A stretch of 63,202 bases of DNA, the filler included, from Perkinsus chesapeaki ATCC PRA-425 (lineage: Eukaryota > Protista > Perkinsozoa): assembly GCA_013115145.1 (NCBI GenBank). It is 13 parts of 13 records of this genome, joined end to end, with 100 filler letters (N's around TTAATTAATTAA, not from the genome) between each part and the next. Parts side by side here need not be neighbours in the genome. Positions count along the whole stretch, not along the records: positions 25,511 to 27,738 come from JAAPAO010001648.1; 12 more parts are not named here. One strand, 5' to 3'. The notes beneath the pieces are model-generated. The model had not been told where the DNA came from. It saw only the letters and a program-made list of their open reading frames with translations, and searched no databases. Shown here one piece after another: positions 1-63,202 of the stretch (its first letter is position 1; each line of letters opens with the position of its first letter). Position numbers and translations under genes: made by a program.

Positions 1-363
1 AAACACCTGTGCCGCAGGCAATCTAGCATGTGGCACCGCAGGTGACACTATCGAGCAGCACACCGCTAGGTGGATGGCGCCTCTACGCCCTTAAACGGTT
101 TCGCGCTTGGGGGAGGGGCCCTATATGCGCGATTTTTTCTCACTTTAGAAGCTCTCACCAAAAATGTATAACTGCGGAGGCGATTTTTGCTTTCCCGGGC
201 TCAAATGTGTCTGAAAATAGCATCAATCGATAGATCTCGACGAGCTGAGTAAAATGATGGAAAAAAGTCATGGGCATTCCCGTCTCGTTTACGAGCTATA
301 ATCGATTTAAGGATATAGCTATATATAATGACCCTGTTGTAAGTTGTGTTGAGATTTCAAGAG

Positions 364-440
364 GGATATTAGTCCAACTGGATAGGGTGCTGGTCTGAAG
401 ACCCGAGGTCCATGGTACAGATCCGGCTGGTGAATTTTTT
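364..440 (+). ncRNA. Degenerate tRNA-like sequence (Phe-like loop CTGAAGA); pseudo-tRNA or SINE head
   Basis: TAGTCCAACTGGATAGG (A-box/D-arm-like), CTGAAGA, GAGGTC, a decayed T arm, then TTTTTT. Stems are poorly paired. Confidence 0.4.
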
Positions 441-780
441 AGTCTATTGAATCTTAATCATAGGGAAAGGCCTTCTAAGTGATAGGGACTCTTCAATAAA
501 GGGATATAGGGTAGATAATAGTGTGTGACAGTACTAGAGCAGTCTGGGATAGTGAAATGCGCAAGTCAGGGGAATTTCGTGGCGCGCAAGAATTTAATGC
601 TACCGGCAGTACCTTAACTTCTGGCATGTATATATTGAGGAGATTGATGTTACCGTTTGATGTAATGAGTGTCTCAGTAGGTATTGCAAGTGTATAGGCT
701 ATAGGAAGGGCATCTATCTACAGTGCTATGATACTCAAGGAAGACAGTCACTTGTAAAGTGTGACAATAATACTAGTGGA

Positions 781-857
781 AGAGTTGGCGTAGCGGTATA
801 GTTCGCGGTTGGTAACCCTGAGGTCGCAAGTTCAAACCTGAGATAGGACTTTTTAAC
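781..857 (+). ncRNA. Degenerate tRNA-like sequence; pseudo-tRNA or SINE head
   Basis: TGGCGTAGCGG (A box), GAGGTCGCAAGTTCAAACC (B box), then an oligo-T terminator. The acceptor stem does not pair. Confidence 0.45.
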
Positions 858-1042
858 TCAATTATATATCTTGTACTCCGACATTGTTATTATCTGTTTT
901 GACCCTTCAAAGAGTACGAGAAAGAGTCAACTGCTCTTGATAGGAGTGTTTCTTATTATGTACTATAGGGACTATCATTCAAGGTTGATAGTACGTCTGA
1001 GAGTACAGCCAGTATTACAATCTCACCATATTCTACCAAGAC

Positions 1043-1091
1043 GAGTTGGCCTGTTGGTATAAGTCTTGGCTGTCATGCTAGAGGTCGCAGG
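1043..1091 (+). ncRNA. Truncated tRNA-like copy related to 781-857
   Basis: Shares GAGTTGGC start and GAGGTCGCA with the 781 copy; loop CTGTCAT; cut by the gap. Confidence 0.35.
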
Positions 1092-1191
1092 NNNNNNNNN
1101 NNNNNNNNNNNNNNNNNNNNNNNNNNNNNNNNNNNTTAATTAATTAANNNNNNNNNNNNNNNNNNNNNNNNNNNNNNNNNNNNNNNNNNNN
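1092..1191. other. Artificial contig-join spacer (first of 12)
   Basis: 100-nt N run containing TTAATTAATTAA. Same linker at 2881-2980, 25411-25510, 27739-27838, 29392-29491, 31764-31863, 43499-43598, 44675-44774, 48586-48685, 52426-52525, 57925-58024, 61634-61733. Plain N gaps without linker at 43230-43325 and 56329-56423. Confidence 0.97.
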
Positions 1192-1195
1192 TGGG

Positions 1196-2032
1196 ATGAA
1201 ACTTACTGGGACTCTGAAAACATGGGTTTTTGGCGAGCTTTCTGGGATACTTCGACAGAGTACGTACGGCCTTGCGTGTGGGACCGACTACGACAACTTA
1301 TGGGTTATCGATCATCCGGTGGTTGCCGGAGCTATACCTGATCTACGAGCTGACGAGTCCGGAAAAGTTCTGCTTATGTCAGGGCTAGCAGCAGGATGCG
1401 AAGGCCCACGATCACGATCAGTACCTTTAGCACACATCGTCTTATCTTGGCTACACCAGGGTCTGGTCCCCGCAAGATATGTTGTAGTTCAAACCGAAAA
1501 CAGAATACACGACGAAAGACCCACCAATACATGTTTTATAGGCATGTGTTGTAGGGACCATGCCGAAGTCTACCTTCCACTCATGCGACGACTGGGCCTA
1601 AAATGCCCACTCCGAAGTGATGGACCTCGCAATATGCCTACTTCTACCTTCTTTGGGAGAAGCTTGAAGGCCTTCCGTTCTACATTCGTAGAAGACCTAG
1701 GCAGCTATGGGCAGCGGCAGTCAGGCCAGACTCAAGCGGAAGCAGTGCTGTATAGATATATTGTATTGCTCAAAGAACTTCTCTATCATAGTAAACAGCT
1801 GCCAGAAGGCCTTCAAGTGCTTAACACGTGGGGTCTGAGCCGTCTGCAAGGCCTTCAGTCCTATCGTATACCAGAGAGTGGATGGCATATGCTAGAGGTA
1901 TCATGGAAAGAGTGGGAACTGATGAACGAGTCGGTTCGCGTTCGAGGAGAACTCCCGGCATTACACTGGAGCCGTCGCAATCCGCTAGAGCTCAGCAAAT
2001 CGATCATGGACACCAACATTCAACGCCGCTAA
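1196..2032 (+). CDS. Hypothetical intronless protein, probably 5'-truncated; possible degenerate HNH-like segment
   Basis: 278-codon ORF from the contig start. LAHIVLSWLHQGLVPARYVVVQTENRIHDERPTN loosely resembles the HNH_3 pattern. Confidence 0.5.
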   Translation: MKLTGTLKTWVFGELSGILRQSTYGLACGTDYDNLWVIDHPVVAGAIPDLRADESGKVLLMSGLAAGCEGPRSRSVPLAHIVLSWLHQGLVPARYVVVQTENRIHDERPTNTCFIGMCCRDHAEVYLPLMRRLGLKCPLRSDGPRNMPTSTFFGRSLKAFRSTFVEDLGSYGQRQSGQTQAEAVLYRYIVLLKELLYHSKQLPEGLQVLNTWGLSRLQGLQSYRIPESGWHMLEVSWKEWELMNESVRVRGELPALHWSRRNPLELSKSIMDTNIQRR

Positions 2033-2980
2033 GGTAGTATTAGTATTACTGGCTTTAGAGGAAGTTCGCGAATCGCGTTGAAATCCGGAACAAGCGAGCT
2101 GTAACTCATAAATGCGCAGAGCTTTGACCAATTTAGGCCAAATTAGGGTACGATATTCGATAGCGTTTCGATATTGTCATGGTTTTTGTCGTGCGATGTT
2201 AAATACGTGGTTGACTTTACTTTTCGCAGATCGTGGCGTTGTCGTCTTCCCAAAAGCGTATGCCCAAGACCGGTCCTTCGAAGGCCTTCAATCATGCTTT
2301 GGATTAAGTCTATATATGTATGGTATGTTTTAATGCTTAACTTGTTGAGTTTAAACTGTTAAGTGAATCAGAGAACCTCCGACAGATGCTTTTATACGTG
2401 CACACTGTGAGGCTCACACTGTGAACACGTTGGGTTTGCATAGCCCGCAGTTCATAGCTTATCGTTACGATGCGATGGTTAGAGTCTTCCACGCGGATTG
2501 GCTGGGATAGCAAGTAACTCTGCGGTCGATGGTATTTGCGAGCTATCCCCTCGTATGGTTACCGGCCCAAGTTAAGTTTATTGAGCAAGTAAGGTATCTG
2601 TTGTGTAAAGCACTCAAGCTGCAGCAATTTGCTGCTAGAGTGCACAGACACCAGATGCTGCCAGAAAGCAGTACTCATTCCGCGAACCTTCTCCAGCATA
2701 TTCAATATTTGGTGTTTCCCGCTGATGATCTGTGATGAATTTCGTCTTTCAAACTTGATTACGCAACAACAATCCTGTTGACAACATCAAACATCACGTA
2801 AGTTATGTGATAACAGCAACAACAATAACGCAAGAACATGTATCGTGATGGTATTACCATCGAGGGGGGCTGCATACTATNNNNNNNNNNNNNNNNNNNN
2901 NNNNNNNNNNNNNNNNNNNNNNNNTTAATTAATTAANNNNNNNNNNNNNNNNNNNNNNNNNNNNNNNNNNNNNNNNNNNN

Positions 2981-5900
2981 TTTCTACGACGTTCCGCCAT
3001 ACCAACCTAGCGTTCATGTTGGCCTCCAAGTAACGACCAAGCGGATCATAGAGGGCGGCGAGAGCGCTGCTCGCCATCCTCTTAGTGACCGTACCATCAT
3101 GAGGAAGTGGCTTAACTGTGAGTATTGGACGCAAACAGTCACCATCCGTAAGCTCGTAGCCCAATACCGTCGAAGTGGCTGTAAGGTTCCAAGTCTCGTG
3201 AGTTTTTGTCGGTGGGAACGTGAACTTGTGGTAATTGCCACATGCAGAAATGATGTTGCTGCACCGGACCGACTGAAGGTAATGATGGCCGAGGACAGCC
3301 CAATCGTCCACGTAATCCCGCCATATCAGAGACGATGATAACTGCTGTACAATACTCCCATCCCTGCTGAATGCAGCAGCGAGAACCGGCCGGGCATGGT
3401 CATAGTAGGAAGACTCGTAAACGGCCGGTAGGGGGGTCACATTGGTGTGCTGGTCAGCCTCACTGTGCAACGCGGGGCAGAGCGTATGCAGCAAGTTCCT
3501 CGCCTCCAAGTAGACATGGGCGGTGGCGAGCTCCAGAGCTCCTCCACTCGGAGCCATGCCGAAGGCGACTGAGACCCACAATATCATAATTGGTCTTGGT
3601 GATGGGCTCGACGGAAGTGACGGGCGTTGGATGACCGTGCCACAAGTTGCACTTGCTGATGGTGCCATAACCAACTGGTTATACGCTTGTTGTATATCCA
3701 TGAATGTTACTGTCGGGTGGGTACAACATGCTAGTAAATACTCATGTAAGCACCAACGCGTACTTGTGGGTGACGTCAGAAGGTTGTTGGTGGGTCTGCA
3801 GTCGTACACTATCCTGCAAGGAGTAGTCGAGCTTGATTCCTTGTATATATATTGTGCGCCAATGAATGCAGGCAGATTTTCTTGCAGGTAGCGGTTTGAT
3901 ACCAAATAGGAATCCTTCACCATAGCGTTGTTGCAGTACATGTTGTGGATGACGCGAGGTGGTGGGGGGCGACTTGTGTCATGAAGGCTCATGTAGCTAA
4001 CGTAACCACTGGTGAGGAGCTTGGTGATGGCTGCGTCGGCTTGGAGTTTTTCCTTCGTAGACAATTTGGAGCAAGCCTTGGCGGCACGAGCCACCGCAGC
4101 TTTCCATCCAGAGCCGGCGGATCGTCGTAGGCTTGGTAGGGACACATCGAAGTCTATGGCAAAACGACCGTCCTGGAGGGTATCGATATGGATACACTGG
4201 TGTGGTGGGAGCACCCGCTTGGTGGAGGTTCCGAGGAGGGGGAAGGTCTCCTCATGACTAGTGGCTTCAGAAAGATCAATGTGGTTGAGGTTGGCGTCGA
4301 AGTTGAGTGAGTTCCCAAGGTGTCGGTGATGGTGACCAGGAGATAGATCCATCAGTGCCACAGTCATAGTTTCATCGTCCACCAACGCCATAGGGGCACA
4401 TGATGATGAATGCTGGGGAGATTCATGAGCGGGTGAACCCTCCTTCGACGATTTAGTCTCGATATGGGTGATGGCGCCGCCGCTGTTGGCAGCGCTGCAG
4501 CATTGCTGAGGTTCTCCAGGTGCTTGCTTGTTGCCTGTCGAGATCGAGACTGAGCCAGCCTTGATGAAGTCGATTCTCACACCCAAGGCAGAGAGGCCCG
4601 GCGTTCCCAACACGAGAGGGCAAGTTAGATGTTTTACGACGAAGGCTGCTATCGTCGCTGTGCACCGTGAGGTATGAACCAACAGCTTGCAGATACCAAC
4701 AGACTCAATACGGGAACCATCCGCCAATATCGCAATGTTGCCACTGGCGCCTCCTTTGGGGGCTCGGCCTAGGATCTTCTCAATAATGTCATAGCGGACG
4801 AAGTTCCCGGAGGCTCCCGAGTCCCACAACGCCATAACAACACACTTGTCGAAGATGCGAGGGGTGTCATGTCCTCCCTGAGTAACCAGCTGTATAGATA
4901 CTGGGGCTTGAACCTTGACACCGCGTAGACGGCACGAGGGTAAGTCAGTCTTCGCGACAGACGGAGAAACTGTCGCCAGTAGAGTATATATCTCGGCCGT
5001 TGAGCAGCCTGCAGTCGGGAAACCGTCTAGTGACACCTCTGCCGCTTCACTCTGTGTCGAGGGGCCGCTGGTGTTGTTGGAGCTGCTGGGTGGATCAGAG
5101 TCGTCTCTTGATCTGCTCTTGCCTTTGCCCTTGCCTTTGCCATGTCGTCTTCCACTCGTGAGCGGTGGGCTGCGGCAAGCCGCCGCGAAGTGGCCCACTT
5201 GATTGCAACGGGCACATACCTTGCGGTACGCAGGGCAATCCGTCTCGCGGACCTCACCATGGGAGCGAGCACAATAAAAGCAGGCGCTGGCAGGAAGTAT
5301 AGGCTTCTGCAGCTTGCAGGTTCGGACGCCCTTACACGCAGGATCCTTGCATCCTCGTGCACATCCTTGAGAACCATCAGGTAAGGGACCGGGTTGAACG
5401 CCATTGAGGAAGGTCTCATCCAAGTCCATAACCATTAAGGGTGACCCCCCAAGAGGTGCAGGAGCTGTCACCGCGACACTTGCTGGGGAGGGAAGAGCAT
5501 TAGCCCAGCCGAGCTGGAATTGTGCCACGTGACCGACCGGTTTGGCGACTGATGTGTAGCTTTGCCCGGCTTGCCGGTCGTAGTCGATGACCTTCTGGGA
5601 CATCATTGCCACGAAAGCGCCTAGTGGAAGATTGTTGAACTGGAGCATGTCACCTTGTAGCCGCAAGTCACGTAGTCCACAGCGAAGCTTGGCTCGAACC
5701 TCAGTTTCAGACCGAACGGCACCAGCTAAGGAGAGTTCTTCTTGAGCACAATAGACTCGATTGATATACTGTTGGACACTCTCAGATGGATCTTGTCTCA
5801 GCTCATTCCAGGCCTCCAACAGTTTCTCGGATGTCGATTGCCCTGAGTAGACTGTCTCGAGACTGTGCCAGATATTTTGTACGGCAGCACCATAGTCAAG

Positions 5901-7346
5901 CTCGCAATTATAGGGCCAGTCGTTGTTTATCCCGATGGTCCTGTATACATCAGTGCTGATGTTTTCACGCAGATAATGATAGACCACTATGGGCGACATT
6001 CGCCCGCAATTGCGAGAGACTTCGAGTCTAAAGCTTAGTCCACTCCTGGTGTCGTTGATGCCCTTGAACTTGCCATGGTCTGGAGCTCTTAATAACTTTA
6101 CTGTCTTAAGCTCTTTCTGCAGACGGTTATCAGAAATGGGCGACGCACACGGATGTCGACCACAACCGAAGCAGGGGGCAACTTCGTTATAAGGGTTGAA
6201 GCGTGAGGCAAGTTGTGGGCTCTCTTGTTGGATGTAATGGCCATCGGGAAAGTCACCGAAGGAGCCATAAGGTTCAGTTGGGGTATGATAGGGCGGGGAA
6301 CGGGAATGCTCCGGGTAGTGAGGAGCTATTCCGGGAGGCACTCTCGGACCCCCCATGGGCACTGTACCACTATGGATGCGCCCTCCGGTATGGATGGGAT
6401 AGACGGGGATAGAAGCGCCATATCCGCCTCCGCGTACCGGTGGTGCAGTAGGGATAGGGTTGGCGTTGAACTGAACGGAGACAGGAGTATAACTGGACTT
6501 GCCCATGGCAGCCTGTGTTCGGCATCCCGTTGCCACATCCGGTTGACGGGGTGTCGGCGAAGGGCCAGTCTGAGTCCTGTGTGACTCGGCAAGTGCGCCT
6601 GATAAGGCAGTGAGTGCCGCCGTGATTGCATCTAGTTTCTGCTCTATGTTGGTTGTTAAGGCAGGCGCATGGCTGCTCACTTGGTACACTCTAGTACCAG
6701 GCTGTCCGGACCAAGTAGGACAGTCGATGGGGTTATTGTTCTCGTAGGTAACGGCGTTAGCATGAACAGGGAGAGAAGCGTCTACCGTGGGCGCCTTACC
6801 AATGGACTGGACACGGCCGAAGGTGACGTTGTTGTCAAAGGGGATAATCGGGGGGAATCGAGTAGTATCATTAACGGTGTTCTTGTCATCGGGGACGACC
6901 GAAGTGAATCGAGTAGTATCAATAACGGCGTTCTTGTCATCGGGGACGACCGAAGGGAGTCGAGTAGTATCAGCAGCGGCGTTCTTGCCATCGGGGACGA
7001 CCGAAGGGAGTCGAATAATATCAGCAGCGGCGTTCTTGCCATCGGGGATAACCAAGCCAGATCCCGTGGGGTCGATTATGGCATGGGTACTATCTGGAGT
7101 AACATAACCGGACCGTGCGGGCTCGATACTGGGGTCTTGGCTATCAGGCACTTGAGAACTGGACCGTGCAGGATCAATTGTGACGTTGTCGTCACCGGAG
7201 GGGACGAGAGTACTACCCTCGTGGGAGCCTTGTTGAGATTGTCGATAGAATGCGAGACCGGGTATCAGAGATCCGTCTCCTCGAGCAACGCCGGCGCGCG
7301 TGAGCGCCCGACGTGGGGTAGCATCATCTATAGGGGGTGTTGTCAT
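2981..7346 (-). mobile_element. LTR retrotransposon gag-pol, Bel/Pao-type, 3'-truncated by the gap
   Basis: One uninterrupted ORF with three Cys clusters including CARCNQVGHFAAAC, protease ALWDSGASG, RT motifs (RIVYDCRPTN, FMDIQQAY, AFGMAPSG, YVDD), then TKRMASSALAALYDPLG matching the Bel/Pao TKRxxSxxAxxYDPLG signature. Confidence 0.9.
6822..7205 (-). repeat. 51-bp (17-aa) tandem repeat in the gag N-terminus
   Basis: LPSVVPDGKNAAADTTR-like units, with more diverged DPARS/EPARS/DPTGS units at the same 17-aa period. Confidence 0.85.
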
Positions 7347-7376
7347 CCCGGTAGAAAATTCCTTGCAGCTAGATGG

Positions 7377-7542
7377 TGAACACTACAAGGACTCAATGCA
7401 GTAGTCGAGTGGATACTTAACTAATAGCAGTGTTATAGTTTCATACAGAGACACTACGAAACGTCTAATCTTGCACACTTAGCGAATCACAATAGGGACA
7501 GCGGTCACGCGCCACGAAATCGCTCCGAGTCACCGTGTCACA
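7377..7542 (-). repeat. Candidate 5' LTR of the Bel/Pao element
   Basis: Minus strand runs TGTGACAC...GTGTTCA and ends 30 nt before the gag ATG. No second LTR is available to confirm. Confidence 0.3.
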
Positions 7543-7863
7543 TACTGATTATGAGTTTAGCATCACGGAGTGAATTAGCGCCGATTGCGGGGTTGACAGA
7601 ACGGCGTAAATGGTGGGATCGATTCTGAATCCCGGAATTGATTAAATGAACATGGGGTACGATTACGCTTCGGCAGAATTGATGAGGCTCCACCGAGGGA
7701 GATGAAACGGTTATTACAAGTCATTCTCCTGTTGGGAACCTCATCGTCTTCATTACCCATATAGATTTAACTTGCTTATCTGCATTACAACTCTTATAGG
7801 GTGTTTCCAACGTTGAATGTTTCTTAACACTCCCAATGGTTTACTGTATAATTAGGTTCATAA

Positions 7864-10800
7864 ATGGGTTGTTGTTCCCTTCATCGACCCTCCTCGGATG
7901 ATTCTGCTTTCAACAGCCACGAGAGCATAACAGTGCATAAGAGATTACGGGAAGCCAATCGTCGACGGAGCGAAGCTGAAGATTTGATCGTTGGCTCTAC
8001 CAGACAGTGCGTTATCTACCTACTGAAGGTCGAAAATGTGTGCATGCGTGCAGTTAGAAGCTATACCGTATTTTTGGTTAAAATAGTTATCGGCAGTCGA
8101 ACGTTGGAGTGGCCCGGTCGACGGTGTAATGATAATGTGGCTTGGTACTCGGCAAGGGGTACTGGACTGATGATGACTGATGTGGTGGATGAAAATGTTA
8201 TAATTGAATTTATTGGGGTAAAGAGAAGCTGCGTGATGGGAAGGAAGGTACTAGGGGGCGTAAATGAAAATGATATTATTGAACATAGTGAGTTCGCTGC
8301 TTTGTATTGCTCCTGAAGGGTACGCCTCTTGAACCCCGACTCACTCACAATTTGAAGCCTCGTGGGGTGGCAATTAACACCGTGTAAAGTATTTCAGTAA
8401 CTTGACGAGGGTGTCTCAAAACGTCGTTGAGTGACTTTAATCACTCATAAATCGCTCAGTACTCCGCCTATTGGAATGAACCTCGGTGAGGAGTAGGTAA
8501 GAACTGCCCCAAATGGCTTCCCACTTCCATTTATTAATATACCTGCAGACTGTAGGTATAATGAGCTTTGTAAAGCGCTAGGTTTACATAGCTCACCGTG
8601 GCGTAATACTGGGACCCAGTGTTCGCGGTTAATACTGTAGGATAGTAGTACCGTACTACTACATCATTTCCCGGTTTACCATTTTATGTTTCCGACTGGC
8701 GGGTATCAAATATCTGGTTCAAGTCATTAAATTATCCGATTCGATCACGAAGAAGATCCGAAACCCCGCACACAAATATCCGTAGCTATTAGATATCAAT
8801 AAATAGGGTATAATAAGATATAATACTTTAAATATAGATATACATTATAAGTAATAAAATATAAGTTAAATCTAATATATATCCTTATTGTAATATATAG
8901 TAATAAGCACTCTTATATCCGACCGATTCGTGCATCTTAAATATAATGATTGCAATTTGATGTTTAAGTACTTCCCCAATTGAACTAGTGATGCGCTGCA
9001 TTAAATTCATACAATTATTGTGGTCAGTGTAATACCTTAAGATTTATTCAAGGGTTCTTGTATTTGTAATGTGATAGCGATAGAAAGATTGTTGGCAGGA
9101 CTTTACTGCGAATGCAATAAGTATTAACACATTATCAATTTAATCCTCACCGAGCTGGAATAATGTGGTATTATATAGTTTCGGGGCTTCCGATAGGTCT
9201 GCGGGAAATGTGGCAATGGCCCTTCTGGAATATGCAATCGATTTCGTATCGAATTCTATCATTGAAATATTAGTTTTGTTTCAGCATCGACAGCGAATCA
9301 TTGCGACACAAACTGTCCCCATTTCGGATCTCCTTCGTAAGTCCACTTCGCGTGAAGGCCCCTCGTTCATGACGGTGCCCTTGGAGCCAGCACATGCGCA
9401 TGCGTGCAAGGAGGAATCGTCCGAGGCATGTAGCGTGACACTACAGCTGTTGAGCTGCAACGAGCTTCGACGGCATTTTCCAAAGACGATTTTTTTCGTC
9501 CGACACGGCGAGTCGACTTGGAACGCAGCGCAAGCTCGAGGAGATTATTCAGCGATGATGAGCAAAGTAGATCATCCACTCTCGGAAAAAGGAAGACAAC
9601 AGGCGGAAAAATTGCGGAAAAATTTAGCGAGTTTGAGCGAAGCGAAGCAGGGTTGGGCAGAAAAATTGAGGAGTCCGGGAGTGTTGTTTTGCAGTCCGCT
9701 GACAAGGGCTGTCCAAACCGCTGCAATTGCATTGAAGGATATCTATCTGGCGGAGGAGCACCATCCGATAGTGCTATTGCCGAGCGCGCGGGAGAAGAAA
9801 AGTGTACTAGGGTTTGATTCGGTGGGGGCGGAAGTTGGGCCGGAGATACTAAAGAAGGTCCATCGAGAGATGAGGAACTTATACGGTCGATCGGGGAGCA
9901 TGCTGGATGCATTCGAGAAGAAATTGCGGTTTGATGTGGAGGTGAGATAGTTGGGAAGGATTTGGTGGAGATTGAAGATCGAATGCATTCTGGCGGAGTA
10001 GTTTCGACGTTACTGTGGGCTGACTTGGATAATCGTGTTGGTTGTAGCTAAGGTGCGTGTACATTCTTTTTAAACTAGTATTCTTATACTAGAATTTACT
10101 GTATTATATAGGGCGGCGAATCACAGTCTTGAATTTGGGCATTAATTTCTCGCGAACCTCGGTTAGCATCGAGGCTCAACTTTCGTTACAATGTCATCGA
10201 CAATATCATCTATAACATATTATCATGTTACATATCTTTTACAGTACGATGTGTGTATATTGTACATATTGTCGTCTTCGTTGTACTCGATATTTTATCA
10301 TATAACATGTGTACTTGCAAAAAATAAAGTAAGCTGAAGAAGTTATATAGTGCTTCTTTATTGTGTGGTATATGCAAGTAATACTTTCATATTCTTTATA
10401 TTTATAATGTATCTCATTTTAGAGAAGGTTTAATGTTAGGGGCGTATTTGGTATGTTAAAATGCAAGATTTTTTGAAAATACAATTTGAATTTACTACCC
10501 AGTTTCATTCACCCAACTAATGCACTCACCGTATGTTAAAACCTATAAATTTAAAATTTCAAGTGAAAACTCTAAAAAATGAATGTATGAGGCCCGTTGA
10601 AAGTTCAACCGTCTTTAGATGACGTGTACTGCACATTTAAAATTTTGCTGTGACGGGCAAATACCGGTTTCAAAACTTTTAGATCCAAAGTAGTTAGTAT
10701 GGCTGCATCTATAAGGTTCTTCCCGTATTGGATACACTGGGGGAATTCTTAAAGTTCTCCGTTAAGTGAGATGGCCTATGGCATCCTAAATACAATTTCA

Positions 10801-12246
10801 ATTTAAAACGAGAACTTGCCAGTTGCGAGTAGCTCGAGCTGCTCCACTACCCTCATGAAAATTGTTCCCCAAACACGGCGCGGAATCTTAGTGCTATACA
10901 CGGTAACCGTGTATAGCACTAAGATTCCACTAAGTGTCACGGTTCAATAGTGAGTGAAAGAGCCCAACTGCGTCAACCTACCCCTCCCTCGAACCTAGAG
11001 TGAGGGAGACTTTCGACTGTAGATTTTTTTCCACTAATTTCAGGAAGTTGCCAAGCGTTGGTGGTCGAGGGTGGTTGATACGGAAGAAGATATCCATTCA
11101 AGACTGGAGGAGTTTATGTCGCAGTTGATAAGCGTACCGGAAGACGCTTTGGTGGTGGTTGGGCATTCACATTTCTTCCGCGATGTGTTTGCCAAATATA
11201 TGTCACAAGAGTAAGGGGACAATTATGATCTCACTTGGCGGAAAAATCGGGACTCCCTTTTTACTGGAAACACGCAGTCGCTTAGACATATCAGAGTATA
11301 TCATATAGAGTTTCAAATTCTAGTTTTATGTTGATTCCATCAGATACAAAAGCGAGCAGCCGGGCTGGACTTATGAATTGACCAGGAAAGTGCTACCAAA
11401 CTGTGGTGTGGCTATGGTCACTTTGAATTTGGTTGAGGGAGTTATAAATGAGCCACATATTACACAGGTAAGCGGGGAAATCTGTATGAGGAAAATTTAC
11501 GGAAAATATAGTAAGGGTAATTATTGATACTATTAAGGGTTTTTGGCGAAGAATTACCCTCGAACTCGAAAGTGCGAGGAAAGATTTCCCTGGAAAATTT
11601 GCTAATAAATAATTTCCCCGCCAGTTGATGGGTTGTATTGTGGTTTGTAACTTGCTGACTCGGTTGCAGTGGCTTATTTTTTTGAAGTGGAAATATTTGG
11701 AAATTTAGGGAAGAAGCTGTGACCGAAATTCAAGTGTAATGACGGCTAATAAATCATTTATCGGTGTGATAACTATATAGAATATTACTTCTGTTATATT
11801 ATACCGAGGCAAACACTCACAATGCTTTGCAGGGAAAACCGTACATCTGGATAAATAGATGAGTACCTTATTGCTTTATATATAATTTATAGTGCTCTAC
11901 TGTATGTTATTATACACATCCGAACTACACAAGTAATCATAGTAATAAATTTTTACACAACCCTCCTCAATGACATATAATATCTCCTTTTTTTATTAGT
12001 ATCTCGTCTGCTATTGGGTGTAAGACCTTAAATTTTTGAATGTATTATACGATTGTATTCCACGGAGACTTCTTTGGTCAGGTTGACTTGTTGTTTGGTG
12101 CAAAACTGGTCCTATCCGGTACCACGCTGGACGGCGAAGGCCAACCGCAAAGGAACCGGAGACGGTTTCAGGGGACCTCGAGATTCTGTTGTTGCTTGCG
12201 AGAAAATAATTTAGTTACTACCATGTCTGAGGAAGGCGCATCTTAG
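7864..12246 (+). CDS. Multi-exon histidine phosphatase / phosphoglycerate mutase-family protein
   Basis: FFVRHGESTWN and CSPLTRAVQTA in the exon ending 9941. In-frame exons 11044-11210 (VVVGHSHFFR), 11344-11467 and 12082-12246. The 5' exons (MGCC start at 7864) are less certain. Confidence 0.8.
10882..10928. repeat. Perfect 47-bp palindrome (23-bp arms, 1-nt centre) in an intron
   Basis: GGAATCTTAGTGCTATACACGGT-A-ACCGTGTATAGCACTAAGATTCC. Confidence 0.97.
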
Positions 12247-12317
12247 GTTGACTCATGATTTACATGTAGCATGTTTGCCTTTTAAGGAGAATTGTCTGGT
12301 TTGAATTGTTTCGTGTA

Positions 12318-12390
12318 GTGCCATTGGGGGGGATCGAACTCTGGACCTTTCGATAGTTAGTTGCGGTATATGTCCACTCGGAGTGGTCCA
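12318..12390 (-). ncRNA. Degenerate tRNA-like (SINE-like) sequence
   Basis: Minus strand TCCGAGTGG (A-box-like) ... AAAGGTCCAGAGTTCGATCCC (B box). No clean cloverleaf. Confidence 0.35.
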
Positions 12391-13553
12391 CAATCGCAAA
12401 CTGCATCTCCACCAAGCAGTAAGTTACTGGTTCACCGGGCCCGGGGGCGACAGTGTTCCTGTTTTACCATAAATTTTTTAGAATTATTTTAGTTTTGCAA
12501 AGAAAATCTTTTCTGGATGATTCTAGCGCTTCCACCATTGCAGAGCGTATTTCCCCTTCGACGACTCAATAAGAGAATTCCAGACTGGAATTCTGGAATT
12601 CACTGGAGTTTCCAGTGGAATCCACTGAGTGGATTCACTATACTGTCGTTTCTCAGGTTCAACTTCGTCTGATTGTGGACAACAACAGCAACAGCAGGGT
12701 AGCAAGAAGCGCGGGAGAGGTGGTGGTCGGAGCGACAAGACGACACAGAGGAATGCTAAAAGGAAGAAGCAACAGAATGATGTTAAGAGCAGCAGTAGCT
12801 CGGATAATGGAGGTGTGTCCTATTACATTTCATTACTATTACGGCTATTATACCCGTGGCATGGCGTTACATGAAGAATCGAGATTTCCGATGATTATAG
12901 GGGAAGTTAATTCCTGAGTGAGAAGAATATTCCTAGAATATTGGCAAGGACGCTTAGCTCGCTTATGCATAGATAGAGTGCGAGTAGAGGAGGAACAACC
13001 ACCGGACACGCTGGGATCGAAATTCGACCTTCTTCTGTGGTGTGGTGCTTCGAGATTCAGGAACGCATCTCATGGCAGATGTTCTGTGGATACGAAGGAA
13101 ATAGGTTTTAAATTATAGCAAACCATAAAGTTTTTTCATGAATACTCAAGTGCATTTCTAACTATCGTCATAAGCACTATTTAAAATATGGCTTATTAGG
13201 CGAGAGTCCAAGTACAGACCCGGTTCCATCGACGTCTTTATCATCGACATCAGCTGATCGCAATGTCTTTGATGGCGCTGCTGCTATGGCTGAGGAGCGA
13301 ACTAAGGTAAGCGTCGCGAATCCCGTCATGGGGCCCCCTTGCGAAATACTGGAAACCACAAGTTGCTGATCTGACATTATCAAATAATTCCCGAAAGGTT
13401 TCGATCCACAACTTGCCTCGGAATCGAAGAGTGTTATACTTTTAACTAAGCACGTATTTGAAATAGTATGATATCATCTGTCATTCAATTAGCATGCGCC
13501 AACTACTAACAATTATACCAGTATGTAGTGCTTGCGCCGTCATCTCCTGAATC

Positions 13554-14066
13554 TCAAAGCCTCACGACCGCTGCAGCCGCCGTTACCACCACAGCGGTTA
13601 GCCAATCGTGGCGCAAGCAGCTTGAATGGCCCACAGAGCCTCCAGCTCGCAGTTGCTTGTCAGGAGCAGCCGTGGTATTCTCGAACATGGAAATGTCCTC
13701 GACAAGGGGACTCATGGACAAGTTGAAAAGCAAGTCGATTCCCTGCAGCATCTGCTCCACCGCAGATGGGGCGGTCGTAGTGTCCATTGGGGTTTCCATG
13801 TACTGAGCTACCTTCTCAAACATCTGCTCAAGTCCAGGACTTGTTGGAGCGGTCGTAGTGTCCATCGGGGTTCCCATGTACTGAGCTACCTTCTGGAACT
13901 TCTGCTCAAGCCCAGGATTCGTTGGCGCCATGGTGAACGCAGCAGGACTTGTGGGAACCTGAGTGGTGGGGCTTTCCACCGTTTCCCATGCAACCCAGTC
14001 GAGGTTCACGTCTTCGAAGAGACCGCCCACCATACGTAGGATGATGGTGAGGATTATTAGAGACAT
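13554..14066 (-). CDS. Putative secreted or membrane protein with an internal 26-aa duplication
   Basis: Hydrophobic N-terminus (MSLIILTIILRMVGGL), two GLEQxFxKVAQYMxTPMDTTTAP units, hydrophobic C-terminus. Confidence 0.65.
   Translation of the reverse strand: MSLIILTIILRMVGGLFEDVNLDWVAWETVESPTTQVPTSPAAFTMAPTNPGLEQKFQKVAQYMGTPMDTTTAPTSPGLEQMFEKVAQYMETPMDTTTAPSAVEQMLQGIDLLFNLSMSPLVEDISMFENTTAAPDKQLRAGGSVGHSSCLRHDWLTAVVVTAAAAVVRL
13771..13926. repeat. 78-bp tandem duplication within the CDS
   Basis: GCGGTCGTAGTGTCCAT... recurs at 13771 and 13849. Confidence 0.9.
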
Positions 14067-14475
14067 TTAAACTGTGTGTTATATAACTCTGAAGAGGTGA
14101 ACTAGCAACCTGGTAACTACCTCGGCCTCATCTTACCCCAGTTGCGCGACGGTCGTAGATGGGCGAGCGAGATCTGCTGCGTGGCGAGCGATTTTCAAAT
14201 TTGCGCAGCGCGCTTTCTGAGCGCACTCCATTGGAAAACCCAAATGTATAGGCGTATTTTCTTTATATTCTTTTCAAATACCCTCCACAATAATATAAAA
14301 ATATCTTCATATCTTCTTGCCTTATCGAGCCACAATATTCTTTCAATACGGCCAGTTTGGTGATCGCGAATTTTCATAGAGGCTTTACGACGGCTAGGAT
14401 TTTGGGTAAACCCTACGCCCGAAATCAACGTGTTTTTGTCAGCGGCTCGACCGGTATTTCGGTTTAGTATGCAGC

Positions 14476-15329
14476 ATGTACTTCGGCTCTGATGGCAGCT
14501 CAGGATCGAAGAATCCCTTCAAAGATCTCTGTTATCGGTAAGCCCGTTGTGCTGTGTTATAGGTTCCAGATGCGGTGCTTTACTGCTCCGAACCAGGGAT
14601 TAACGGAGGAACATGACATATTCCAAGAAGGAAGATATTTTCTTAAAGGAAATTTCTTTTAGTCGGGGAACACATTTTGTAGAAAGGTTTGTGTTATATC
14701 TCGCGTCACAAATTCATAATTCATGTGAAAATGCTTCGCTCAGCTCAGAATTTTTGTTAGGTACGTAGTTGACGATCCAGATGAGCCGGAGACAGAGAAC
14801 CCCCCGGGGAAGGAATTTGATAGGGCTTTACTAAATCTCTACAAGCAGAAGTCCAAGCTGTCATCTACGAGGGCCAGGGTGCCGAATAGGGATTATAATC
14901 GTTCCTTCTCTGCATTAGCGCTTCTGACATCTTCATGCCGGCAACCGGAGGTGGCAATGGACTTTTCATCGATCATAGGGTATCATTATCGATCAGGTGA
15001 TTGATTGTTGGGGACCATACGAAATTGCAGTTTTCGAGACAGCGTTGGCCCGGTACGGCTTGAAGTGCTGGAGTGATGTGTCTCGCGAAATTAAGACCAA
15101 GTCTTCTACAGAGTGCGAAGTGAGCTCCTTTGCGAAGGACTAAGGAGGCTTCATTTGTTTCCAGGAATTTTACCATAGAGTTTACTCCCGAACAGAGCGT
15201 GGACGAATCTTTACTGGAGTTCTTCTGCAGTCGGAGCCCACTGGGCCGGCGACTCCTCCCAAGACCGAGCCGGAGTCTGTCACCACCACTCCAGCCAGTG
15301 GGGAATATAGCAGTCAGAAAAGCTCGTAG
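14476..15329 (+). CDS. Multi-exon SANT/Myb-domain protein; start uncertain
   Basis: Spliced reading VIDCWGPYEIAVFETALARYGLKCWSDVSREIKTKSSTECE|EFYHRVYSRT matches SANT spacing (W..E...FE.AL..YG..W..I...I.TKS..EC..FY). Stop TAG at 15327-15329. Confidence 0.75.
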
Positions 15330-16024
15330 CATTTATATTTTCTGTAACATTATTGTCAACTACTGTGTGTTGAGCAGTTTTAGTGTGGAATAACTAGTCG
15401 TTGAGGGGACCTGTGAACGTGCACTGGTGAGGCAGATAGAGTGAAGCTCTCCCGGCCACATATAGGGTATACAACTATACCGGCACATGGACACTTGCAG
15501 CTAGCGTGCTCAAGGATAGTATCAAATAAGGGGCCTACAGACAAGTTGTTGGCAATAACAATTTCGCAGCCTGACTACTGCACGGTGTTGTTACGAGCGC
15601 TCATCTTCGCTAGCTTGCTCTCCTTATTTAGACTGAAGTGACTCTAGATTAATGTCAATCACGACGAGTCAATCGGAAAGTAAATCATTGACCTTGATAG
15701 TTGACTCTGAGGGACGGCACGCCAGCTGCCCCATAGGGGACGCGGAGGTGACCAACGTCTTATATTTAATATTTCTGTCTTAAACGTTTCTGTCTTTCAC
15801 ACATGTCGTTGTTATACTGTTATATTATTATTGTTCTTATTAGAACAATAAGACCGACATATCCATCCAGTAGGTTAATAGTTTTACTACTTCGCACGGG
15901 AACTAAAACAGCTTTATAAGTGATACTGAGTCATTAACTGTTTATCATAGGATCTTGTCGATAGGACCTGTCTGTCGTAAGGTTAACGTTAGAAACACAT
16001 GGTGATAAATCGAGGAGAACCATA

Positions 16025-17747
16025 ATGGCAATCTCAGCATATGCTATGGATCGCGAAGGTGTGAATCGTTCCGCTGGACACTTTAAGCCGATATCGGACG
16101 ATAAACTCGCTCAGACACTGCATGAAAAGCTCAAAAACAGCAAGGACTTCGTGAACCAAAATGTCTGTCAGGGTTCCCTACTTAACGCGATTACAAGAGC
16201 TATATTTGAGTATGTACCAGAGGGCTTGTTGGACGACATGGTGAGTTGCCTTGTCATACTCAACTACTCACAAAATAGGTTTTGCGGGCACCTGACGGGT
16301 CCAAAACGACTGCGGAGCTTTTGGGTTGTCAATGCGGAAAGCTTGCCAAACTGAAGTAAGCAGCGGGTTGGCAAACTATCAGACATTATTTCGGTCAGAA
16401 ATTGTGTTGTTATCTTCGACGAAGATGAGTCCAGCAGGGAGGAGCTCAGAGGACATCCCCTCGGGGACTGGCGCGGGAAGTATCGGACTTATCTTAGGAA
16501 GTGGGCTGGGATCTACCGGCCTTCCTTTTTGATATCATTTTTCACGGAATGCGAGTTGTGCTCCTCAATGCTGCAGTGCCCATTGAAGTTACTTTTACCC
16601 CAAGCATAAAACAGTGCCTATTGAGGGCCTATTGAGTAACATAAAAAAACTCCTGCCTGCCGCTTGTAAAGATAGGTGCTCACTTACTCCAAAAACACCA
16701 TTTGCGGCCAACTGTTGCTCCTCTTCCCTTTTGTTCCTCCTATAATCTCGCGGTATATTTCATTGTGATATCCTGACACGCTACTTACTTCGAGGCAAAA
16801 CCTTCCAGCCAGAAGTTTAATATCGACACATGTCTCCTCTATTCTTCAGAGTAAACCGCTCCCCCAACATTGATGATGTGTCGAAGCCTTCCGGTTCACC
16901 TAGTAACGTTAACGACTTGGTGCTTCCTCCTGGCGTCATCAAATGTATGTGGTCTGGCATGCTGTTCTGTCGAAAGCGATTCCAACGAAGTTGCTTTTGC
17001 CGGTAAAACCAACTATTACTAATACACCAATTGGCTTCGACGCCAGCAGAGTCTCATGAGGAGACCAACCGACTGCATTATGAGTTCATCCGATATCTAC
17101 TCCTTCTGTGCGACATCGTCAGCTTTTAATCAGTCTTGTCGTGCTCGCTGTAGCCCTCGATGAAGTTCGTATTGCCGGATTGAGGCCAACAGTCTTCGCC
17201 TGGATACCACCCAGCGAAGCTTCTAGCGAGCTGGAACCCCTGGCCTGGACCAAGTGACAAGCCGAGCTTGGAATCCGGAGTTCATTAGTAGTCGCAGATA
17301 CTGGCTCAGGAGGGGAGGCATTGTCGTTCATAAAGTTAGCCGTAAGAAGATTCCTGTTGTATCTCGCAGACTTCTGTCGTGCAACCAGACTTATACCGTC
17401 CTTTATCTAGAAAGTGAGAAAGGTGACAATCATTCCTGCTGGACTTGTTGGAGATGTACGTCTGTCAGTCATCCGAAGAATTATTATCAGTGCTGTGCGA
17501 GCCATAAAACGTGGCAGAGCGTCTCAAGAATTCGACCGATCTGTACATAGTGCTCCAGACGACTGTAGCCTTGTCATTCAAACGTCAAGTACGCGTGGGC
17601 GCATATTTCGGAATTCTGTTGTATGAGTCGTCAGGTCGAACTTATAGTTTAATATTGGAGAGCCCACGGGATAGGGACAGAGTTGCAGCCGGTCTTTCTG
17701 AGCTGGTGAGCCTCCGGCATGCCGATCCGAGTCGTGACCGGTTTTAG
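16025..17747 (+). CDS. Multi-exon hypothetical protein with a C-terminal PH-like domain; may be two genes
   Basis: Exon series with GT-AG introns. C-terminal segments RRGGIVVHKV...IRRIIISAVRAIKRGRASQEF...TYSLILESPRDRDRVAAGLSEL resemble PLC-type PH folds. Confidence 0.45.
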
Positions 17748-17863
17748 GCCACCGTGAATTCCATGGATGCGTGACATTCCTTTCAAGCTTTTCACATTTT
17801 TTTTTGTGTTACGTTCGTTTCTGTTACTCGTTCATGTCTCATTATCAGTCTGAGTCTGTTTTT

Positions 17864-18624
17864 ATGAGTGGCTCGGCCAATTTTGTCACGCAAGTTCAAC
17901 TGCCGGGCTCGGCACGTTCACTGCCCTTGGTTACCCAATGGCACATTGCTCGTGATGGCGACAATCATCGAGAATCAGATGTTATCTATTTCGATTGTAT
18001 TGTCGTTGATAAGCTGATGAGGCAAGCGTGGACAGGGAGCGTTTCGCAGCGGGACCTCTCGCAGAGTCTATCTTGGGGGAACGGTAGGTTACTTTGAAAT
18101 CTTCCGAGTGCGAATATCCATCTCGGCCATTCAGATTCCCTTCTGCGTTTGAAGGAGATTGTGACCTTCGGCGAAGGTATAGAGCTTGCTCGCAGTGGTG
18201 AAGGTTTGCTGCTCTCTGTGACGTCGCAACTGCCAGTCGGAAAGCTGACTTTGCTCAAAGATGTAGAGCTCAAGCTTTCGAATGATATGGCAGTTCAAAA
18301 GCTTATAGAGTGTGCTTTATCGCAGTATCGTTCAACCGAGGCAAGTTTCGATTATATTGTAGTCTTTGCAACCATCGTTTTCAGAACGATGCAGGCAACA
18401 CCAATGAAGCCCGGCCCACAGTGTCAGTCGTTCAGACTTCTGATGAGCGTGACGTTGACCGTTTCTGTTCCGAGGCTGATAGAATGCTTACTCAATTACG
18501 CCAGAGAAATACCGACCTGCGTGAACAGTGTGTGACTTCTCTAGGTAGTTCCTCAAACCCCAATGCATCTCACCGGTTTAGTCTTCGAACGATGCTGTCG
18601 ATGGCTCATCAACTTTGTGCCTAG
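17864..18624 (+). CDS. Putative XRCC4/XLF/PAXX-superfamily protein (head plus coiled coil)
   Basis: Exons joined by introns 18084-18134 (GT-AG), 18341-18384 (GC-AG) and a third near 18530-18580. QAWTGSVSQRDLSQ resembles the XRCC4 AWTGTVSESEISQ segment; a heptad-like helix follows. Confidence 0.4.
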
Positions 18625-19089
18625 CACGGGCTAGCGGGTTCTCTAGTCTGACAGGACGACAGTAAACTGAGGAGTGCCAGGGGCATCTGGGCTGGGAGTA
18701 ACCTGATTTTTCGGCTCAAAAGTCATCGAATTCTGTGGCGGAGTATCCTAGCTTTCCAAGGTCACCACGAAACTGGCAGTTTAGATGTAACCTTGAAAAG
18801 TTAGTTAAAAACTGCTCTGATTGCTGAGCTTAGGGCGTTCTCGACTTCCACTCAGCTTTCGCTCTGTCAGGTCATGAAATGTACGAGACTTTGCTAAAGG
18901 AGATTCCTCTACCTGAGGTTTCCGATGATGAAGTTCGAGCACAACTGTCCAACCTATCAAAAACATACTAGTTTCGAAGCATGCCGTTCCTTAGTGTTCA
19001 CATAGCACGGGTGGCGGGAGATGGGACTGAGATGGGATTTGATGCGCTATTTTTTACGACGAATTTGAACCCTCCAATGTGCTACGAGC

Positions 19090-19950
19090 TCAAGACGGTA
19101 TGGCTTGCCCGCCGGGCAATGCCCGGCAAGCCTTGATGTCTGAGATGACTGCTAGCGAAAAACATAGCACGTTGAAGATTCGCGCACATTTTGTGTGCAG
19201 AACGTAGGTTGTAGACTGTGACTCACAATTTCCAATCCCGGCTAAGACACTCCTGAAAAACTCGATCTCGACAGTCAAAAGACCCAATGGCTAGCACCTG
19301 TGGTACCACAGAGCCATAATAAGCACCAAAACAATATCGAAGGAGTCCTGCTCTGATATTGTCCTGCTGCAGGACCGAGAAAAAAACTCCGCTGTGATGC
19401 ACTGATTTACGACTAAATAATGCTAACGGAAGGATACGGCGTGAAAAGGAAGTTCCCGAGAGGAAATTCCTTAGGAACTGTTCCTTCAGCAAAGTGGAGT
19501 TCTCCGCGCCTACGCGTAAAGCCTCACCGAGCTGATACACTCTCTGATTTACGACTAAATAGTAAATAAGTGGACACTGCATGTGAAATGCAGCATGTCT
19601 AATCCGTCCTAGATTTGATCTTTAAGTGGTTCAACCTCGAAACTTTCCCTTTTTCCTCGCACACAGCACTCTTGTTTCTTATTCAAACGAGTGATCTTCC
19701 TGGAGATTTCGAGAGGAATTCCAAAGACGGCCGACCCTCGCCATATTGTCAACCTCTACTGTGACGGAGCGAGACGAGGATGAATCCTGTGATCAAACGG
19801 AGAAAGATCGGAAGCGCGTTCAACCGAAGACGCGGAAGGTTTAGCCTTAGACTTGGACTTAGATCTAGGTTCACCAATACGAGATGACTCACTAGTGATT
19901 CTAGGTGATAGCTCAGACTCAAGATGATAATTTGACCTCGTCACAACCAT
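19090..19950 (-). CDS. Hypothetical spliced gene; structure unresolved
   Basis: Ser/Arg-rich first exon from ATG 19950 and further ORF pieces 19223-19582 and 19090-19287. No recognisable domain. Confidence 0.3.
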
Positions 19951-21407
19951 CCCAATACTATCTCAGCGCGACAATTATCAGATGAAGATTACACTTAATC
20001 AGAACCAACTGTTCCGAACTTACACAGTTCAGATCAATACGATTAGATTACAATTCAACCGAACCTGATCCGTACAACCCGTACGTTTCAGGTGATACAA
20101 ACCGTTCCAGATATGCAGATCTAAAACTACTAGATCTTAGTGATCAGATTATTAGGCGAGCGAGATCGGAACTTACATTGTCCCTTTTCCGTGCTGTCAT
20201 AAAGCTCACGTCACGTGACCCGTGAGTCACGTGTCATCAACCAGGGTACGTGAAATCCCATGGTCACTGGGGTTGGGAGGACATTCTCAGCCGGGATCCT
20301 ATGGCTTATGGCTGGAATGTAGACTCTGTCGATCAGGCAGACTTACGCAAAGTCTGCGAGAAGGACGGAGTCCCCCCCAGTAACAAGGAAAGGAAAGAAA
20401 AAAAATATACATAAATGTATGTGTATCCGACCTTTAAGAAGGCCGGCGGTCGGTTGGTTCGGTTCTATCATCCGTTGACCAACCGACACAGTACCGTGTG
20501 TTGTGCGCAATGGCACTAGCCGACCACAGCTTAGCTGTCGTCAGCCTGTCTCGAGTGACACAATCGCGCTGTCCCATATCTGGTGTGGTGACTGTCCCCT
20601 GCGTTCGCTGGACTTTCACATCAGATAACGACATGTCGTTATCTTACACCTATATAGCATCGTCGGCGGGAAAGAGAAATGAGCACGTAAGTTACGTGAC
20701 GTAACGATAGTTTAACGCAAGTGTCTGAAGAAGAGTTTCTCACAAAATTTAGCAACCGCTGCACATCAACTCACACATGCATATGGTAGACTAACATATG
20801 CATGTGTCTACTACCATTGCTAGTAGTAGACAGTTGTGTTGTCACAGTTATGTACGCGCGACTTGGTTTCTGCGTGTAAGAAGGTTATAACCTGAGGGGA
20901 GTAACCCGCCTGTGATATCTGCAAATTGCCTTGAGAGATATCGGACATCTATCTTTCCCTACGCTTAACCTGAGGTGCTCCAAAAATACATAGGGAGCAC
21001 TCCTCCCTAAGGGAAGTAGTACAAGACTTGAACTACTAGAGTAATTGGTCACTGCCTAAGTAGAATGACTACGTGACATTCCCGGAAACCGAGGTCGTTC
21101 AAAATGTGTTACAAGTCTGCTTATCCGGCGGACCTCTCGAGACATTACAGTAATCACCCAGTCCCACAAATATGCGAGCGAATTTTCAACTGGATAATTT
21201 ACACTGTAGGTTAGTGCTTAGGTTATTAAGTCCGTAGTAACGCGTGGCGCGTCACGCGCTCCGTGACACATTCCTGCATTCACTAACTGACTTTGGCTTA
21301 CCTCGTTGACATTTGGTCATTTCCACGCCTGCCTCTACCAGGAGATGTCTGGGTGCCCCAGTCGGTCTCAAGGACCTCGGTGTGCTTATGGCTTTGTGCT
21401 TCACTTT

Positions 21408-22584
21408 ATGCGGGTTGCTTCGTTAATGTTTGGAATTTTGGGTTCAGTTAGCCTGCCCGTTGGTGATGGACAGTTGATTGAGCTTGACGCTGTCCTCGGA
21501 GGGATACCTGGTTATGAATCTGTCTTTTACCCATATTGCCATCTCAAGGAGCTGGGGTTGTGGGCGTCGGTGGACACTGGCGGTGCGTTATTCCAGTTAG
21601 TCTGGAGGGAATGGTATGACTCTGTCATGGGCCCTTATTCATGTGCTAACCTGTTCGCTGGTTGTTATGTATGCAAGCCTCCATGTGATCCTCGGCATGC
21701 TGTAACTCGTGTTGAAACTTTCTTGGATGGTTCCCGTGTAAAAATCTTTGAGCATGAAGGTGACCTTAAAATAGGGTCTGTGGACGTGCGCAAAATGAAG
21801 TTCCAGCTTATATTTGGCCAAGATCCCCCACCTAGTGTATCCCCGGTTTTCAATCTACTCGGTTTGGGACGACAACCCGAAGGCGGTTTCCCCCCGCTGC
21901 TCTACCAATTGATTGATAAGAATCCCAAAGTGATACACAGCAGAGCTTTCGCTATTTACTTTGATGAGAAGGCTCCTAACAGATATTTATTTTGGCAAGG
22001 TCCTATTGGGTGGTGGTGACCCAAACCGCTACAAGCACCCATTACTGTACCTGACTTTTACAGATGCAACATATTATATGGTACCACTGAGTAGTATGCA
22101 AGTTGGTGATGGTCATCCACCTATAGGTATTAACTGGAACATATTGCTCGATAGTGGGACCAACGCACTGGTTGTACCACCACTTTATTATGATGCAATT
22201 ATGCGAGATATCTCTCATGCGGTTGGACAGCCGCTAAGGTGGCATCCGGCAGCTAAGCTATGGTTTATTTCCTGTAGCTACTATAACTCAATGCCAAAGT
22301 TGATGCTTAACTTGGGCCCTAAAGGGGAGGTTCCCATCATTATGAGTAATGTTAATTATGTGCGTCCAGATAGCAAAGGCGACGAATGCTGGATTATGAT
22401 CTTGAAACGAGATATACCTTACTGGATCCTTCCCGGTTCGGTTTTAATCGGGTATTACTTCGAGTTTCAAATAGATAATGGACGAGTGGGAATTGCTGAA
22501 ACTGTTACTCAAAGTACTTTCCTCCGTCACTTCAACGGGTCGGTATTCGCCGGATCTCCGAATGGTGCAAAGTTATCTATTTAG
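21408..22584 (+). pseudogene. Intronless pepsin-family (A1) aspartic protease with one frameshift near 21965-21995
   Basis: Signal-like MRVASLMFGILGSVSL, catalytic VDTGG and LDSGT, LLGLG, GKVLLGGGDP, WILPGSVL and RVGIA. The two lobes are in different frames. Confidence 0.85.
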
Positions 22585-23498
22585 TCAACTTCCACTTGGG
22601 CAGGTAGATGCCTTAGCTACTACGTTTTGGCCATACATTAGCCTGATGTATGACTAACCAAGGAGACTACTATATAACTGCTAGTATGACTAATAAGACT
22701 AACTCATGGTGCTTAACTGTTTGATGTCGTTATGGAGCTCGATCAGTTCTACAACCTTCGAGTCTCGCCTGTGTCTGAACTATTCCACTCCGAATTATAT
22801 GTTGTATTTTCAGCTACAACTTATATGTCTACACTAATGCTTTTGTTGCGATCGGCATTGCAACTTCGAGATGCATTGCTGTCTTACTTGTAAGATCGAA
22901 GTATATGAGAAGATGCGTAGAACTCCTGCCTGTGTCTTGTTTTGCCCTGCTCAACCTAGGCTCTGCTATGATTGAGTCAACCAGGTTGACCCCTATAAAT
23001 ATCAGCCTGATATTATCAGGCAGAAACATTACGAACTTCCGGGTTTACAGCGGTCTCACTGGCAGTATGTTACCGGTGGATGTATGGCTCCTCTAGCTCG
23101 GAAGTTTAAAGGGTGAAACCTGTCTATCACACCAAAAATAATTGTATCTGAGCCATTGAGGCGCTTTCTTGATGGGCCTAGTCATAATCCTGGAGTTCGA
23201 CCATACTGGACCCTTTCATTTAAAGGCCTTGAACCTTTGCGTTAGTGAGTTGAATTGAGAAAGACAAATAACAGAGTCTCTGTTGTAGAGATGATCCTTA
23301 ACATTGCATCTGTTTCAATGAAGCAGCTCCATCATAGATTTCCTGCGAACCAGGCAAAGGTCCTCATCTGGTTGATAAATGACCGTCACCATGATAAAAT
23401 TTATCTAAACGTGCCTTGAATCATCTATATAGACGATAGTAGTTGTCGTGCAGGCTGAGGATGAATTATAGTATGCTCACAGGACCTTCTCTCATAAT

Positions 23499-24605
23499 AT
23501 GGCGCCCTCATCCCCTGCCCGCTGGCGCGGTGTCATTCTTTGGCCTGTACTCGTCATCGCAGCTGCACTAACCACCTTGACTATTATACCACGGTTTAAC
23601 TTGCCATTGCTCCCCTTTAAAGCAAGGCTGAATAGCTCCTCCCTATCGAAGAAGAACGCTCTCATGGTTATATGTTTCGAGACACCTGAAGACCCAGCAA
23701 TGCTAGATGGATGTAAGGTGACTTTAGCTTCGTTTAGACGGACGAATCCTATCGACGACATCATACTCATTGCTCCTTCTTTGGAGCACATAGCCAGTCT
23801 CGGTAACCTAACGCGAGTTTTACGGATAAGTCTGGAACTTGTCGGTCTGGGCCCCTACGATTGTAAAGTTGATGAATCATGTAGCGAACTGCCCCTCTTT
23901 TCCTCTGGGTACGTTCACCACTATGATTATCCGTCCATTCCAAAGTTCATCGGGAACGCTCTTCGGCATGTCTGGTATGAAGAAGTCATTTCTCGTATTG
24001 GGGACTCCTATGATAAGATACTTATAGCCGATGGTAAAGATCTTTACTTTCAAGCTGACCCTTTCGAGATAACGAACCGTTTGGGGCAGACTTGCCTGGA
24101 TAAAATATGTCTGTTCTCCGAGCCCATCAGCGATCGCGTGGAAAAGTTCTTTATTAAGAAAACGACAAATCTTTCCCACTGCCTCCCGGAGAATGAAAGA
24201 AACCTTGTGATTCGAGATCGTCGTAGCGGGTATGCCAATGGTGGGGTCATCCTTGGCATGACCTCAGCACTCGGTGAGCTGAGTCGGAGCATCGTGGCGA
24301 GAGCAAATTATTGTGATTTTTGGCAAGCCGACCAACACTATCTCAACATTATTATATCATCCCAGGGGGTTAACTTCTATTTGTTCGAGAACGGTTCTGC
24401 CGGTTTGATGGCGAAGACGATCTTATCTCGATGGCGCTCATGGCCTAAATCTTCTGGGCTTTGGTTGCAGACTGCGGGTGCCTTGAAGGAACGAGAACCA
24501 TTGAGCTTTATTCATCAGTACCAGTGGGATGAAGATTTGCGAAGGCTTATACATACAGACATCGACGCATGGCTACGAATTAAACACGAAGAAAAATCGT
24601 ATTAA
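23499..24605 (+). CDS. Intronless type II membrane glycosyltransferase-like protein (GT-A fold)
   Basis: N-terminal TM segment; ILIADGKDLYFQADPF (DxxD.xFQ.DPF), ANGGVILG, ADQHYLN, FIHQY. Confidence 0.75.
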   Translation: MAPSSPARWRGVILWPVLVIAAALTTLTIIPRFNLPLLPFKARLNSSSLSKKNALMVICFETPEDPAMLDGCKVTLASFRRTNPIDDIILIAPSLEHIASLGNLTRVLRISLELVGLGPYDCKVDESCSELPLFSSGYVHHYDYPSIPKFIGNALRHVWYEEVISRIGDSYDKILIADGKDLYFQADPFEITNRLGQTCLDKICLFSEPISDRVEKFFIKKTTNLSHCLPENERNLVIRDRRSGYANGGVILGMTSALGELSRSIVARANYCDFWQADQHYLNIIISSQGVNFYLFENGSAGLMAKTILSRWRSWPKSSGLWLQTAGALKEREPLSFIHQYQWDEDLRRLIHTDIDAWLRIKHEEKSY

Positions 24606-25510
24606 AAGCAAGCTGTTGGGTTGGTGATTCGCGAATGATTGTGTTAGCGTCTATTATCTCCTCATCATCAGGACTTATGTTCCCTTCGGTTTGCATCATA
24701 TAACGTGTTCATCAGGTAAGCGGGCACCTCAGATCGCTTCACGCGAAATACGGCCTGCATACATTCCTTGCTCGCAATTAACACAGGCCAAGTGATGGTA
24801 ACGCGAAGTGTCCAGCAGAAATTCGGAGACATCAGCGAAGTGTCGATGCACGTTGCTTGTGCTCTGGTCTTTGTTCTCGTTTTTACACATGTTACTACAA
24901 TATGAGAGCTCAAGGTGAGTGAGAGCATTTACGGTGGGCCTAGTTCTCTCAACTGGCCGACGGCCAGTAGAGTACGGCCGCTGCCGTAGGCTGCGACACA
25001 TCGATGCGTTAATAATTCCTACAGTTAGTAAGATACTAATACATACAACCTTGATAATACAACCTTCAGTTCGGTTGTATCGTTAGAAGTATCATCGCAT
25101 TCTACGTGAACCCAAGGCATAGAATGGCTGTAGAAGAAGGGAATATGTAGTCGCATTCTTGCACTGTCCATGATATAGACTGCATTAACAGTTAGACATT
25201 CGTCACAATAGTTGTCCCATAAACATCGCGGAACCTCAGCAGCTGAGGCTCAGCTTAGCTATTACTCCCCGCGGGATATTTGTTCTATCTCTTCATCTGG
25301 TTTGTAGGTGTTCTATACATTACATACTTCACGCTCGTACACGTTTACCAAGGTCCAAGCACAACCTAACTAATGTCATTGGGGAGAGCGCTGGTCGTGC
25401 CTAGGCCTTANNNNNNNNNNNNNNNNNNNNNNNNNNNNNNNNNNNNNNNNNNNNTTAATTAATTAANNNNNNNNNNNNNNNNNNNNNNNNNNNNNNNNNN
25501 NNNNNNNNNN

Positions 25511-26359
25511 CGTCGTTTTCGAAAGTGCTCCGAGACCCTCGGCCCATTTGCCGAGGTCGCTACGGCGGCCTCCGGCCCGCGCCTCACCGCCAGGGAGGAA
25601 AGGCCGGGTAAAGATTTCTTGACGAACCAGCGTGAGCCAGCCGGAAACCTCCTCTCTAGAGTGTGGGCTATTGAAGATGCAATGCATGATGCCGAGGGAG
25701 CTGCTACCACACGCTTACAGAAACTACAGCAGGCTAGTGAAGAACCATGCGGCTGCGACAACCTGACGGAAAACGCCATGCTCGAAATCCTCTCACGAAA
25801 TGGTATACAGCCTACTCGCTTTTGCACTCTAATCACAAATCTCCTTTGCACAGGGCGCAGCAGAAATGCTAATATTGCTCTTGCTGGAGGGAGTGGTTGT
25901 GGCAAAAGCTACTTGGTGAAGCACCTCGCCGATATTTATAGGAGCTTGGGCACTCTTGGGTCTGACAGCTATCCGCTAGCCATCTTAGTAGAGAAAAACG
26001 TGGAGATATTTATCCTCGACGACTTTCGCTACAACCCGAAGCAGATTGGTTTCTGTTTATCTGATGCCTTGCCATTTTTCGAAGGGAAAAGACAATTAAC
26101 TATTACTCTTCCGAAATCTGGCAACAGGTGTGATACTGTCTACGAGAACGACGCACCGGTGATAATCACCGTTCCTACTCGATTCCACTGCAAAGATCTA
26201 TCTGCAGATGATAATGACATGCTCAACCAGCGCTTTACATGGCTCAGTCTAGGTAATCCTTTGAGTCTGGCAACCAGAAAAGACCTCCCGGCATGCGGAC
26301 CTTGCTTTGCGAAGTTTGTCTTACGAAACAGCACTCTATCATGCGTTCGCAAGCTCTAG
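25511..26359 (+). mobile_element. Parvovirus-NS1/Rep-like superfamily 3 helicase, 5'-truncated by the gap
   Basis: Frame open from 25511. Walker A GGSGCGKS, Walker B ILDDF, FEG...LPK, PVIITV (motif C region), MLNQRF (Arg finger), C-terminal PACGPCF. Confidence 0.85.
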
Positions 26360-26839
26360 AACTATAGTGGCACTACTGGTGGTCAAAACCGTGTATTTGT
26401 ACAGAAAAATATGAGTATGTCTTAGATTCTTGTCCATCCTTATTTTCTGTTGGGTTGAGTGGGGGACGCTTCACATCATTCCATTTTTGTAGGTTTATTT
26501 CGGTGAATGGCCAGCAAGACTTCCAGATCCTATGCCTTCTCGAGCTCATCCACTGCACCCAAACGCAAAAGTGAGTCACAACAGATAGACTAATAGCGCA
26601 CAGCCCTAACACAAATCAGTAGAACAGTGTAGCTCAGTAGAAAAGGGGAGTGGCGGATACCGCAACTATAGTAGAGAATCTCTACTAGAGATGGACAAAG
26701 GGTCGAATGTGAACGAACATGACACAAAGTATTTTTCGCTCGCCGAGCGGGAATCTTTTGGGCTTGGCCATTAGTCCTACAGTGTGCGAGCACACTGGGC
26801 ACACAGAGTACAGTGTGTACCTACAGCAGCCCCCATCAC

Positions 26840-26911
26840 CCCCTCTCCAATGTTGAAAGCCGGTATACTGCATGAAGGTAGAACGTGTTAGTATACAACA
26901 TTGGAGAGGGG
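26840..26911. repeat. Stem-loop with a 16-bp perfect stem downstream of the Rep-like ORF
   Basis: CCCCTCTCCAATGTTG (26840-26855) pairs with CAACATTGGAGAGGGG (26896-26911). Confidence 0.9.
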
Positions 26912-27137
26912 TGTGGGGGACGCGCGTTGCTGAGTCATAATTTTGCGATTGACTGGCTTCTCCGGCGAGCGCGGCAACGACACACACGATACGTCTTTAG
27001 ACGGAAAAATCTATCAAAATCTACGGTAATAATTACGTTCTTGTTAGGTAGCGACTAATAGGACCACAGTCACTTATATCAGATAGGGAGAACACTCTCT
27101 GTCTTACCATTGGCGTAGACTTCAATAGAGGCTGACA

Positions 27138-27167
27138 AAGCGATATATTATATACGATATATCGCTT
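27138..27167. repeat. Hairpin with 11-bp stem and 8-nt loop
   Basis: AAGCGATATAT-TATATACG-ATATATCGCTT. Confidence 0.92.
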
Positions 27168-27307
27168 CTTAACCCTACTTAACATTACGAGTCTACGGGA
27201 AAATGAAACTTAGAGGGAATGGCGTACAGTATCTAACTTAGATTAGCCTAGGCAGTGTAGATATGACACGGAAAATTGACATTTCAGATACATCTGATAG
27301 GGAGCCA

Positions 27308-27738
27308 TTACAGGGGTGGAGGGCAATCTATGCGTTCGAGCACAGTCAGATTTCCATCAATCGTTGCGTTGAACACGAATTCCAAGTTAATCGGGTGGTG
27401 TTGCCATTTAAAGCCGAAACCAACATATGGATATTGAGTAGTATTAGGTAAGGCTGGTTCAAGCCCAATATAGGGATGCTGATCGGAATAGTACATGGAA
27501 TAGGTCAATTTATAAAATGATAAGACAAGCCCATGATCGCTTGTCAAGAAACCAGTGATGCCGATCGTATCCAGCCAAAGGCTTCCATGACTTCCTGGCC
27601 GAGGACCACCCCCAAGAGGGCAAGCTCCATAGACTTTGTAGGCTGTCGGCGTCGGCGTCGGCGTTGGCGTTGGCGTTGGCGTTGGCGTTGGCGTTGGCGT
27701 TGGCGTTGGCGTTGGCGTTGGCGTTGGCGTTGGCGTTG
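27308..27738 (-). CDS. C-terminal part of a protein with a (Pro-Thr)n linker; 5'-truncated
   Basis: The minus frame is open from the gap: (PT)n-AYKVYGACPLGG...ERIDCPPPL*. Confidence 0.65.
27646..27738. repeat. (GGCGTT)n / (GGCGTC)n hexamer microsatellite
   Basis: Directly visible, running into the gap. Confidence 0.97.
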
Positions 27739-27840
27739 NNNNNNNNNNNNNNNNNNNNNNNNNNNNNNNNNNNNNNNNNNNNTTAATTAATTAANNNNNN
27801 NNNNNNNNNNNNNNNNNNNNNNNNNNNNNNNNNNNNNNCG

Positions 27841-29391
27841 GTGGACTTAACGTTTCTCCTGGTGCCGCAATGCAATCCATCGGTCATCATTGGGCGCAAC
27901 ATGTTCTCTACCCTTGGTGTGCAACTCTACTCGAGAAAGATCTCTGTCGGTAACGCCCTCAATCAGCAGTCTGTTTCGACCCAAACCTCAGCGACGGTCG
28001 ACACCACTAATGCTATTAATCTCATATGCTCCAGAGCGGTGACTTGCGCGACAACACCACTCATAGAGCGGATCACTGAAGACGGTCAACCACGTCTGCT
28101 TGCACACCTACCGGCAATTGAGAACGCCAATGTGTACCCTTATCGAGCCGCTAAAAGACGCCGCCCCCCTGCTGATGACGCCATCATTCACAGCAAGCTT
28201 CTGGAGATGTCTACTCTAGGCAAAGTTGCCAAGGCCCAGGACAAGGAGGTCACTGTTGTCTGCCAACCGGTTCTCATCGACAAGTGGGACAAGGCCGACG
28301 GTACGTGCACGGCGCGCGTCTTTCCTCTTTCCAAGACTGAGCTCAAGCGCTACCGCCTGACCGTCGACTGCCGCCCATTAAACAACCTCAAGCTCTTGGC
28401 TGACGCCGACGGCAAATTCCTCTTCGTGCCCACTAACGCCAGTGGTCAGGACAACACCTGCAAAGGCAACGAGGAGCACGTCTACAAGCAGTATCAACGC
28501 GGAGCCACTGTGCTGCTCCGTGACATTCCTGGTGACCATCTGGGATACTGGAGTAAGGTCGATCTCGAGGACGCCTACGGCACACTCAGAGTGCCCAGTT
28601 CTCTATCTCGCCTATTCGGTACGGTCAGCACTGGTCCCAACGGTCAGCAATATGTCTGGGTCCTAAGGACTCTCGCTCAAGGTTGGCGATGGGCACCACT
28701 ACTATTTCAGCTGGCTATGACCACTATCATCGACGAGGACATCAACCCAGTACTGGCAAAGGCTGGCCTTAATGCCTCAGTCATTCATGTGCAAGACGAT
28801 GTTCTGATCTCAAGCTCCGACATCGACACCGGTAACAAGGCCTTTATCATTGTCATCAACATCTTGGAGAAGCATGCTGGCTTTACTGTCAATAGGGAGA
28901 AATCCCAAGAGCCCGCTGAAATCACCAGTTTCTGTGGTCTCCAACTTTACCGTGATACTTACAGACCGACTCCAAGCAGGAGGGAGTTTACTGATGCCAC
29001 CTATAATTGGGCTCTCCAGGACTTCATCAACTGCAACCCAGTAAAGGGCAAGCGTGGCAAGAAGAAGGCTCCTACGACTGGTGATCTAGTTCGAGACCGA
29101 CGACTTCAGTGGCTTAGAAGCTGGTGCGGTGTATTCAACTATCTCAGTGGGCACCTCTCCCCAGAAGCACAGCGATCTCTCAATGAGCTGTATTCGGTCA
29201 GTAAGATCTACCAGGACAGCAACTCCACTGCCGAGGACTTTGACGATACTGTCAAGACCGTCTCATCAGCATTCCGGGTTCTGTCTGACTTCTACCTTAG
29301 TGGTGTGATACCCTGTGCGATTGGTAACGATGGCATCGCCACACTTATTGTTTCTGATGCCAATGCTGACTCGTACGGTGGTATACTACTC
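27841..29391 (+). mobile_element. Ty3/Gypsy-like pol fragment (protease end, RT, RNase H start)
   Basis: SVIIGRN (protease end), RLTVDCRPLN, SKVDLEDAY, LAQGWRWAP, HVQDDVLI, FTVNREKS, LIVSDANADSYGGIL. Open across the whole contig. Confidence 0.88.
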
Positions 29392-29491
29392 NNNNNNNNN
29401 NNNNNNNNNNNNNNNNNNNNNNNNNNNNNNNNNNNTTAATTAATTAANNNNNNNNNNNNNNNNNNNNNNNNNNNNNNNNNNNNNNNNNNNN

Positions 29492-29911
29492 TGCATGTTT
29501 CCTTTGCGTTGATCAGAGCCTTACGGCGACCCCAAGGGACATTGTGTCTTCGACTTTTACACAGAAATGGTCGCCAACTGTACATGCCCAACCGGGGAGA
29601 TCCCTCTGACCCTTGGAGTAAGCATGTTACTCTCAGTTCGTTATATCAGTGAATCTCCTATGTCAGAACAACCAGCACATCTGTGGCCCCTCCTCTTTCA
29701 GTACGACTCTGATTGCCCCAAGCCACCCGACGGTATTACAGCTGTACCTGAGTGTCTCGTTGCTCGCATGTCGACGGCTTGTCAGCTGGATCGTAAAAGC
29801 CAGCAAGTAAAACAATAAATCACCAATTCGGTTATAACCAGAAATGTCTTTTGATAGGACTGTGCAAGCGGGCGTAACTGTGCGGGTGGTTTGTGTGTCT
29901 TCAGCGGCTGA
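29492..29911 (+). pseudogene. Cys-rich small protein, paralogue A, frameshifted
   Basis: Same exon structure as 31040-31593, but the middle exon is 1 nt shorter before TCTGATTGC and has lost Cys codons. Confidence 0.7.
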
Positions 29912-31039
29912 AGTTCAGCCACTGACACCGTGCGTGGGGAATCCCTGCGTCTACAGCTCCAGAAGATTCTGGCATTGTACATTCTCTTACAAGAGAATGC
30001 CAGAGAATCTTACAAGAAACACACATCTTTGCAAACTCTATGAGGAACCTTTCATTGAAGTGTCAGGGATGTACCGTTCACATTTTATTGTACGAGACTT
30101 CGTGCCGCAAACTATCGCGGCTTCACATGGTGAATTATTTGTCCTGTATTCACCGTGAATCTTATGTTCACTATAGTGTCGCGTTGAACGGTTAATAGTG
30201 ATCTATTACTCTGCCCCGGATCCGGCACACTCGCCTCCAATAAGCCAGCTAATGTTCAACACATTATTCGAGCTTCTGTTGGGTCCCCTGGTGTCACCGG
30301 ACAGGTGACATCGGGAGAGATCAAGTGGAGATAACAATTCTCAGCTCCCTACCCTGGCTAAGTTATACCAGAATCATAGCACGATTGATCTAGTACTAGT
30401 TCACATAGGATGATCTAGCCAATACTGTGAAATACTCCAGCTAATACCAATGACCCCTCCTGCAGTGTCAGGGGTCGGAGCGCCTGCTGTCTGCAGAGTA
30501 GCCTGTTGTCTACCCTTCTGAGAAGGGCCTTCTCGATTCTTATTTGTTGAAAACCTCGAGATGGCGAGGGCGGCTTGGATGAATCTGGCGGTCTCACGAG
30601 GCTGTATTCAATACAGTATATTGGGCTATTTAGCAGGTTACCTGTTTGAGGAGGTTTCGTTTATTCGAGGACCTGTTCCCCAACAAGCGAACTATCAGCC
30701 CACAGGCGCGATGCGCCCCTCCATGGTTGCAATGTGCTTAGCTTAGGCGAGGAGCTTGCGTGCAAAAGAACACTGTCATCTACTCTTCCAGTATTTGTAG
30801 GCGCTGTGTTTAACATTGTTCCTCGCATTATCGTTATCACCTACCTTTCTGAATGAGTGACTAAAACATCTCCGAAGTGTTCGAATTGTCACTAGGGAGG
30901 CTCGGTCTATAGGCACAAGACGGTACAATTTCTTTACGACTATGGTATCTTGGGACTTTTTATGTAGTTATCATGAAGCAAGCATTCCTTATTGTCACCC
31001 TCCACCTGATCCTCCCCGAATGCAGCGGCGTCTCTGGAA

Positions 31040-31593
31040 ATGAAGGTGGGCATGTCATTGAATAAGAACGTTGGGATCACTCTCATAGAAAATGCTATAT
31101 CTCCTGCTTGCCCGGAGTTCACTGTACCGTGTTAGATGAACTCACAGATTTGGATCGCTACTATACATACATGTCGCTCCTGTGTTACTCAGCTCCTTAC
31201 GGCGACCCCAAGGGACATTGTGTCTTTGACCCTCACACAGGGCTGGTCAACAACTGTACATGCCCAACCGGGGAGATCCCTCTGAGCCTTGGGGTAAGAG
31301 GGATGCACGTTACTCTCAGTTCGTTATATCAGTGAGTCTCTTATGTCAGGATAACAAGCAAATCTGTGGTCCGTCCCCTTGCGACGTCAACTCTGATTGC
31401 CCAAAGGCACCCAAAGATGCTACAGCTATACCTGAGTGCCTCGTTGCTCCGGTGCCGACAGCTTGCAAGCTGGATTGCAGGAACCAGGAAGTGAAGCAGT
31501 ACATCACCCTTTCGGTCATCACGGTCTCGCTTTTGTTAGAAGTGTGGAAGCGGGCGTACATGTGTCGGTGGTTTGTGCAGTTTCGTCCACTGA
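31040..31593 (+). CDS. Cys-rich small, probably secreted protein, paralogue B
   Basis: Spliced PYGDPKGHCVFDPHTGLVNNCTCPTGEIPLSLG|DNKQICGPSPCDVNSDCPKAPKDATAIPECLVAPVPTACKLDCRNQE|KCGSGRTCVGGLCSFVH*. The 5' exon structure is ambiguous. Confidence 0.75.
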
Positions 31594-31863
31594 CACCGTG
31601 CGTGAGGAATCCCTGCGTCCACAGCCTCAGATTCTGCCATTTTACACTCTCCTAAGGTGCAGTTGCATTATGTACAGCTATATTATATGGAGATCAACTA
31701 TTGTTTAGGTACATTATATACAGTGGGCCGCGTAGGCCTAATATATTACGAACTCTATTACAANNNNNNNNNNNNNNNNNNNNNNNNNNNNNNNNNNNNN
31801 NNNNNNNTTAATTAATTAANNNNNNNNNNNNNNNNNNNNNNNNNNNNNNNNNNNNNNNNNNNN

Positions 31864-31942
31864 CTTCGGGGTTCTCCATGGCAGCACGGAAAACCAAACG
31901 GCCAATACGACCGAAACCATTGATACCGAGTTGGCAAACCAT
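31864..31942 (-). CDS. GAPDH: Glyceraldehyde-3-phosphate dehydrogenase, 5' fragment
   Basis: [26 protein letters not shown], cut by the gap. Confidence 0.95.
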
Positions 31943-32318
31943 TATGATGATAAAAGATAAACTGTTTTATTGCAGTTTGGTGGTTTATCGAACCCCTTAG
32001 GAACGTGCAGCGCCTTAGCTCAGCGGCGCACTTCTTTTGTGTCGATGTGTCCCATCCCATGTTTTGCTGCATTCTTACTTTTCTGCACATTCTATTCGAG
32101 GCGTTTGTAAATATTATCACTAGAAAGATAAACTGCAAGTTAACGCGTGATCCTTCTAGGGTATGATGCTCATCAAATATGTTACCCCGGCCGGCTTGTG
32201 ACATCTCAGCGTGGCAATCTGGAAGTCGAGGCATACGGAGTAGGCCATCGACAGCTCCTAACGCAGCTCAGCCTACTCATATGTTAATTACTAAGTGAGA
32301 CAGTTACAACACTTTGCT

Positions 32319-32850
32319 TCAGTCGAACTCTGACACTCGTAGGAATTTGAAACCGGCTTCGACAAATCTGGAACGACCAGCACTTTCGTCGCACACTGTG
32401 CAAAGGCCCACATCTGTGCCTGCGTATTCGTCAAGAAGGAAAGCGAGACCTTTCACTGCCCCAGAGAGAATATCACAGCCGAGGTGATTGAGTAACTGGA
32501 TATGATTTAGCGAGCACTTCGTTAGGTTCAAAGCAGTTACCACATCCAAAGGATTCGATATTGATGTTATAATTCCTGAGCTCCCGTTTACAGTGAGCAT
32601 GACAGAAGAGGAATACATCGACGTTATTTGTATTCCATCGCGAGTTAGGCGTTCGCATCAAACGCTGTGGGGTAAGAAGCATTAAGATCCACGTACCATA
32701 ACCACACCAATTGTAGGTCTGTTACAAAGGAGCCCTCCGCCCACGAATTGTGCTGCCAATGTTGCAGCTGATCGATCCCAAAGTCCAGTCGCCAAACAGG
32801 TTCCGCAAACCTTTGTAACATATCACAACGGGGACCACACAATACCAATG
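32319..32850 (-). CDS. Hypothetical spliced gene; unresolved
   Basis: Overlapping ORF pieces with plausible composition, ending ...EAGFKFLRVSEFD*. No domain recognised. Confidence 0.3.
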
Positions 32851-33089
32851 CGTTATCTCACAGGAGATGGACTAACAAAAGGAATGCGACGGGGCCCTCA
32901 TAAACGATGGATAGAGTTTCGTGATAGTCAGCGGTAGCGTGATTTACTGATATCTACCACTGCTAGCGGTGACTATCATGATGATATGACGCGTATTATG
33001 GACGGTGTACCAATTGCTCACGGCATTACTTGTCCTCCTGATTCGCGTTAGTGACACCGCAACTAAATTGTTGAACACATCTTGGCACA

Positions 33090-33161
33090 GCCGGTTTAGC
33101 TTAGTGGTAGAGCGTCAGTCTTGTAAACTGAAGGTCGGCGGTTCGATCCCGCCATCCGGCT
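33090..33161 (+). tRNA. tRNA-Thr (UGU)
   Basis: GCCGGTTTAGCTTAGTGGTAGAGCGTCAGTCTTGTAAACTGAAGGTCGGCGGTTCGATCCCGCCATCCGGCT. Full cloverleaf, anticodon TGT, one T-T mismatch in the acceptor stem. Confidence 0.95.
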
Positions 33162-33268
33162 ATCACTCCTTGAGTTGAAGATACTCCTTTTAGAATGTCT
33201 TAAGTATTACTTTCTTTAATACAGTACACGCACACTGGCGAACACAACCGTATGCTGTTTGGAAGCAA

Positions 33269-36200
33269 TTACTTCATTCTGGTAAGATTACGTTGCTTTT
33301 CGGCATCAACTACAAGCTTTTCACCACAAGGCAAACCTTTACTTCGTCGAATCTGCATCACCAATCGTCTTGCCGTATTGCCTGACCAACAGTTTCATCA
33401 TGCATACCGACACTTTATATCTTATACCTATATCCAAAGCAGCTGTAGAGTCGACATTGGACCCATAATCTTCAAGGCGTTCTCGAGTCATACACATCTC
33501 ATAAAGAGGACACTGATCATAGTCGTCAATCTGAATGAAAAAACTCTAGCGGAGCGAAGCGGTGAGTGAGTAGATTACCTTTCCTCCTCGAAGAACCCTC
33601 CAATGGCTGAATGACAGCCTCCAAAGGACCTTACCCTTAGCTGCTCCTCGAAGCTCATCAGCAAATGATTTATGGCCTAACAAGCATGGTACGATAAAGA
33701 TTGGAGATACGAGCCAATGCTTACTAACAGGGGACAAGCCAAAAGCCTCGGCGGCCGGCATATATGCTATAATCTGCTGCTCGGTATATGAGCCCTCGGC
33801 GAGGTCGGAGTATATCTAACAAATTATAGTTCTATAGTCTCTTAATCCTCCTTCTGTTACAATGTCAGATCTTCTGTGTTCCAGTAGTGCAGTCACTGCT
33901 TTAACGTGCTCACATTGCAGTTCAATTTCCAGCATAGGTTCACTAACTCTTATCAAGCCAGGTGACAGCATCGCACCTGAAAAGGGTGATGGAACTTTTT
34001 ATCAAATATCTCCCAAGGTGAACTTCAACAACATTAATAATATACGCGTATGTCGACAGCGGAAAACTTAGAAAAGTTCCTCGAAAATGTCGCCAAAATT
34101 TCCCTCTGAAGTGCACCGGTGGAAAAGGCTTAACAACTGAAGCGAAATAAACTGACGGAAACACTATCACTCCATCATAATAAAAATGGAATATTTTAGG
34201 TTACCTCGGCAAGCATCGGCAACGGCTGAGCTCAAAGTCCATGTATGGGTATCCAGGCATGATAAAGATGAGATATCTGTTACGCACTATAAAGAATTAA
34301 TCTCAGTTAAGCGTCTACGTACCTTCACCCGTGGACCCCTTCAACTTTATGCCAAGCTGCCACACTAAACCTCTGACAGGCTCGCGACACAGCGGACCAG
34401 ACATACACACTTTTTCAAAACCAAAACGAATAGCTGCTGATAATGAACCTAAAAAAGGTATACTAGTAATATATAAATGTGATGAAGTGGCATGATAATA
34501 TATAAATGTGTATTTTTATATAAATACTTACCCGAATCAACATCATGAATATCATCATCACCCTCAGCAACCCTACTAGATCGTCTACGACTCAATCCAC
34601 CACCACCATAACATGATTGTAGCGTTCCCACATTATTATCACTCAACACTTTAGACATATCACCAACCCTCAATAGTAGACAGTTACATGCAGCTTTCTG
34701 AACCTAAAACACCACCGCATGTTCGATCCCGGCATAATACATTTTAACTAACATTAATAGCGGAAAGTATAGTCCTCTGTTTCTTATCACTTGGCATGAT
34801 TATCCTCACTGCCGATTCTAATCGATCAAGATGAGTGGAATCCCCAATATTCAATGCAGCTTGGACCTGAAGGAGATTTCGTGAAACTCTTAACTTTCCC
34901 AGGGGACGGAAACTCATCGGAAACGATCAACCTTTTGATGATGGTGAGTAACTTACTTGTTGTGTATGATGGTCTAACCATTTTAATAGTTCCTCCGGCA
35001 TTGCCATTGCTGTTGCTGTTATTGTACATTTTACACCATCACCAACATTAAAACTCCTCTCGCCTCGACCATCAGACTTCAGTATGTTACTATACCTAAA
35101 ATGAATGCACATTCGCACTTCCAGTGACCTGAATATGACGCATTTCAGTTCTTGTACTAGTAGTACAGTCCGCCCTTATACATGTAGTCAGTCCCACATA
35201 ATGGGTTTAAGTTTTAGTGTGACCCCATATAGAATTATAGGAACTGAGGTGTTCTCTATTAATATTTCAGGGGGTATGACTTTACTCTGGTTGCTCTGAG
35301 TTCCCATACGAAATATGAGAGAAACCCTTAGCAATAAAATGCAGAATAACTGTTCGAAGGAGTACATGAATCAATTATTAATCAAGTTGAGGAATTAATT
35401 AACCCGATAATAGGGGGAAGGTAAAGTAGTACTATGAGTCTCGGAGACGTCTCGTTGATTGTATAACGGTAAATTAAACTTACTCACTGAGCCAGCTGAC
35501 ATCCATCGGTCCTGATAAAGCATCGGCCCCTCGATTATCAGATGTAAAATGACGCCAATCGATCGGAGGATCGATTGCGGCAGTTTCACGAAGCTCAACC
35601 ATCGGCTCGGATATCCTACAATCCGCACCAACTGCGTACAGCTGACGAAGATCTTGGACCTGAAAAGATATATTTTCGTAGCAGCCAGAAGATTTATTAA
35701 ATGACGGTCGAATGGTCGCAAGGCCTATAACATAGAACCAAATTTTACTAACGAGTTTTAAAAACCTTCAACAGTAACGACTTTCTCACTCATTATTTTC
35801 AGGTACGGCAAGTTTAGTGTTCCCTTTTTCGTACGTTCGTTACGTACTTTAAAAGGCACCGTGTTGTTACGGTACCTAGATCTAGGTGTGACATACATAT
35901 TCTGAATCCCCGTAATTTTCTCTATCGGATAGTGTTGTTTGTTTTTTGTAAGAATTTTTCTCACTCCAGTCCCACCAAAACATACCCGTGTAGAGATATC
36001 GAACATGACGGAGGACCCAAAGGAGTATTATACAACTGTAGGAGATACAAGTCATGCTTTCTCTACTCCAGACGATCCAATTTAGATTAAAGATAAGAAT
36101 ATAAACAGGTGTAGTTAGTAACTACTACCCTGACGGTGTACTGTTGTGAAAGTGGGACGTTAGTTAGTGAGTAATTCTTATAATAGTACGTGAGTAAAGA

Positions 36201-39200
36201 ATCAATATATAATAATATAAACTACTACTTTATAAGACTAACTTACACATCTATGTAAATGTTCATCTCCACAACAACCAATGAGTAGTTCTCCCGTATC
36301 AGGATTCCTCGCAACACTTGCCGCTGGATCAGCTTGTTTAAGTCTTATCAAACCAAGTGTTAGAGCGTCGGTGTCCTCCAGTCGAATAGGTGATACGGAC
36401 ACTCGAACCTTGATAAAAATATCGAATAAAATTATCCACAGAAATCGATCCAAATTCCGTGCATCATTGACGTGTAATTGTAAAACGATGACAGTGCCTA
36501 TTTCGAGTGCAACTTTCACATGAACATTCATAAGGAATCCGATTTCAAAAATTGGTGATGAATTCAATTGCATTTTATGGTGTAAAATGTTCTGCCAGTC
36601 TCCAGGAGCATCAGAACAATTTCATAACTATGTCGTGCATAGTTTACATTCAAGAACGGATCAACTTCCTTGGAGATCAATCCTGTTGGGAACTATTCGA
36701 GATATCTCCCATGAGAAAAACTCGAAGCTGTACTCTTGAAAATGCAGGTTTACCGGCATACTGCCAGAATGCAGTATTATTCAAAGCATATATCTGTTCA
36801 GGTTTAAGGTGTGATAATGCGACACCAGTTCAACAGAGCTCAGTCAGCAGCTCATCAAGCTTCCTTAAAGAACTGTCCTTTAGCCGTGTTCATCACCCTT
36901 TCAGTTTCATTCATTCCTTTTATTAATGTATTCACATGCCCTAAAGTTTTCTGACATGTGTCGGGGAATAAAGGAAAGTCCTGTCACCTCCCTCGTGACC
37001 CCAGGCTCCTCGAAAGGTACGCCATATATCAGAATGGGCATAAAATAACCTCCTTTGGAATAGCCTCCAAAATGAAGGCTATTTCACTTAATCAGTTCAC
37101 TGTAATTTTTCTCCTCAACTACAAGACGACCAACACTCGGCTAGGCCCCACAGTAAGCGCCGCTGCGGGTGGAGACGACACAGTTCCTTGGAGTTAAGGG
37201 TTTTCTGTGTCCTTTGCATGTGGCAGAGGAAATTCCTCCTCTTCTATCAATGTTTCTTCAGCATTCGCCCTGGCGGCAAGCGTATATGAACCAGCGTCAT
37301 CAGTGTGTGCAAGGGCGGCGGCGGGCATCACTTACACCTAGTAAGCCAATAAAAGCAGCTTGTCACTACAGACACGTGTAGAAAATCGAAATGCCAGCTG
37401 CTCGAGAACGAGCTTTCAGTTATGATCATCATCAGTGGCAGATAACGAGCGTTGGTCACATTCGAAAGGTACTATAACCGCCTACTTGTTATGTTTCAGG
37501 TATAGCTGCAGCTGAAATATACTAGCTGGGACACGGTGATCGAGGATTGCAAAAAGCAGGTACCATTCTTATAAGTCGTAGCATCATCACCATTACCATG
37601 CTATAAAAATACAGTATACTTAGTGAACAGAGTGACTCTTCTACATGTGGAAGAAGAGCTCATGCATTACTGTGTATTATACTACTACTATATCCAACAA
37701 ACCGTCACTGCTTTCATTACCTATTAACCCGACTTGGACTTGGATAACCTACTCACTTATTGATATTTGACGTAGGTATTTAAAGTAGCAGCTTTCAGTA
37801 TTTTATAGATTAAAATTTGTGCCTTTATTGACCTTGAGCGGGAATACGTTAAGGAAAATGGGTTTGAATAATTATTTGATCGATAGAAGGTGTAGTCGAT
37901 GATGCTTCCTAACAGCTCAGAGTGACATCGAAAAACAGTAGTCATATAATGCCCCCAACGCTTACAATGCTCTGCTGTCCTTCAAAAGGGCTCACGAAAG
38001 GTGGCATATCCTTCACGCTTGATAAGGTAACTCCACTACAGGCAGAACGACTAGCAGCTTCAAATGCATCAGGTGCACTTGAATCAACAACTGAGATGCC
38101 GGGAAATAAATCGTTGCAGTGCGCGAAGATACCCCCACCCTCATCCGTGCCATTCAATACTAATCCAACGACACAGCCTGCTTTAGCTTCTTTCGCAGGA
38201 ACCAATGAGCTCGCCAATACAACATAAATTCCACTAACAGTTACCATGGATCCTTCCTGGTCACCTACAATGACAAATATCGACCAACTCGGAGCTGGCT
38301 AATTCCACTCACCATCTACAACTTCATCAGTATTATCTTGTTTTTCACCTTCCCCAGTGGCATCTCGTAAAACATACAACTGCTGACCTTGCTTAATAAC
38401 GCCGGAAAATACCCGAGTCATCGCAACAAACCCGTTCAGTTCTCTATAGGCATCTACCTGACAGCGGAGCGAAGCGTTTCATGAGTAATATTTTCGATAT
38501 ACTACTTTATCTCCAATCAGACAACCTAGTCTTAAATCGGCTGCCTGAAATTTGGATACAAACGCCACTGTTGGGGCATCTTCACGCCGGGGATGTGCCG
38601 TGAGAGAATCTTTGTATAATTCAACCTCATCTGCCGATAACCCACATCGACCTAAGATACGCCAGGTACTCCTCCATTCGCATACGAGATTCAACTTTAA
38701 TAAACCGTTGCCATATGACAGCACGATGCTCAGTCTCGAAAGCTAAACTCCTACCATCGGTAATCGATTTATCGCAAGTTTGATATCATAGGAGTTTATA
38801 GAGCATCCAGCCATGAACCTACTACCATCTTCGGACCACAACCCTGGTACGAGTGTCTCCATCCTCCTTTTAGCTGATTCTACAGGACTTGGTAATTTAT
38901 TAATACATGAAGTGAATATCTGTTGACTCAGTGGGAATTGCCTAGACAACACTTCTCGGCCTAATAAAACAAACTATGTAGCTGAATACGTTAAGCCTCT
39001 CATCTCTCAATCTAAAGGTCCCTAGTTCAATTCCCTCTACCTCTATTTGTATCCTGTTCATATAACTTCCATATATTCTCCAACACCAACTTAACAAATG
39101 TTCGACTGCCAGTCACCCCTCCCTCGAGCGCCTCAAATCCTTTCTTTTTTAAGCAATAATCCCCCCACAGATATTTAACAACATCATCAGCATTGGCTTC

Positions 39201-41528
39201 TACACCGATAGCTCTCGTCGCTTTTAATTTCCCAAGTAACAGCTTGTCTGCCCATGTCCGAAGATCGAACGCCCAACCATGTAGAGCAGACGCAAATAAA
39301 ACCTATAAAATACCCCTACCAGGAATCGAACCTGCGAACCTTACGTTGTTAGAGGTAGGATCGAAACTACCATACATTGCCTCATCGACTGGGTCAATCT
39401 CATCCAGACCTTTACTCTCTTTATCAGACTCAACCAAGTTTAGGAAATGCATATTGACATCTTCGATTATACTCCGTATGCGCTGAAATAGCAACACCGA
39501 TAAAGGTTGAAACCATTAACCGAGCGATCCAGGTTCAACTCCCCCGCGTGACATTTATTATACGATCACCGAACCCTATTGGAACTGCATTTTGGACAGT
39601 AATACAATTCTTATCCGGTTAATAAAGAAAATAAAGTGATCTGATGGAGCACCGTTCCGTTACATGAGGAATAACAGCAGCATAAAAGTGCCTATAAAGG
39701 TAAGAGTATTATAAAATTAGTCTCCTACACACAGGCTACTCCTTAAGCATGTGTTCCGAAAGTACAGATGTATCAGCAATAGCAAGACACGTTACTAAAA
39801 GTAACGTGCTGCTTTCCTTTCGGAACATTAAATATTCTTCTACGACGCTCGGCTCCACACCCTTTCATTGTCCTACACTAAACCTATTTATTACCAAAAC
39901 TAAACCTTTCCCCCTGCAACCCCCCTCCCTTTATTATTATAACCTGGAATGCATCCTCTGGATCTGGGTAAAGTGCAGCCAATCTATCAAGCTTGTTTAA
40001 GACGAGTAAAGGCTGAACTCTATCTTCAAATGCCTGTCGCATAACATGACGAGTTTGAGGCCTTACCTGCATTTAAACACAAATAGCGGAGAGAGCGGTA
40101 TGAATCCACATACCCCTTCAATGCAGTCTACCAATAATAGGCAACCGTCCGTTAACCGCGACGCTGACGACACTTCAGCGCTGAAGTCTAAATGACCGGG
40201 AGAATCTACCTGAAATATTACAGGATCGTCAACTAGGGAAGCTACAATGCAGAAGATGATTAATCTGTAGGTCCAAATGAACAAATTTTCATAATAGAAA
40301 GTTTTCCAGGTTTTTTGATAATGAAATAAATTGAAAGATCTTGGTAACATCATCCACGAGTAACTGTCCTTATGTGAACCACATGCTCAACCTGCTGCTG
40401 CCGAATACACTGCTGTTCCATAACATGCATTGATAAGACAGTATCTTTTACACGTGGCATCAAAATCATTCGTGAAGATTTTCGTAAAAAAAACTTGATT
40501 TTCCCCTCTTCTCTCCAGCCCATTGCGGCACCCTCAAGAACCAATCTTTCCTGGATCTCAAATTATGCGATCCTACAGCCCTTATAGGGTAATAACTATC
40601 AATGCAAGCTAGTGGAGTCTCCACTACAGCCTACCAAACTCTCACCGTTCATCATGAAGAAAGTAGTGAACCTCTAGAATTGCTTCAAACATTATCTTTC
40701 AGCTATACTTAGTAGAAATATCTGTAATGGATAGGTTTGCCGATACGACACGAGTCAACGGTCACGGTGACATCGGGCGCAAATCTCTATAACATCGCCT
40801 ACCCCACCCAGTAGTACTACCAAGTTGAATAGATGACCATTATCATCCAGCAATGTAACACAACTACTAGCAATTGTTATCATACGCCTAGACTCATCCT
40901 CACGATTATCTAAATAACGTACCTAACTTGAACCATGCTTCAAAGGATGCCAAAAAGATACCAAACAGGTCATGACCTAAACGACATCTAGAACTGCGTG
41001 CAAATTGAAGTAATATGAGCAGCTGGAAATAGTTTATTTACATCAATTAGATATGCCTGATAGGTTGAATGCAGCCGTGATGCCTAATGTTGTATTTAAA
41101 GAGTAGCAGTCCTTCCTGTATATTACAGCTTCCCCTGTCTTAGTTCCTTCCTCAACTTGCTTTGGTGATATTATCCTATTACTTGCTAATAGATAATCTG
41201 ATAATGTTGTTTTACCTGAATACGAGATAAGAGTCAATATACTGATGACATAACGAAAGCCGCCATGTTACACAAGTTATTGAGGGTTGTTGGGTAAATA
41301 ATTAACCTTTATTATAATGTAAGCTATTCTATATTACGTATATAACCAATTGATGGAATCAATCATCACATCTATTATATTCCATTCAATTTACAGTCTT
41401 AAAGTCATGTGCAAGGATCAAGCTAAGATACCATCTGTATTACCATGATCAACATGTGCTATAATAGATATATTCCTTATATCATTTATAGGTGTATTAT
41501 ATATACCATTTAATAGCTTATCCATCAT
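33269..41528 (-). CDS. EFL1: Elongation factor-like GTPase 1 (EF-2 paralogue, 60S maturation), multi-exon
   Basis: [13 protein letters not shown]|[57 protein letters not shown]...FSHW, and C-terminus IRRSKGL...[17 protein letters not shown], typical of EFL1/Ria1. Confidence 0.92.
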
Positions 41529-41592
41529 AACTAATAATATAATAATAAATACTACTATAAAACACAACAGTAAATTTGTAACAACATCGACC

Positions 41593-41988
41593 TTAAAATG
41601 ATGGTTTTAAAATTGCATGATGATCAGCAGAAAGATGTATCCTCAATTCAGTCCCTACGAAGTCCATCCTCTTCATAAAGTACTTCAAGTCATTCTTCCC
41701 GAAAAGATACTCGGGCCTCAGTTCCTCAAACATCGCTTTTCTGGTTAGTTCTTTATCCATCCATTTAAGTTTCATACTACCATACTTCGCATTGGTAATA
41801 CGTATACCGTAAGCGATTATAAGCCGTCTCGTTTGAGTATTATGCAACTCGAACATCAATTCAGCATGGTTGGTGAATTGGACTTTCAAGTGGTGATGCT
41901 CGTTTATGAGGTATCCCTCGTATACCTCCTCATCTGTGGCCCATGTAAAGGCTATTAATAAGATGATGATAGGGGGTTTAAACATCAT
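41593..41988 (-). CDS. Small secreted protein, 'MFK' family member 1
   Basis: 131 aa, intronless, signal-like MMFKPPIIILLIAFTWA; paralogous to 42627-43025. Confidence 0.75.
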   Translation of the reverse strand: MMFKPPIIILLIAFTWATDEEVYEGYLINEHHHLKVQFTNHAELMFELHNTQTRRLIIAYGIRITNAKYGSMKLKWMDKELTRKAMFEELRPEYLFGKNDLKYFMKRMDFVGTELRIHLSADHHAILKPSF

Positions 41989-42079
41989 TACAGCAGCTTT
42001 AAACTACCAAACGGGAGCATATGACATGATTAATAAACACAACAACTGTTTCATAACAACAGCACGTATTAATATCATC

Positions 42080-42501
42080 TTAATTGCTCTCACTGACTGT
42101 CAATGAGATGCATGATTCTGGGCAGATCTCGGATGATGACAGGGCTATCACCAGTCCCTCGTCTGTCTTAGTAAATCTAGTCATAAAAGGCTTAAAGTCT
42201 TTTGAATCATCTAAACCATATAACCCTTTAGCTTTGTAAACATACCAACCTTAGTCTTAGCATTGCTCCTCCAATCTATAAGATACTCACCGTCCTTACC
42301 CTTCCGATATAAAAGGCTCATAGCAGGTTGAACACCGGTCAACATCATACGTACTTCTTTCCATGTTCTACGAGAATGACGGTCGAGATTCTGGTGATCC
42401 AAGTTGACCCTGTAAACTGACCGTGAAGTATCTGGACGTAGAGATCCAAATGTGAAGGTAGCTATAAAAGCAATGATGTAAATGATAGTAGATTTGAACA
42501 T
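42080..42501 (-). pseudogene. 'MFK' family member 2, frameshifted near 42220
   Basis: Signal MFKSTIIYIIAF. After MFTKLK the family-like C-terminus LYGLDDSKDFKPFMTRFTKTDEGLVIALS continues in the -1 frame. Confidence 0.6.
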
Positions 42502-42626
42502 TATAGAGGGTGTAAATGTTAAAGTGAACAATTAGCAAGTGAGAAACGTCAACTTCAAGTTTACAGCAATTAGTCATATAGTAATGTAAAAACACAAATC
42601 ATTCAATATAGCATGACATCAACATC

Positions 42627-43025
42627 TCACATGGGCGGTATTACTTCAACGCGATTGGGAGATATATTAACCTTCAATCCATGCTTAACCCTTTCCATCT
42701 TATTCATGAAATATTCCCAATCCTTCTCATCAAGACCTGTATACCTCTTACGCATCATATTGAACATAGCTGTGCAGGCCCAGTGTTTGCCCTCCCACTC
42801 TACTTTAATTTCATTGCCTTGAGTGGGTGTTGTGGTGAGTCCTATGGCTTGTATCTTATCGTTTGTTTTCAGGTCAGTCAGCCTAATATCAGCTTTACCG
42901 GGCCAATAAAGCTTAATTTTCAACTCGTAAAGGCTGTTTAAGTAGCCTTTATATTTTTCTTCCTTACTCTGTACAAGGACGGGTATAAAAGCTAGTATAT
43001 ACAAGAAGATAGTAGCTTTGAACAT
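42627..43025 (-). CDS. Small secreted protein, 'MFK' family member 3
   Basis: Signal MFKATIFLYILAFIPVLVQS. Shares E.Y.GYL, W..K, AMF, D..YFM..M with member 1. Confidence 0.75.
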   Translation of the reverse strand: MFKATIFLYILAFIPVLVQSKEEKYKGYLNSLYELKIKLYWPGKADIRLTDLKTNDKIQAIGLTTTPTQGNEIKVEWEGKHWACTAMFNMMRKRYTGLDEKDWEYFMNKMERVKHGLKVNISPNRVEVIPPM

Positions 43026-43066
43026 TAGTGAATAACTGAATAAACTGATTAGGGGGTGTTGGAGTA

Positions 43067-43378
43067 ACGGGAACAAAGGGCCCCTTTATTACAACGAGCA
43101 CAAAGGGCCCCTTTATTACAACGAGCACAAAGGGCCCCTTTATTACAACGGGAACAAAGGGCCCCTTTATTACAACGGGAACAAAGGGCCCCTTTATTAC
43201 AACGGGAACAAAGGGCCCCTTTATTACAANNNNNNNNNNNNNNNNNNNNNNNNNNNNNNNNNNNNNNNNNNNNNNNNNNNNNNNNNNNNNNNNNNNNNNN
43301 NNNNNNNNNNNNNNNNNNNNNNNNNACAACGGTAACAAAGGGCCCCTTTATTACAACGGGAACAAAGGGCCCCTTTAC
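43067..43378. repeat. 27-bp tandem repeat spanning an N gap
   Basis: Unit AACGGGAACAAAGGGCCCCTTTATTAC with AACGAGCAC and AACGGTAAC variants; minus strand reads (VIKGPFVPV)n. Confidence 0.95.
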
Positions 43379-45004
43379 AGGTTTGAACATTATTCAAGTG
43401 TAAATGTTGAATGGAAATGGTCAACTGTGTTGTGTCCACTGTCCCTGTATGCTAGTAAGCTAGGCTAGTACGCTAGTGGCCAATATCCCCATATCCATNN
43501 NNNNNNNNNNNNNNNNNNNNNNNNNNNNNNNNNNNNNNNNNNTTAATTAATTAANNNNNNNNNNNNNNNNNNNNNNNNNNNNNNNNNNNNNNNNNNNNAT
43601 GTCTCGATATTCGGTTTTCAGTAAGAACCAGTCCAAAAAGTTCCTAACGAAGCGCATGCTTCGTACCGGGTACGGCCATAACGGTTCGGCGTACCCTTGT
43701 TTCTGCGGGAAAGGACCTTCTCAAAAAGTGTTGTAATTTACCACTAATGAAAACTCGTACATTTTTACGGTCCTCTCACCAATGATCGGATCGGAGATTC
43801 TCTAGTGGAGGAAGATAGGAAGCTATAAATTTCAGCTTCTAAACTCCTCCCCAAAATAATGAACTGAAGAGGACCCCAGATGGTCAACTTCAAACTTGAA
43901 CCAAATCCCGGCACCACCACCATGAATGTTTTCAGTGTTCACTGAGCCCAAGGATGATCTTTGAAAGATCGAAATAACGCACTTTGGCCCTACTGTTCGG
44001 GTGTTTCCTCAGGATCCATAGTTAACACAACAGTTAGGAATATATACCCAACTATAATAATAAGTAACAATAACATCAATAACTGGACAATTAGCTAAGG
44101 GGACAGTTATTGTGCAGCTAGAAATATATAAGTGTGCAAGTGTATGTCTGGGAAATGCTCACACTACCCCGAGAAAGTTCCAAAGTATCCGATTCAACAG
44201 TACGTTTCACATCTTTATCATCATTTTTGCTCCAGTTGGACTTACGGAACATGGTATTGAGAGAACGGATTCCGTTCTCTCCGATTTCAGTTCAACGGAA
44301 ATCAAGGTGTCATCCTGTGGATTAAATGCTCTATGGGAGAGACTCAATGCACTGATACAAAAAGCTTATTGGAAACTCTAGTGAATCACTAGTAGTGATG
44401 AGGCACTTGGTCCGCACTCTTACGCTTTCTTTTGACCACATTAATATTCAGTTAGGAGGATTCCACAGGACTAAACTCGAAGCAACCTCGGATAGGATAG
44501 TCTCCGGAGGAGTTCCTAGATCATCAACGAGCCGGTGGTTTCCGGTCGAGACGTGGCTATCAAAAGGTACTCAACGCAACACAGATGCTTTTATGAACCA
44601 CCCAAAGTTCAAATACAAGTTTCGAAGTTAACTATTAACACTCCACTGGATGGCGCAGCACTAACAAAATATACNNNNNNNNNNNNNNNNNNNNNNNNNN
44701 NNNNNNNNNNNNNNNNNNTTAATTAATTAANNNNNNNNNNNNNNNNNNNNNNNNNNNNNNNNNNNNNNNNNNNNACTACGTCCGTTCATCGCCTACTACT
44801 CTGCCTACTACACCTATATCTGCAATCTTCTAGGTGTTGCGTCTCTAAGAGTCTCGCAGTGATACTCTAAACCCCCAAATCGCTGCTATTTTATTACGTA
44901 TATAGCGTGCGCCATACTAATCGATAATGGGGGTACGGGAGGGAGCGAGAGAAAGAAGGCATGTATACTACTACTTTAGATTGTTGTTGTTGTTTATTGT
45001 TATT

Positions 45005-46268
45005 ATGATTAATAGTATAAATGTTGGTGGAGGAGATTCATTTTATATTAATGATTCTCGTACATTGCAAAAAGAGGTAATATATTGTTTATATTGATGA
45101 ATAACAGAGATAGTCTTATTTATTAATAATTAGATAAATGATATTAATAAAAATATTGGTATAATAAAAGGAAAGTTATTATTAGATTATAGTAATAAGA
45201 TAATATTAGATGATATAAGAAATATTATCGACAAAAGTGTTAAATTAACATCATGTGCACAGAAGGATCTTAATCAGTAATATAGATATTAAATTAGATT
45301 GTTATTAGTATGATTATTGGTTGTTATAATAATAGGTTTAAAGATTATATACGTAATGCACCAACACCACAAGATGGTATTAAAAGGGAAGAAATGTTTA
45401 ATAAATTTAATAATAACTTAACAATATCGGTTAAAGAATTAGAAAATGTTATTGAAGAATATGCTAAAATAAGAAAAGATAATAGAAAAGGAGGAGGATG
45501 TAATAATAAAGGATATAATGAATAATAATTATTATTAGTAATATCATCTCAATCAGCATCATCTAGTACATCATCATCATCAAAAACAACAGCAATGAGA
45601 AGAATAATAAAAGATAAAAGAAATAATACACCATCAACTTCGCCGTCATCAACAACAACATCATCATTGTATTATAATGGATATAGTGGTAATAATAACA
45701 AGGTAATAACAATAGACGTTAAAATTATTATTATGTTAATTAGGAAATGAATACTATTGATGATAATAATATATATGAATATAGTCAAAGAGTAATAATA
45801 ATTAATATTGAATTATTATCAATATTATCATTGAATTAGTAGTTACAACATCATCATCTTATACCATCTACTATTACTACTCAATCAATAAGTAGTAGGA
45901 CACAATCGCAGGATATTGGAGGATATAATGGTGATGATGATTTAGAGAATGGTAATAGCAGTAGCGGTAATAGTTGTGGTGCATTGTATTATGATAATAT
46001 GAGAATTAATGATATTAAAAAGATTAATAATGATATGGGTGAATTACAGAATATTTATATAAGTTTAAATAATGATATTATTGGACAAGAAGATAGAGTT
46101 AATAATATACATGATGCAATGTTAAGAACATTAGATTCAACACAAAAGGCAAATATTGAATTACAACAAGCAACTAATAGTAGAGATACATCATTAAAAC
46201 GTAAATTATATGCATTTGGTGCAATTGCTGCTACTGCTGGTTTGTATATATTAATATCATCATTGTAA
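45005..46268 (+). CDS. Syntaxin (Qa-SNARE), multi-exon, AT-rich
   Basis: Last exon RINDIKKINNDMGELQNIYISLNNDIIGQEDRVNNIHDAM...ANIELQQA (SNARE motif with central Q), then a C-terminal TM segment. Start is inferred. Confidence 0.85.
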
Positions 46269-46479
46269 TAATAATTATTATTACCATTTAAACCGATTAT
46301 ATTTTTATTATTGTGTTATATTATTAATAACAACAAACACAAAACATATCTATTATTATAATATATCATTATCATCAACATTAATAGCATTATAATTTAA
46401 TTTATTACACGTATCTTCTAATAATTTTAATAATGAACCTTCTGTGGTAATTCTATCTTCTTTTTCCTAATTATAATTT

Positions 46480-48230
46480 ACTATATAATTACTATTATGA
46501 TTATTACTTGTTTCAACTCTGTATCTATTTTATTAACTAAATCTTCCATCATTCTTAACATTGCTTCTTCAGTCTCTTCTCTAACAACAGAGCCATCAAT
46601 ATAATTATTCAAGATTACTACCTTTGTCCTTTTTCTGTATTTAATATATCCTCTAATCGTTTTATTTCATTATTAGCTTCATGTAATAATATACATTCCA
46701 TATTATCTCTTTTATTTATCTCTATTTTTAACATATCCTCCAATTTAGGCAAGTCCGTCTGAAATAATACTGATAATAATAATATAACAATTTTGTTATA
46801 TCAACATCATTACATTAATATACTTTTTTAAATCATTATATTCTTCATCATTATTATTATCACCGTTATTATTCATTTTATTAAATGTATGTCTGTAATT
46901 ATTATTATTATTAATTATATATTAATTATTATAATATTTATTACTTTATATCATTAGTAATATCTTTTAATTTATTTACTAGTCTATTTTCTGATTCTTC
47001 TCTTAATTCATTTTCTTTTTTTAATGCTTCTTGTAACCTGTCATTATTTTTATAATACTACTATTATCATCATTAATAAAGTTATTATTACCTTTTATCA
47101 ATATCTTCTAATTCATTATTTCGTTTTATAGACATATTCTAATTAATAAAGTAATATCATAATTATATAATACATTATACTACTGACTATTATTATTATT
47201 ACTACCTCTCTTTCATTCCTATTATATTCAATATCCTTTTGCAAATTTATAATCTAATATATTATGTTGTATAATATTATTATTAATAAGCATTATATAT
47301 TATTACATTGTTTTTAACTTTATTTAATATATTATTCATATTACTCTCGTGTTTAATAAATCTATTATCAATATCATTTAATTGATTGTTTAAATTTATA
47401 ATCCTATTATAATAATACCATAATAATTGTTGTTATTATTATTACTTATTAGATCTTTGTATATCAATACCTTCATGCAATCCATTTAATCTATCACTAA
47501 AATCAAAATATTAATCATTATAAATCAATCAATAATAACATAATAAAATATGATAATATTATTACCTTAATCTTTGTATTCTATCATAATAACTATTATT
47601 ATTATTATCTGTATTTTTATTGTTGTCATTAATTTGATAATATTGCTGCTGCTGCTGTCTATCATAATCATGTTCATCTTTATTATTATACATTATCGAT
47701 TTAGGAGTGATGATGCTACTGTTTGACGACATAATATTATTAAATATGTAATATAAATTATTAATACTATAACATTAACAGTAATACTATTATTATTGTT
47801 ATAACATCATCATTGTTATCATTACATGTTATTATTAATGTTTATTATCTTTTTTATTTATATCTCTACTATTATCACCATTACTTCTATGATGAATCTT
47901 TTGAAAATGCTGGAATCTATTAATGAATAATAATATTAATAATGATATTTATACTACTACTTACACATGATGTGCTAATAAGCAACCACAAAATGCCATA
48001 GCAATACCACCACCAATTAATAATAATATTCTACCTAAATCTATTCTATTCTCTTCAACTATAGAAGAGGAAGGAGGAGGAGGAACATTTGACGATATTA
48101 ATGTTGGTGGTGGTTGTGCAGCAGGAGCAGCAATAGCTGGTTGTTGTTGTGGTGCTAATACGAGTTGTGCTTGCCCTCTCTGAGGAGGAGGAGGAGCTTG
48201 TTGTTGTTGGGTTATGCTGCTTGTTGTTGC
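46480..48230 (-). CDS. Multi-exon single-pass membrane protein with Gln/Pro-rich and coiled-coil regions; boundaries approximate
   Basis: QQQAPPPPQRGQAQ...RIDLGRILLLIGGGIAMAFCGCLLAHH, followed by charged helical exons (VREETEEAMLRMMEDLVNK). Confidence 0.5.
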
Positions 48231-48863
48231 CTAAATAATTATATTAAATAATATATAAATATATTATTACATTGACAAATGATATATATTCTATTACTAT
48301 ACATATACTTACAATAATGTATTTCATCTATCTTATCGATAAAGCAGATTCAAACCACCAACTTTTTCCGCTCATATCCAGCTTGTGTAAAAACACATTA
48401 CCGCTCGCCATAATAATCGATATATGGGTGTGTGAGAAGTCAACTGGCATGCACATCTCACCTGCTCTCTCGATATTCCCTCATTACTCAGTTAGCATTG
48501 TTGCCGTGATATTCACTATGATAACTCTTGCCTTACTATGCCTAACTTGTATATTCTGCATTGGTATCTGTCCTATTGAAACGGTNNNNNNNNNNNNNNN
48601 NNNNNNNNNNNNNNNNNNNNNNNNNNNNNTTAATTAATTAANNNNNNNNNNNNNNNNNNNNNNNNNNNNNNNNNNNNNNNNNNNNGTTCTAATCTGAGAG
48701 TAATCCTAAGCTTTTCAACATATGAAACTGCCTAGCGGAGCGAAGCGATCGCTACAGACTGTCCTGAGCGGAGCGTAGCGCTTCATGAATACCATTTTTG
48801 CTAGCTGTATTTACGATGGCTTCGCATTGTCGCGATTCTCTATATAGTTTTCCCTTTCTTCAA

Positions 48864-51203
48864 ATGTCCACTGATACAGGTTATCTAGGTAATCTCACCT
48901 CAACCCAAGAGGCTGCACTGGAGCGTCTGAGGTCAGAGGTCTCTCAGATGGTACTAGATGCCGGCCATAACAAGGACGACAAAGTTACCTTATGGAAGTA
49001 AGAAGAATCTTAGCTCGAACCTGGTATTTCACAAGTCGCAAAGATTCACTATATTATTTTGTTATTCTTCAGCCAAGATCTCTGTCCCTGCCCGGACGAT
49101 CAGCTCCATAAAGATGCGCGCGACATAGTCCTTCTCAAATTCCTAAGAGCAAGAGAATTCGATGTTGATAAGGCCAGGAGGTAAGGTTGTTGGACGCAAT
49201 TTCGTGGCGCAGCGGTCATGATTCTCAGTATGATGGTAAACTGTCTGAAGTGGCGAAGAGAAGCGGATATTCAGTCAATTATCAATATGAAAGTCCCTCC
49301 GGAATTTGAGGGTGAGAAAGATTCAAAATAGGTTGATTCGCTGACGTTCCTCATAGGACACGATTCTCCCCCAGAATATAAGGATAAGGAAGGCCGGCCC
49401 ATTCTCCTGACCACATTTGGGACAATGGACCCTGCCAAAGTATTCGGCAATGTCAATGCCTTTGTGAGGTAATATAGAGATTGATTTCGTAGCTCCACCG
49501 CCTCCTTATATAAGCGTTTCGGGAATTCTCTTTGTATCTAACGAACTTGGTTTATTTAGTGGTGGTAAGTATCTTCGCATACGAACGTGCTGTAAGTTCG
49601 TTTATTGCATACCATTTAGCGTCCTTGTCATGAAATGTAGCAAGATGCGGGGTAAAACGGCCGCAGCTGCCAGATTTTATACCGGCCGAGGGTCTCGAGC
49701 AGCATAATCGTTCTGACAGTTCACTTAAGTCGATTCCAGGCTTTATTCATTCTGTATTCCGACAGGTACCGAGTTATGGTATTTGAGCGTGCAATCGCTC
49801 ATTTATCGTTTCGTCGAGGGGAGGCGGAGACTTTACTTCAAATTCACGATTATACTGGAGTGCCGATGGTCTTTCAAGAATCAAGTCTCAAGAAGGCCGT
49901 CAATGCATCGACTCATGTAATAAATCGCCAAAGGGCTTCACAACGCTCTGACAGCTTCAAAATCATTGTGCAAGCGTTTTCGTATCTGCCCTTTTCGGCA
50001 GAATGCTTTCAGTGAGAAGAATAACTTCTCTATCAGTGGATTATTTTTAGTGATCATTTAGTGAACGCTGATGTAATAAACGGTTTCAATGATTCGCCAG
50101 AGGTCTTCATTACCCTTTGACAGCTTCAAAATTATTGTGCTTGCCCGAATTATCGGCAAAATACTGACCGCCGCTGTCTCGAGTGAGAATGATAACTTTC
50201 TCATTAGTGGATTGAAATAATCCGATTATTTCTGGTGAACATTTTTGCCATTTGTCAGGTTTTTGCCGACTGTTATCCCGAGTTCAAAGGCGTTACTATA
50301 TTCGCTAACTTCCCGACGCCATTCGTTTTGCTATTCAAAGCTATGTCCGTCTTTATACCTGCAAAAACATACAAGAAGTTCCAGTTGGCCAATGCTAGTC
50401 AGACTCCTTCAAAATTATCGGAATACATCCATCCAGGAGTGTTGGATCCTAGGTGAGGGCAGAATCGATCGAGTGATCGATTTGGGGATGTCAAGCTACA
50501 GGGTTTCTCATTTGCGAGTTCCACGTCACGTAAAGTTAGAACTCAGATACGGCGGTTTGCGCACCGAAAAAAGCAAAAATCTCAAGTCGGAAGGAGACAC
50601 CAAGACTTTGTCGAACCGCGAAACCGCCGACATTCGCCCGTTGGATGGGTTGTTGATTAAGGAAGGTGATGAAATAATGTATCAAGTGAGAGCTATTTAT
50701 GGTGCAGTTTATGCAAAGGTAGGACTGGATGAGATGAATTCGAATATAGCAGGATGCGAATGCGACACTCGAAAAATATCATATTCTCGAAACTTAAGCA
50801 TTTAAAATGTGAAACATGTTAATAACTTAGGATGTCGATTTTGATCGGGAACTGGTTGGGATATAGCGCGGAGAATGAGCATCCTTGAATACGCATAGAA
50901 CGTCTTCTCGAGACAGCATATCCGTCAGGTCATCTTCCAGCCGTCTGATGGCAGCTCAGAGGTGTCCTTGTATGACAGTGGTGATAAGGAAATTCAACCA
51001 ACTGGTGAAGGAGCTGTGATTGAGGGAACATACAAGTGAGATCTACACGGAAAATATTCGGCTCGAGATGACGCGAAGATAATGGAAATCTACTTACATT
51101 GTTAATTGTCAGGTGTGAGCACCCAGGCAATTTGGTCATAAAGGTGCATAACATTGGTCGGTTCTCGTCCAAGATCGTAGCCTATCGCGCGGAGAAGATT
51201 TGA
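48864..51203 (+). CDS. SEC14/CRAL-TRIO lipid-transfer protein with a C-terminal GOLD-like domain, multi-exon
   Basis: GYLGNLTSTQEAALERLR, LLKFLRAREFDVDKA, DKEGRPI, QIHDYTG, DCYPEFKG...FANFP, YGG, then a beta-rich tail ending AYRAEKI*. Confidence 0.9.
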
Positions 51204-52549
51204 ATGCCTTTTTAAGGCGTTTCTAGCAGTTAGCTGTCATGGCGGAGAGTATTAGTCACGATTTCTGTAAAAATACATCTACCGTTGTTTCGACTGGCGT
51301 TGTCAGTTTTGCCACTTTGTGTTGTGGTTAGGCTGTTTGTCCAGTAATAAGCAGGATATTGCGTTTAGTGTTACATTCACTTCTAATCATTGCAGGCGAA
51401 ATGAAATGTCAACTGTACTGCAAGTCTTGTAGGTAAAGACGGGCACTGCCATTGTGAAATATGGATTATTGACTAGGAGCTCAGACTGATCTGGTCAATG
51501 ACTCTGTAAAGTGATGACAGTGTCATCGCAATCTTGAGAGAATAAAACCAGACTGAAGTGACAACGGTACCAACCCTCTTAATTGTCGCGAACCGATATC
51601 TCAATTTACATATGAGCTAGATAGTCAGCCAGCACCTCACTGTCACAGCTTGCTATGTGTCGCGCCTCGGTAAAGGGCCGCCGGACGTGTGGGCCTGTCA
51701 CCGACCGCGTGTCCAAGTTGGGTTGAGAATCTGCTAAGGGTACGAATCAGTATGTTGACTGTATGCTTATGATAGATGTGTATAGCGGGGCCGGAGGGAA
51801 TCTAGAGCTCTACGAACTTTCCGTGAATCCAGAATATAACTCGTAGATCAACCTAAGCAACGAGTGTTCGGCTGCCTACCGTTGGCAAGCACTCCTGTCA
51901 GCGTGTCGTCGTTACCTGCTAACATTGAATGTTGGCAAAACTGCTAGACTTTCATCACAGCCTGAGGCTGTACGTTACAGCTCATTTCCGCAAGGCATGG
52001 CTTGTTTGGATTATTCGACGAAATGATGACATATTATGTCATCATTAAGAAACGCGCACGCTTGTGACAGGTGATTCTAGCGCGCGCCCGCGTAAATCGA
52101 TCACCAGTTCGATTTGGGTCGTGACATTACTCGTACATGTCTTAAAACTCAACGCGAAGCTCGTGTTAAAGTTTCGTTGGAATATCCGCGGTAACGGATG
52201 AGAATGAGATAAGTGGATCAAAACGGCTGAAATATGACAATCACAAAGCGACTGAGATTACGAATAAAGCTGATTGGGTACTTTTTCACTGAAGGAGGTT
52301 GAACCTTTTATTATCGAAAATCTTAAGCAAACCAGTGTGCTTGTAGAAGACGGCCCAAATACCATACGCGACAACGAGGTCAAGCTTATAGCTGAGGAGA
52401 TTCCTATCCACTGTTTCGGCTAACANNNNNNNNNNNNNNNNNNNNNNNNNNNNNNNNNNNNNNNNNNNNTTAATTAATTAANNNNNNNNNNNNNNNNNNN
52501 NNNNNNNNNNNNNNNNNNNNNNNNNCACACGACTCACACTGTGAGTCCA

Positions 52550-53300
52550 ATCTACTGCGGTTTATGAAAACAGAGCCGGAACACTTGGCCTCAACGCAGG
52601 TTGGTGCATTCAACTCGGATTCAAGCATGAATGATTCGAGTAAAATGTGTGGTATAATGAAGAGGCAGCGTCAGACCCTCAGCCATGCTTGCGGTAACAC
52701 CATTTGCCGCTTCTCATAACGAGTGCTCACCCCAAAGGGATGGGACGCTCCCTGCCTTAATGCTCCGTCACATCGAGTCGTTCGTTCCCTGATGAAGCCC
52801 CGCGACTATTCTGTTGAGGTTAGACTGTGGGCTCGTAACGATTTTCGTGTTCGAGCCATCGTGATCTCATAAGGAAGACGTTATGCTCCAACGTGGAACA
52901 TGGCAGAGCTGTGACGTTGCAAAACACGTGACGAGCTATGACGAAACAAACCCTCCAACGTTGAAAGTTTCAACTTGAAACTACTTCTGTATTACAGAAT
53001 CTGTAAGAGTCAACTCGTCAAGCGAATAACAGCTCCGTAACGTTAAAACAAGACCCCGAATCTGTGACAGATTATCTGTCGAACTGGAGACACGACATAC
53101 CTTCACCAAAATCCGAAAGCAAGAGACCCTTTAAACATGTTTAAGCAGTGGTGGGGAAATCTTCATCCAATAGTCCTCAAGGAAGTCTATGGCTCTCAAG
53201 GAGGAAGTACCCAACTCGGCCTACAGTAGGCGGCCTACTACACTTCTCACACTTCTGTCAGTCACCTACGAAGACATGACAGGCACCATTTTTCCCATTA
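52550..53300 (+). pseudogene. Possible decayed retroelement integrase region
   Basis: Broken frames with AVTPFAASHN and MFKQWW...LKEV fragments loosely resembling an LTR integrase C-terminus; multiple stops. Confidence 0.25.
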
Positions 53301-54573
53301 AACGAGAATGAATTAATGGAAAGGCCTCAACCGCTTTTCCAAGGGAAGTAAGGCTTCCCTTGGAAGTAAGTTCTGTGTTCGAGTATCAGCATCGCTTCGC
53401 ATCAAGAGTGTTCAAAATACAAGGAGCACCTCGCTCGGGTTTTTTCTTGAACAGCATCCACAAGAGCCCCCTATAGCAGATTATAGATGGCTCTAGTAGA
53501 AGGCTCACATGTAGAAGAAACTTGTGACTCTTCACCTTACAAAGAACCAACGCGAACTTGGGGAAATGCACCGAGCTCACAAAAGTCCTGCATTCACTCG
53601 ACACGAGTCCCATGTTCACCATTTCTGACATCTGGCAGATATTCTGTACAAGCGCGCAAAGCCCCCTGATGTGCATCATGGACCCTCGGGTTGACGACGC
53701 CCTTCAGCTTTTTCTCTCCTTCTGTCAGAGCTCCAACCAGTATATCCAGAAGCTTAAATAGCCTAAAGTATGTCCCATAAGATTCCTCATCGATAATAAT
53801 TATCTCTTATGGGAATTATTCCCATAAGAAGAAACGAAGGTGCGGCTGTACTCATGACATACTGGGTTGTACCTGATCTATTGAATTTTACGTCTATTAT
53901 GACATTTGCATGATGACAAACAAACCTACCACACTCTAGATGTCCCTATCCACAGAACTTTCAAATCTCTCTGGATGATTTTGTTTTGAGCATCCATGCA
54001 TAGTGGAAAACCGCTCGGCATAGAACGAATATGCCAATACAAGAATGCCAGGCTGGCATTGCCAGTATACGAGAGCGAGAAGAGGTGTAGCTGCCATACA
54101 AATCGCATAGTCGTCCCTCTACGGCGATCTGCTATCTTAGTCATTTTGAGGCTGAAAATATTACTAGTTAACACGAGACTTACAAAAGGCAGCATTTACT
54201 CGTGGTTAGAAACGTTGTTTGAATATGCTGTAATGCTGCATTACTAATGCATTAAATGCCCTTGGTTAGCTTCCGTTTAACTATTAGTTATACATGGCTC
54301 ATATGAAAGTGTCCTAATGAAAATCGTATTATGAGTCCTTGTTGGCGTCTCGTATCCATGGAGAGTTACTACCTCGACAAGTCGGCGGATTGGTCAGATA
54401 ATCAAAAGGGGCCACTAACTGATTGGGGTCACTAACTGATTGCGCCCTTAAGGCTAATATAGCTAATCTATGTCTGCGCGGTCACGACGATCGCGCGCCA
54501 TCTCTCTACAGTCCTGTAACGAACTCACACATGCCGTAACGGGATCCCTCGGGGATCATCCCCGTTAGACGGC

Positions 54574-54678
54574 AATGAACTCATGGCTCACACATTCCGT
54601 TAGGAGACAATGAACTCATGGCTCAGACATCCCCTTAGGAAATAACGAACTCATGGCTCACACATCCCCTTAGGTAAA
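54574..54678. repeat. 35-bp tandem repeat, 3 copies
   Basis: AAYGAACTCATGGCTCASACATYCCSTTAGG.... at 54574, 54609 and 54644, with a degenerate copy upstream. Confidence 0.9.
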
Positions 54679-54837
54679 ACGCGTGGCTGTGCTCAATCAG
54701 TCCAGTAAATGTAACTAACCATTCCAAACAGGGTGTTTAAGAACTGGTAGTTGACTCCAATGGGAACCCGGACGTCGATTGAGTTTCCACTCCTGTGGTT
54801 GAACTCTTAGCTGATAGCACGTGCCAGTCGGCTATTA

Positions 54838-55245
54838 TTAAATTACGGATAGAGGCAGCGGCTCGGAGTCACCATCTTTGATAGACTTGCAAAGGGCATT
54901 CGAAAAGGCCTTGAGGAAGTCTCTAGCATTATTAGAAAAAGATACACGTGGATGAGTGGTTCCGATGCTCTTCACCTCATCTTCATCGTCATCGTCGTCA
55001 CCATTCTCCTTTTTATCATCAAGCTTCTTTTGGTTAAGATCGACCAACCTGGTCACATTATCCTCATCAATACCAAGCTTCTTCAACTCCAGCTCTAATA
55101 AAGAACCAGAGATCGATGGTTTGGAACTGGGCGCACCACCGTCGATGGGTGGGGTAGAAACAGCCTCCTTAAGGCCCTTATCACCAGAATTAACAGGCTT
55201 TTTAAGGCCCTGCAGTTTCCTTTTATAGTTCGAGGCGTTAGTCAT
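54838..55245 (-). CDS. Hypothetical Lys/Asp-rich protein
   Basis: 135-codon ATG-started intronless ORF. No domain recognised. Confidence 0.4.
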   Translation of the reverse strand: MTNASNYKRKLQGLKKPVNSGDKGLKEAVSTPPIDGGAPSSKPSISGSLLELELKKLGIDEDNVTRLVDLNQKKLDDKKENGDDDDDEDEVKSIGTTHPRVSFSNNARDFLKAFSNALCKSIKDGDSEPLPLSVI

Positions 55246-56457
55246 TTACAAGGGTCCGAACAGCCTAGGTGAACGGATAGGAACAACACTTATGGTTATC
55301 CCACCAGCTGAATCATAGGCACAGCTGCTATCAAAAATCCCGTCCCCGCTACATAGGAGGGGGAAACGTTTTGAACGGGTAACACAACAATCCAACAGAC
55401 ACGGGTAATCATATGTAAACTGAATAACGTCATCAAGCTATCATCACCATCATCGGAAGATTATCATACCATAGACAATCTCGAAGCAATCTCCTTCACT
55501 TGGCACGGCCAAGTTGGCAGGCATTGATAAGGTAAACTAAAATGATAGAACAAAAGAAGGGATAGAGGAACACCAGTCAGTTCATGTGTTTTTCTATCAG
55601 AGCGTTTCTTTGGCGGTTTCGTTCGCACGCTACAAAAGATTTGCCATCGAGTTTAGTCGTTGGAAATCCGTAAAATCGGGCTGGGAGAACCTCCCAGGGT
55701 GCTTATCTTTTACATATGTCACACTGAGGCAGCCACAGCAGCTTAACGATTTTCAACTTCATTTCATTATCGCAATTCGTAAGGACAAGCCTAATTGGGG
55801 TGCCAGAACCATCCGTTATGAATTTCTGCGCTATTTGATGATGTTACTGAGAAGCAAATCAAGGGGGTGCTCTCCAACTCGATACCGTCGCCGACTTGAA
55901 GCAAGTTCTCGCCGCGGCGTGAGATGCGATACCTTTCGTGACAATAAAGAATGCTCGCGAAGGATGGAGGAGAAGACTCAAACTCGTCCAGAAAGCGAAT
56001 GGAGGCCACTTTGAGCACCTTCTCTAGGTCTGCCAGCGGTTTCCGTGCAATTTCGTGGCGTTTCGTTCAATAGCACGAGTCGCACACCGTGGCAATGGCT
56101 TTGAATGACATCCTAGTATATAGAAGAAAATGAGAGCTTCGAATGGTATGAGTCTCGGGTTCCAACTCGTTCGCAATAAAAAGTTACAGGGGGTGAGCCT
56201 TAGCTTATTGAACACCCTGTTTATCTTAATAAGATAATTTTAATAAGATTATCTTATAGAGTTGCGAATTGTAACGCCATCTACACGGTCCAGATTCTAC
56301 ATGCCAATAGCCATTAGTGACTTAGCGTNNNNNNNNNNNNNNNNNNNNNNNNNNNNNNNNNNNNNNNNNNNNNNNNNNNNNNNNNNNNNNNNNNNNNNNN
56401 NNNNNNNNNNNNNNNNNNNNNNNGCGTAGATTACAGGTGATTGAACTGACCCACGCG

Positions 56458-56502
56458 CGCAACAAAGACTTTGACAAAGTCTTTGTCAAAGTCTTTGTTG
56501 CG
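56458..56502. repeat. Perfect 45-bp palindrome (22-bp arms, 1-nt centre)
   Basis: CGCAACAAAGACTTTGACAAAG-T-CTTTGTCAAAGTCTTTGTTGCG. Confidence 0.97.
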
Positions 56503-58024
56503 ATGTAACAATCGCATGTCAACATCGATGTTAACATTGTAACAATGTTACAAAGTGACTCACAAGGAATCTTTGTCAAAGATTGCGTCACCGTCATTTC
56601 TATCCAGTCGAAAATGACATTTAAATACACTGTGTACTATATACGTACTTCGTATTACGTAGCATAGAACGTAATGTTGATTCAACGACAGCTTCAGGAC
56701 CTCCAATATATCTACGGCTAAACGAATGCAGACGTCCGAGGCTCGGAGTCCTGTTATGGTCTCCAGTGGCCATGTAGTCCTGTATATGTATAGTACCATG
56801 TAGGTTCCTGCCTAGTTCTCGTTGAGCGCACGTAGCAAGCTACCGTACCATTACGGGACTCCCATATACAAAGTGGTCGTAGCTGTTTATTGAAGAACTC
56901 CTTTTCTAAGGAGAAATGCCCCTCATCTTGAATTCAATTCCTAGCTAAGTGGCCTTGCGACGAACCCATTGCCTTTTTGGATTCGCCATTGAGAAGAACA
57001 TTCGTGAATGATTATCGTACATAGCCATGAACCGTTCAGATTCATCATGATTCATGAACGATTCATCCACTGAGCCGAGGACTATACATCACGCATAATA
57101 CAGTGTTATCTGAGCATAGTAAACTATGAACTTCGAACCGTTTCTTGGCGAACGGGGAGTTCCCACTCAGCAACATGAGCCAAATCCCAAAAAAATGCCA
57201 TCTGAGTAAAGTAGACTGAGCCAACCCTGAATCGATTGCTAAGCTTTCTCTTTCTTCGCTTATAATTTGCCCTTCACTCGCTCACCTGCTTGTTTTGAAC
57301 GCTTCTTAATATAGAGCTCATCCTCCAACCGTGACTGCCATAGGAGTCTGGCAGTCATGGCTGGCAGGGGCAAGGGCTTGCGAGGACAGTCTACCAAGAA
57401 TGACTCATCAATGATGACTCATCATCGAACCGTTACTGCTGATCTGCGGCAGGGTGTATTTCGTCACCTCCCGACCCAGCAATATTGAGCTGGGCCACGA
57501 GATAGTCTAGAAGCGGCCCCCTCCCAATCTTGCGTGCGCGGGTTAGACTTGATAACTCAACAGACGTCTGTCAGACACAGCACACTAGAAGATATCATAG
57601 AACATCTCCAACGCCTTTATTCTCAACGTGCGGGAAGACCACCACACCGCAAACAGTGTTGATGCTCTTACTTGTACTGGTCTCTTGTGGAACCTGTCAC
57701 ACCCATACGGCCGCCAACTACGCTGTACTCCTACCAGGGCGGCGTTCCTTAATGACGCAGAAGCACTCGAGTCTCTTCCTTGGGGCATACACGAACTGTG
57801 GTAAATTACGCGTTGGAAGGTTGTCTCGCCGAGCCTCGAGCTCTTAGTCGCTTCACTTCGTTGCTCTCTACGAACTTCCTCTATGGACACATTGGCCGTG
57901 CCTAAGGAACTGTCTCATGGGCACNNNNNNNNNNNNNNNNNNNNNNNNNNNNNNNNNNNNNNNNNNNNTTAATTAATTAANNNNNNNNNNNNNNNNNNNN
58001 NNNNNNNNNNNNNNNNNNNNNNNN

Positions 58025-59367
58025 GTCTGGATGATAGTATCGGTTGTCTCAAAATAACTACTAGTAGGTGATGGACAGATGCATCTCTTAGAAGTACTAG
58101 CTGTTGGAGTACTTGCAGGTGTTGATTCAATAGTAGTTGACGTTGCGCTGACTGAGCTAACCGTTGTTGTCTGCTCAGTTCTCGTTGTAGCTAATGAAGT
58201 GGCCGAGGAGCTTGCCGTAGATGAAGTAATAATAAGAGTTGTAATTGTGGTTGTGCCAGAAGGGGTTGTACCGGTTGTCGTACTAGTCGAAGCTGTAATA
58301 GTTGTCGCAGTCGTACGGCTGGCTTCAGTAGGAGTATTCCCGTTTGTACTAGCGCCAGCTGGAGTCGTTGTGGTGGTTGTGGAGCTTGCCTCAGTCGCAG
58401 GTGCTGTCACTGGGTGTCTTTCCTTCAGCCACTCATATGTGCTCTCCACAACGGGTTTAATAATGATGGTGTCGGGAGGGCATGCTCTGAGGGTAAGCAA
58501 CAGATAAAAACAGAATACAGCGGCGTTATGGGTTTACCTCATATGTAAAGATGTATCATGTGGTGAGGTTCTATAGTAACCTTTCATACACCAACATGTT
58601 TGATAATCAGCATACCAATTATAAGTACACCACTCAGGAGGGCTCTCATTGGGGTACCCTAAATGACAAAAAGCTGTCTGATATGCCGTCGATGCGACAA
58701 TTCTGACTTACACTTTGGAGCATAATTCTCAAGAGATTGATCGGAACAATTGCTGGCTAGGTCTATACCATGTGGAGGAAGGAGCACGTATCTCGGGACT
58801 TTCTCGTAACAACTGAGGAAGTGACCAAGGGTGCCGAAGAATAATAATAGACTTACAGCCAATCTCTATCCTTCTTGCCGTGGTCATTGCCATCATCGTT
58901 CGGATCGAGAATGCATCCTGAGATGGCACGACATCTTGCGGTGGTCCACCAAGTGGTGATGAATTACTATATACACTGGGGGACCTCTTGAAGGGTTCCT
59001 TGTCATGCTCATTTTCATGTAGACGGACACAGAACCTGAGGAAGATAAATCTACGAGCAAGAAAATTCAGAGCCATCTGCTGTGGTTACTCTATTATTTC
59101 CTTTTCTTGTGCTCCATACGTAACAGCGTTTCTCCACTTATTGCTACACTTGAACTGCCCGGGCTTCTCATAGCGGCCTTTGCCGTTGGCGTAGATCTCC
59201 CAATAAAATCCGTGGACTTCTTTCTTGATTTTTGATTGCCCTGAAGAAAAACTCAAGTAAAAGGCGAAAGTAGTGGGCTTACATGCATTCTTGTTGTCTT
59301 TTGGTAGAACTGTGCGGCCTGACACTAGAGTTGGTGTTGCGAGAGTGAACAATGTCACGAGCTTCAT
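58025..59367 (-). CDS. Secreted mucin-like (Thr/Ser-rich) protein, copy A; multi-exon, 3'-truncated
   Basis: Signal MKLVTLFTLA, intron after KNA, WEIYANGKG...FKCS.KW.NAVTYGA, Cys-containing exons, Thr-rich tract, KRCICPSPTSSYFETT. Confidence 0.8.
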
Positions 59368-60305
59368 GCTACAGTCAATTACCAACAACTAAGTTGTCGC
59401 AGATCTCTAAGGAACCCCGAGAAACATTACGGAGCGACCTAGTGAGCCGTGGACATCTCTAAAGGATCGATGACTTAAAATAAGCGTTTCAAAGCGATTA
59501 TGAAACTGACCGGCGACGCTATCATGTCACTGGCAGTTTCAGAATGGAACGGTGGTTCTCGGAGCGCTTCTCCAGCGCTGGTATTAAGGAACATTCTACA
59601 GGGACTACATTCTGCAGGGATTATCTGGTAGTTCACAGAGACGTACAAGAACGAGCTCAAACCATCGGGGGGCATATGGACTATTGGCATGCCAAAGAAA
59701 TGCTCAGTCACTAACAAGGCACACACGACATTATTACCGCAATCTACTAGTGTTCGGTATTGTTATTATTCCTCAAGAACTCGTATATCATTTGGCAAAG
59801 TTGTTGACATTTTCTTAGTAAGAGCCTTATTGTAAGACATGTGTAGAAATTGGGCCTTTGCCAGGTCATCTCAACCCGGAGACCGTCGACTTGCCTCCTA
59901 AACAGGATTGTAGGCAAAAGGACGAACATTACTCGTCGGATTATGTTCCGAAGGGCATAAAGCCACAAGCTGTTTTATGTAAGTCAATACTGATAGGGTA
60001 ATAATAATGACAATAACTGATAACTTGCTCACTATGAGACGTACCGGTGTGTTGTGGCCCATCATATGCATTATATTACTGTGTATCAGTAATAAAATAG
60101 GAAGGAATACAATAGGAGCATGTCGTAGATAGATTCATGCTTGCTAGAGCGAGAAAAACGGGCGATCCTACTGAAACTGTCGGGGCCCTTCGCTATACTC
60201 GTTTCAAAACGGCTTGAAACGGCACAGAGAGGCAGGTGAGTCTACTGTTTAACAGGCAAATTTGTTCGAGATCAGCTTGTCAAGTTGACTTTAACTCCTA
60301 CAGAT

Positions 60306-61633
60306 ATGAGGCTCATCTCATCTCTAGCTTTGGTGGCTGTCACATTACCAGATATGGTATTAGCCCGCACTAGGCTACCTAAGGATAATAAGAAAGCATG
60401 TAAGCTAACTATTGTGAAGGAAGTTCACTCCATTCCTTGTGGGGTATTACTGCTCCTTTTTCAGGGCAACCAAAGATAAAGAAGACGGTCAGCGGATTCA
60501 GATGGGAAATTTACGCCAATGGACGTGGAAGTTATAAGAAGCCTGGAAATTTCAAATGCAGCGGCAAGTGGAAGAACGCCGTCACTTATGGAGCTCGAAA
60601 GAAGGAAATTAAAGAGTGAGTCGCATATAATCCACTTTAGTGGATTTAAACTACTCACGCATTGGTTATCAGGTTCTGTGTTCGGCTGCATGAGAATCAG
60701 CAAGATGATAGGGGCTATAAGGATGCTCCTAAAAAATACAGTAATTAACCTCACATGGATCTACAAGGCTCTACGGACCTTTAGGATGCATTCTTGATCC
60801 AAACGATGACGGCAACGACCATGGCAGGAAGGACAGAGATTGGCTGTAGCTATAAAATGCAATATTTGATTTTACAGATTTCCTGTCTTAGTTGTTACGA
60901 GAAGGTCCCGGAATTTGTGTTGCTTCCTCCGCATGGTCCAGAATATAAAAGCAATTGCACCAGCCTCGACGACTATGTGCCGAAGTGTAAGTTGAGGCTT
61001 TGGATTTATGACATCATATTTCAGGGTACCCCAATGAGAGCCCTCCAGAATGGTGTACTTATAATTGGTATGCTGATTATCAAACATGTTGGTGTATGAA
61101 GGGGTTCTATAGAACATCACCACATGATACATCTTTACACATGAGGTAACCCACATTTTAATTTCATCAATTGGATGTGTATTGAATAACAATGACGGCA
61201 TTTACGATATTTTTCTCAGGGCATGTCCTGACGATACCATCATTATGGAACCAAGGCTGGTTTATTCGTATGCTTGGTTGGAAGCAAGATACCCTCCCAC
61301 CACAACTACCACTACGACAACAACAACTACCACTACAACAACAACCACTACAACTACGACAACTACCACAACTACTACAACAACAAGCGCAACAACTACT
61401 TCTACCACCACTACAACTACTACGACTACAAGCTCTTCTCTGCCTACTACGGTCTCAGCGGTCACTTCAACTCCAACCACAACTGCCAGTACTACAGCAG
61501 TTGGTACTTCTAAGAGATGCATCTGTCCGTCACCTACTAGTAGTTATTTTGAGACAACCAATACTATCATCCAGACAACTTCAAGCCCTACAACAGTTAA
61601 ACCTACAGTTGCTGTGACTACAACATCGGAGAG
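60306..61633 (+). CDS. Secreted mucin-like protein, copy B; multi-exon, 3'-truncated
   Basis: Same exon series as copy A in the opposite orientation, with a long poly-Thr run and the same KRCICPSPTSSYFETT motif. Confidence 0.8.
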
Positions 61634-63202
61634 NNNNNNNNNNNNNNNNNNNNNNNNNNNNNNNNNNNNNNNNNNNNTTAATTAATTAANNNNNNNNNNN
61701 NNNNNNNNNNNNNNNNNNNNNNNNNNNNNNNNNCAACATGTCGCGGAGCTGCTTCGCGACATGTTCGCAAAATTTTTCTGAGTAGTGCAAAAGTGTATAT
61801 TTCACCCATCGCCATGTGGGCAATTATCAATTTTTCAATTTGGTTGGAAAAACACCAATGAGAGGAAAAGCTAACAAACAGAGTTATTCCCAACCGGTTA
61901 AGGAAAAACCAGTTGGCAAAAGGGCTTTATAATAAAGCCTTTATTCGGAACGGGAGATCAGAATCTGATCTCCTGTTATCCTGTATCTGATCATTAGATT
62001 CCTTCTCAACATTTGTCAGTGCTATGTTTCTCATTGTTCAACTCAGGACTGGACGATGGCAAGGTCATAGTAACGAATAACAATAGTGGTTATGGCTTCA
62101 AATTATTACTTATGTAGTATAGCAAATTAACTAGCGTAACAACTTTGTGTTCCAGACAGATTAGAGGATATACAAGATGGCAAGATATAACAATATTTAC
62201 TCATCGATCAATAAAATACTATCACAACATTTCATCTTGAGATACTAATAACTTCAGAGGTAGCTCAGCAGCTATCTATAGCGTCTAAACCGTCATCTAG
62301 CAGCTAGCTTCTAGCTCTCAACTTTCATCATTTGTCGGCTCTCCAGATAACATTGGTGTTGGTGAGCGTGAGGGGCGCTATGTTTCCAACTTTGTATATG
62401 AGCGTGACTTGGGCCTCAATGAGGCCATTTGGGGTACCAATTTGGTACCCCAATAACGATAATAGTTGCTGGTCTAATTCCCCTTCGAAGTTATGTTGGT
62501 CGTTTCCTAAGGAAACTTGGTCATCTTCAAGAAAAGTATAGATTCCTTGTACTCAAGTTGATCATTGCGATGATAACGAGGCCTTCCAAGTTATAACTTT
62601 TCAAGTTTAACTTGAGGATCAATTGAAGGCTTCTAAGGAATTCTACATTTGTGCTTGCTAATCGGCTACATCCCTTCACGATGAGTTAGCTATTATTGAA
62701 GGTATATGATTCATTGACTTTGTTAGTTTGTTTATATATTGGTGACTTTTTTGTTGCTTAGAACAAAACCTGCTTTACAGGCGTGCTCAACATACCTGCA
62801 CGCGTGCGTGAGCAACATTTGGTTACCATGTCACAAATGGTCCATGCGCGACTCCACAACACAACCCTCACCGCCTCGTCCAGAATCTTCCTTAAATGGA
62901 AGGATATTGACTCATAGAACATTCGGGATGAACCAACAAAAAAGCTGAGTTGTCTTAACGCCTCAGACTTGCGCAGTAACAATCACATTTCAACAAACTA
63001 GCTAAAGATCAGAGATATTTAGCAAATGGTATTGCGCCCGACAAGTCATATTTTCATCATCGTCCTGCATACTGACTAAAGCTTATGCATAAATGCACAC
63101 CCAGCCTAGGTTGCTCTGTTTACAGACCATGTCTCCGGGACACCTTTCGAAGATCTGAAGCACATTCAACATTCAACATTAACTTTTTAAGTTACGAAGA
63201 CG

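Follow-up and report, generated by a model that had tools for sequence, protein, structure and literature searches.

The chemistry by which a transposon is excised with its flanking DNA sealed as hairpins is already known; the closest described products are the Ac/Ds footprints of plants, S. cerevisiae, and C. albicans (PMC5873905 and PMC1978519, which cite Coen 1986, Yu 2004, and Lazarow 2012), and a hAT footprint is recognized by a palindrome that is centered on the complement of the flanking base (PMC5873905). The target sites are also characteristic, that is, the consensus is nTnnnnAn for the Ac family of hAT elements (PMC8961557) and nnnTAnnn for TcBuster (PMC3499496). For Perkinsus, the DNA transposons described in the sources cited are Dada (PMC3706591) and Merlin (PMC8101967), both of which have DDE transposases.

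We analyzed 63,202 nt of Perkinsus chesapeaki ATCC PRA-425 (GCA_013115145.1), including the filler that joins its 13 contigs ('the window'; all positions refer to it). Most of the longer palindromes with a single-nucleotide center in this window fit as halves of a fixed 22-bp unit in non-coding DNA. We consider it likely (probability about 0.78) that such units were left behind by the excision of a hAT-type DNA transposon that duplicates 8 bp of its target.

Results

Palindromes with a 1-nt center

Perfect palindromes with arms of at least 6 bp were counted for spacers 0–12, giving 29, 115, 22, 16, 13, 26, 22, 21, 25, 28, 21, 24, and 20, respectively; thus, the 1-nt center occurs 115 times and every other spacer 13–29 times. 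Compared with 60 dinucleotide shuffles (500-bp blocks), spacer 1 yields 43 palindromes with arm 6 (14.3 ± 3.8 shuffled), a peak of 46 with arm 7 (4.1 ± 2.3, maximum 11), and 26 with arms of at least 8 (1.5 ± 1.3, maximum 6). The corresponding counts for arms 6, 7, and at least 8 are 20, 5, and 4 for spacer 0 (15, 3.3, and 1.6 shuffled), 14, 3, and 5 for spacer 2 (11, 3, and 1; the last count slightly exceeds the shuffle maximum of 4), and 9, 6, and 1 for spacer 3 (10.8, 2.9, and 1). A, C, G, and T are used about equally as the center base.

A first-pass annotation had reported an excess of 1-nt-center palindromes with arms of at least 8 bp, spread over several contigs, and had proposed a count by spacer length against shuffles. 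The excess is real: the spacer-1 peak stands above the shuffled background within the window, 11 of the 13 contigs contain such palindromes (arm at least 6), all 12 that were listed are exact in coordinates and arm length, and the 'about 1' that was expected is near the shuffle value. However, the excess was undercounted (12 listed, 26 present); also, the 'many 6–7 bp cases' were seen, but the diagnostic features of these palindromes were missed, namely, the arm-7 peak and the pairing of centers at a distance of 7 bases.

A fixed 22-bp unit

The unit is derived from an 8-mer X as X[1–7] + revcomp(X) + X[2–8]. The window contains 14 exact copies, and all 60 shuffles contain none; with 0, 1, and 2 substitutions, the counts are 14, 14, and 16, compared with means of 0, 0.08, and 1.0 in 12 shuffles. 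Scanning X lengths of 6–12 (lengths 3–5 are inseparable from background) gave one exact unit for 6-mers, two for 7-mers, 14 for 8-mers, and none for 9–12-mers, so the longer lengths were rejected. We also rejected a unit with uncomplemented centers (0 cases vs 14 complemented) and an even-centered unit (0 at length 8). The spacing expected of an 8-bp target duplication is found in 20 cases, compared with ∼1–4 at other spacings; direct repeats of period 14 number 41 (10.2 ± 2.7 expected, z = 11.5), the top value among periods 5–20, and those of period 8 number 20 (vs 13).

In each unit, the added 14 bp are fully set by X, that is, they are derived from the flank and include no element-derived bases; both target copies are kept, minus the base adjoining the element. 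Substitutions are graded across all three copies of X, including the middle copy. Apart from a weak bias for T at position 2 and A at position 7 of X (T2/A7), the units have no sequence in common, in agreement with the first-pass proposal of a process rather than a repeat family. With at most one substitution, 28 units occur in 62 kb (0.45 per kb); they are strongly clustered among contigs (p = 3e-5), some are nested or adjacent, and none of the 28 is inside a long ORF, although long ORFs occupy 22% of the window (p ≈ 0.001). The units and related features are as follows (no strand is assigned except where given; 'listed' palindromes are those of the first-pass annotation):

10882..10944, compound putative scar, X = ACACGGTT; left target half with 23-bp fold-back arm, short filler, 3-bp arm, right target half
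12574..12616, compound putative scar, X = ATTCCAGT; 10-bp arm and filler; overlaps the unit at 12613..12634
12613..12634, exact 22-bp unit, X = CAGTGGAT; contains listed 12618–12636
14638..14659, 22-bp unit, 1 substitution; low complexity
19105..19126, exact 22-bp unit, X = TTGCCCGG
19578..19599, 22-bp unit, 1 substitution, in the inverted middle copy
20684..20705, exact 22-bp unit, X = CACGTAAC
22969..22990, 22-bp unit, 1 substitution
22999..23020, exact 22-bp unit, X = ATATCAGG
25234..25255, exact 22-bp unit, X = CCTCAGCT
26671..26692, exact 22-bp unit, X = GTAGAGAT
29899..29920, exact 22-bp unit, within one of two tandem copies, the second of which is shorter by 14 bp there
30513..30534, exact 22-bp unit, X = CCCTTCTC
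30602..30623, 22-bp unit, 1 substitution
31581..31588, + strand, empty site of the paralogue that corresponds to 29899; lone 8-mer, 5 of 8 bases as in X
43949..43970, 22-bp unit, 1 substitution
44259..44300, compound putative scar, X = GAACGGAA; 11-bp arm, filler, 3-bp arm, right target half
44378..44399, exact 22-bp unit, X = CTAGTGAT
52960..52981, exact 22-bp unit, X = GTTGAAAC
52985..53006, exact 22-bp unit, X = TTCTGTAA; 3 bp after the preceding unit
53059..53080, exact 22-bp unit, X = AATCTGTC
53218..53239, 22-bp unit, 1 substitution
53805..53829, one-sided odd palindrome, arm 12; no partner target half within 100 bp
54045..54066, 22-bp unit, 1 substitution
54230..54251, exact 22-bp unit, X = GTAATGCA
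54543..54564, 22-bp unit, 1 substitution
55499..55520, 22-bp unit, 1 substitution, in the middle copy
56221..56257, overlapping putative scars at 56222 and 56229 (2 substitutions) and 56236 (1 substitution); adjoin a repeat end
56458..56556, compound nested putative scar, X = AACAAAGT; left half, ∼80 bp of repeated fold-back copies, right half at 56549–56556; contains listed 56458 and 56532
56562..56583, 22-bp unit, 1 substitution; contains listed 56568
56641..56662, 22-bp unit, 1 substitution, in the middle copy
57404..57425, 22-bp unit, 1 substitution
61924..61945, exact 22-bp unit, X = GCTTTATT; contains listed 61923
61953..61973, one-sided odd palindrome, arm 10; no partner half
62295..62316, 22-bp unit, 1 substitution
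62429..62453, one-sided odd palindrome, arm 12; no partner half

Units with at most two substitutions account for 41 of the 72 centers with arms of at least 7 and for 11 of the 26 with arms of at least 8. After adding three compound centers and two within the filler at 56458, 26 of the 72 are outside any unit or compound scar; ∼6 are expected by chance, and we count this remainder against our explanation. A second exact target half is located within 100 bp of 3 of the 28 leftover long centers, compared with 0.6% of random positions; with a 9-mer, the same test gives 0 of 28. The fourth compound case (56458..56556) was added by eye, beyond these three.

An empty site and independent contigs

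The unit at 29899 provides the sole empty-site case: the paralogue, 77% identical and matching X at 5 of 8 bases, is shorter by exactly 14 bp at this position. In a second empty-site test, the inverted gene pair at 58025–61633 contained no usable unit. The units recur letter for letter in contigs of two sequencing studies; among the matches listed, at least 18 of the 20 units in the stretches compared are unchanged in contigs of public runs, with no differences across 10595–19683 in run X5. The compound scars at 10882 (both junction bases complemented) and 56458 are identical in X5 records 27 and 24, respectively. The matches listed (four runs, two samples nearly matching the window) include no allele with an element or without a scar, a search for RNA records matching the stretch listed none, and two scans of metagenomes identified no related DNA.

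A proposed excision pathway

The geometry of the unit points to a hairpin intermediate. Insertion of a hAT-type element would duplicate X; the transposase would then nick one base into each flank and seal the flanks as hairpins, with the tip base being the complement of the base that adjoined the element. If a host nuclease opened both hairpins at least 8 bases 3′ of the tip, the 3′ overhangs would begin with revcomp(X) and X, so they could anneal, with flaps trimmed and gaps filled; such opening on both sides would always give the identical 22-mer. Failure to anneal in that register would leave fold-back arms as long as 23 bp, together with templated filler sequence, as in the compound scars. 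Annealing via X[2–7] would restore the site with no visible trace, so the scars would record only part of the traffic. Among the first-pass options, footprints of a hairpin-forming transposase can now be narrowed to a form with an 8-bp duplication and both junction bases complemented.

Loss of classical end joining was considered as the cause of the uniform scars and, for P. marinus, rejected, because Ku70, Ku80, and Lig4 are scored as present in P. marinus (PMC6635534).

Target preference and the transposon family

In the 56 half-sites of the 28 units with 0–1 substitutions, T2 or A7 occurs 27 times (background 0.28, p = 0.001); this moderate bias matches nTnnnnAn and fits the Ac family. T4/A5 is at background (16 of 56), so the nnnTAnnn preference of the Buster family is absent. 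The pattern of Dada is not seen either: lengths 6 and 7 give one and two exact units, of which two lie within compound 8-bp scars, and the one tRNA in the window (33089) contains no scar. A Tc1/mariner footprint, which would have a TA duplication and leftover end bases of the element, does not fit: T occupies position 1 of X in 7 of 56 half-sites, less often than any other base, and the units carry no element bases. Transib and RAG make a 5-bp duplication, and no clear 5-bp unit signal is found in the window.

The identical hairpin-and-anneal scar could come from another superfamily with an 8-bp duplication, a MULE or, if it hairpins its flanks, Merlin; we consider this quite unlikely. The MULE Muta1 does hairpin the flanking DNA and has 8- or 9-bp TSDs (PMC5499845), Merlin retains two ORFs in P. 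marinus and has TSDs of 8–9 bp (PMC8101967), and the failure of the window searches to find a hAT element (see below) favors such a source. However, MULE TSDs span 8–10 bp, and units of length 8 are present but those of 9 and 10 are absent; the target bias fits hAT-Ac instead; Muta1 excision in yeast is >90% precise (PMC5499845); and the available text of the Merlin paper does not use the word 'hairpin' and describes Perkinsus copies without a findable TIR or TSD (PMC8101967).

The search for the element

No hAT transposase domain, or any other transposase, was identified by Pfam in 150 window ORFs (26 + 124) of at least 75 aa. Exact and relaxed scans for TIRs with an 8-bp TSD across the 62 kb found no convincing element, only AT-rich or weak, chance-level matches; no MULE element was seen in the window either. 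The repeat that ends at 56219 with a CAGGGTG-type end was rejected as the source, since its other copies run on with TA; its ORF has no relative among longer proteins, which is weak evidence. Short footprints of the kind that Ac typically leaves in plants and yeasts show no clear enrichment (3 of the double-transversion form vs 1.2 ± 1.1). The 6-bp tandem form (35 vs 15) was discarded because, with runs counted once, its z is 2.2, like that of many periods.

At least 28 scars with zero resident 8-bp-TSD elements seen would also suit a free or domesticated hAT/RAG-like transposase that scars DNA without lasting insertion, either by a single round of insertion and release or by acting directly on bare target DNA; the nested and adjacent scars would then be hot spots, and the clustering among contigs would reflect local repeated action. 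We regard this as very improbable, because the unit requires two copies of X, the exact product of strand transfer and fill-in.

Strand switching was another first-pass option. Transposon-free template switching during replication or repair (short inverted triplication or snap-back of the polymerase-theta type) may be the origin of the templated fold-back copies that form the long fillers of 10882, 12574, and 56458, and of the one-sided palindromes with arms of 10–12 and no partner half. As the main source it has very little chance of being correct: it offers no known reason for an 8-bp unit, a 1-nt loop, and complemented junction bases, it would not be expected to produce a target bias like that of hAT elements, units of other lengths or of the opposite polarity are essentially absent here, and generic strand switching is unsupported where length is fixed at 8 and junction polarity is fixed.

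A library or assembly artefact, suggested by the fragmented assembly (13 contigs), or the binding sites for homodimeric proteins that the first-pass annotation had proposed, are scarcely credible, given that contigs of two studies agree letter for letter, the substitutions in all three copies resemble those of ageing genomic DNA, the units lack a common sequence beyond T2/A7, and one unit behaves as an exact 14-bp insertion relative to its paralogue.

Discussion

Cut-and-paste excision usually leaves a genome almost unmarked; here, each event would leave a self-decoding 22-bp tag, from which one could read where the element was inserted, how many bases it duplicated, and with which polarity the DNA was cleaved, whereas the substitutions that separate the three copies would give a relative age. 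Using the 86.6-Mb genome of P. marinus (PMC6635534), 0.45 per kb corresponds to ∼39,000 scars, an extrapolation from a clustered, fragment-rich window with the genome size of another species. Such a set would make historic rates of transposition and excision and target preference directly measurable, would open hairpin opening and joining in an early-branching alveolate to measurement, and could provide markers for the phylogeny or the strains of a shellfish parasite. A more speculative extension, which we think rather unlikely, is that hairpin repair in Perkinsus is near-deterministic despite Ku70/Ku80/Lig4 (opening far from the tip, annealing of the whole duplication) and that, with a hyperactive or domesticated hAT-like enzyme, it has produced tens of thousands of datable, frameshifting 14-bp scars with almost no resident elements, in effect a RAG-like mutator by which intergenic DNA is shaped and duplicated genes are disabled.

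We found no dense, stereotyped natural record of such scars in print; Perkinsus genome papers or their supplements may mention hAT content. Dada, which is related to hAT and MuDR, differs from the scars in its 6–7-bp TSDs within tRNA and snRNA genes (PMC3706591). In Muta1, Transib, and the RAG1/2 coding ends with their P nucleotides, the flank is hairpinned and a host enzyme opens it (PMC5499845); Muta1 differs in its 8- or 9-bp TSDs and mostly precise excision, whereas the scars include no 9-bp units. TcBuster, a hAT of the Buster family, shares the 8-bp TSD, the flank hairpins, and small flank-templated insertions (PMC3499496), but its nnnTAnnn target contrasts with the T2/A7 bias of the scars. 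Ac/Ds is similar in the flank palindromes centered on the complement of the element-adjoining base (with arms up to ∼20 nt), the microhomology joins, the 8-bp duplication, and the nTnnnnAn bias; however, its footprints are induced, heterogeneous, mostly short, and from a single donor site (PMC5873905, PMC1978519), whereas in the window one long product dominates, the whole duplication serves as the microhomology, and the scars are found at many independent natural sites.

An excess of palindromes with a one-base centre

The window consists of 13 contigs with masked linkers between them. We counted perfect inverted repeats over the whole window by spacer (0–12 nt between the arms), with 60 local dinucleotide shuffles as background. 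At a spacer of 1 there are 115 repeats with arms of at least 6 bp, versus 13–29 at each of the other spacers; 8 of the 115 stem from a single 27-bp tandem array (43066–43377), the repeat unit of which contains an odd palindrome with an arm of 6 bp. By arm length, the spacer-1 palindromes number 43 (6 bp), 46 (7 bp) and 26 (at least 8 bp), versus shuffle means of 14.3, 4.1 and 1.5; that is, the distribution has a sharp peak at 7 bp. The excess is real. The first-pass annotation had proposed it from twelve palindromes with arms of at least 8 bp; all twelve are exact and the excess stands above the shuffled background, but the peak at 7 bp had been overlooked.

A 22-bp unit built from an 8-mer

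Many of the 7-bp-arm palindromes are paired and overlap, with centres 7 bases apart; each such pair is a single 22-bp unit, X[1-7]+revcomp(X)+X[2-8], in which X is an 8-mer. The length is specific: exact units number 1, 2 and 14 for X of 6, 7 and 8 bases and 0 for 9–12 bases, and none occurs in any of the 60 shuffles. So is the polarity: the layout with uncomplemented centre bases and the even-centred layout were each found 0 times in the window. When substitutions are scored by parsimony across the three copies of X, 14 units are free of them, 14 carry one and 16 carry two (shuffle means 0, 0.08 and 1.0), and the substitutions are spread over all three copies; the units with at most one substitution have a density of ~0.45 per kb. 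Among direct repeats of at least 6 bases (tandem arrays and the AT-rich contig at 44775–48585 masked), the top period is 14 (41 versus 10.2±2.7), far above the other periods from 5 to 20.

An empty site is provided by a tandem duplicate in one contig (29505–29989 and 31181–31654, 77% identity): in the alignment the shorter duplicate lacks exactly 14 bp where the other has the 29899 unit, and it holds one 8-mer there that matches X at 5 of 8 bases; this comparison is a single case. The target is also biased, with T2 or A7 of X present in 27 of the 56 half-sites of the 28 units with at most one substitution (p=0.001); the target consensus given for Ac-family hAT elements is nTnnnnAn (PMC8961557).

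Placement of the units

None of these 28 units is located in the 13 long ORFs, picked by length and by eye, that span 22% of the window (p about 0.001), as expected if a gain of 14 bp shifts the frame. The units are clustered by contig (p=3e-5). The features of the window are:

2982–7379: 1466-aa retroelement-like ORF, gag/protease-like motifs by eye, no Pfam match; contains no scar
8783–8906: 124 bp, very AT-rich, within a repeat bearing ATATCCG motifs; about 7 letters replace it in other copies of the repeat; possibly captured filler DNA
19763–20765: two multi-copy repeats without long ORFs, with a summed contig depth several-fold to tens-fold that of the flanks; possibly retroelement terminal repeats
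23472–24602: 377-aa ORF with a Perkinsus olseni relative (62% identity over half its length); the window is on this basis likely Perkinsus DNA, though probably from a species other than P. olseni
25511–26356: 282-aa ORF, weak Parvo_NS1 match (E 0.0017, under the curated cut-off); product probably a superfamily-3-type helicase of a mobile element
27841–29391: 517-aa retroelement-like ORF with an RVT_1 match; contains no scar
31864–43498: 11.6-kb contig; carries a gene for an elongation-factor-G-like GTPase, rich in introns, a tRNA-Thr and small paralogues that look secreted; 0 scars versus about 5 expected
44775–48585: contig of 25% GC (versus 40–53% elsewhere), ORF with a syntaxin-like end (by eye); possibly a contaminant or a separate compartment; the target count excludes its palindromes, which are of low complexity
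55592–56219: element present in multiple copies, terminal repeat of the CAGGGTG type; a scar cluster adjoins its right end
58025–61633: two paralogous genes in opposite orientation, tails Thr-rich and mucin-like; an old scar (2 substitutions) lies between them at 59817

Compound scars and the remaining palindromes

Units with at most two substitutions contain 41 of the 72 centres with arms of at least 7 bp and 11 of the 26 with arms of at least 8 bp. For 28 of the 31 leftover centres (3 in the AT-rich contig were dropped), we searched up to 100 bp for an exact second half of X; it was found for three (10905, 12584 and 44270), versus 0.6% of random positions, and with a 9-mer no centre has a partner within this reach. 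These are compound scars, that is, the two halves of X are parted by a long fold-back arm and filler; a fourth (56468) was added by eye after its partner was noticed, and three of the four have a second centre with a 3-bp palindromic arm. The two longest palindromes listed in the first-pass annotation (arms of 23 and 22 bp) sit within compound scars; in all, eight of its twelve fit the 8-bp geometry (those starting at 10882, 12574, 12618, 56221, 56458, 56532, which lies within filler, 56568 and 61923), and four are one-sided and unassigned (52531, 53805, 61953 and 62429). Overall, 26 of the 72 long centres are left unassigned, an excess over the ~6 given by chance.

Recovery in public sequencing runs

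The window sequence was recovered in contigs of four public runs, which come from two samples in two studies and may represent the same strain as the window. One run (X5) is without any difference over 10595–19683, 22560–25294, 52526–54509 and 56424–57924. The compared stretches cover 20 of the 28 units, at least 18 of which were found among the contig matches listed; within these stretches, the listed contigs of the four runs include no scar-free or element-bearing allele. Contigs from each of the four runs pass almost directly across the 95-N assembly gap at 56329–56423, so its length is near zero.

Proposed mechanism

We interpret the scars as left by hAT-type excision, with a single long repair product predominating (probability roughly 0.78). 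The sequence itself displays the 22-bp unit with its length and polarity, the empty site, the target bias and the scarcity in ORFs; the element, its flank hairpins and their annealing we infer. Hermes nicks one base into the flank. If both flank hairpins were opened 3′ of the tip, the overhangs would start with revcomp(X) and X; annealing across 8 bases, with trimming and fill-in, would then give exactly the 22-bp unit, whereas opening on the other strand would yield the uncomplemented centres that the window lacks. Openings of at least 8 bases at both ends would all converge on the identical product, which would explain the uniformity of the units; if annealing failed in this register, long arms and fillers would be left behind. 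Published accounts describe flank hairpins made by hAT, Transib, RAG and MULE transposases and opened by host enzymes (PMC5499845), the general Ac hairpin model (PMC2868825, PMC4561436) and cleavage at the flanking nucleotide (PMC1978519). Ac/Ds footprints are reported as palindromes that have the complement of the element-adjacent base at their centre; in yeast their arms reach up to 20 nt, and 85–100% of the joints seen in Arabidopsis and yeast show microhomology (PMC5873905).

Candidate makers

The element behind the scars is likely a hAT. In the window, 150 ORF scans found no transposase domain, and the search for TIR elements flanked by an 8-bp duplication gave no convincing candidate. 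Merlin is a possible maker, with 8–9-bp target duplications and two preserved ORFs reported in P. marinus (PMC8101967); so is a MULE. Within the contig richest in scars, the only clear TIR end is that of the 55592–56219 element; its other copies have TA after this end, so it is not the scar source. These copies also have the inverted end ahead of 55592, so the element is likely Tc1/mariner-like. Dada is a misfit (6–7-bp duplications and RNA-gene targets; PMC3706591). Loss of classical end joining was expected to account for the lack of a clear enrichment of short footprints, but Ku70, Ku80 and Lig4 are scored as present in P. marinus (PMC6635534), Ku entries for which also occur in the supplement of PMC11936186; PMC8062965 treats end joining in generic terms.

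Comparison with known footprints

A literature search, which included few subscription journals and no Perkinsus genome papers, found no published description of the 22-bp scar in Perkinsus and no published genome-wide natural excess of such a scar; the product may be among the yeast or plant footprints already published. The Buster consensus, given as nnnTAnnn (PMC3499496), is unmatched by the units. The short footprints that occur with Ac in plants and yeasts are not clearly enriched here (3 versus 1.2±1.1; direct repeats of period 8, 20 versus 13.2±3.6), a point of difference from Ac. In every footprint feature that could be tested, the scar is like those of Ac/Ds and works as an Ac/Ds footprint does.

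What the first reader, a model, noticed from the sequence alone, without database searches (positions are those of the whole stretch)
25511..26359. Parvovirus-NS1/Rep-like SF3 helicase: candidate endogenous ssDNA virus or rolling-circle element
The ORF is intact and intronless, with full SF3 motifs. Its wider layout (W.IE.A...RL..L..A...C.C...EIL..N.I....F......LL..GR..N.N..L.G....GKS...DDFR...EG....LPK...D......P..IT...MLN.RF...C..CFA) matches, from memory, the NS1-like proteins of parvovirus-like elements in marine invertebrate genomes more than classical CRESS Reps. The expected N-terminal HUH nuclease would lie beyond the gap. In an apparent bivalve-parasite lineage this could be an undescribed virus or transposon family, possibly exchanged with the host.
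Basis: partly seen in the sequence, partly recalled or inferred. Interest (0 to 1): 0.8.

Follow-up and report, generated by a model that had tools for sequence, protein, structure and literature searches.

The report
Broken NS1-like rolling-circle element in Perkinsus
This is the helicase half of a virus-like DNA-copying gene, cut short by a repeat, in what is likely a Perkinsus (shellfish parasite) genome; intact relatives in Perkinsus, a dinoflagellate and corals carry a predicted DNA-nicking domain and likely form a little-noticed family of capsid-less jumping elements.

Summary
The reading frame is real: 281 stop-free codons with Walker A/B, a conserved late Arg and a CxC/CxxC pair. It is not intact. 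Homology to all 8 Perkinsus relatives starts at 25589; the first 25 codons are a GC-rich multi-copy repeat. A second sample has lost one conserved Cys. The copy looks single and decaying.

It belongs to a large family: 476 representatives, and 91 of 95 long ones carry an N-terminal HUH-like domain. A full-length P. olseni member folds as a CRESS-like nuclease fused to an AAV-Rep/papillomavirus-E1-like helicase. Named members come from Perkinsus, Polarella (clustered on what looks like one contig), Acropora and Paramuricea. No capsid gene was seen in the two contexts I could read, and 7 IMG/VR scans confirmed no relative.

Best reading: a dead fragment of a capsid-less rolling-circle element (0.6); an endogenised ssDNA virus is the rival (0.3). 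Exchange with the bivalve host is unsupported: the Perkinsus copies form their own clade (100/100) outside the coral-containing clade. The locus is ordinary; the family is the interesting part.

The parts
25411..25510 (.). Assembly gap (44 N + 12-base spacer + 44 N), true size unknown
   Evidence: the same spacer recurs at 13 places in the window
25511..25588 (+). GC-rich multi-copy repeat read in frame by chance (codons 1-25); one other copy matches on to 25611, so the break lies between 25588 and about 25611
   Evidence: depth 1075-2183 vs 11-126 and loose ends; identities and GC; no Rfam family
25589..26359 (+). Helical domain plus SF3 helicase half of a HUH-SF3 Rep gene, 5'-truncated; stop at 26357-26359
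   Evidence: 51-61% identity to four Perkinsus-clade proteins; family tree
25748..25756 (+). CxC (C79, C81); with C261/C264 a likely metal site (inferred, geometry not checked)
   Evidence: C in 146 and 138 of 148 rows
25886..25909 (+). Walker A, GGSGCGKS
26006..26029 (+). Walker B, IFILDDFR
26156..26176 (+). Motif C position (PVIITVP), without the Asn
26231..26233 (+). R240, likely arginine finger (inferred)
   Evidence: R in 139 of 148 rows
26294..26305 (+). CxxC (C261, C264); in runs X2 and X5 (one sample) C261 is replaced and 12 bases are inserted over 26305-26320
   Evidence: tables 3, 4, 8; codon mapping
26556..26955 (+). Multi-copy module (26556-26588 joined to 26803-26955 in other copies); candidate right end of the element (inferred)
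   Evidence: joint 26588-26803 in 3, 2 and 2 contigs; loose ends behind 26955 with differing flanks
26589..26802 (.). 214-base insert with sharp ends, found with other flanks elsewhere; no target duplication beyond 2 ambiguous bases; short hairpin near its right end
   Evidence: tables 5, 7
26826..26923 (.). Long subterminal hairpin (perfect 16-base arms 26840-26855 / 26896-26911)
   Evidence: z = -5.64, 0 of 200 shuffles

Best explanation
The stretch is a 5'-truncated, likely dead helicase half of a HUH-nuclease/SF3-helicase Rep gene, from what is likely a capsid-less rolling-circle mobile element long resident in Perkinsus genomes. Shown: the helicase half, the foreign repeat at its 5' end, and the HUH+SF3 layout of full-length relatives. 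Inferred from known HUH Reps: an intact Rep would bind a hairpin near the element's end, nick one strand through a conserved Tyr (Y179 of P0154, in Y-x5-Y-x2-K), unwind the strand as an SF3 ring, and join the displaced strand into a circle or a new chromosomal site, giving dispersed copies and tandem arrays. Inferred for this copy: a repeat landed in or replaced the 5' half, leaving no nuclease or start codon in frame; the hairpin module ending near 26955 would be the right end.
For: Truncation and decay. HUH domain in 91 of 95 representatives of 400 aa or more (the profile was built from family members, so partly circular), with H138, H140 in 87 and Y173, Y179 in 92 of 96 rows; independent fold support: N-domain of P0154 matches Vientovirus Rep endonuclease (Z 10.4, rmsd 3.1, 109 aligned) and geminivirus Rep (Z 9.9); helicase matches AAV2 Rep40 (Z 16.9, rmsd 4.3, 245 aligned) and E1 (Z 16.2). 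Residence in cellular genomes: P. marinus 306-kb contig, P. olseni 36-104-kb contigs, Acropora 1.1-Mb contig, clusters of 116-312 members at 90% identity. Several divergent copies in P. olseni. Polarella: 6 of 10 cluster members list a 144,849-base contig with 7 accessions inside CAE8640467-476, and gene models run through repeated SF3 units. Relative L001 has one long ORF in 5 kb and no capsid-sized ORF beside it. No capsid-sized ORF in 24600-27740 of the window.
Against: No second copy with flanks was available, so ends, target site and movement are not shown. Cluster members may come from many genomes, not many copies in one. Only two contexts could be read for a capsid (this locus, L001). 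A capsid gene could lie upstream in the gap or on a second segment. The hairpin module may be an unrelated repeat; long terminal hairpins also fit parvovirus-like genomes. The IMG/VR scans use short exact patterns and are insensitive. The frame is still open over 256 codons, which allows a recent break or some selection (chance of no stop is 0.56 at 2% decay, 0.05 at 10%).
Confidence: 0.6

Rival explanations
1. Endogenised fragment of an undescribed ssDNA virus (parvovirus-like or cressvirus-like) whose capsid gene was lost, lies beyond the gap or sits on another segment; copies arise by repeated accidental integration.
For: All fold neighbours are viral replicases; Atlas look-alikes are mostly Cossaviricota clusters. 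Published parallels: acorn-worm parvovirus-like repeat with NS1, VP1 and a terminal hairpin (PMC3198968, section 8 read); RepE1 cressviruses with candidate capsids and rearranged integrations in sea anemones (PMC11071296, section 12 read). Many relatives lie on 1.5-5 kb contigs.
Against: 0 confirmed relatives in 7 IMG/VR scans (9, 4, 600, 57, 56, 19 and 33 pattern matches examined). Best identity to any modelled viral protein shown is 16%. No capsid Pfam hit in 46 long relatives nor above cut-off in 5 ORFs of L001 and 8 flanking ORFs of the window.
Confidence: 0.3
2. Domesticated host helicase: the nuclease was lost and the helicase is kept as a cellular gene, spliced to an upstream exon or started at an internal ATG.
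For: Frame open for 256 homologous codons with Walker A/B intact; looks single-copy. The P. marinus relative is also annotated without the HUH domain (300 aa).
Against: In a second sample a Cys conserved in 138 of 148 rows is replaced and 12 bases are inserted beside it. Perkinsus relatives are several divergent, partly gapped copies rather than one orthologue. Flanks are repeats on both sides.
Confidence: 0.06
3. Contaminant or free episome scaffolded into the assembly by error.
For: The 2.2-kb contig is bounded by gaps on both sides.
Against: Held by 5 DNA runs of 2 samples and 2 studies under one organism label (X1 may be the source sample). Depth over the helicase (113, 126, 11) is like that of neighbouring single-variant contigs (77-134 in X1), not above it. 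GC and GC3 match the neighbouring gene (48.6/49.6 vs 47.2/49.5). It shares repeats with other loci in the same runs, and its closest relatives are Perkinsus nuclear proteins.
Confidence: 0.04

Closest known systems
Parvoviridae NS1/Rep (AAV2 Rep68/Rep40, B19V NS1)
   Same: HUH + helical domain + SF3 helicase in one chain; best fold match of the helicase part (Z 16.9 to Rep40); best Pfam hit Parvo_NS1; long hairpin nearby.
   Different: Pfam score under cut-off; 12-15% identity; the nuclease domain's best listed matches are CRESS Reps; motif C Asn absent; CxC...CxxC signature; no capsid gene seen; protist host.
CRESS-DNA virus Reps (Cressdnaviricota) and pCRESS plasmids
   Same: Nuclease domain fold (Vientovirus Z 10.4, geminivirus 9.9, circovirus 9.3, nanovirus 9.0); YLITW / HYH / YxxK motifs in P0154 (motif names recalled).
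   Different: Helicase part fits AAV/E1 better than PCV2 (Z 8.1, but a shorter chain); no nonanucleotide stem-loop in 24600-27740; no plasmid or phage match.
Replitrons (Craig 2023, PMC10288648; abstract and passages read)
   Same: Eukaryotic, CRESS-like HUH Rep, capsid-less, integrated.
   Different: Replitrons have no fused helicase; this family has an SF3 helicase. Terminal direct repeats not tested.
Helitrons
   Same: Eukaryotic rolling-circle transposon with a fused helicase and subterminal hairpin (passages).
   Different: Helitron helicase is superfamily 1B, not SF3; this Rep is about 450-500 aa.
DENSOV_HM (Hydra), PIVE/PEVE (planarians), acorn-worm parvovirus-like repeat (Liu 2011, PMC3198968; section 8 read, supplements searched)
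   Same: Multi-copy NS1/E1-like sequences in invertebrate genomes; DENSOV_HM placed at the base of papillomaviruses, which fits the weak PPV_E1_C hits here.
   Different: The acorn-worm element has a VP1 capsid ORF.
RepE1 cressviruses (Buck 2024, PMC11071296; section 12 read, supplements searched)
   Same: E1-like Rep, sea-anemone data sets, rearranged integrations.
   Different: They carry candidate capsids. Read by eye, the Cress4479 RepE1 lacks the CxC and CxxC pairs and the visible part of Cress4414 RepE1 lacks the CxC; the 8 passages shown for six family motifs were all unrelated proteins, but most occurrences were not shown and files were cut.

Membership tests
SF3 helicase | Walker A and B in a compact AAA+ domain | tested here: met
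   GGSGCGKS, IFILDD; fold of P0154 matches AAV Rep40 and E1
SF3 helicase | Motif C with Asn (recalled) | tested here: not met
   ITVP here; Asn not among the five commonest residues at columns 220-221 in 148 rows. Lowers 'textbook SF3', not 'works like SF3'.
HUH Rep (family level) | HUH motif, catalytic Tyr and RCR nuclease fold | tested here: met
   87 of 96 rows H-x-H, 92 of 96 each Tyr; Z 9-10 to CRESS nuclease domains
HUH Rep (this copy) | Nuclease domain in frame with the helicase | tested here: not met
   Foreign repeat at 25511-25588; no HUH-profile hit in six frames of the window, best E 0.37; the gap itself is unread
Parvoviridae | NS1 above family threshold | tested here: not met
   Parvo_NS1 17.9 bits vs cut-off 20; none of 12 full-length relatives reaches it, best 19.3
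Parvoviridae | Jelly-roll capsid gene between NS and right hairpin | tested here: not met
   Only about 470 bases between stop and hairpin; no ORF over 105 aa
Parvoviridae | Terminal hairpins at both ends of a linear genome | tested here: inconclusive
   One long hairpin 3'; left end not in the contig
Cressdnaviricota | Circular genome with stem-loop nonanucleotide origin and capsid | tested here: inconclusive
   No nonanucleotide in 24600-27740, no go-back joint, but the 5' half is missing
Replitron | Y1 Rep without fused helicase | tested here: not met
   SF3 helicase fused in 91 of 95 long relatives
Helitron | RepHel with SF1B (Pif1-like) helicase | tested here: not met
   Helicase is SF3 by fold
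Rolling-circle transposon (any) | Shared sharp ends, no target duplication, filled and empty sites | tested here: inconclusive
   Candidate right end near 26955 from loose ends; no second rep-bearing copy with flanks
DENSOV_HM / PIVE | Sequence homology to the Repbase entries | not testable with these tools
   Supplements give names in a tree only

The most novel reading that the evidence does not exclude
The family is a third, unrecognised group of eukaryotic HUH transposons (after Helitrons and Replitrons): capsid-less elements with a CRESS-like nuclease fused to a parvovirus/papillomavirus-like SF3 helicase, amplified in corals, dinoflagellates and Perkinsus, and a living model of the step from CRESS Reps to Cossaviricota replicases.
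Probability: 0.35. Interest if true: 0.85.

Novelty: new variant of a known kind. Interest (0 to 1): 0.6.

Why it matters
This copy is a remnant and by itself ordinary. The family behind it has at least 476 representatives at 50% identity, none of 12 full-length members tested reaches a Pfam nuclease or helicase cut-off, and named members are annotated as hypothetical or uncharacterised proteins. If it moves without a capsid it would be a major missed class of repeats in coral and alveolate genomes. Its mosaic Rep bears on the proposed route CRESS virus to parvovirus to papilloma/polyomavirus (PMC6668415, passages read). If it is a virus, it would be an ssDNA-type virus lineage of Perkinsus and dinoflagellates, for which my searches found no report.

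Tried and rejected
No whole genome is held, so copies and flanks in the host could not be searched. Longer fused forms of P0001: none among 3,535 candidates; this search is plainly insensitive, as one search found them. PDB by sequence gave only P-loop matches; with a profile, weak hits to Vientovirus Rep (E 0.004) and SIRV1 ORF119. No other homologous stretch in the window by tblastn of 177 proteins. Rfam and tRNA scans do not explain the 5' repeat, and it folds no better than shuffles (z -0.8, -0.35), so a ribozyme or terminal hairpin there was dropped. An 18-base piece of it matched 2 IMG/VR contigs, extending to 18 and 25 bases only: chance. Other frames of 25511-25588 show no homology; the in-frame reading gave p 0.016 against 1 of 5 homologs, not significant over 15 tests. 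Metagenome scan: 9 of 597 matches passed, only L001 is a full relative. GTDB scan: 3 loci from 21 matches, one true relative on a 502-base contig of a MAG, likely contamination. Phages and plasmids: no match. No RNA holder listed; run X6 laid nothing. No depth baseline on a host gene was obtained, so 'single copy' rests on neighbouring contigs. Parvoviral nuclease domains were not among the 50 rows; that is no exclusion. Paper searches found no description of this family; subscription journals and Repbase are not covered. Three look-ups of earlier findings were empty. No complex was predicted.

Full report
Observation. The frame 25514-26356 is open for 281 codons and ends in a stop at 26357-26359. 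It starts at the edge of an assembly gap and lies on a 2.2-kb contig, 25511-27738. None of 10,000 shuffles of 25589-26356 was stop-free. Walker A (GGSGCGKS), Walker B (IFILDD), a late Arg (R240) and two Cys pairs (C79/C81, C261/C264) are present. Pfam gives only a sub-threshold Parvo_NS1 hit (17.9 of 20 bits); the ESM Atlas puts it next to NS1/E1 clusters at 0.97 and next to a mostly eukaryotic, cnidarian cluster at 0.96.

Host. The closest proteins are from P. marinus (59%) and P. olseni (61%, 51%), so the window is likely a Perkinsus genome; I did not fix the species. Five DNA runs from two samples and two studies hold 82-87% of the sampled words. Laid on four runs, the helicase lies on one unbranched contig per DNA run at depth 113, 126 and 11, like neighbouring single-variant contigs (77-134 in X1). 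GC and GC3 match the neighbouring gene. This argues for one integrated copy, and against an episome or a contaminant; contig depth is a rough guide and no host-gene baseline was obtained.

The ORF is not intact. Seven Perkinsus-clade proteins align from exactly 25589, the eighth is a shorter fragment. The helix just upstream is well kept among five homologs (14-21 identities in about 25 columns) but shares only 3-6 with the window; the other two frames do no better; the DNA is 69% GC against 49%. Summed depth there is 1075-2183, and another copy of this stretch has unrelated flanks. So a multi-copy repeat abuts the helicase, in both samples, and is read in frame by chance. The first ATG is codon 57. 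A HUH profile finds nothing in six frames of the window. In the second sample (runs X2, X5) the first Cys of CxxC is replaced and 12 bases are inserted next to it, although that Cys is kept in 138 of 148 family rows. An open frame alone does not show selection: it would survive 2% random decay with chance 0.56.

The family. phmmer found 476 representatives at E up to 0.001 and listed 150. Of these 150, 100 hit a profile of the N-terminal domain, including 91 of the 95 with 400 aa or more (profile built from family members). In 96 full-length rows the two His are kept in 87 and two Tyr six residues apart in 92 each. P. olseni P0154 (498 aa) is a complete member with YLITW, HYH and YSTK motifs. 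Its model (mean pLDDT 74) matches AAV2 Rep68, SV40 large T and papillomavirus E1 by Foldseek. By VIA-align the helicase part is closest to AAV2 Rep40 (Z 16.9, rmsd 4.3, 245 aligned) and E1 (Z 16.2, rmsd 4.5, 256 aligned), the nuclease part to CRESS Reps (Vientovirus Z 10.4, rmsd 3.1, 109 aligned; geminivirus 9.9). Identity to modelled viral proteins is at most 16% in the rows shown. All four Cys occur in 126 of 135 rows; the motif C Asn is missing. Named members are from Perkinsus, Polarella glacialis, Acropora millepora and Paramuricea clavata; most have no name. An Atlas cluster with molluscs (phylum known for 3) is a weak structural neighbour (TM 0.43).

Virus or transposon. For a resident element: clusters of 116-312 near-identical proteins and contigs up to 3.2 Mb (members may span genomes); several divergent copies in P. 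olseni; 6 of 10 Polarella members listing one contig length with near-consecutive accessions and gene models that run through repeated units; one long ORF only in the 5-kb relative L001; no confirmed relative in 7 IMG/VR scans, phages or plasmids. These scans rely on short exact patterns, and only two genomic contexts could be read. At this locus a long hairpin (26826-26923, z -5.6) lies about 470 bases after the stop, inside a multi-copy module that other contigs show as 26556-26588 joined to 26803-26955, with differing flanks beyond 26955 (that table lists only part of the loose ends). If this is the element's right end there is no room for a capsid gene after rep. It may instead be an unrelated repeat. 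For a virus: every fold neighbour is a viral replicase, and published NS1/E1-like elements of invertebrates can carry capsids (PMC3198968 section 8; PMC11071296 section 12).

Host exchange. In an IQ-TREE tree of 47 chosen helicase regions, the window protein, three named Perkinsus proteins and P0004 form a clade (100/100, stem 0.97), outside the 12-row clade with the two named cnidarian proteins (98/98); deeper nodes are open. FastTree on 148 of 154 proteins agrees on the Perkinsus clade. No bivalve-labelled row was available, so recent transfer from the host is unsupported rather than excluded; the spread of 48-68% identity among Perkinsus copies points to long residence.

Mechanism. Inferred from known HUH Reps (PMC10288648 passages; PMC6668415 passages): nicking by a Tyr near a terminal hairpin, covalent 5' attachment, unwinding by the SF3 ring, then circle formation or strand transfer. 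None of these steps was shown here. This copy lacks the nuclease in frame and is likely dead.

Known or new. It fails the tests for Parvoviridae (no capsid before the hairpin, sub-threshold NS1), Replitrons (has a helicase) and Helitrons (SF3, not SF1B), and is inconclusive for Cressdnaviricota. Ten paper searches found no description of the family or of such elements in Perkinsus; PMC5013282 (passages) and PMC12070523 (passages) do not mention Perkinsus or this layout in the places searched. Repbase and subscription journals were not searched, and cut supplement files of PMC11071296 could hold members.

Verdict. Observation partly confirmed; interpretation partly supported. Broken copy of a HUH-SF3 Rep: about 0.9. 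Capsid-less rolling-circle element 0.6, endogenised virus 0.3, domesticated gene 0.06, contaminant 0.04. Interest 0.6, carried by the family and not by this locus.

Noticed in passing
window 26589-26802: A 214-base element with sharp ends and a hairpin near its right end sits at several other sites without a clear target duplication; one other site is followed by tRNA-like letters (by eye). Possibly a non-autonomous rolling-circle element.
   Followed up: partly
window 25511-25611: Unidentified GC-rich high-copy repeat; no Rfam match, no second copy in the window.
   Followed up: partly
protein P0049: A family member with an N-terminal DnaJ domain (29.6 bits, above cut-off) before HUH and SF3, the same order as polyomavirus large T (recalled).
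   Followed up: no
proteins P0011, P0013, P0106, P0107, P0137, P0120, P0126 and others: C-terminal SAM or SHOCT domains are fused to separate subgroups of the family; P0137 also has DEK_C.
   Followed up: no
Polarella cluster, P0013 and P0165-P0173: Gene models run through repeated partial units (SF3 C-half plus SAM), suggesting a tandem array with partial repeats.
   Followed up: partly
window 27841-29391 (+): Reverse transcriptase ORF, RVT_1 E 1.2e-9, between two gaps.
   Followed up: no
window 2925-7382 (-): 1,485-codon gag-pol-like ORF; weak zinc knuckle and gag hits under cut-off.
   Followed up: no
window 23499-24605 (+): Intronless 368-aa gene with no Pfam family; held in NCBI/UniRef on a 22,430-base contig, the length of window contig 2981-25410.
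   Followed up: partly
window 21934-22584 (+): C-terminal part of an aspartyl protease (Asp, E 2e-18).
   Followed up: no
window 29505-29989 / 31181-31654 and 58531-59248 / 60457-61152: Direct duplication at 77% and inverted duplication at 68% identity; tRNA-Thr at 33089-33162.
   Followed up: no
L012 (502 bases): A 61%-identical family fragment lies on a tiny high-coverage contig of a cyanobacterial MAG, likely eukaryotic contamination.
   Followed up: no
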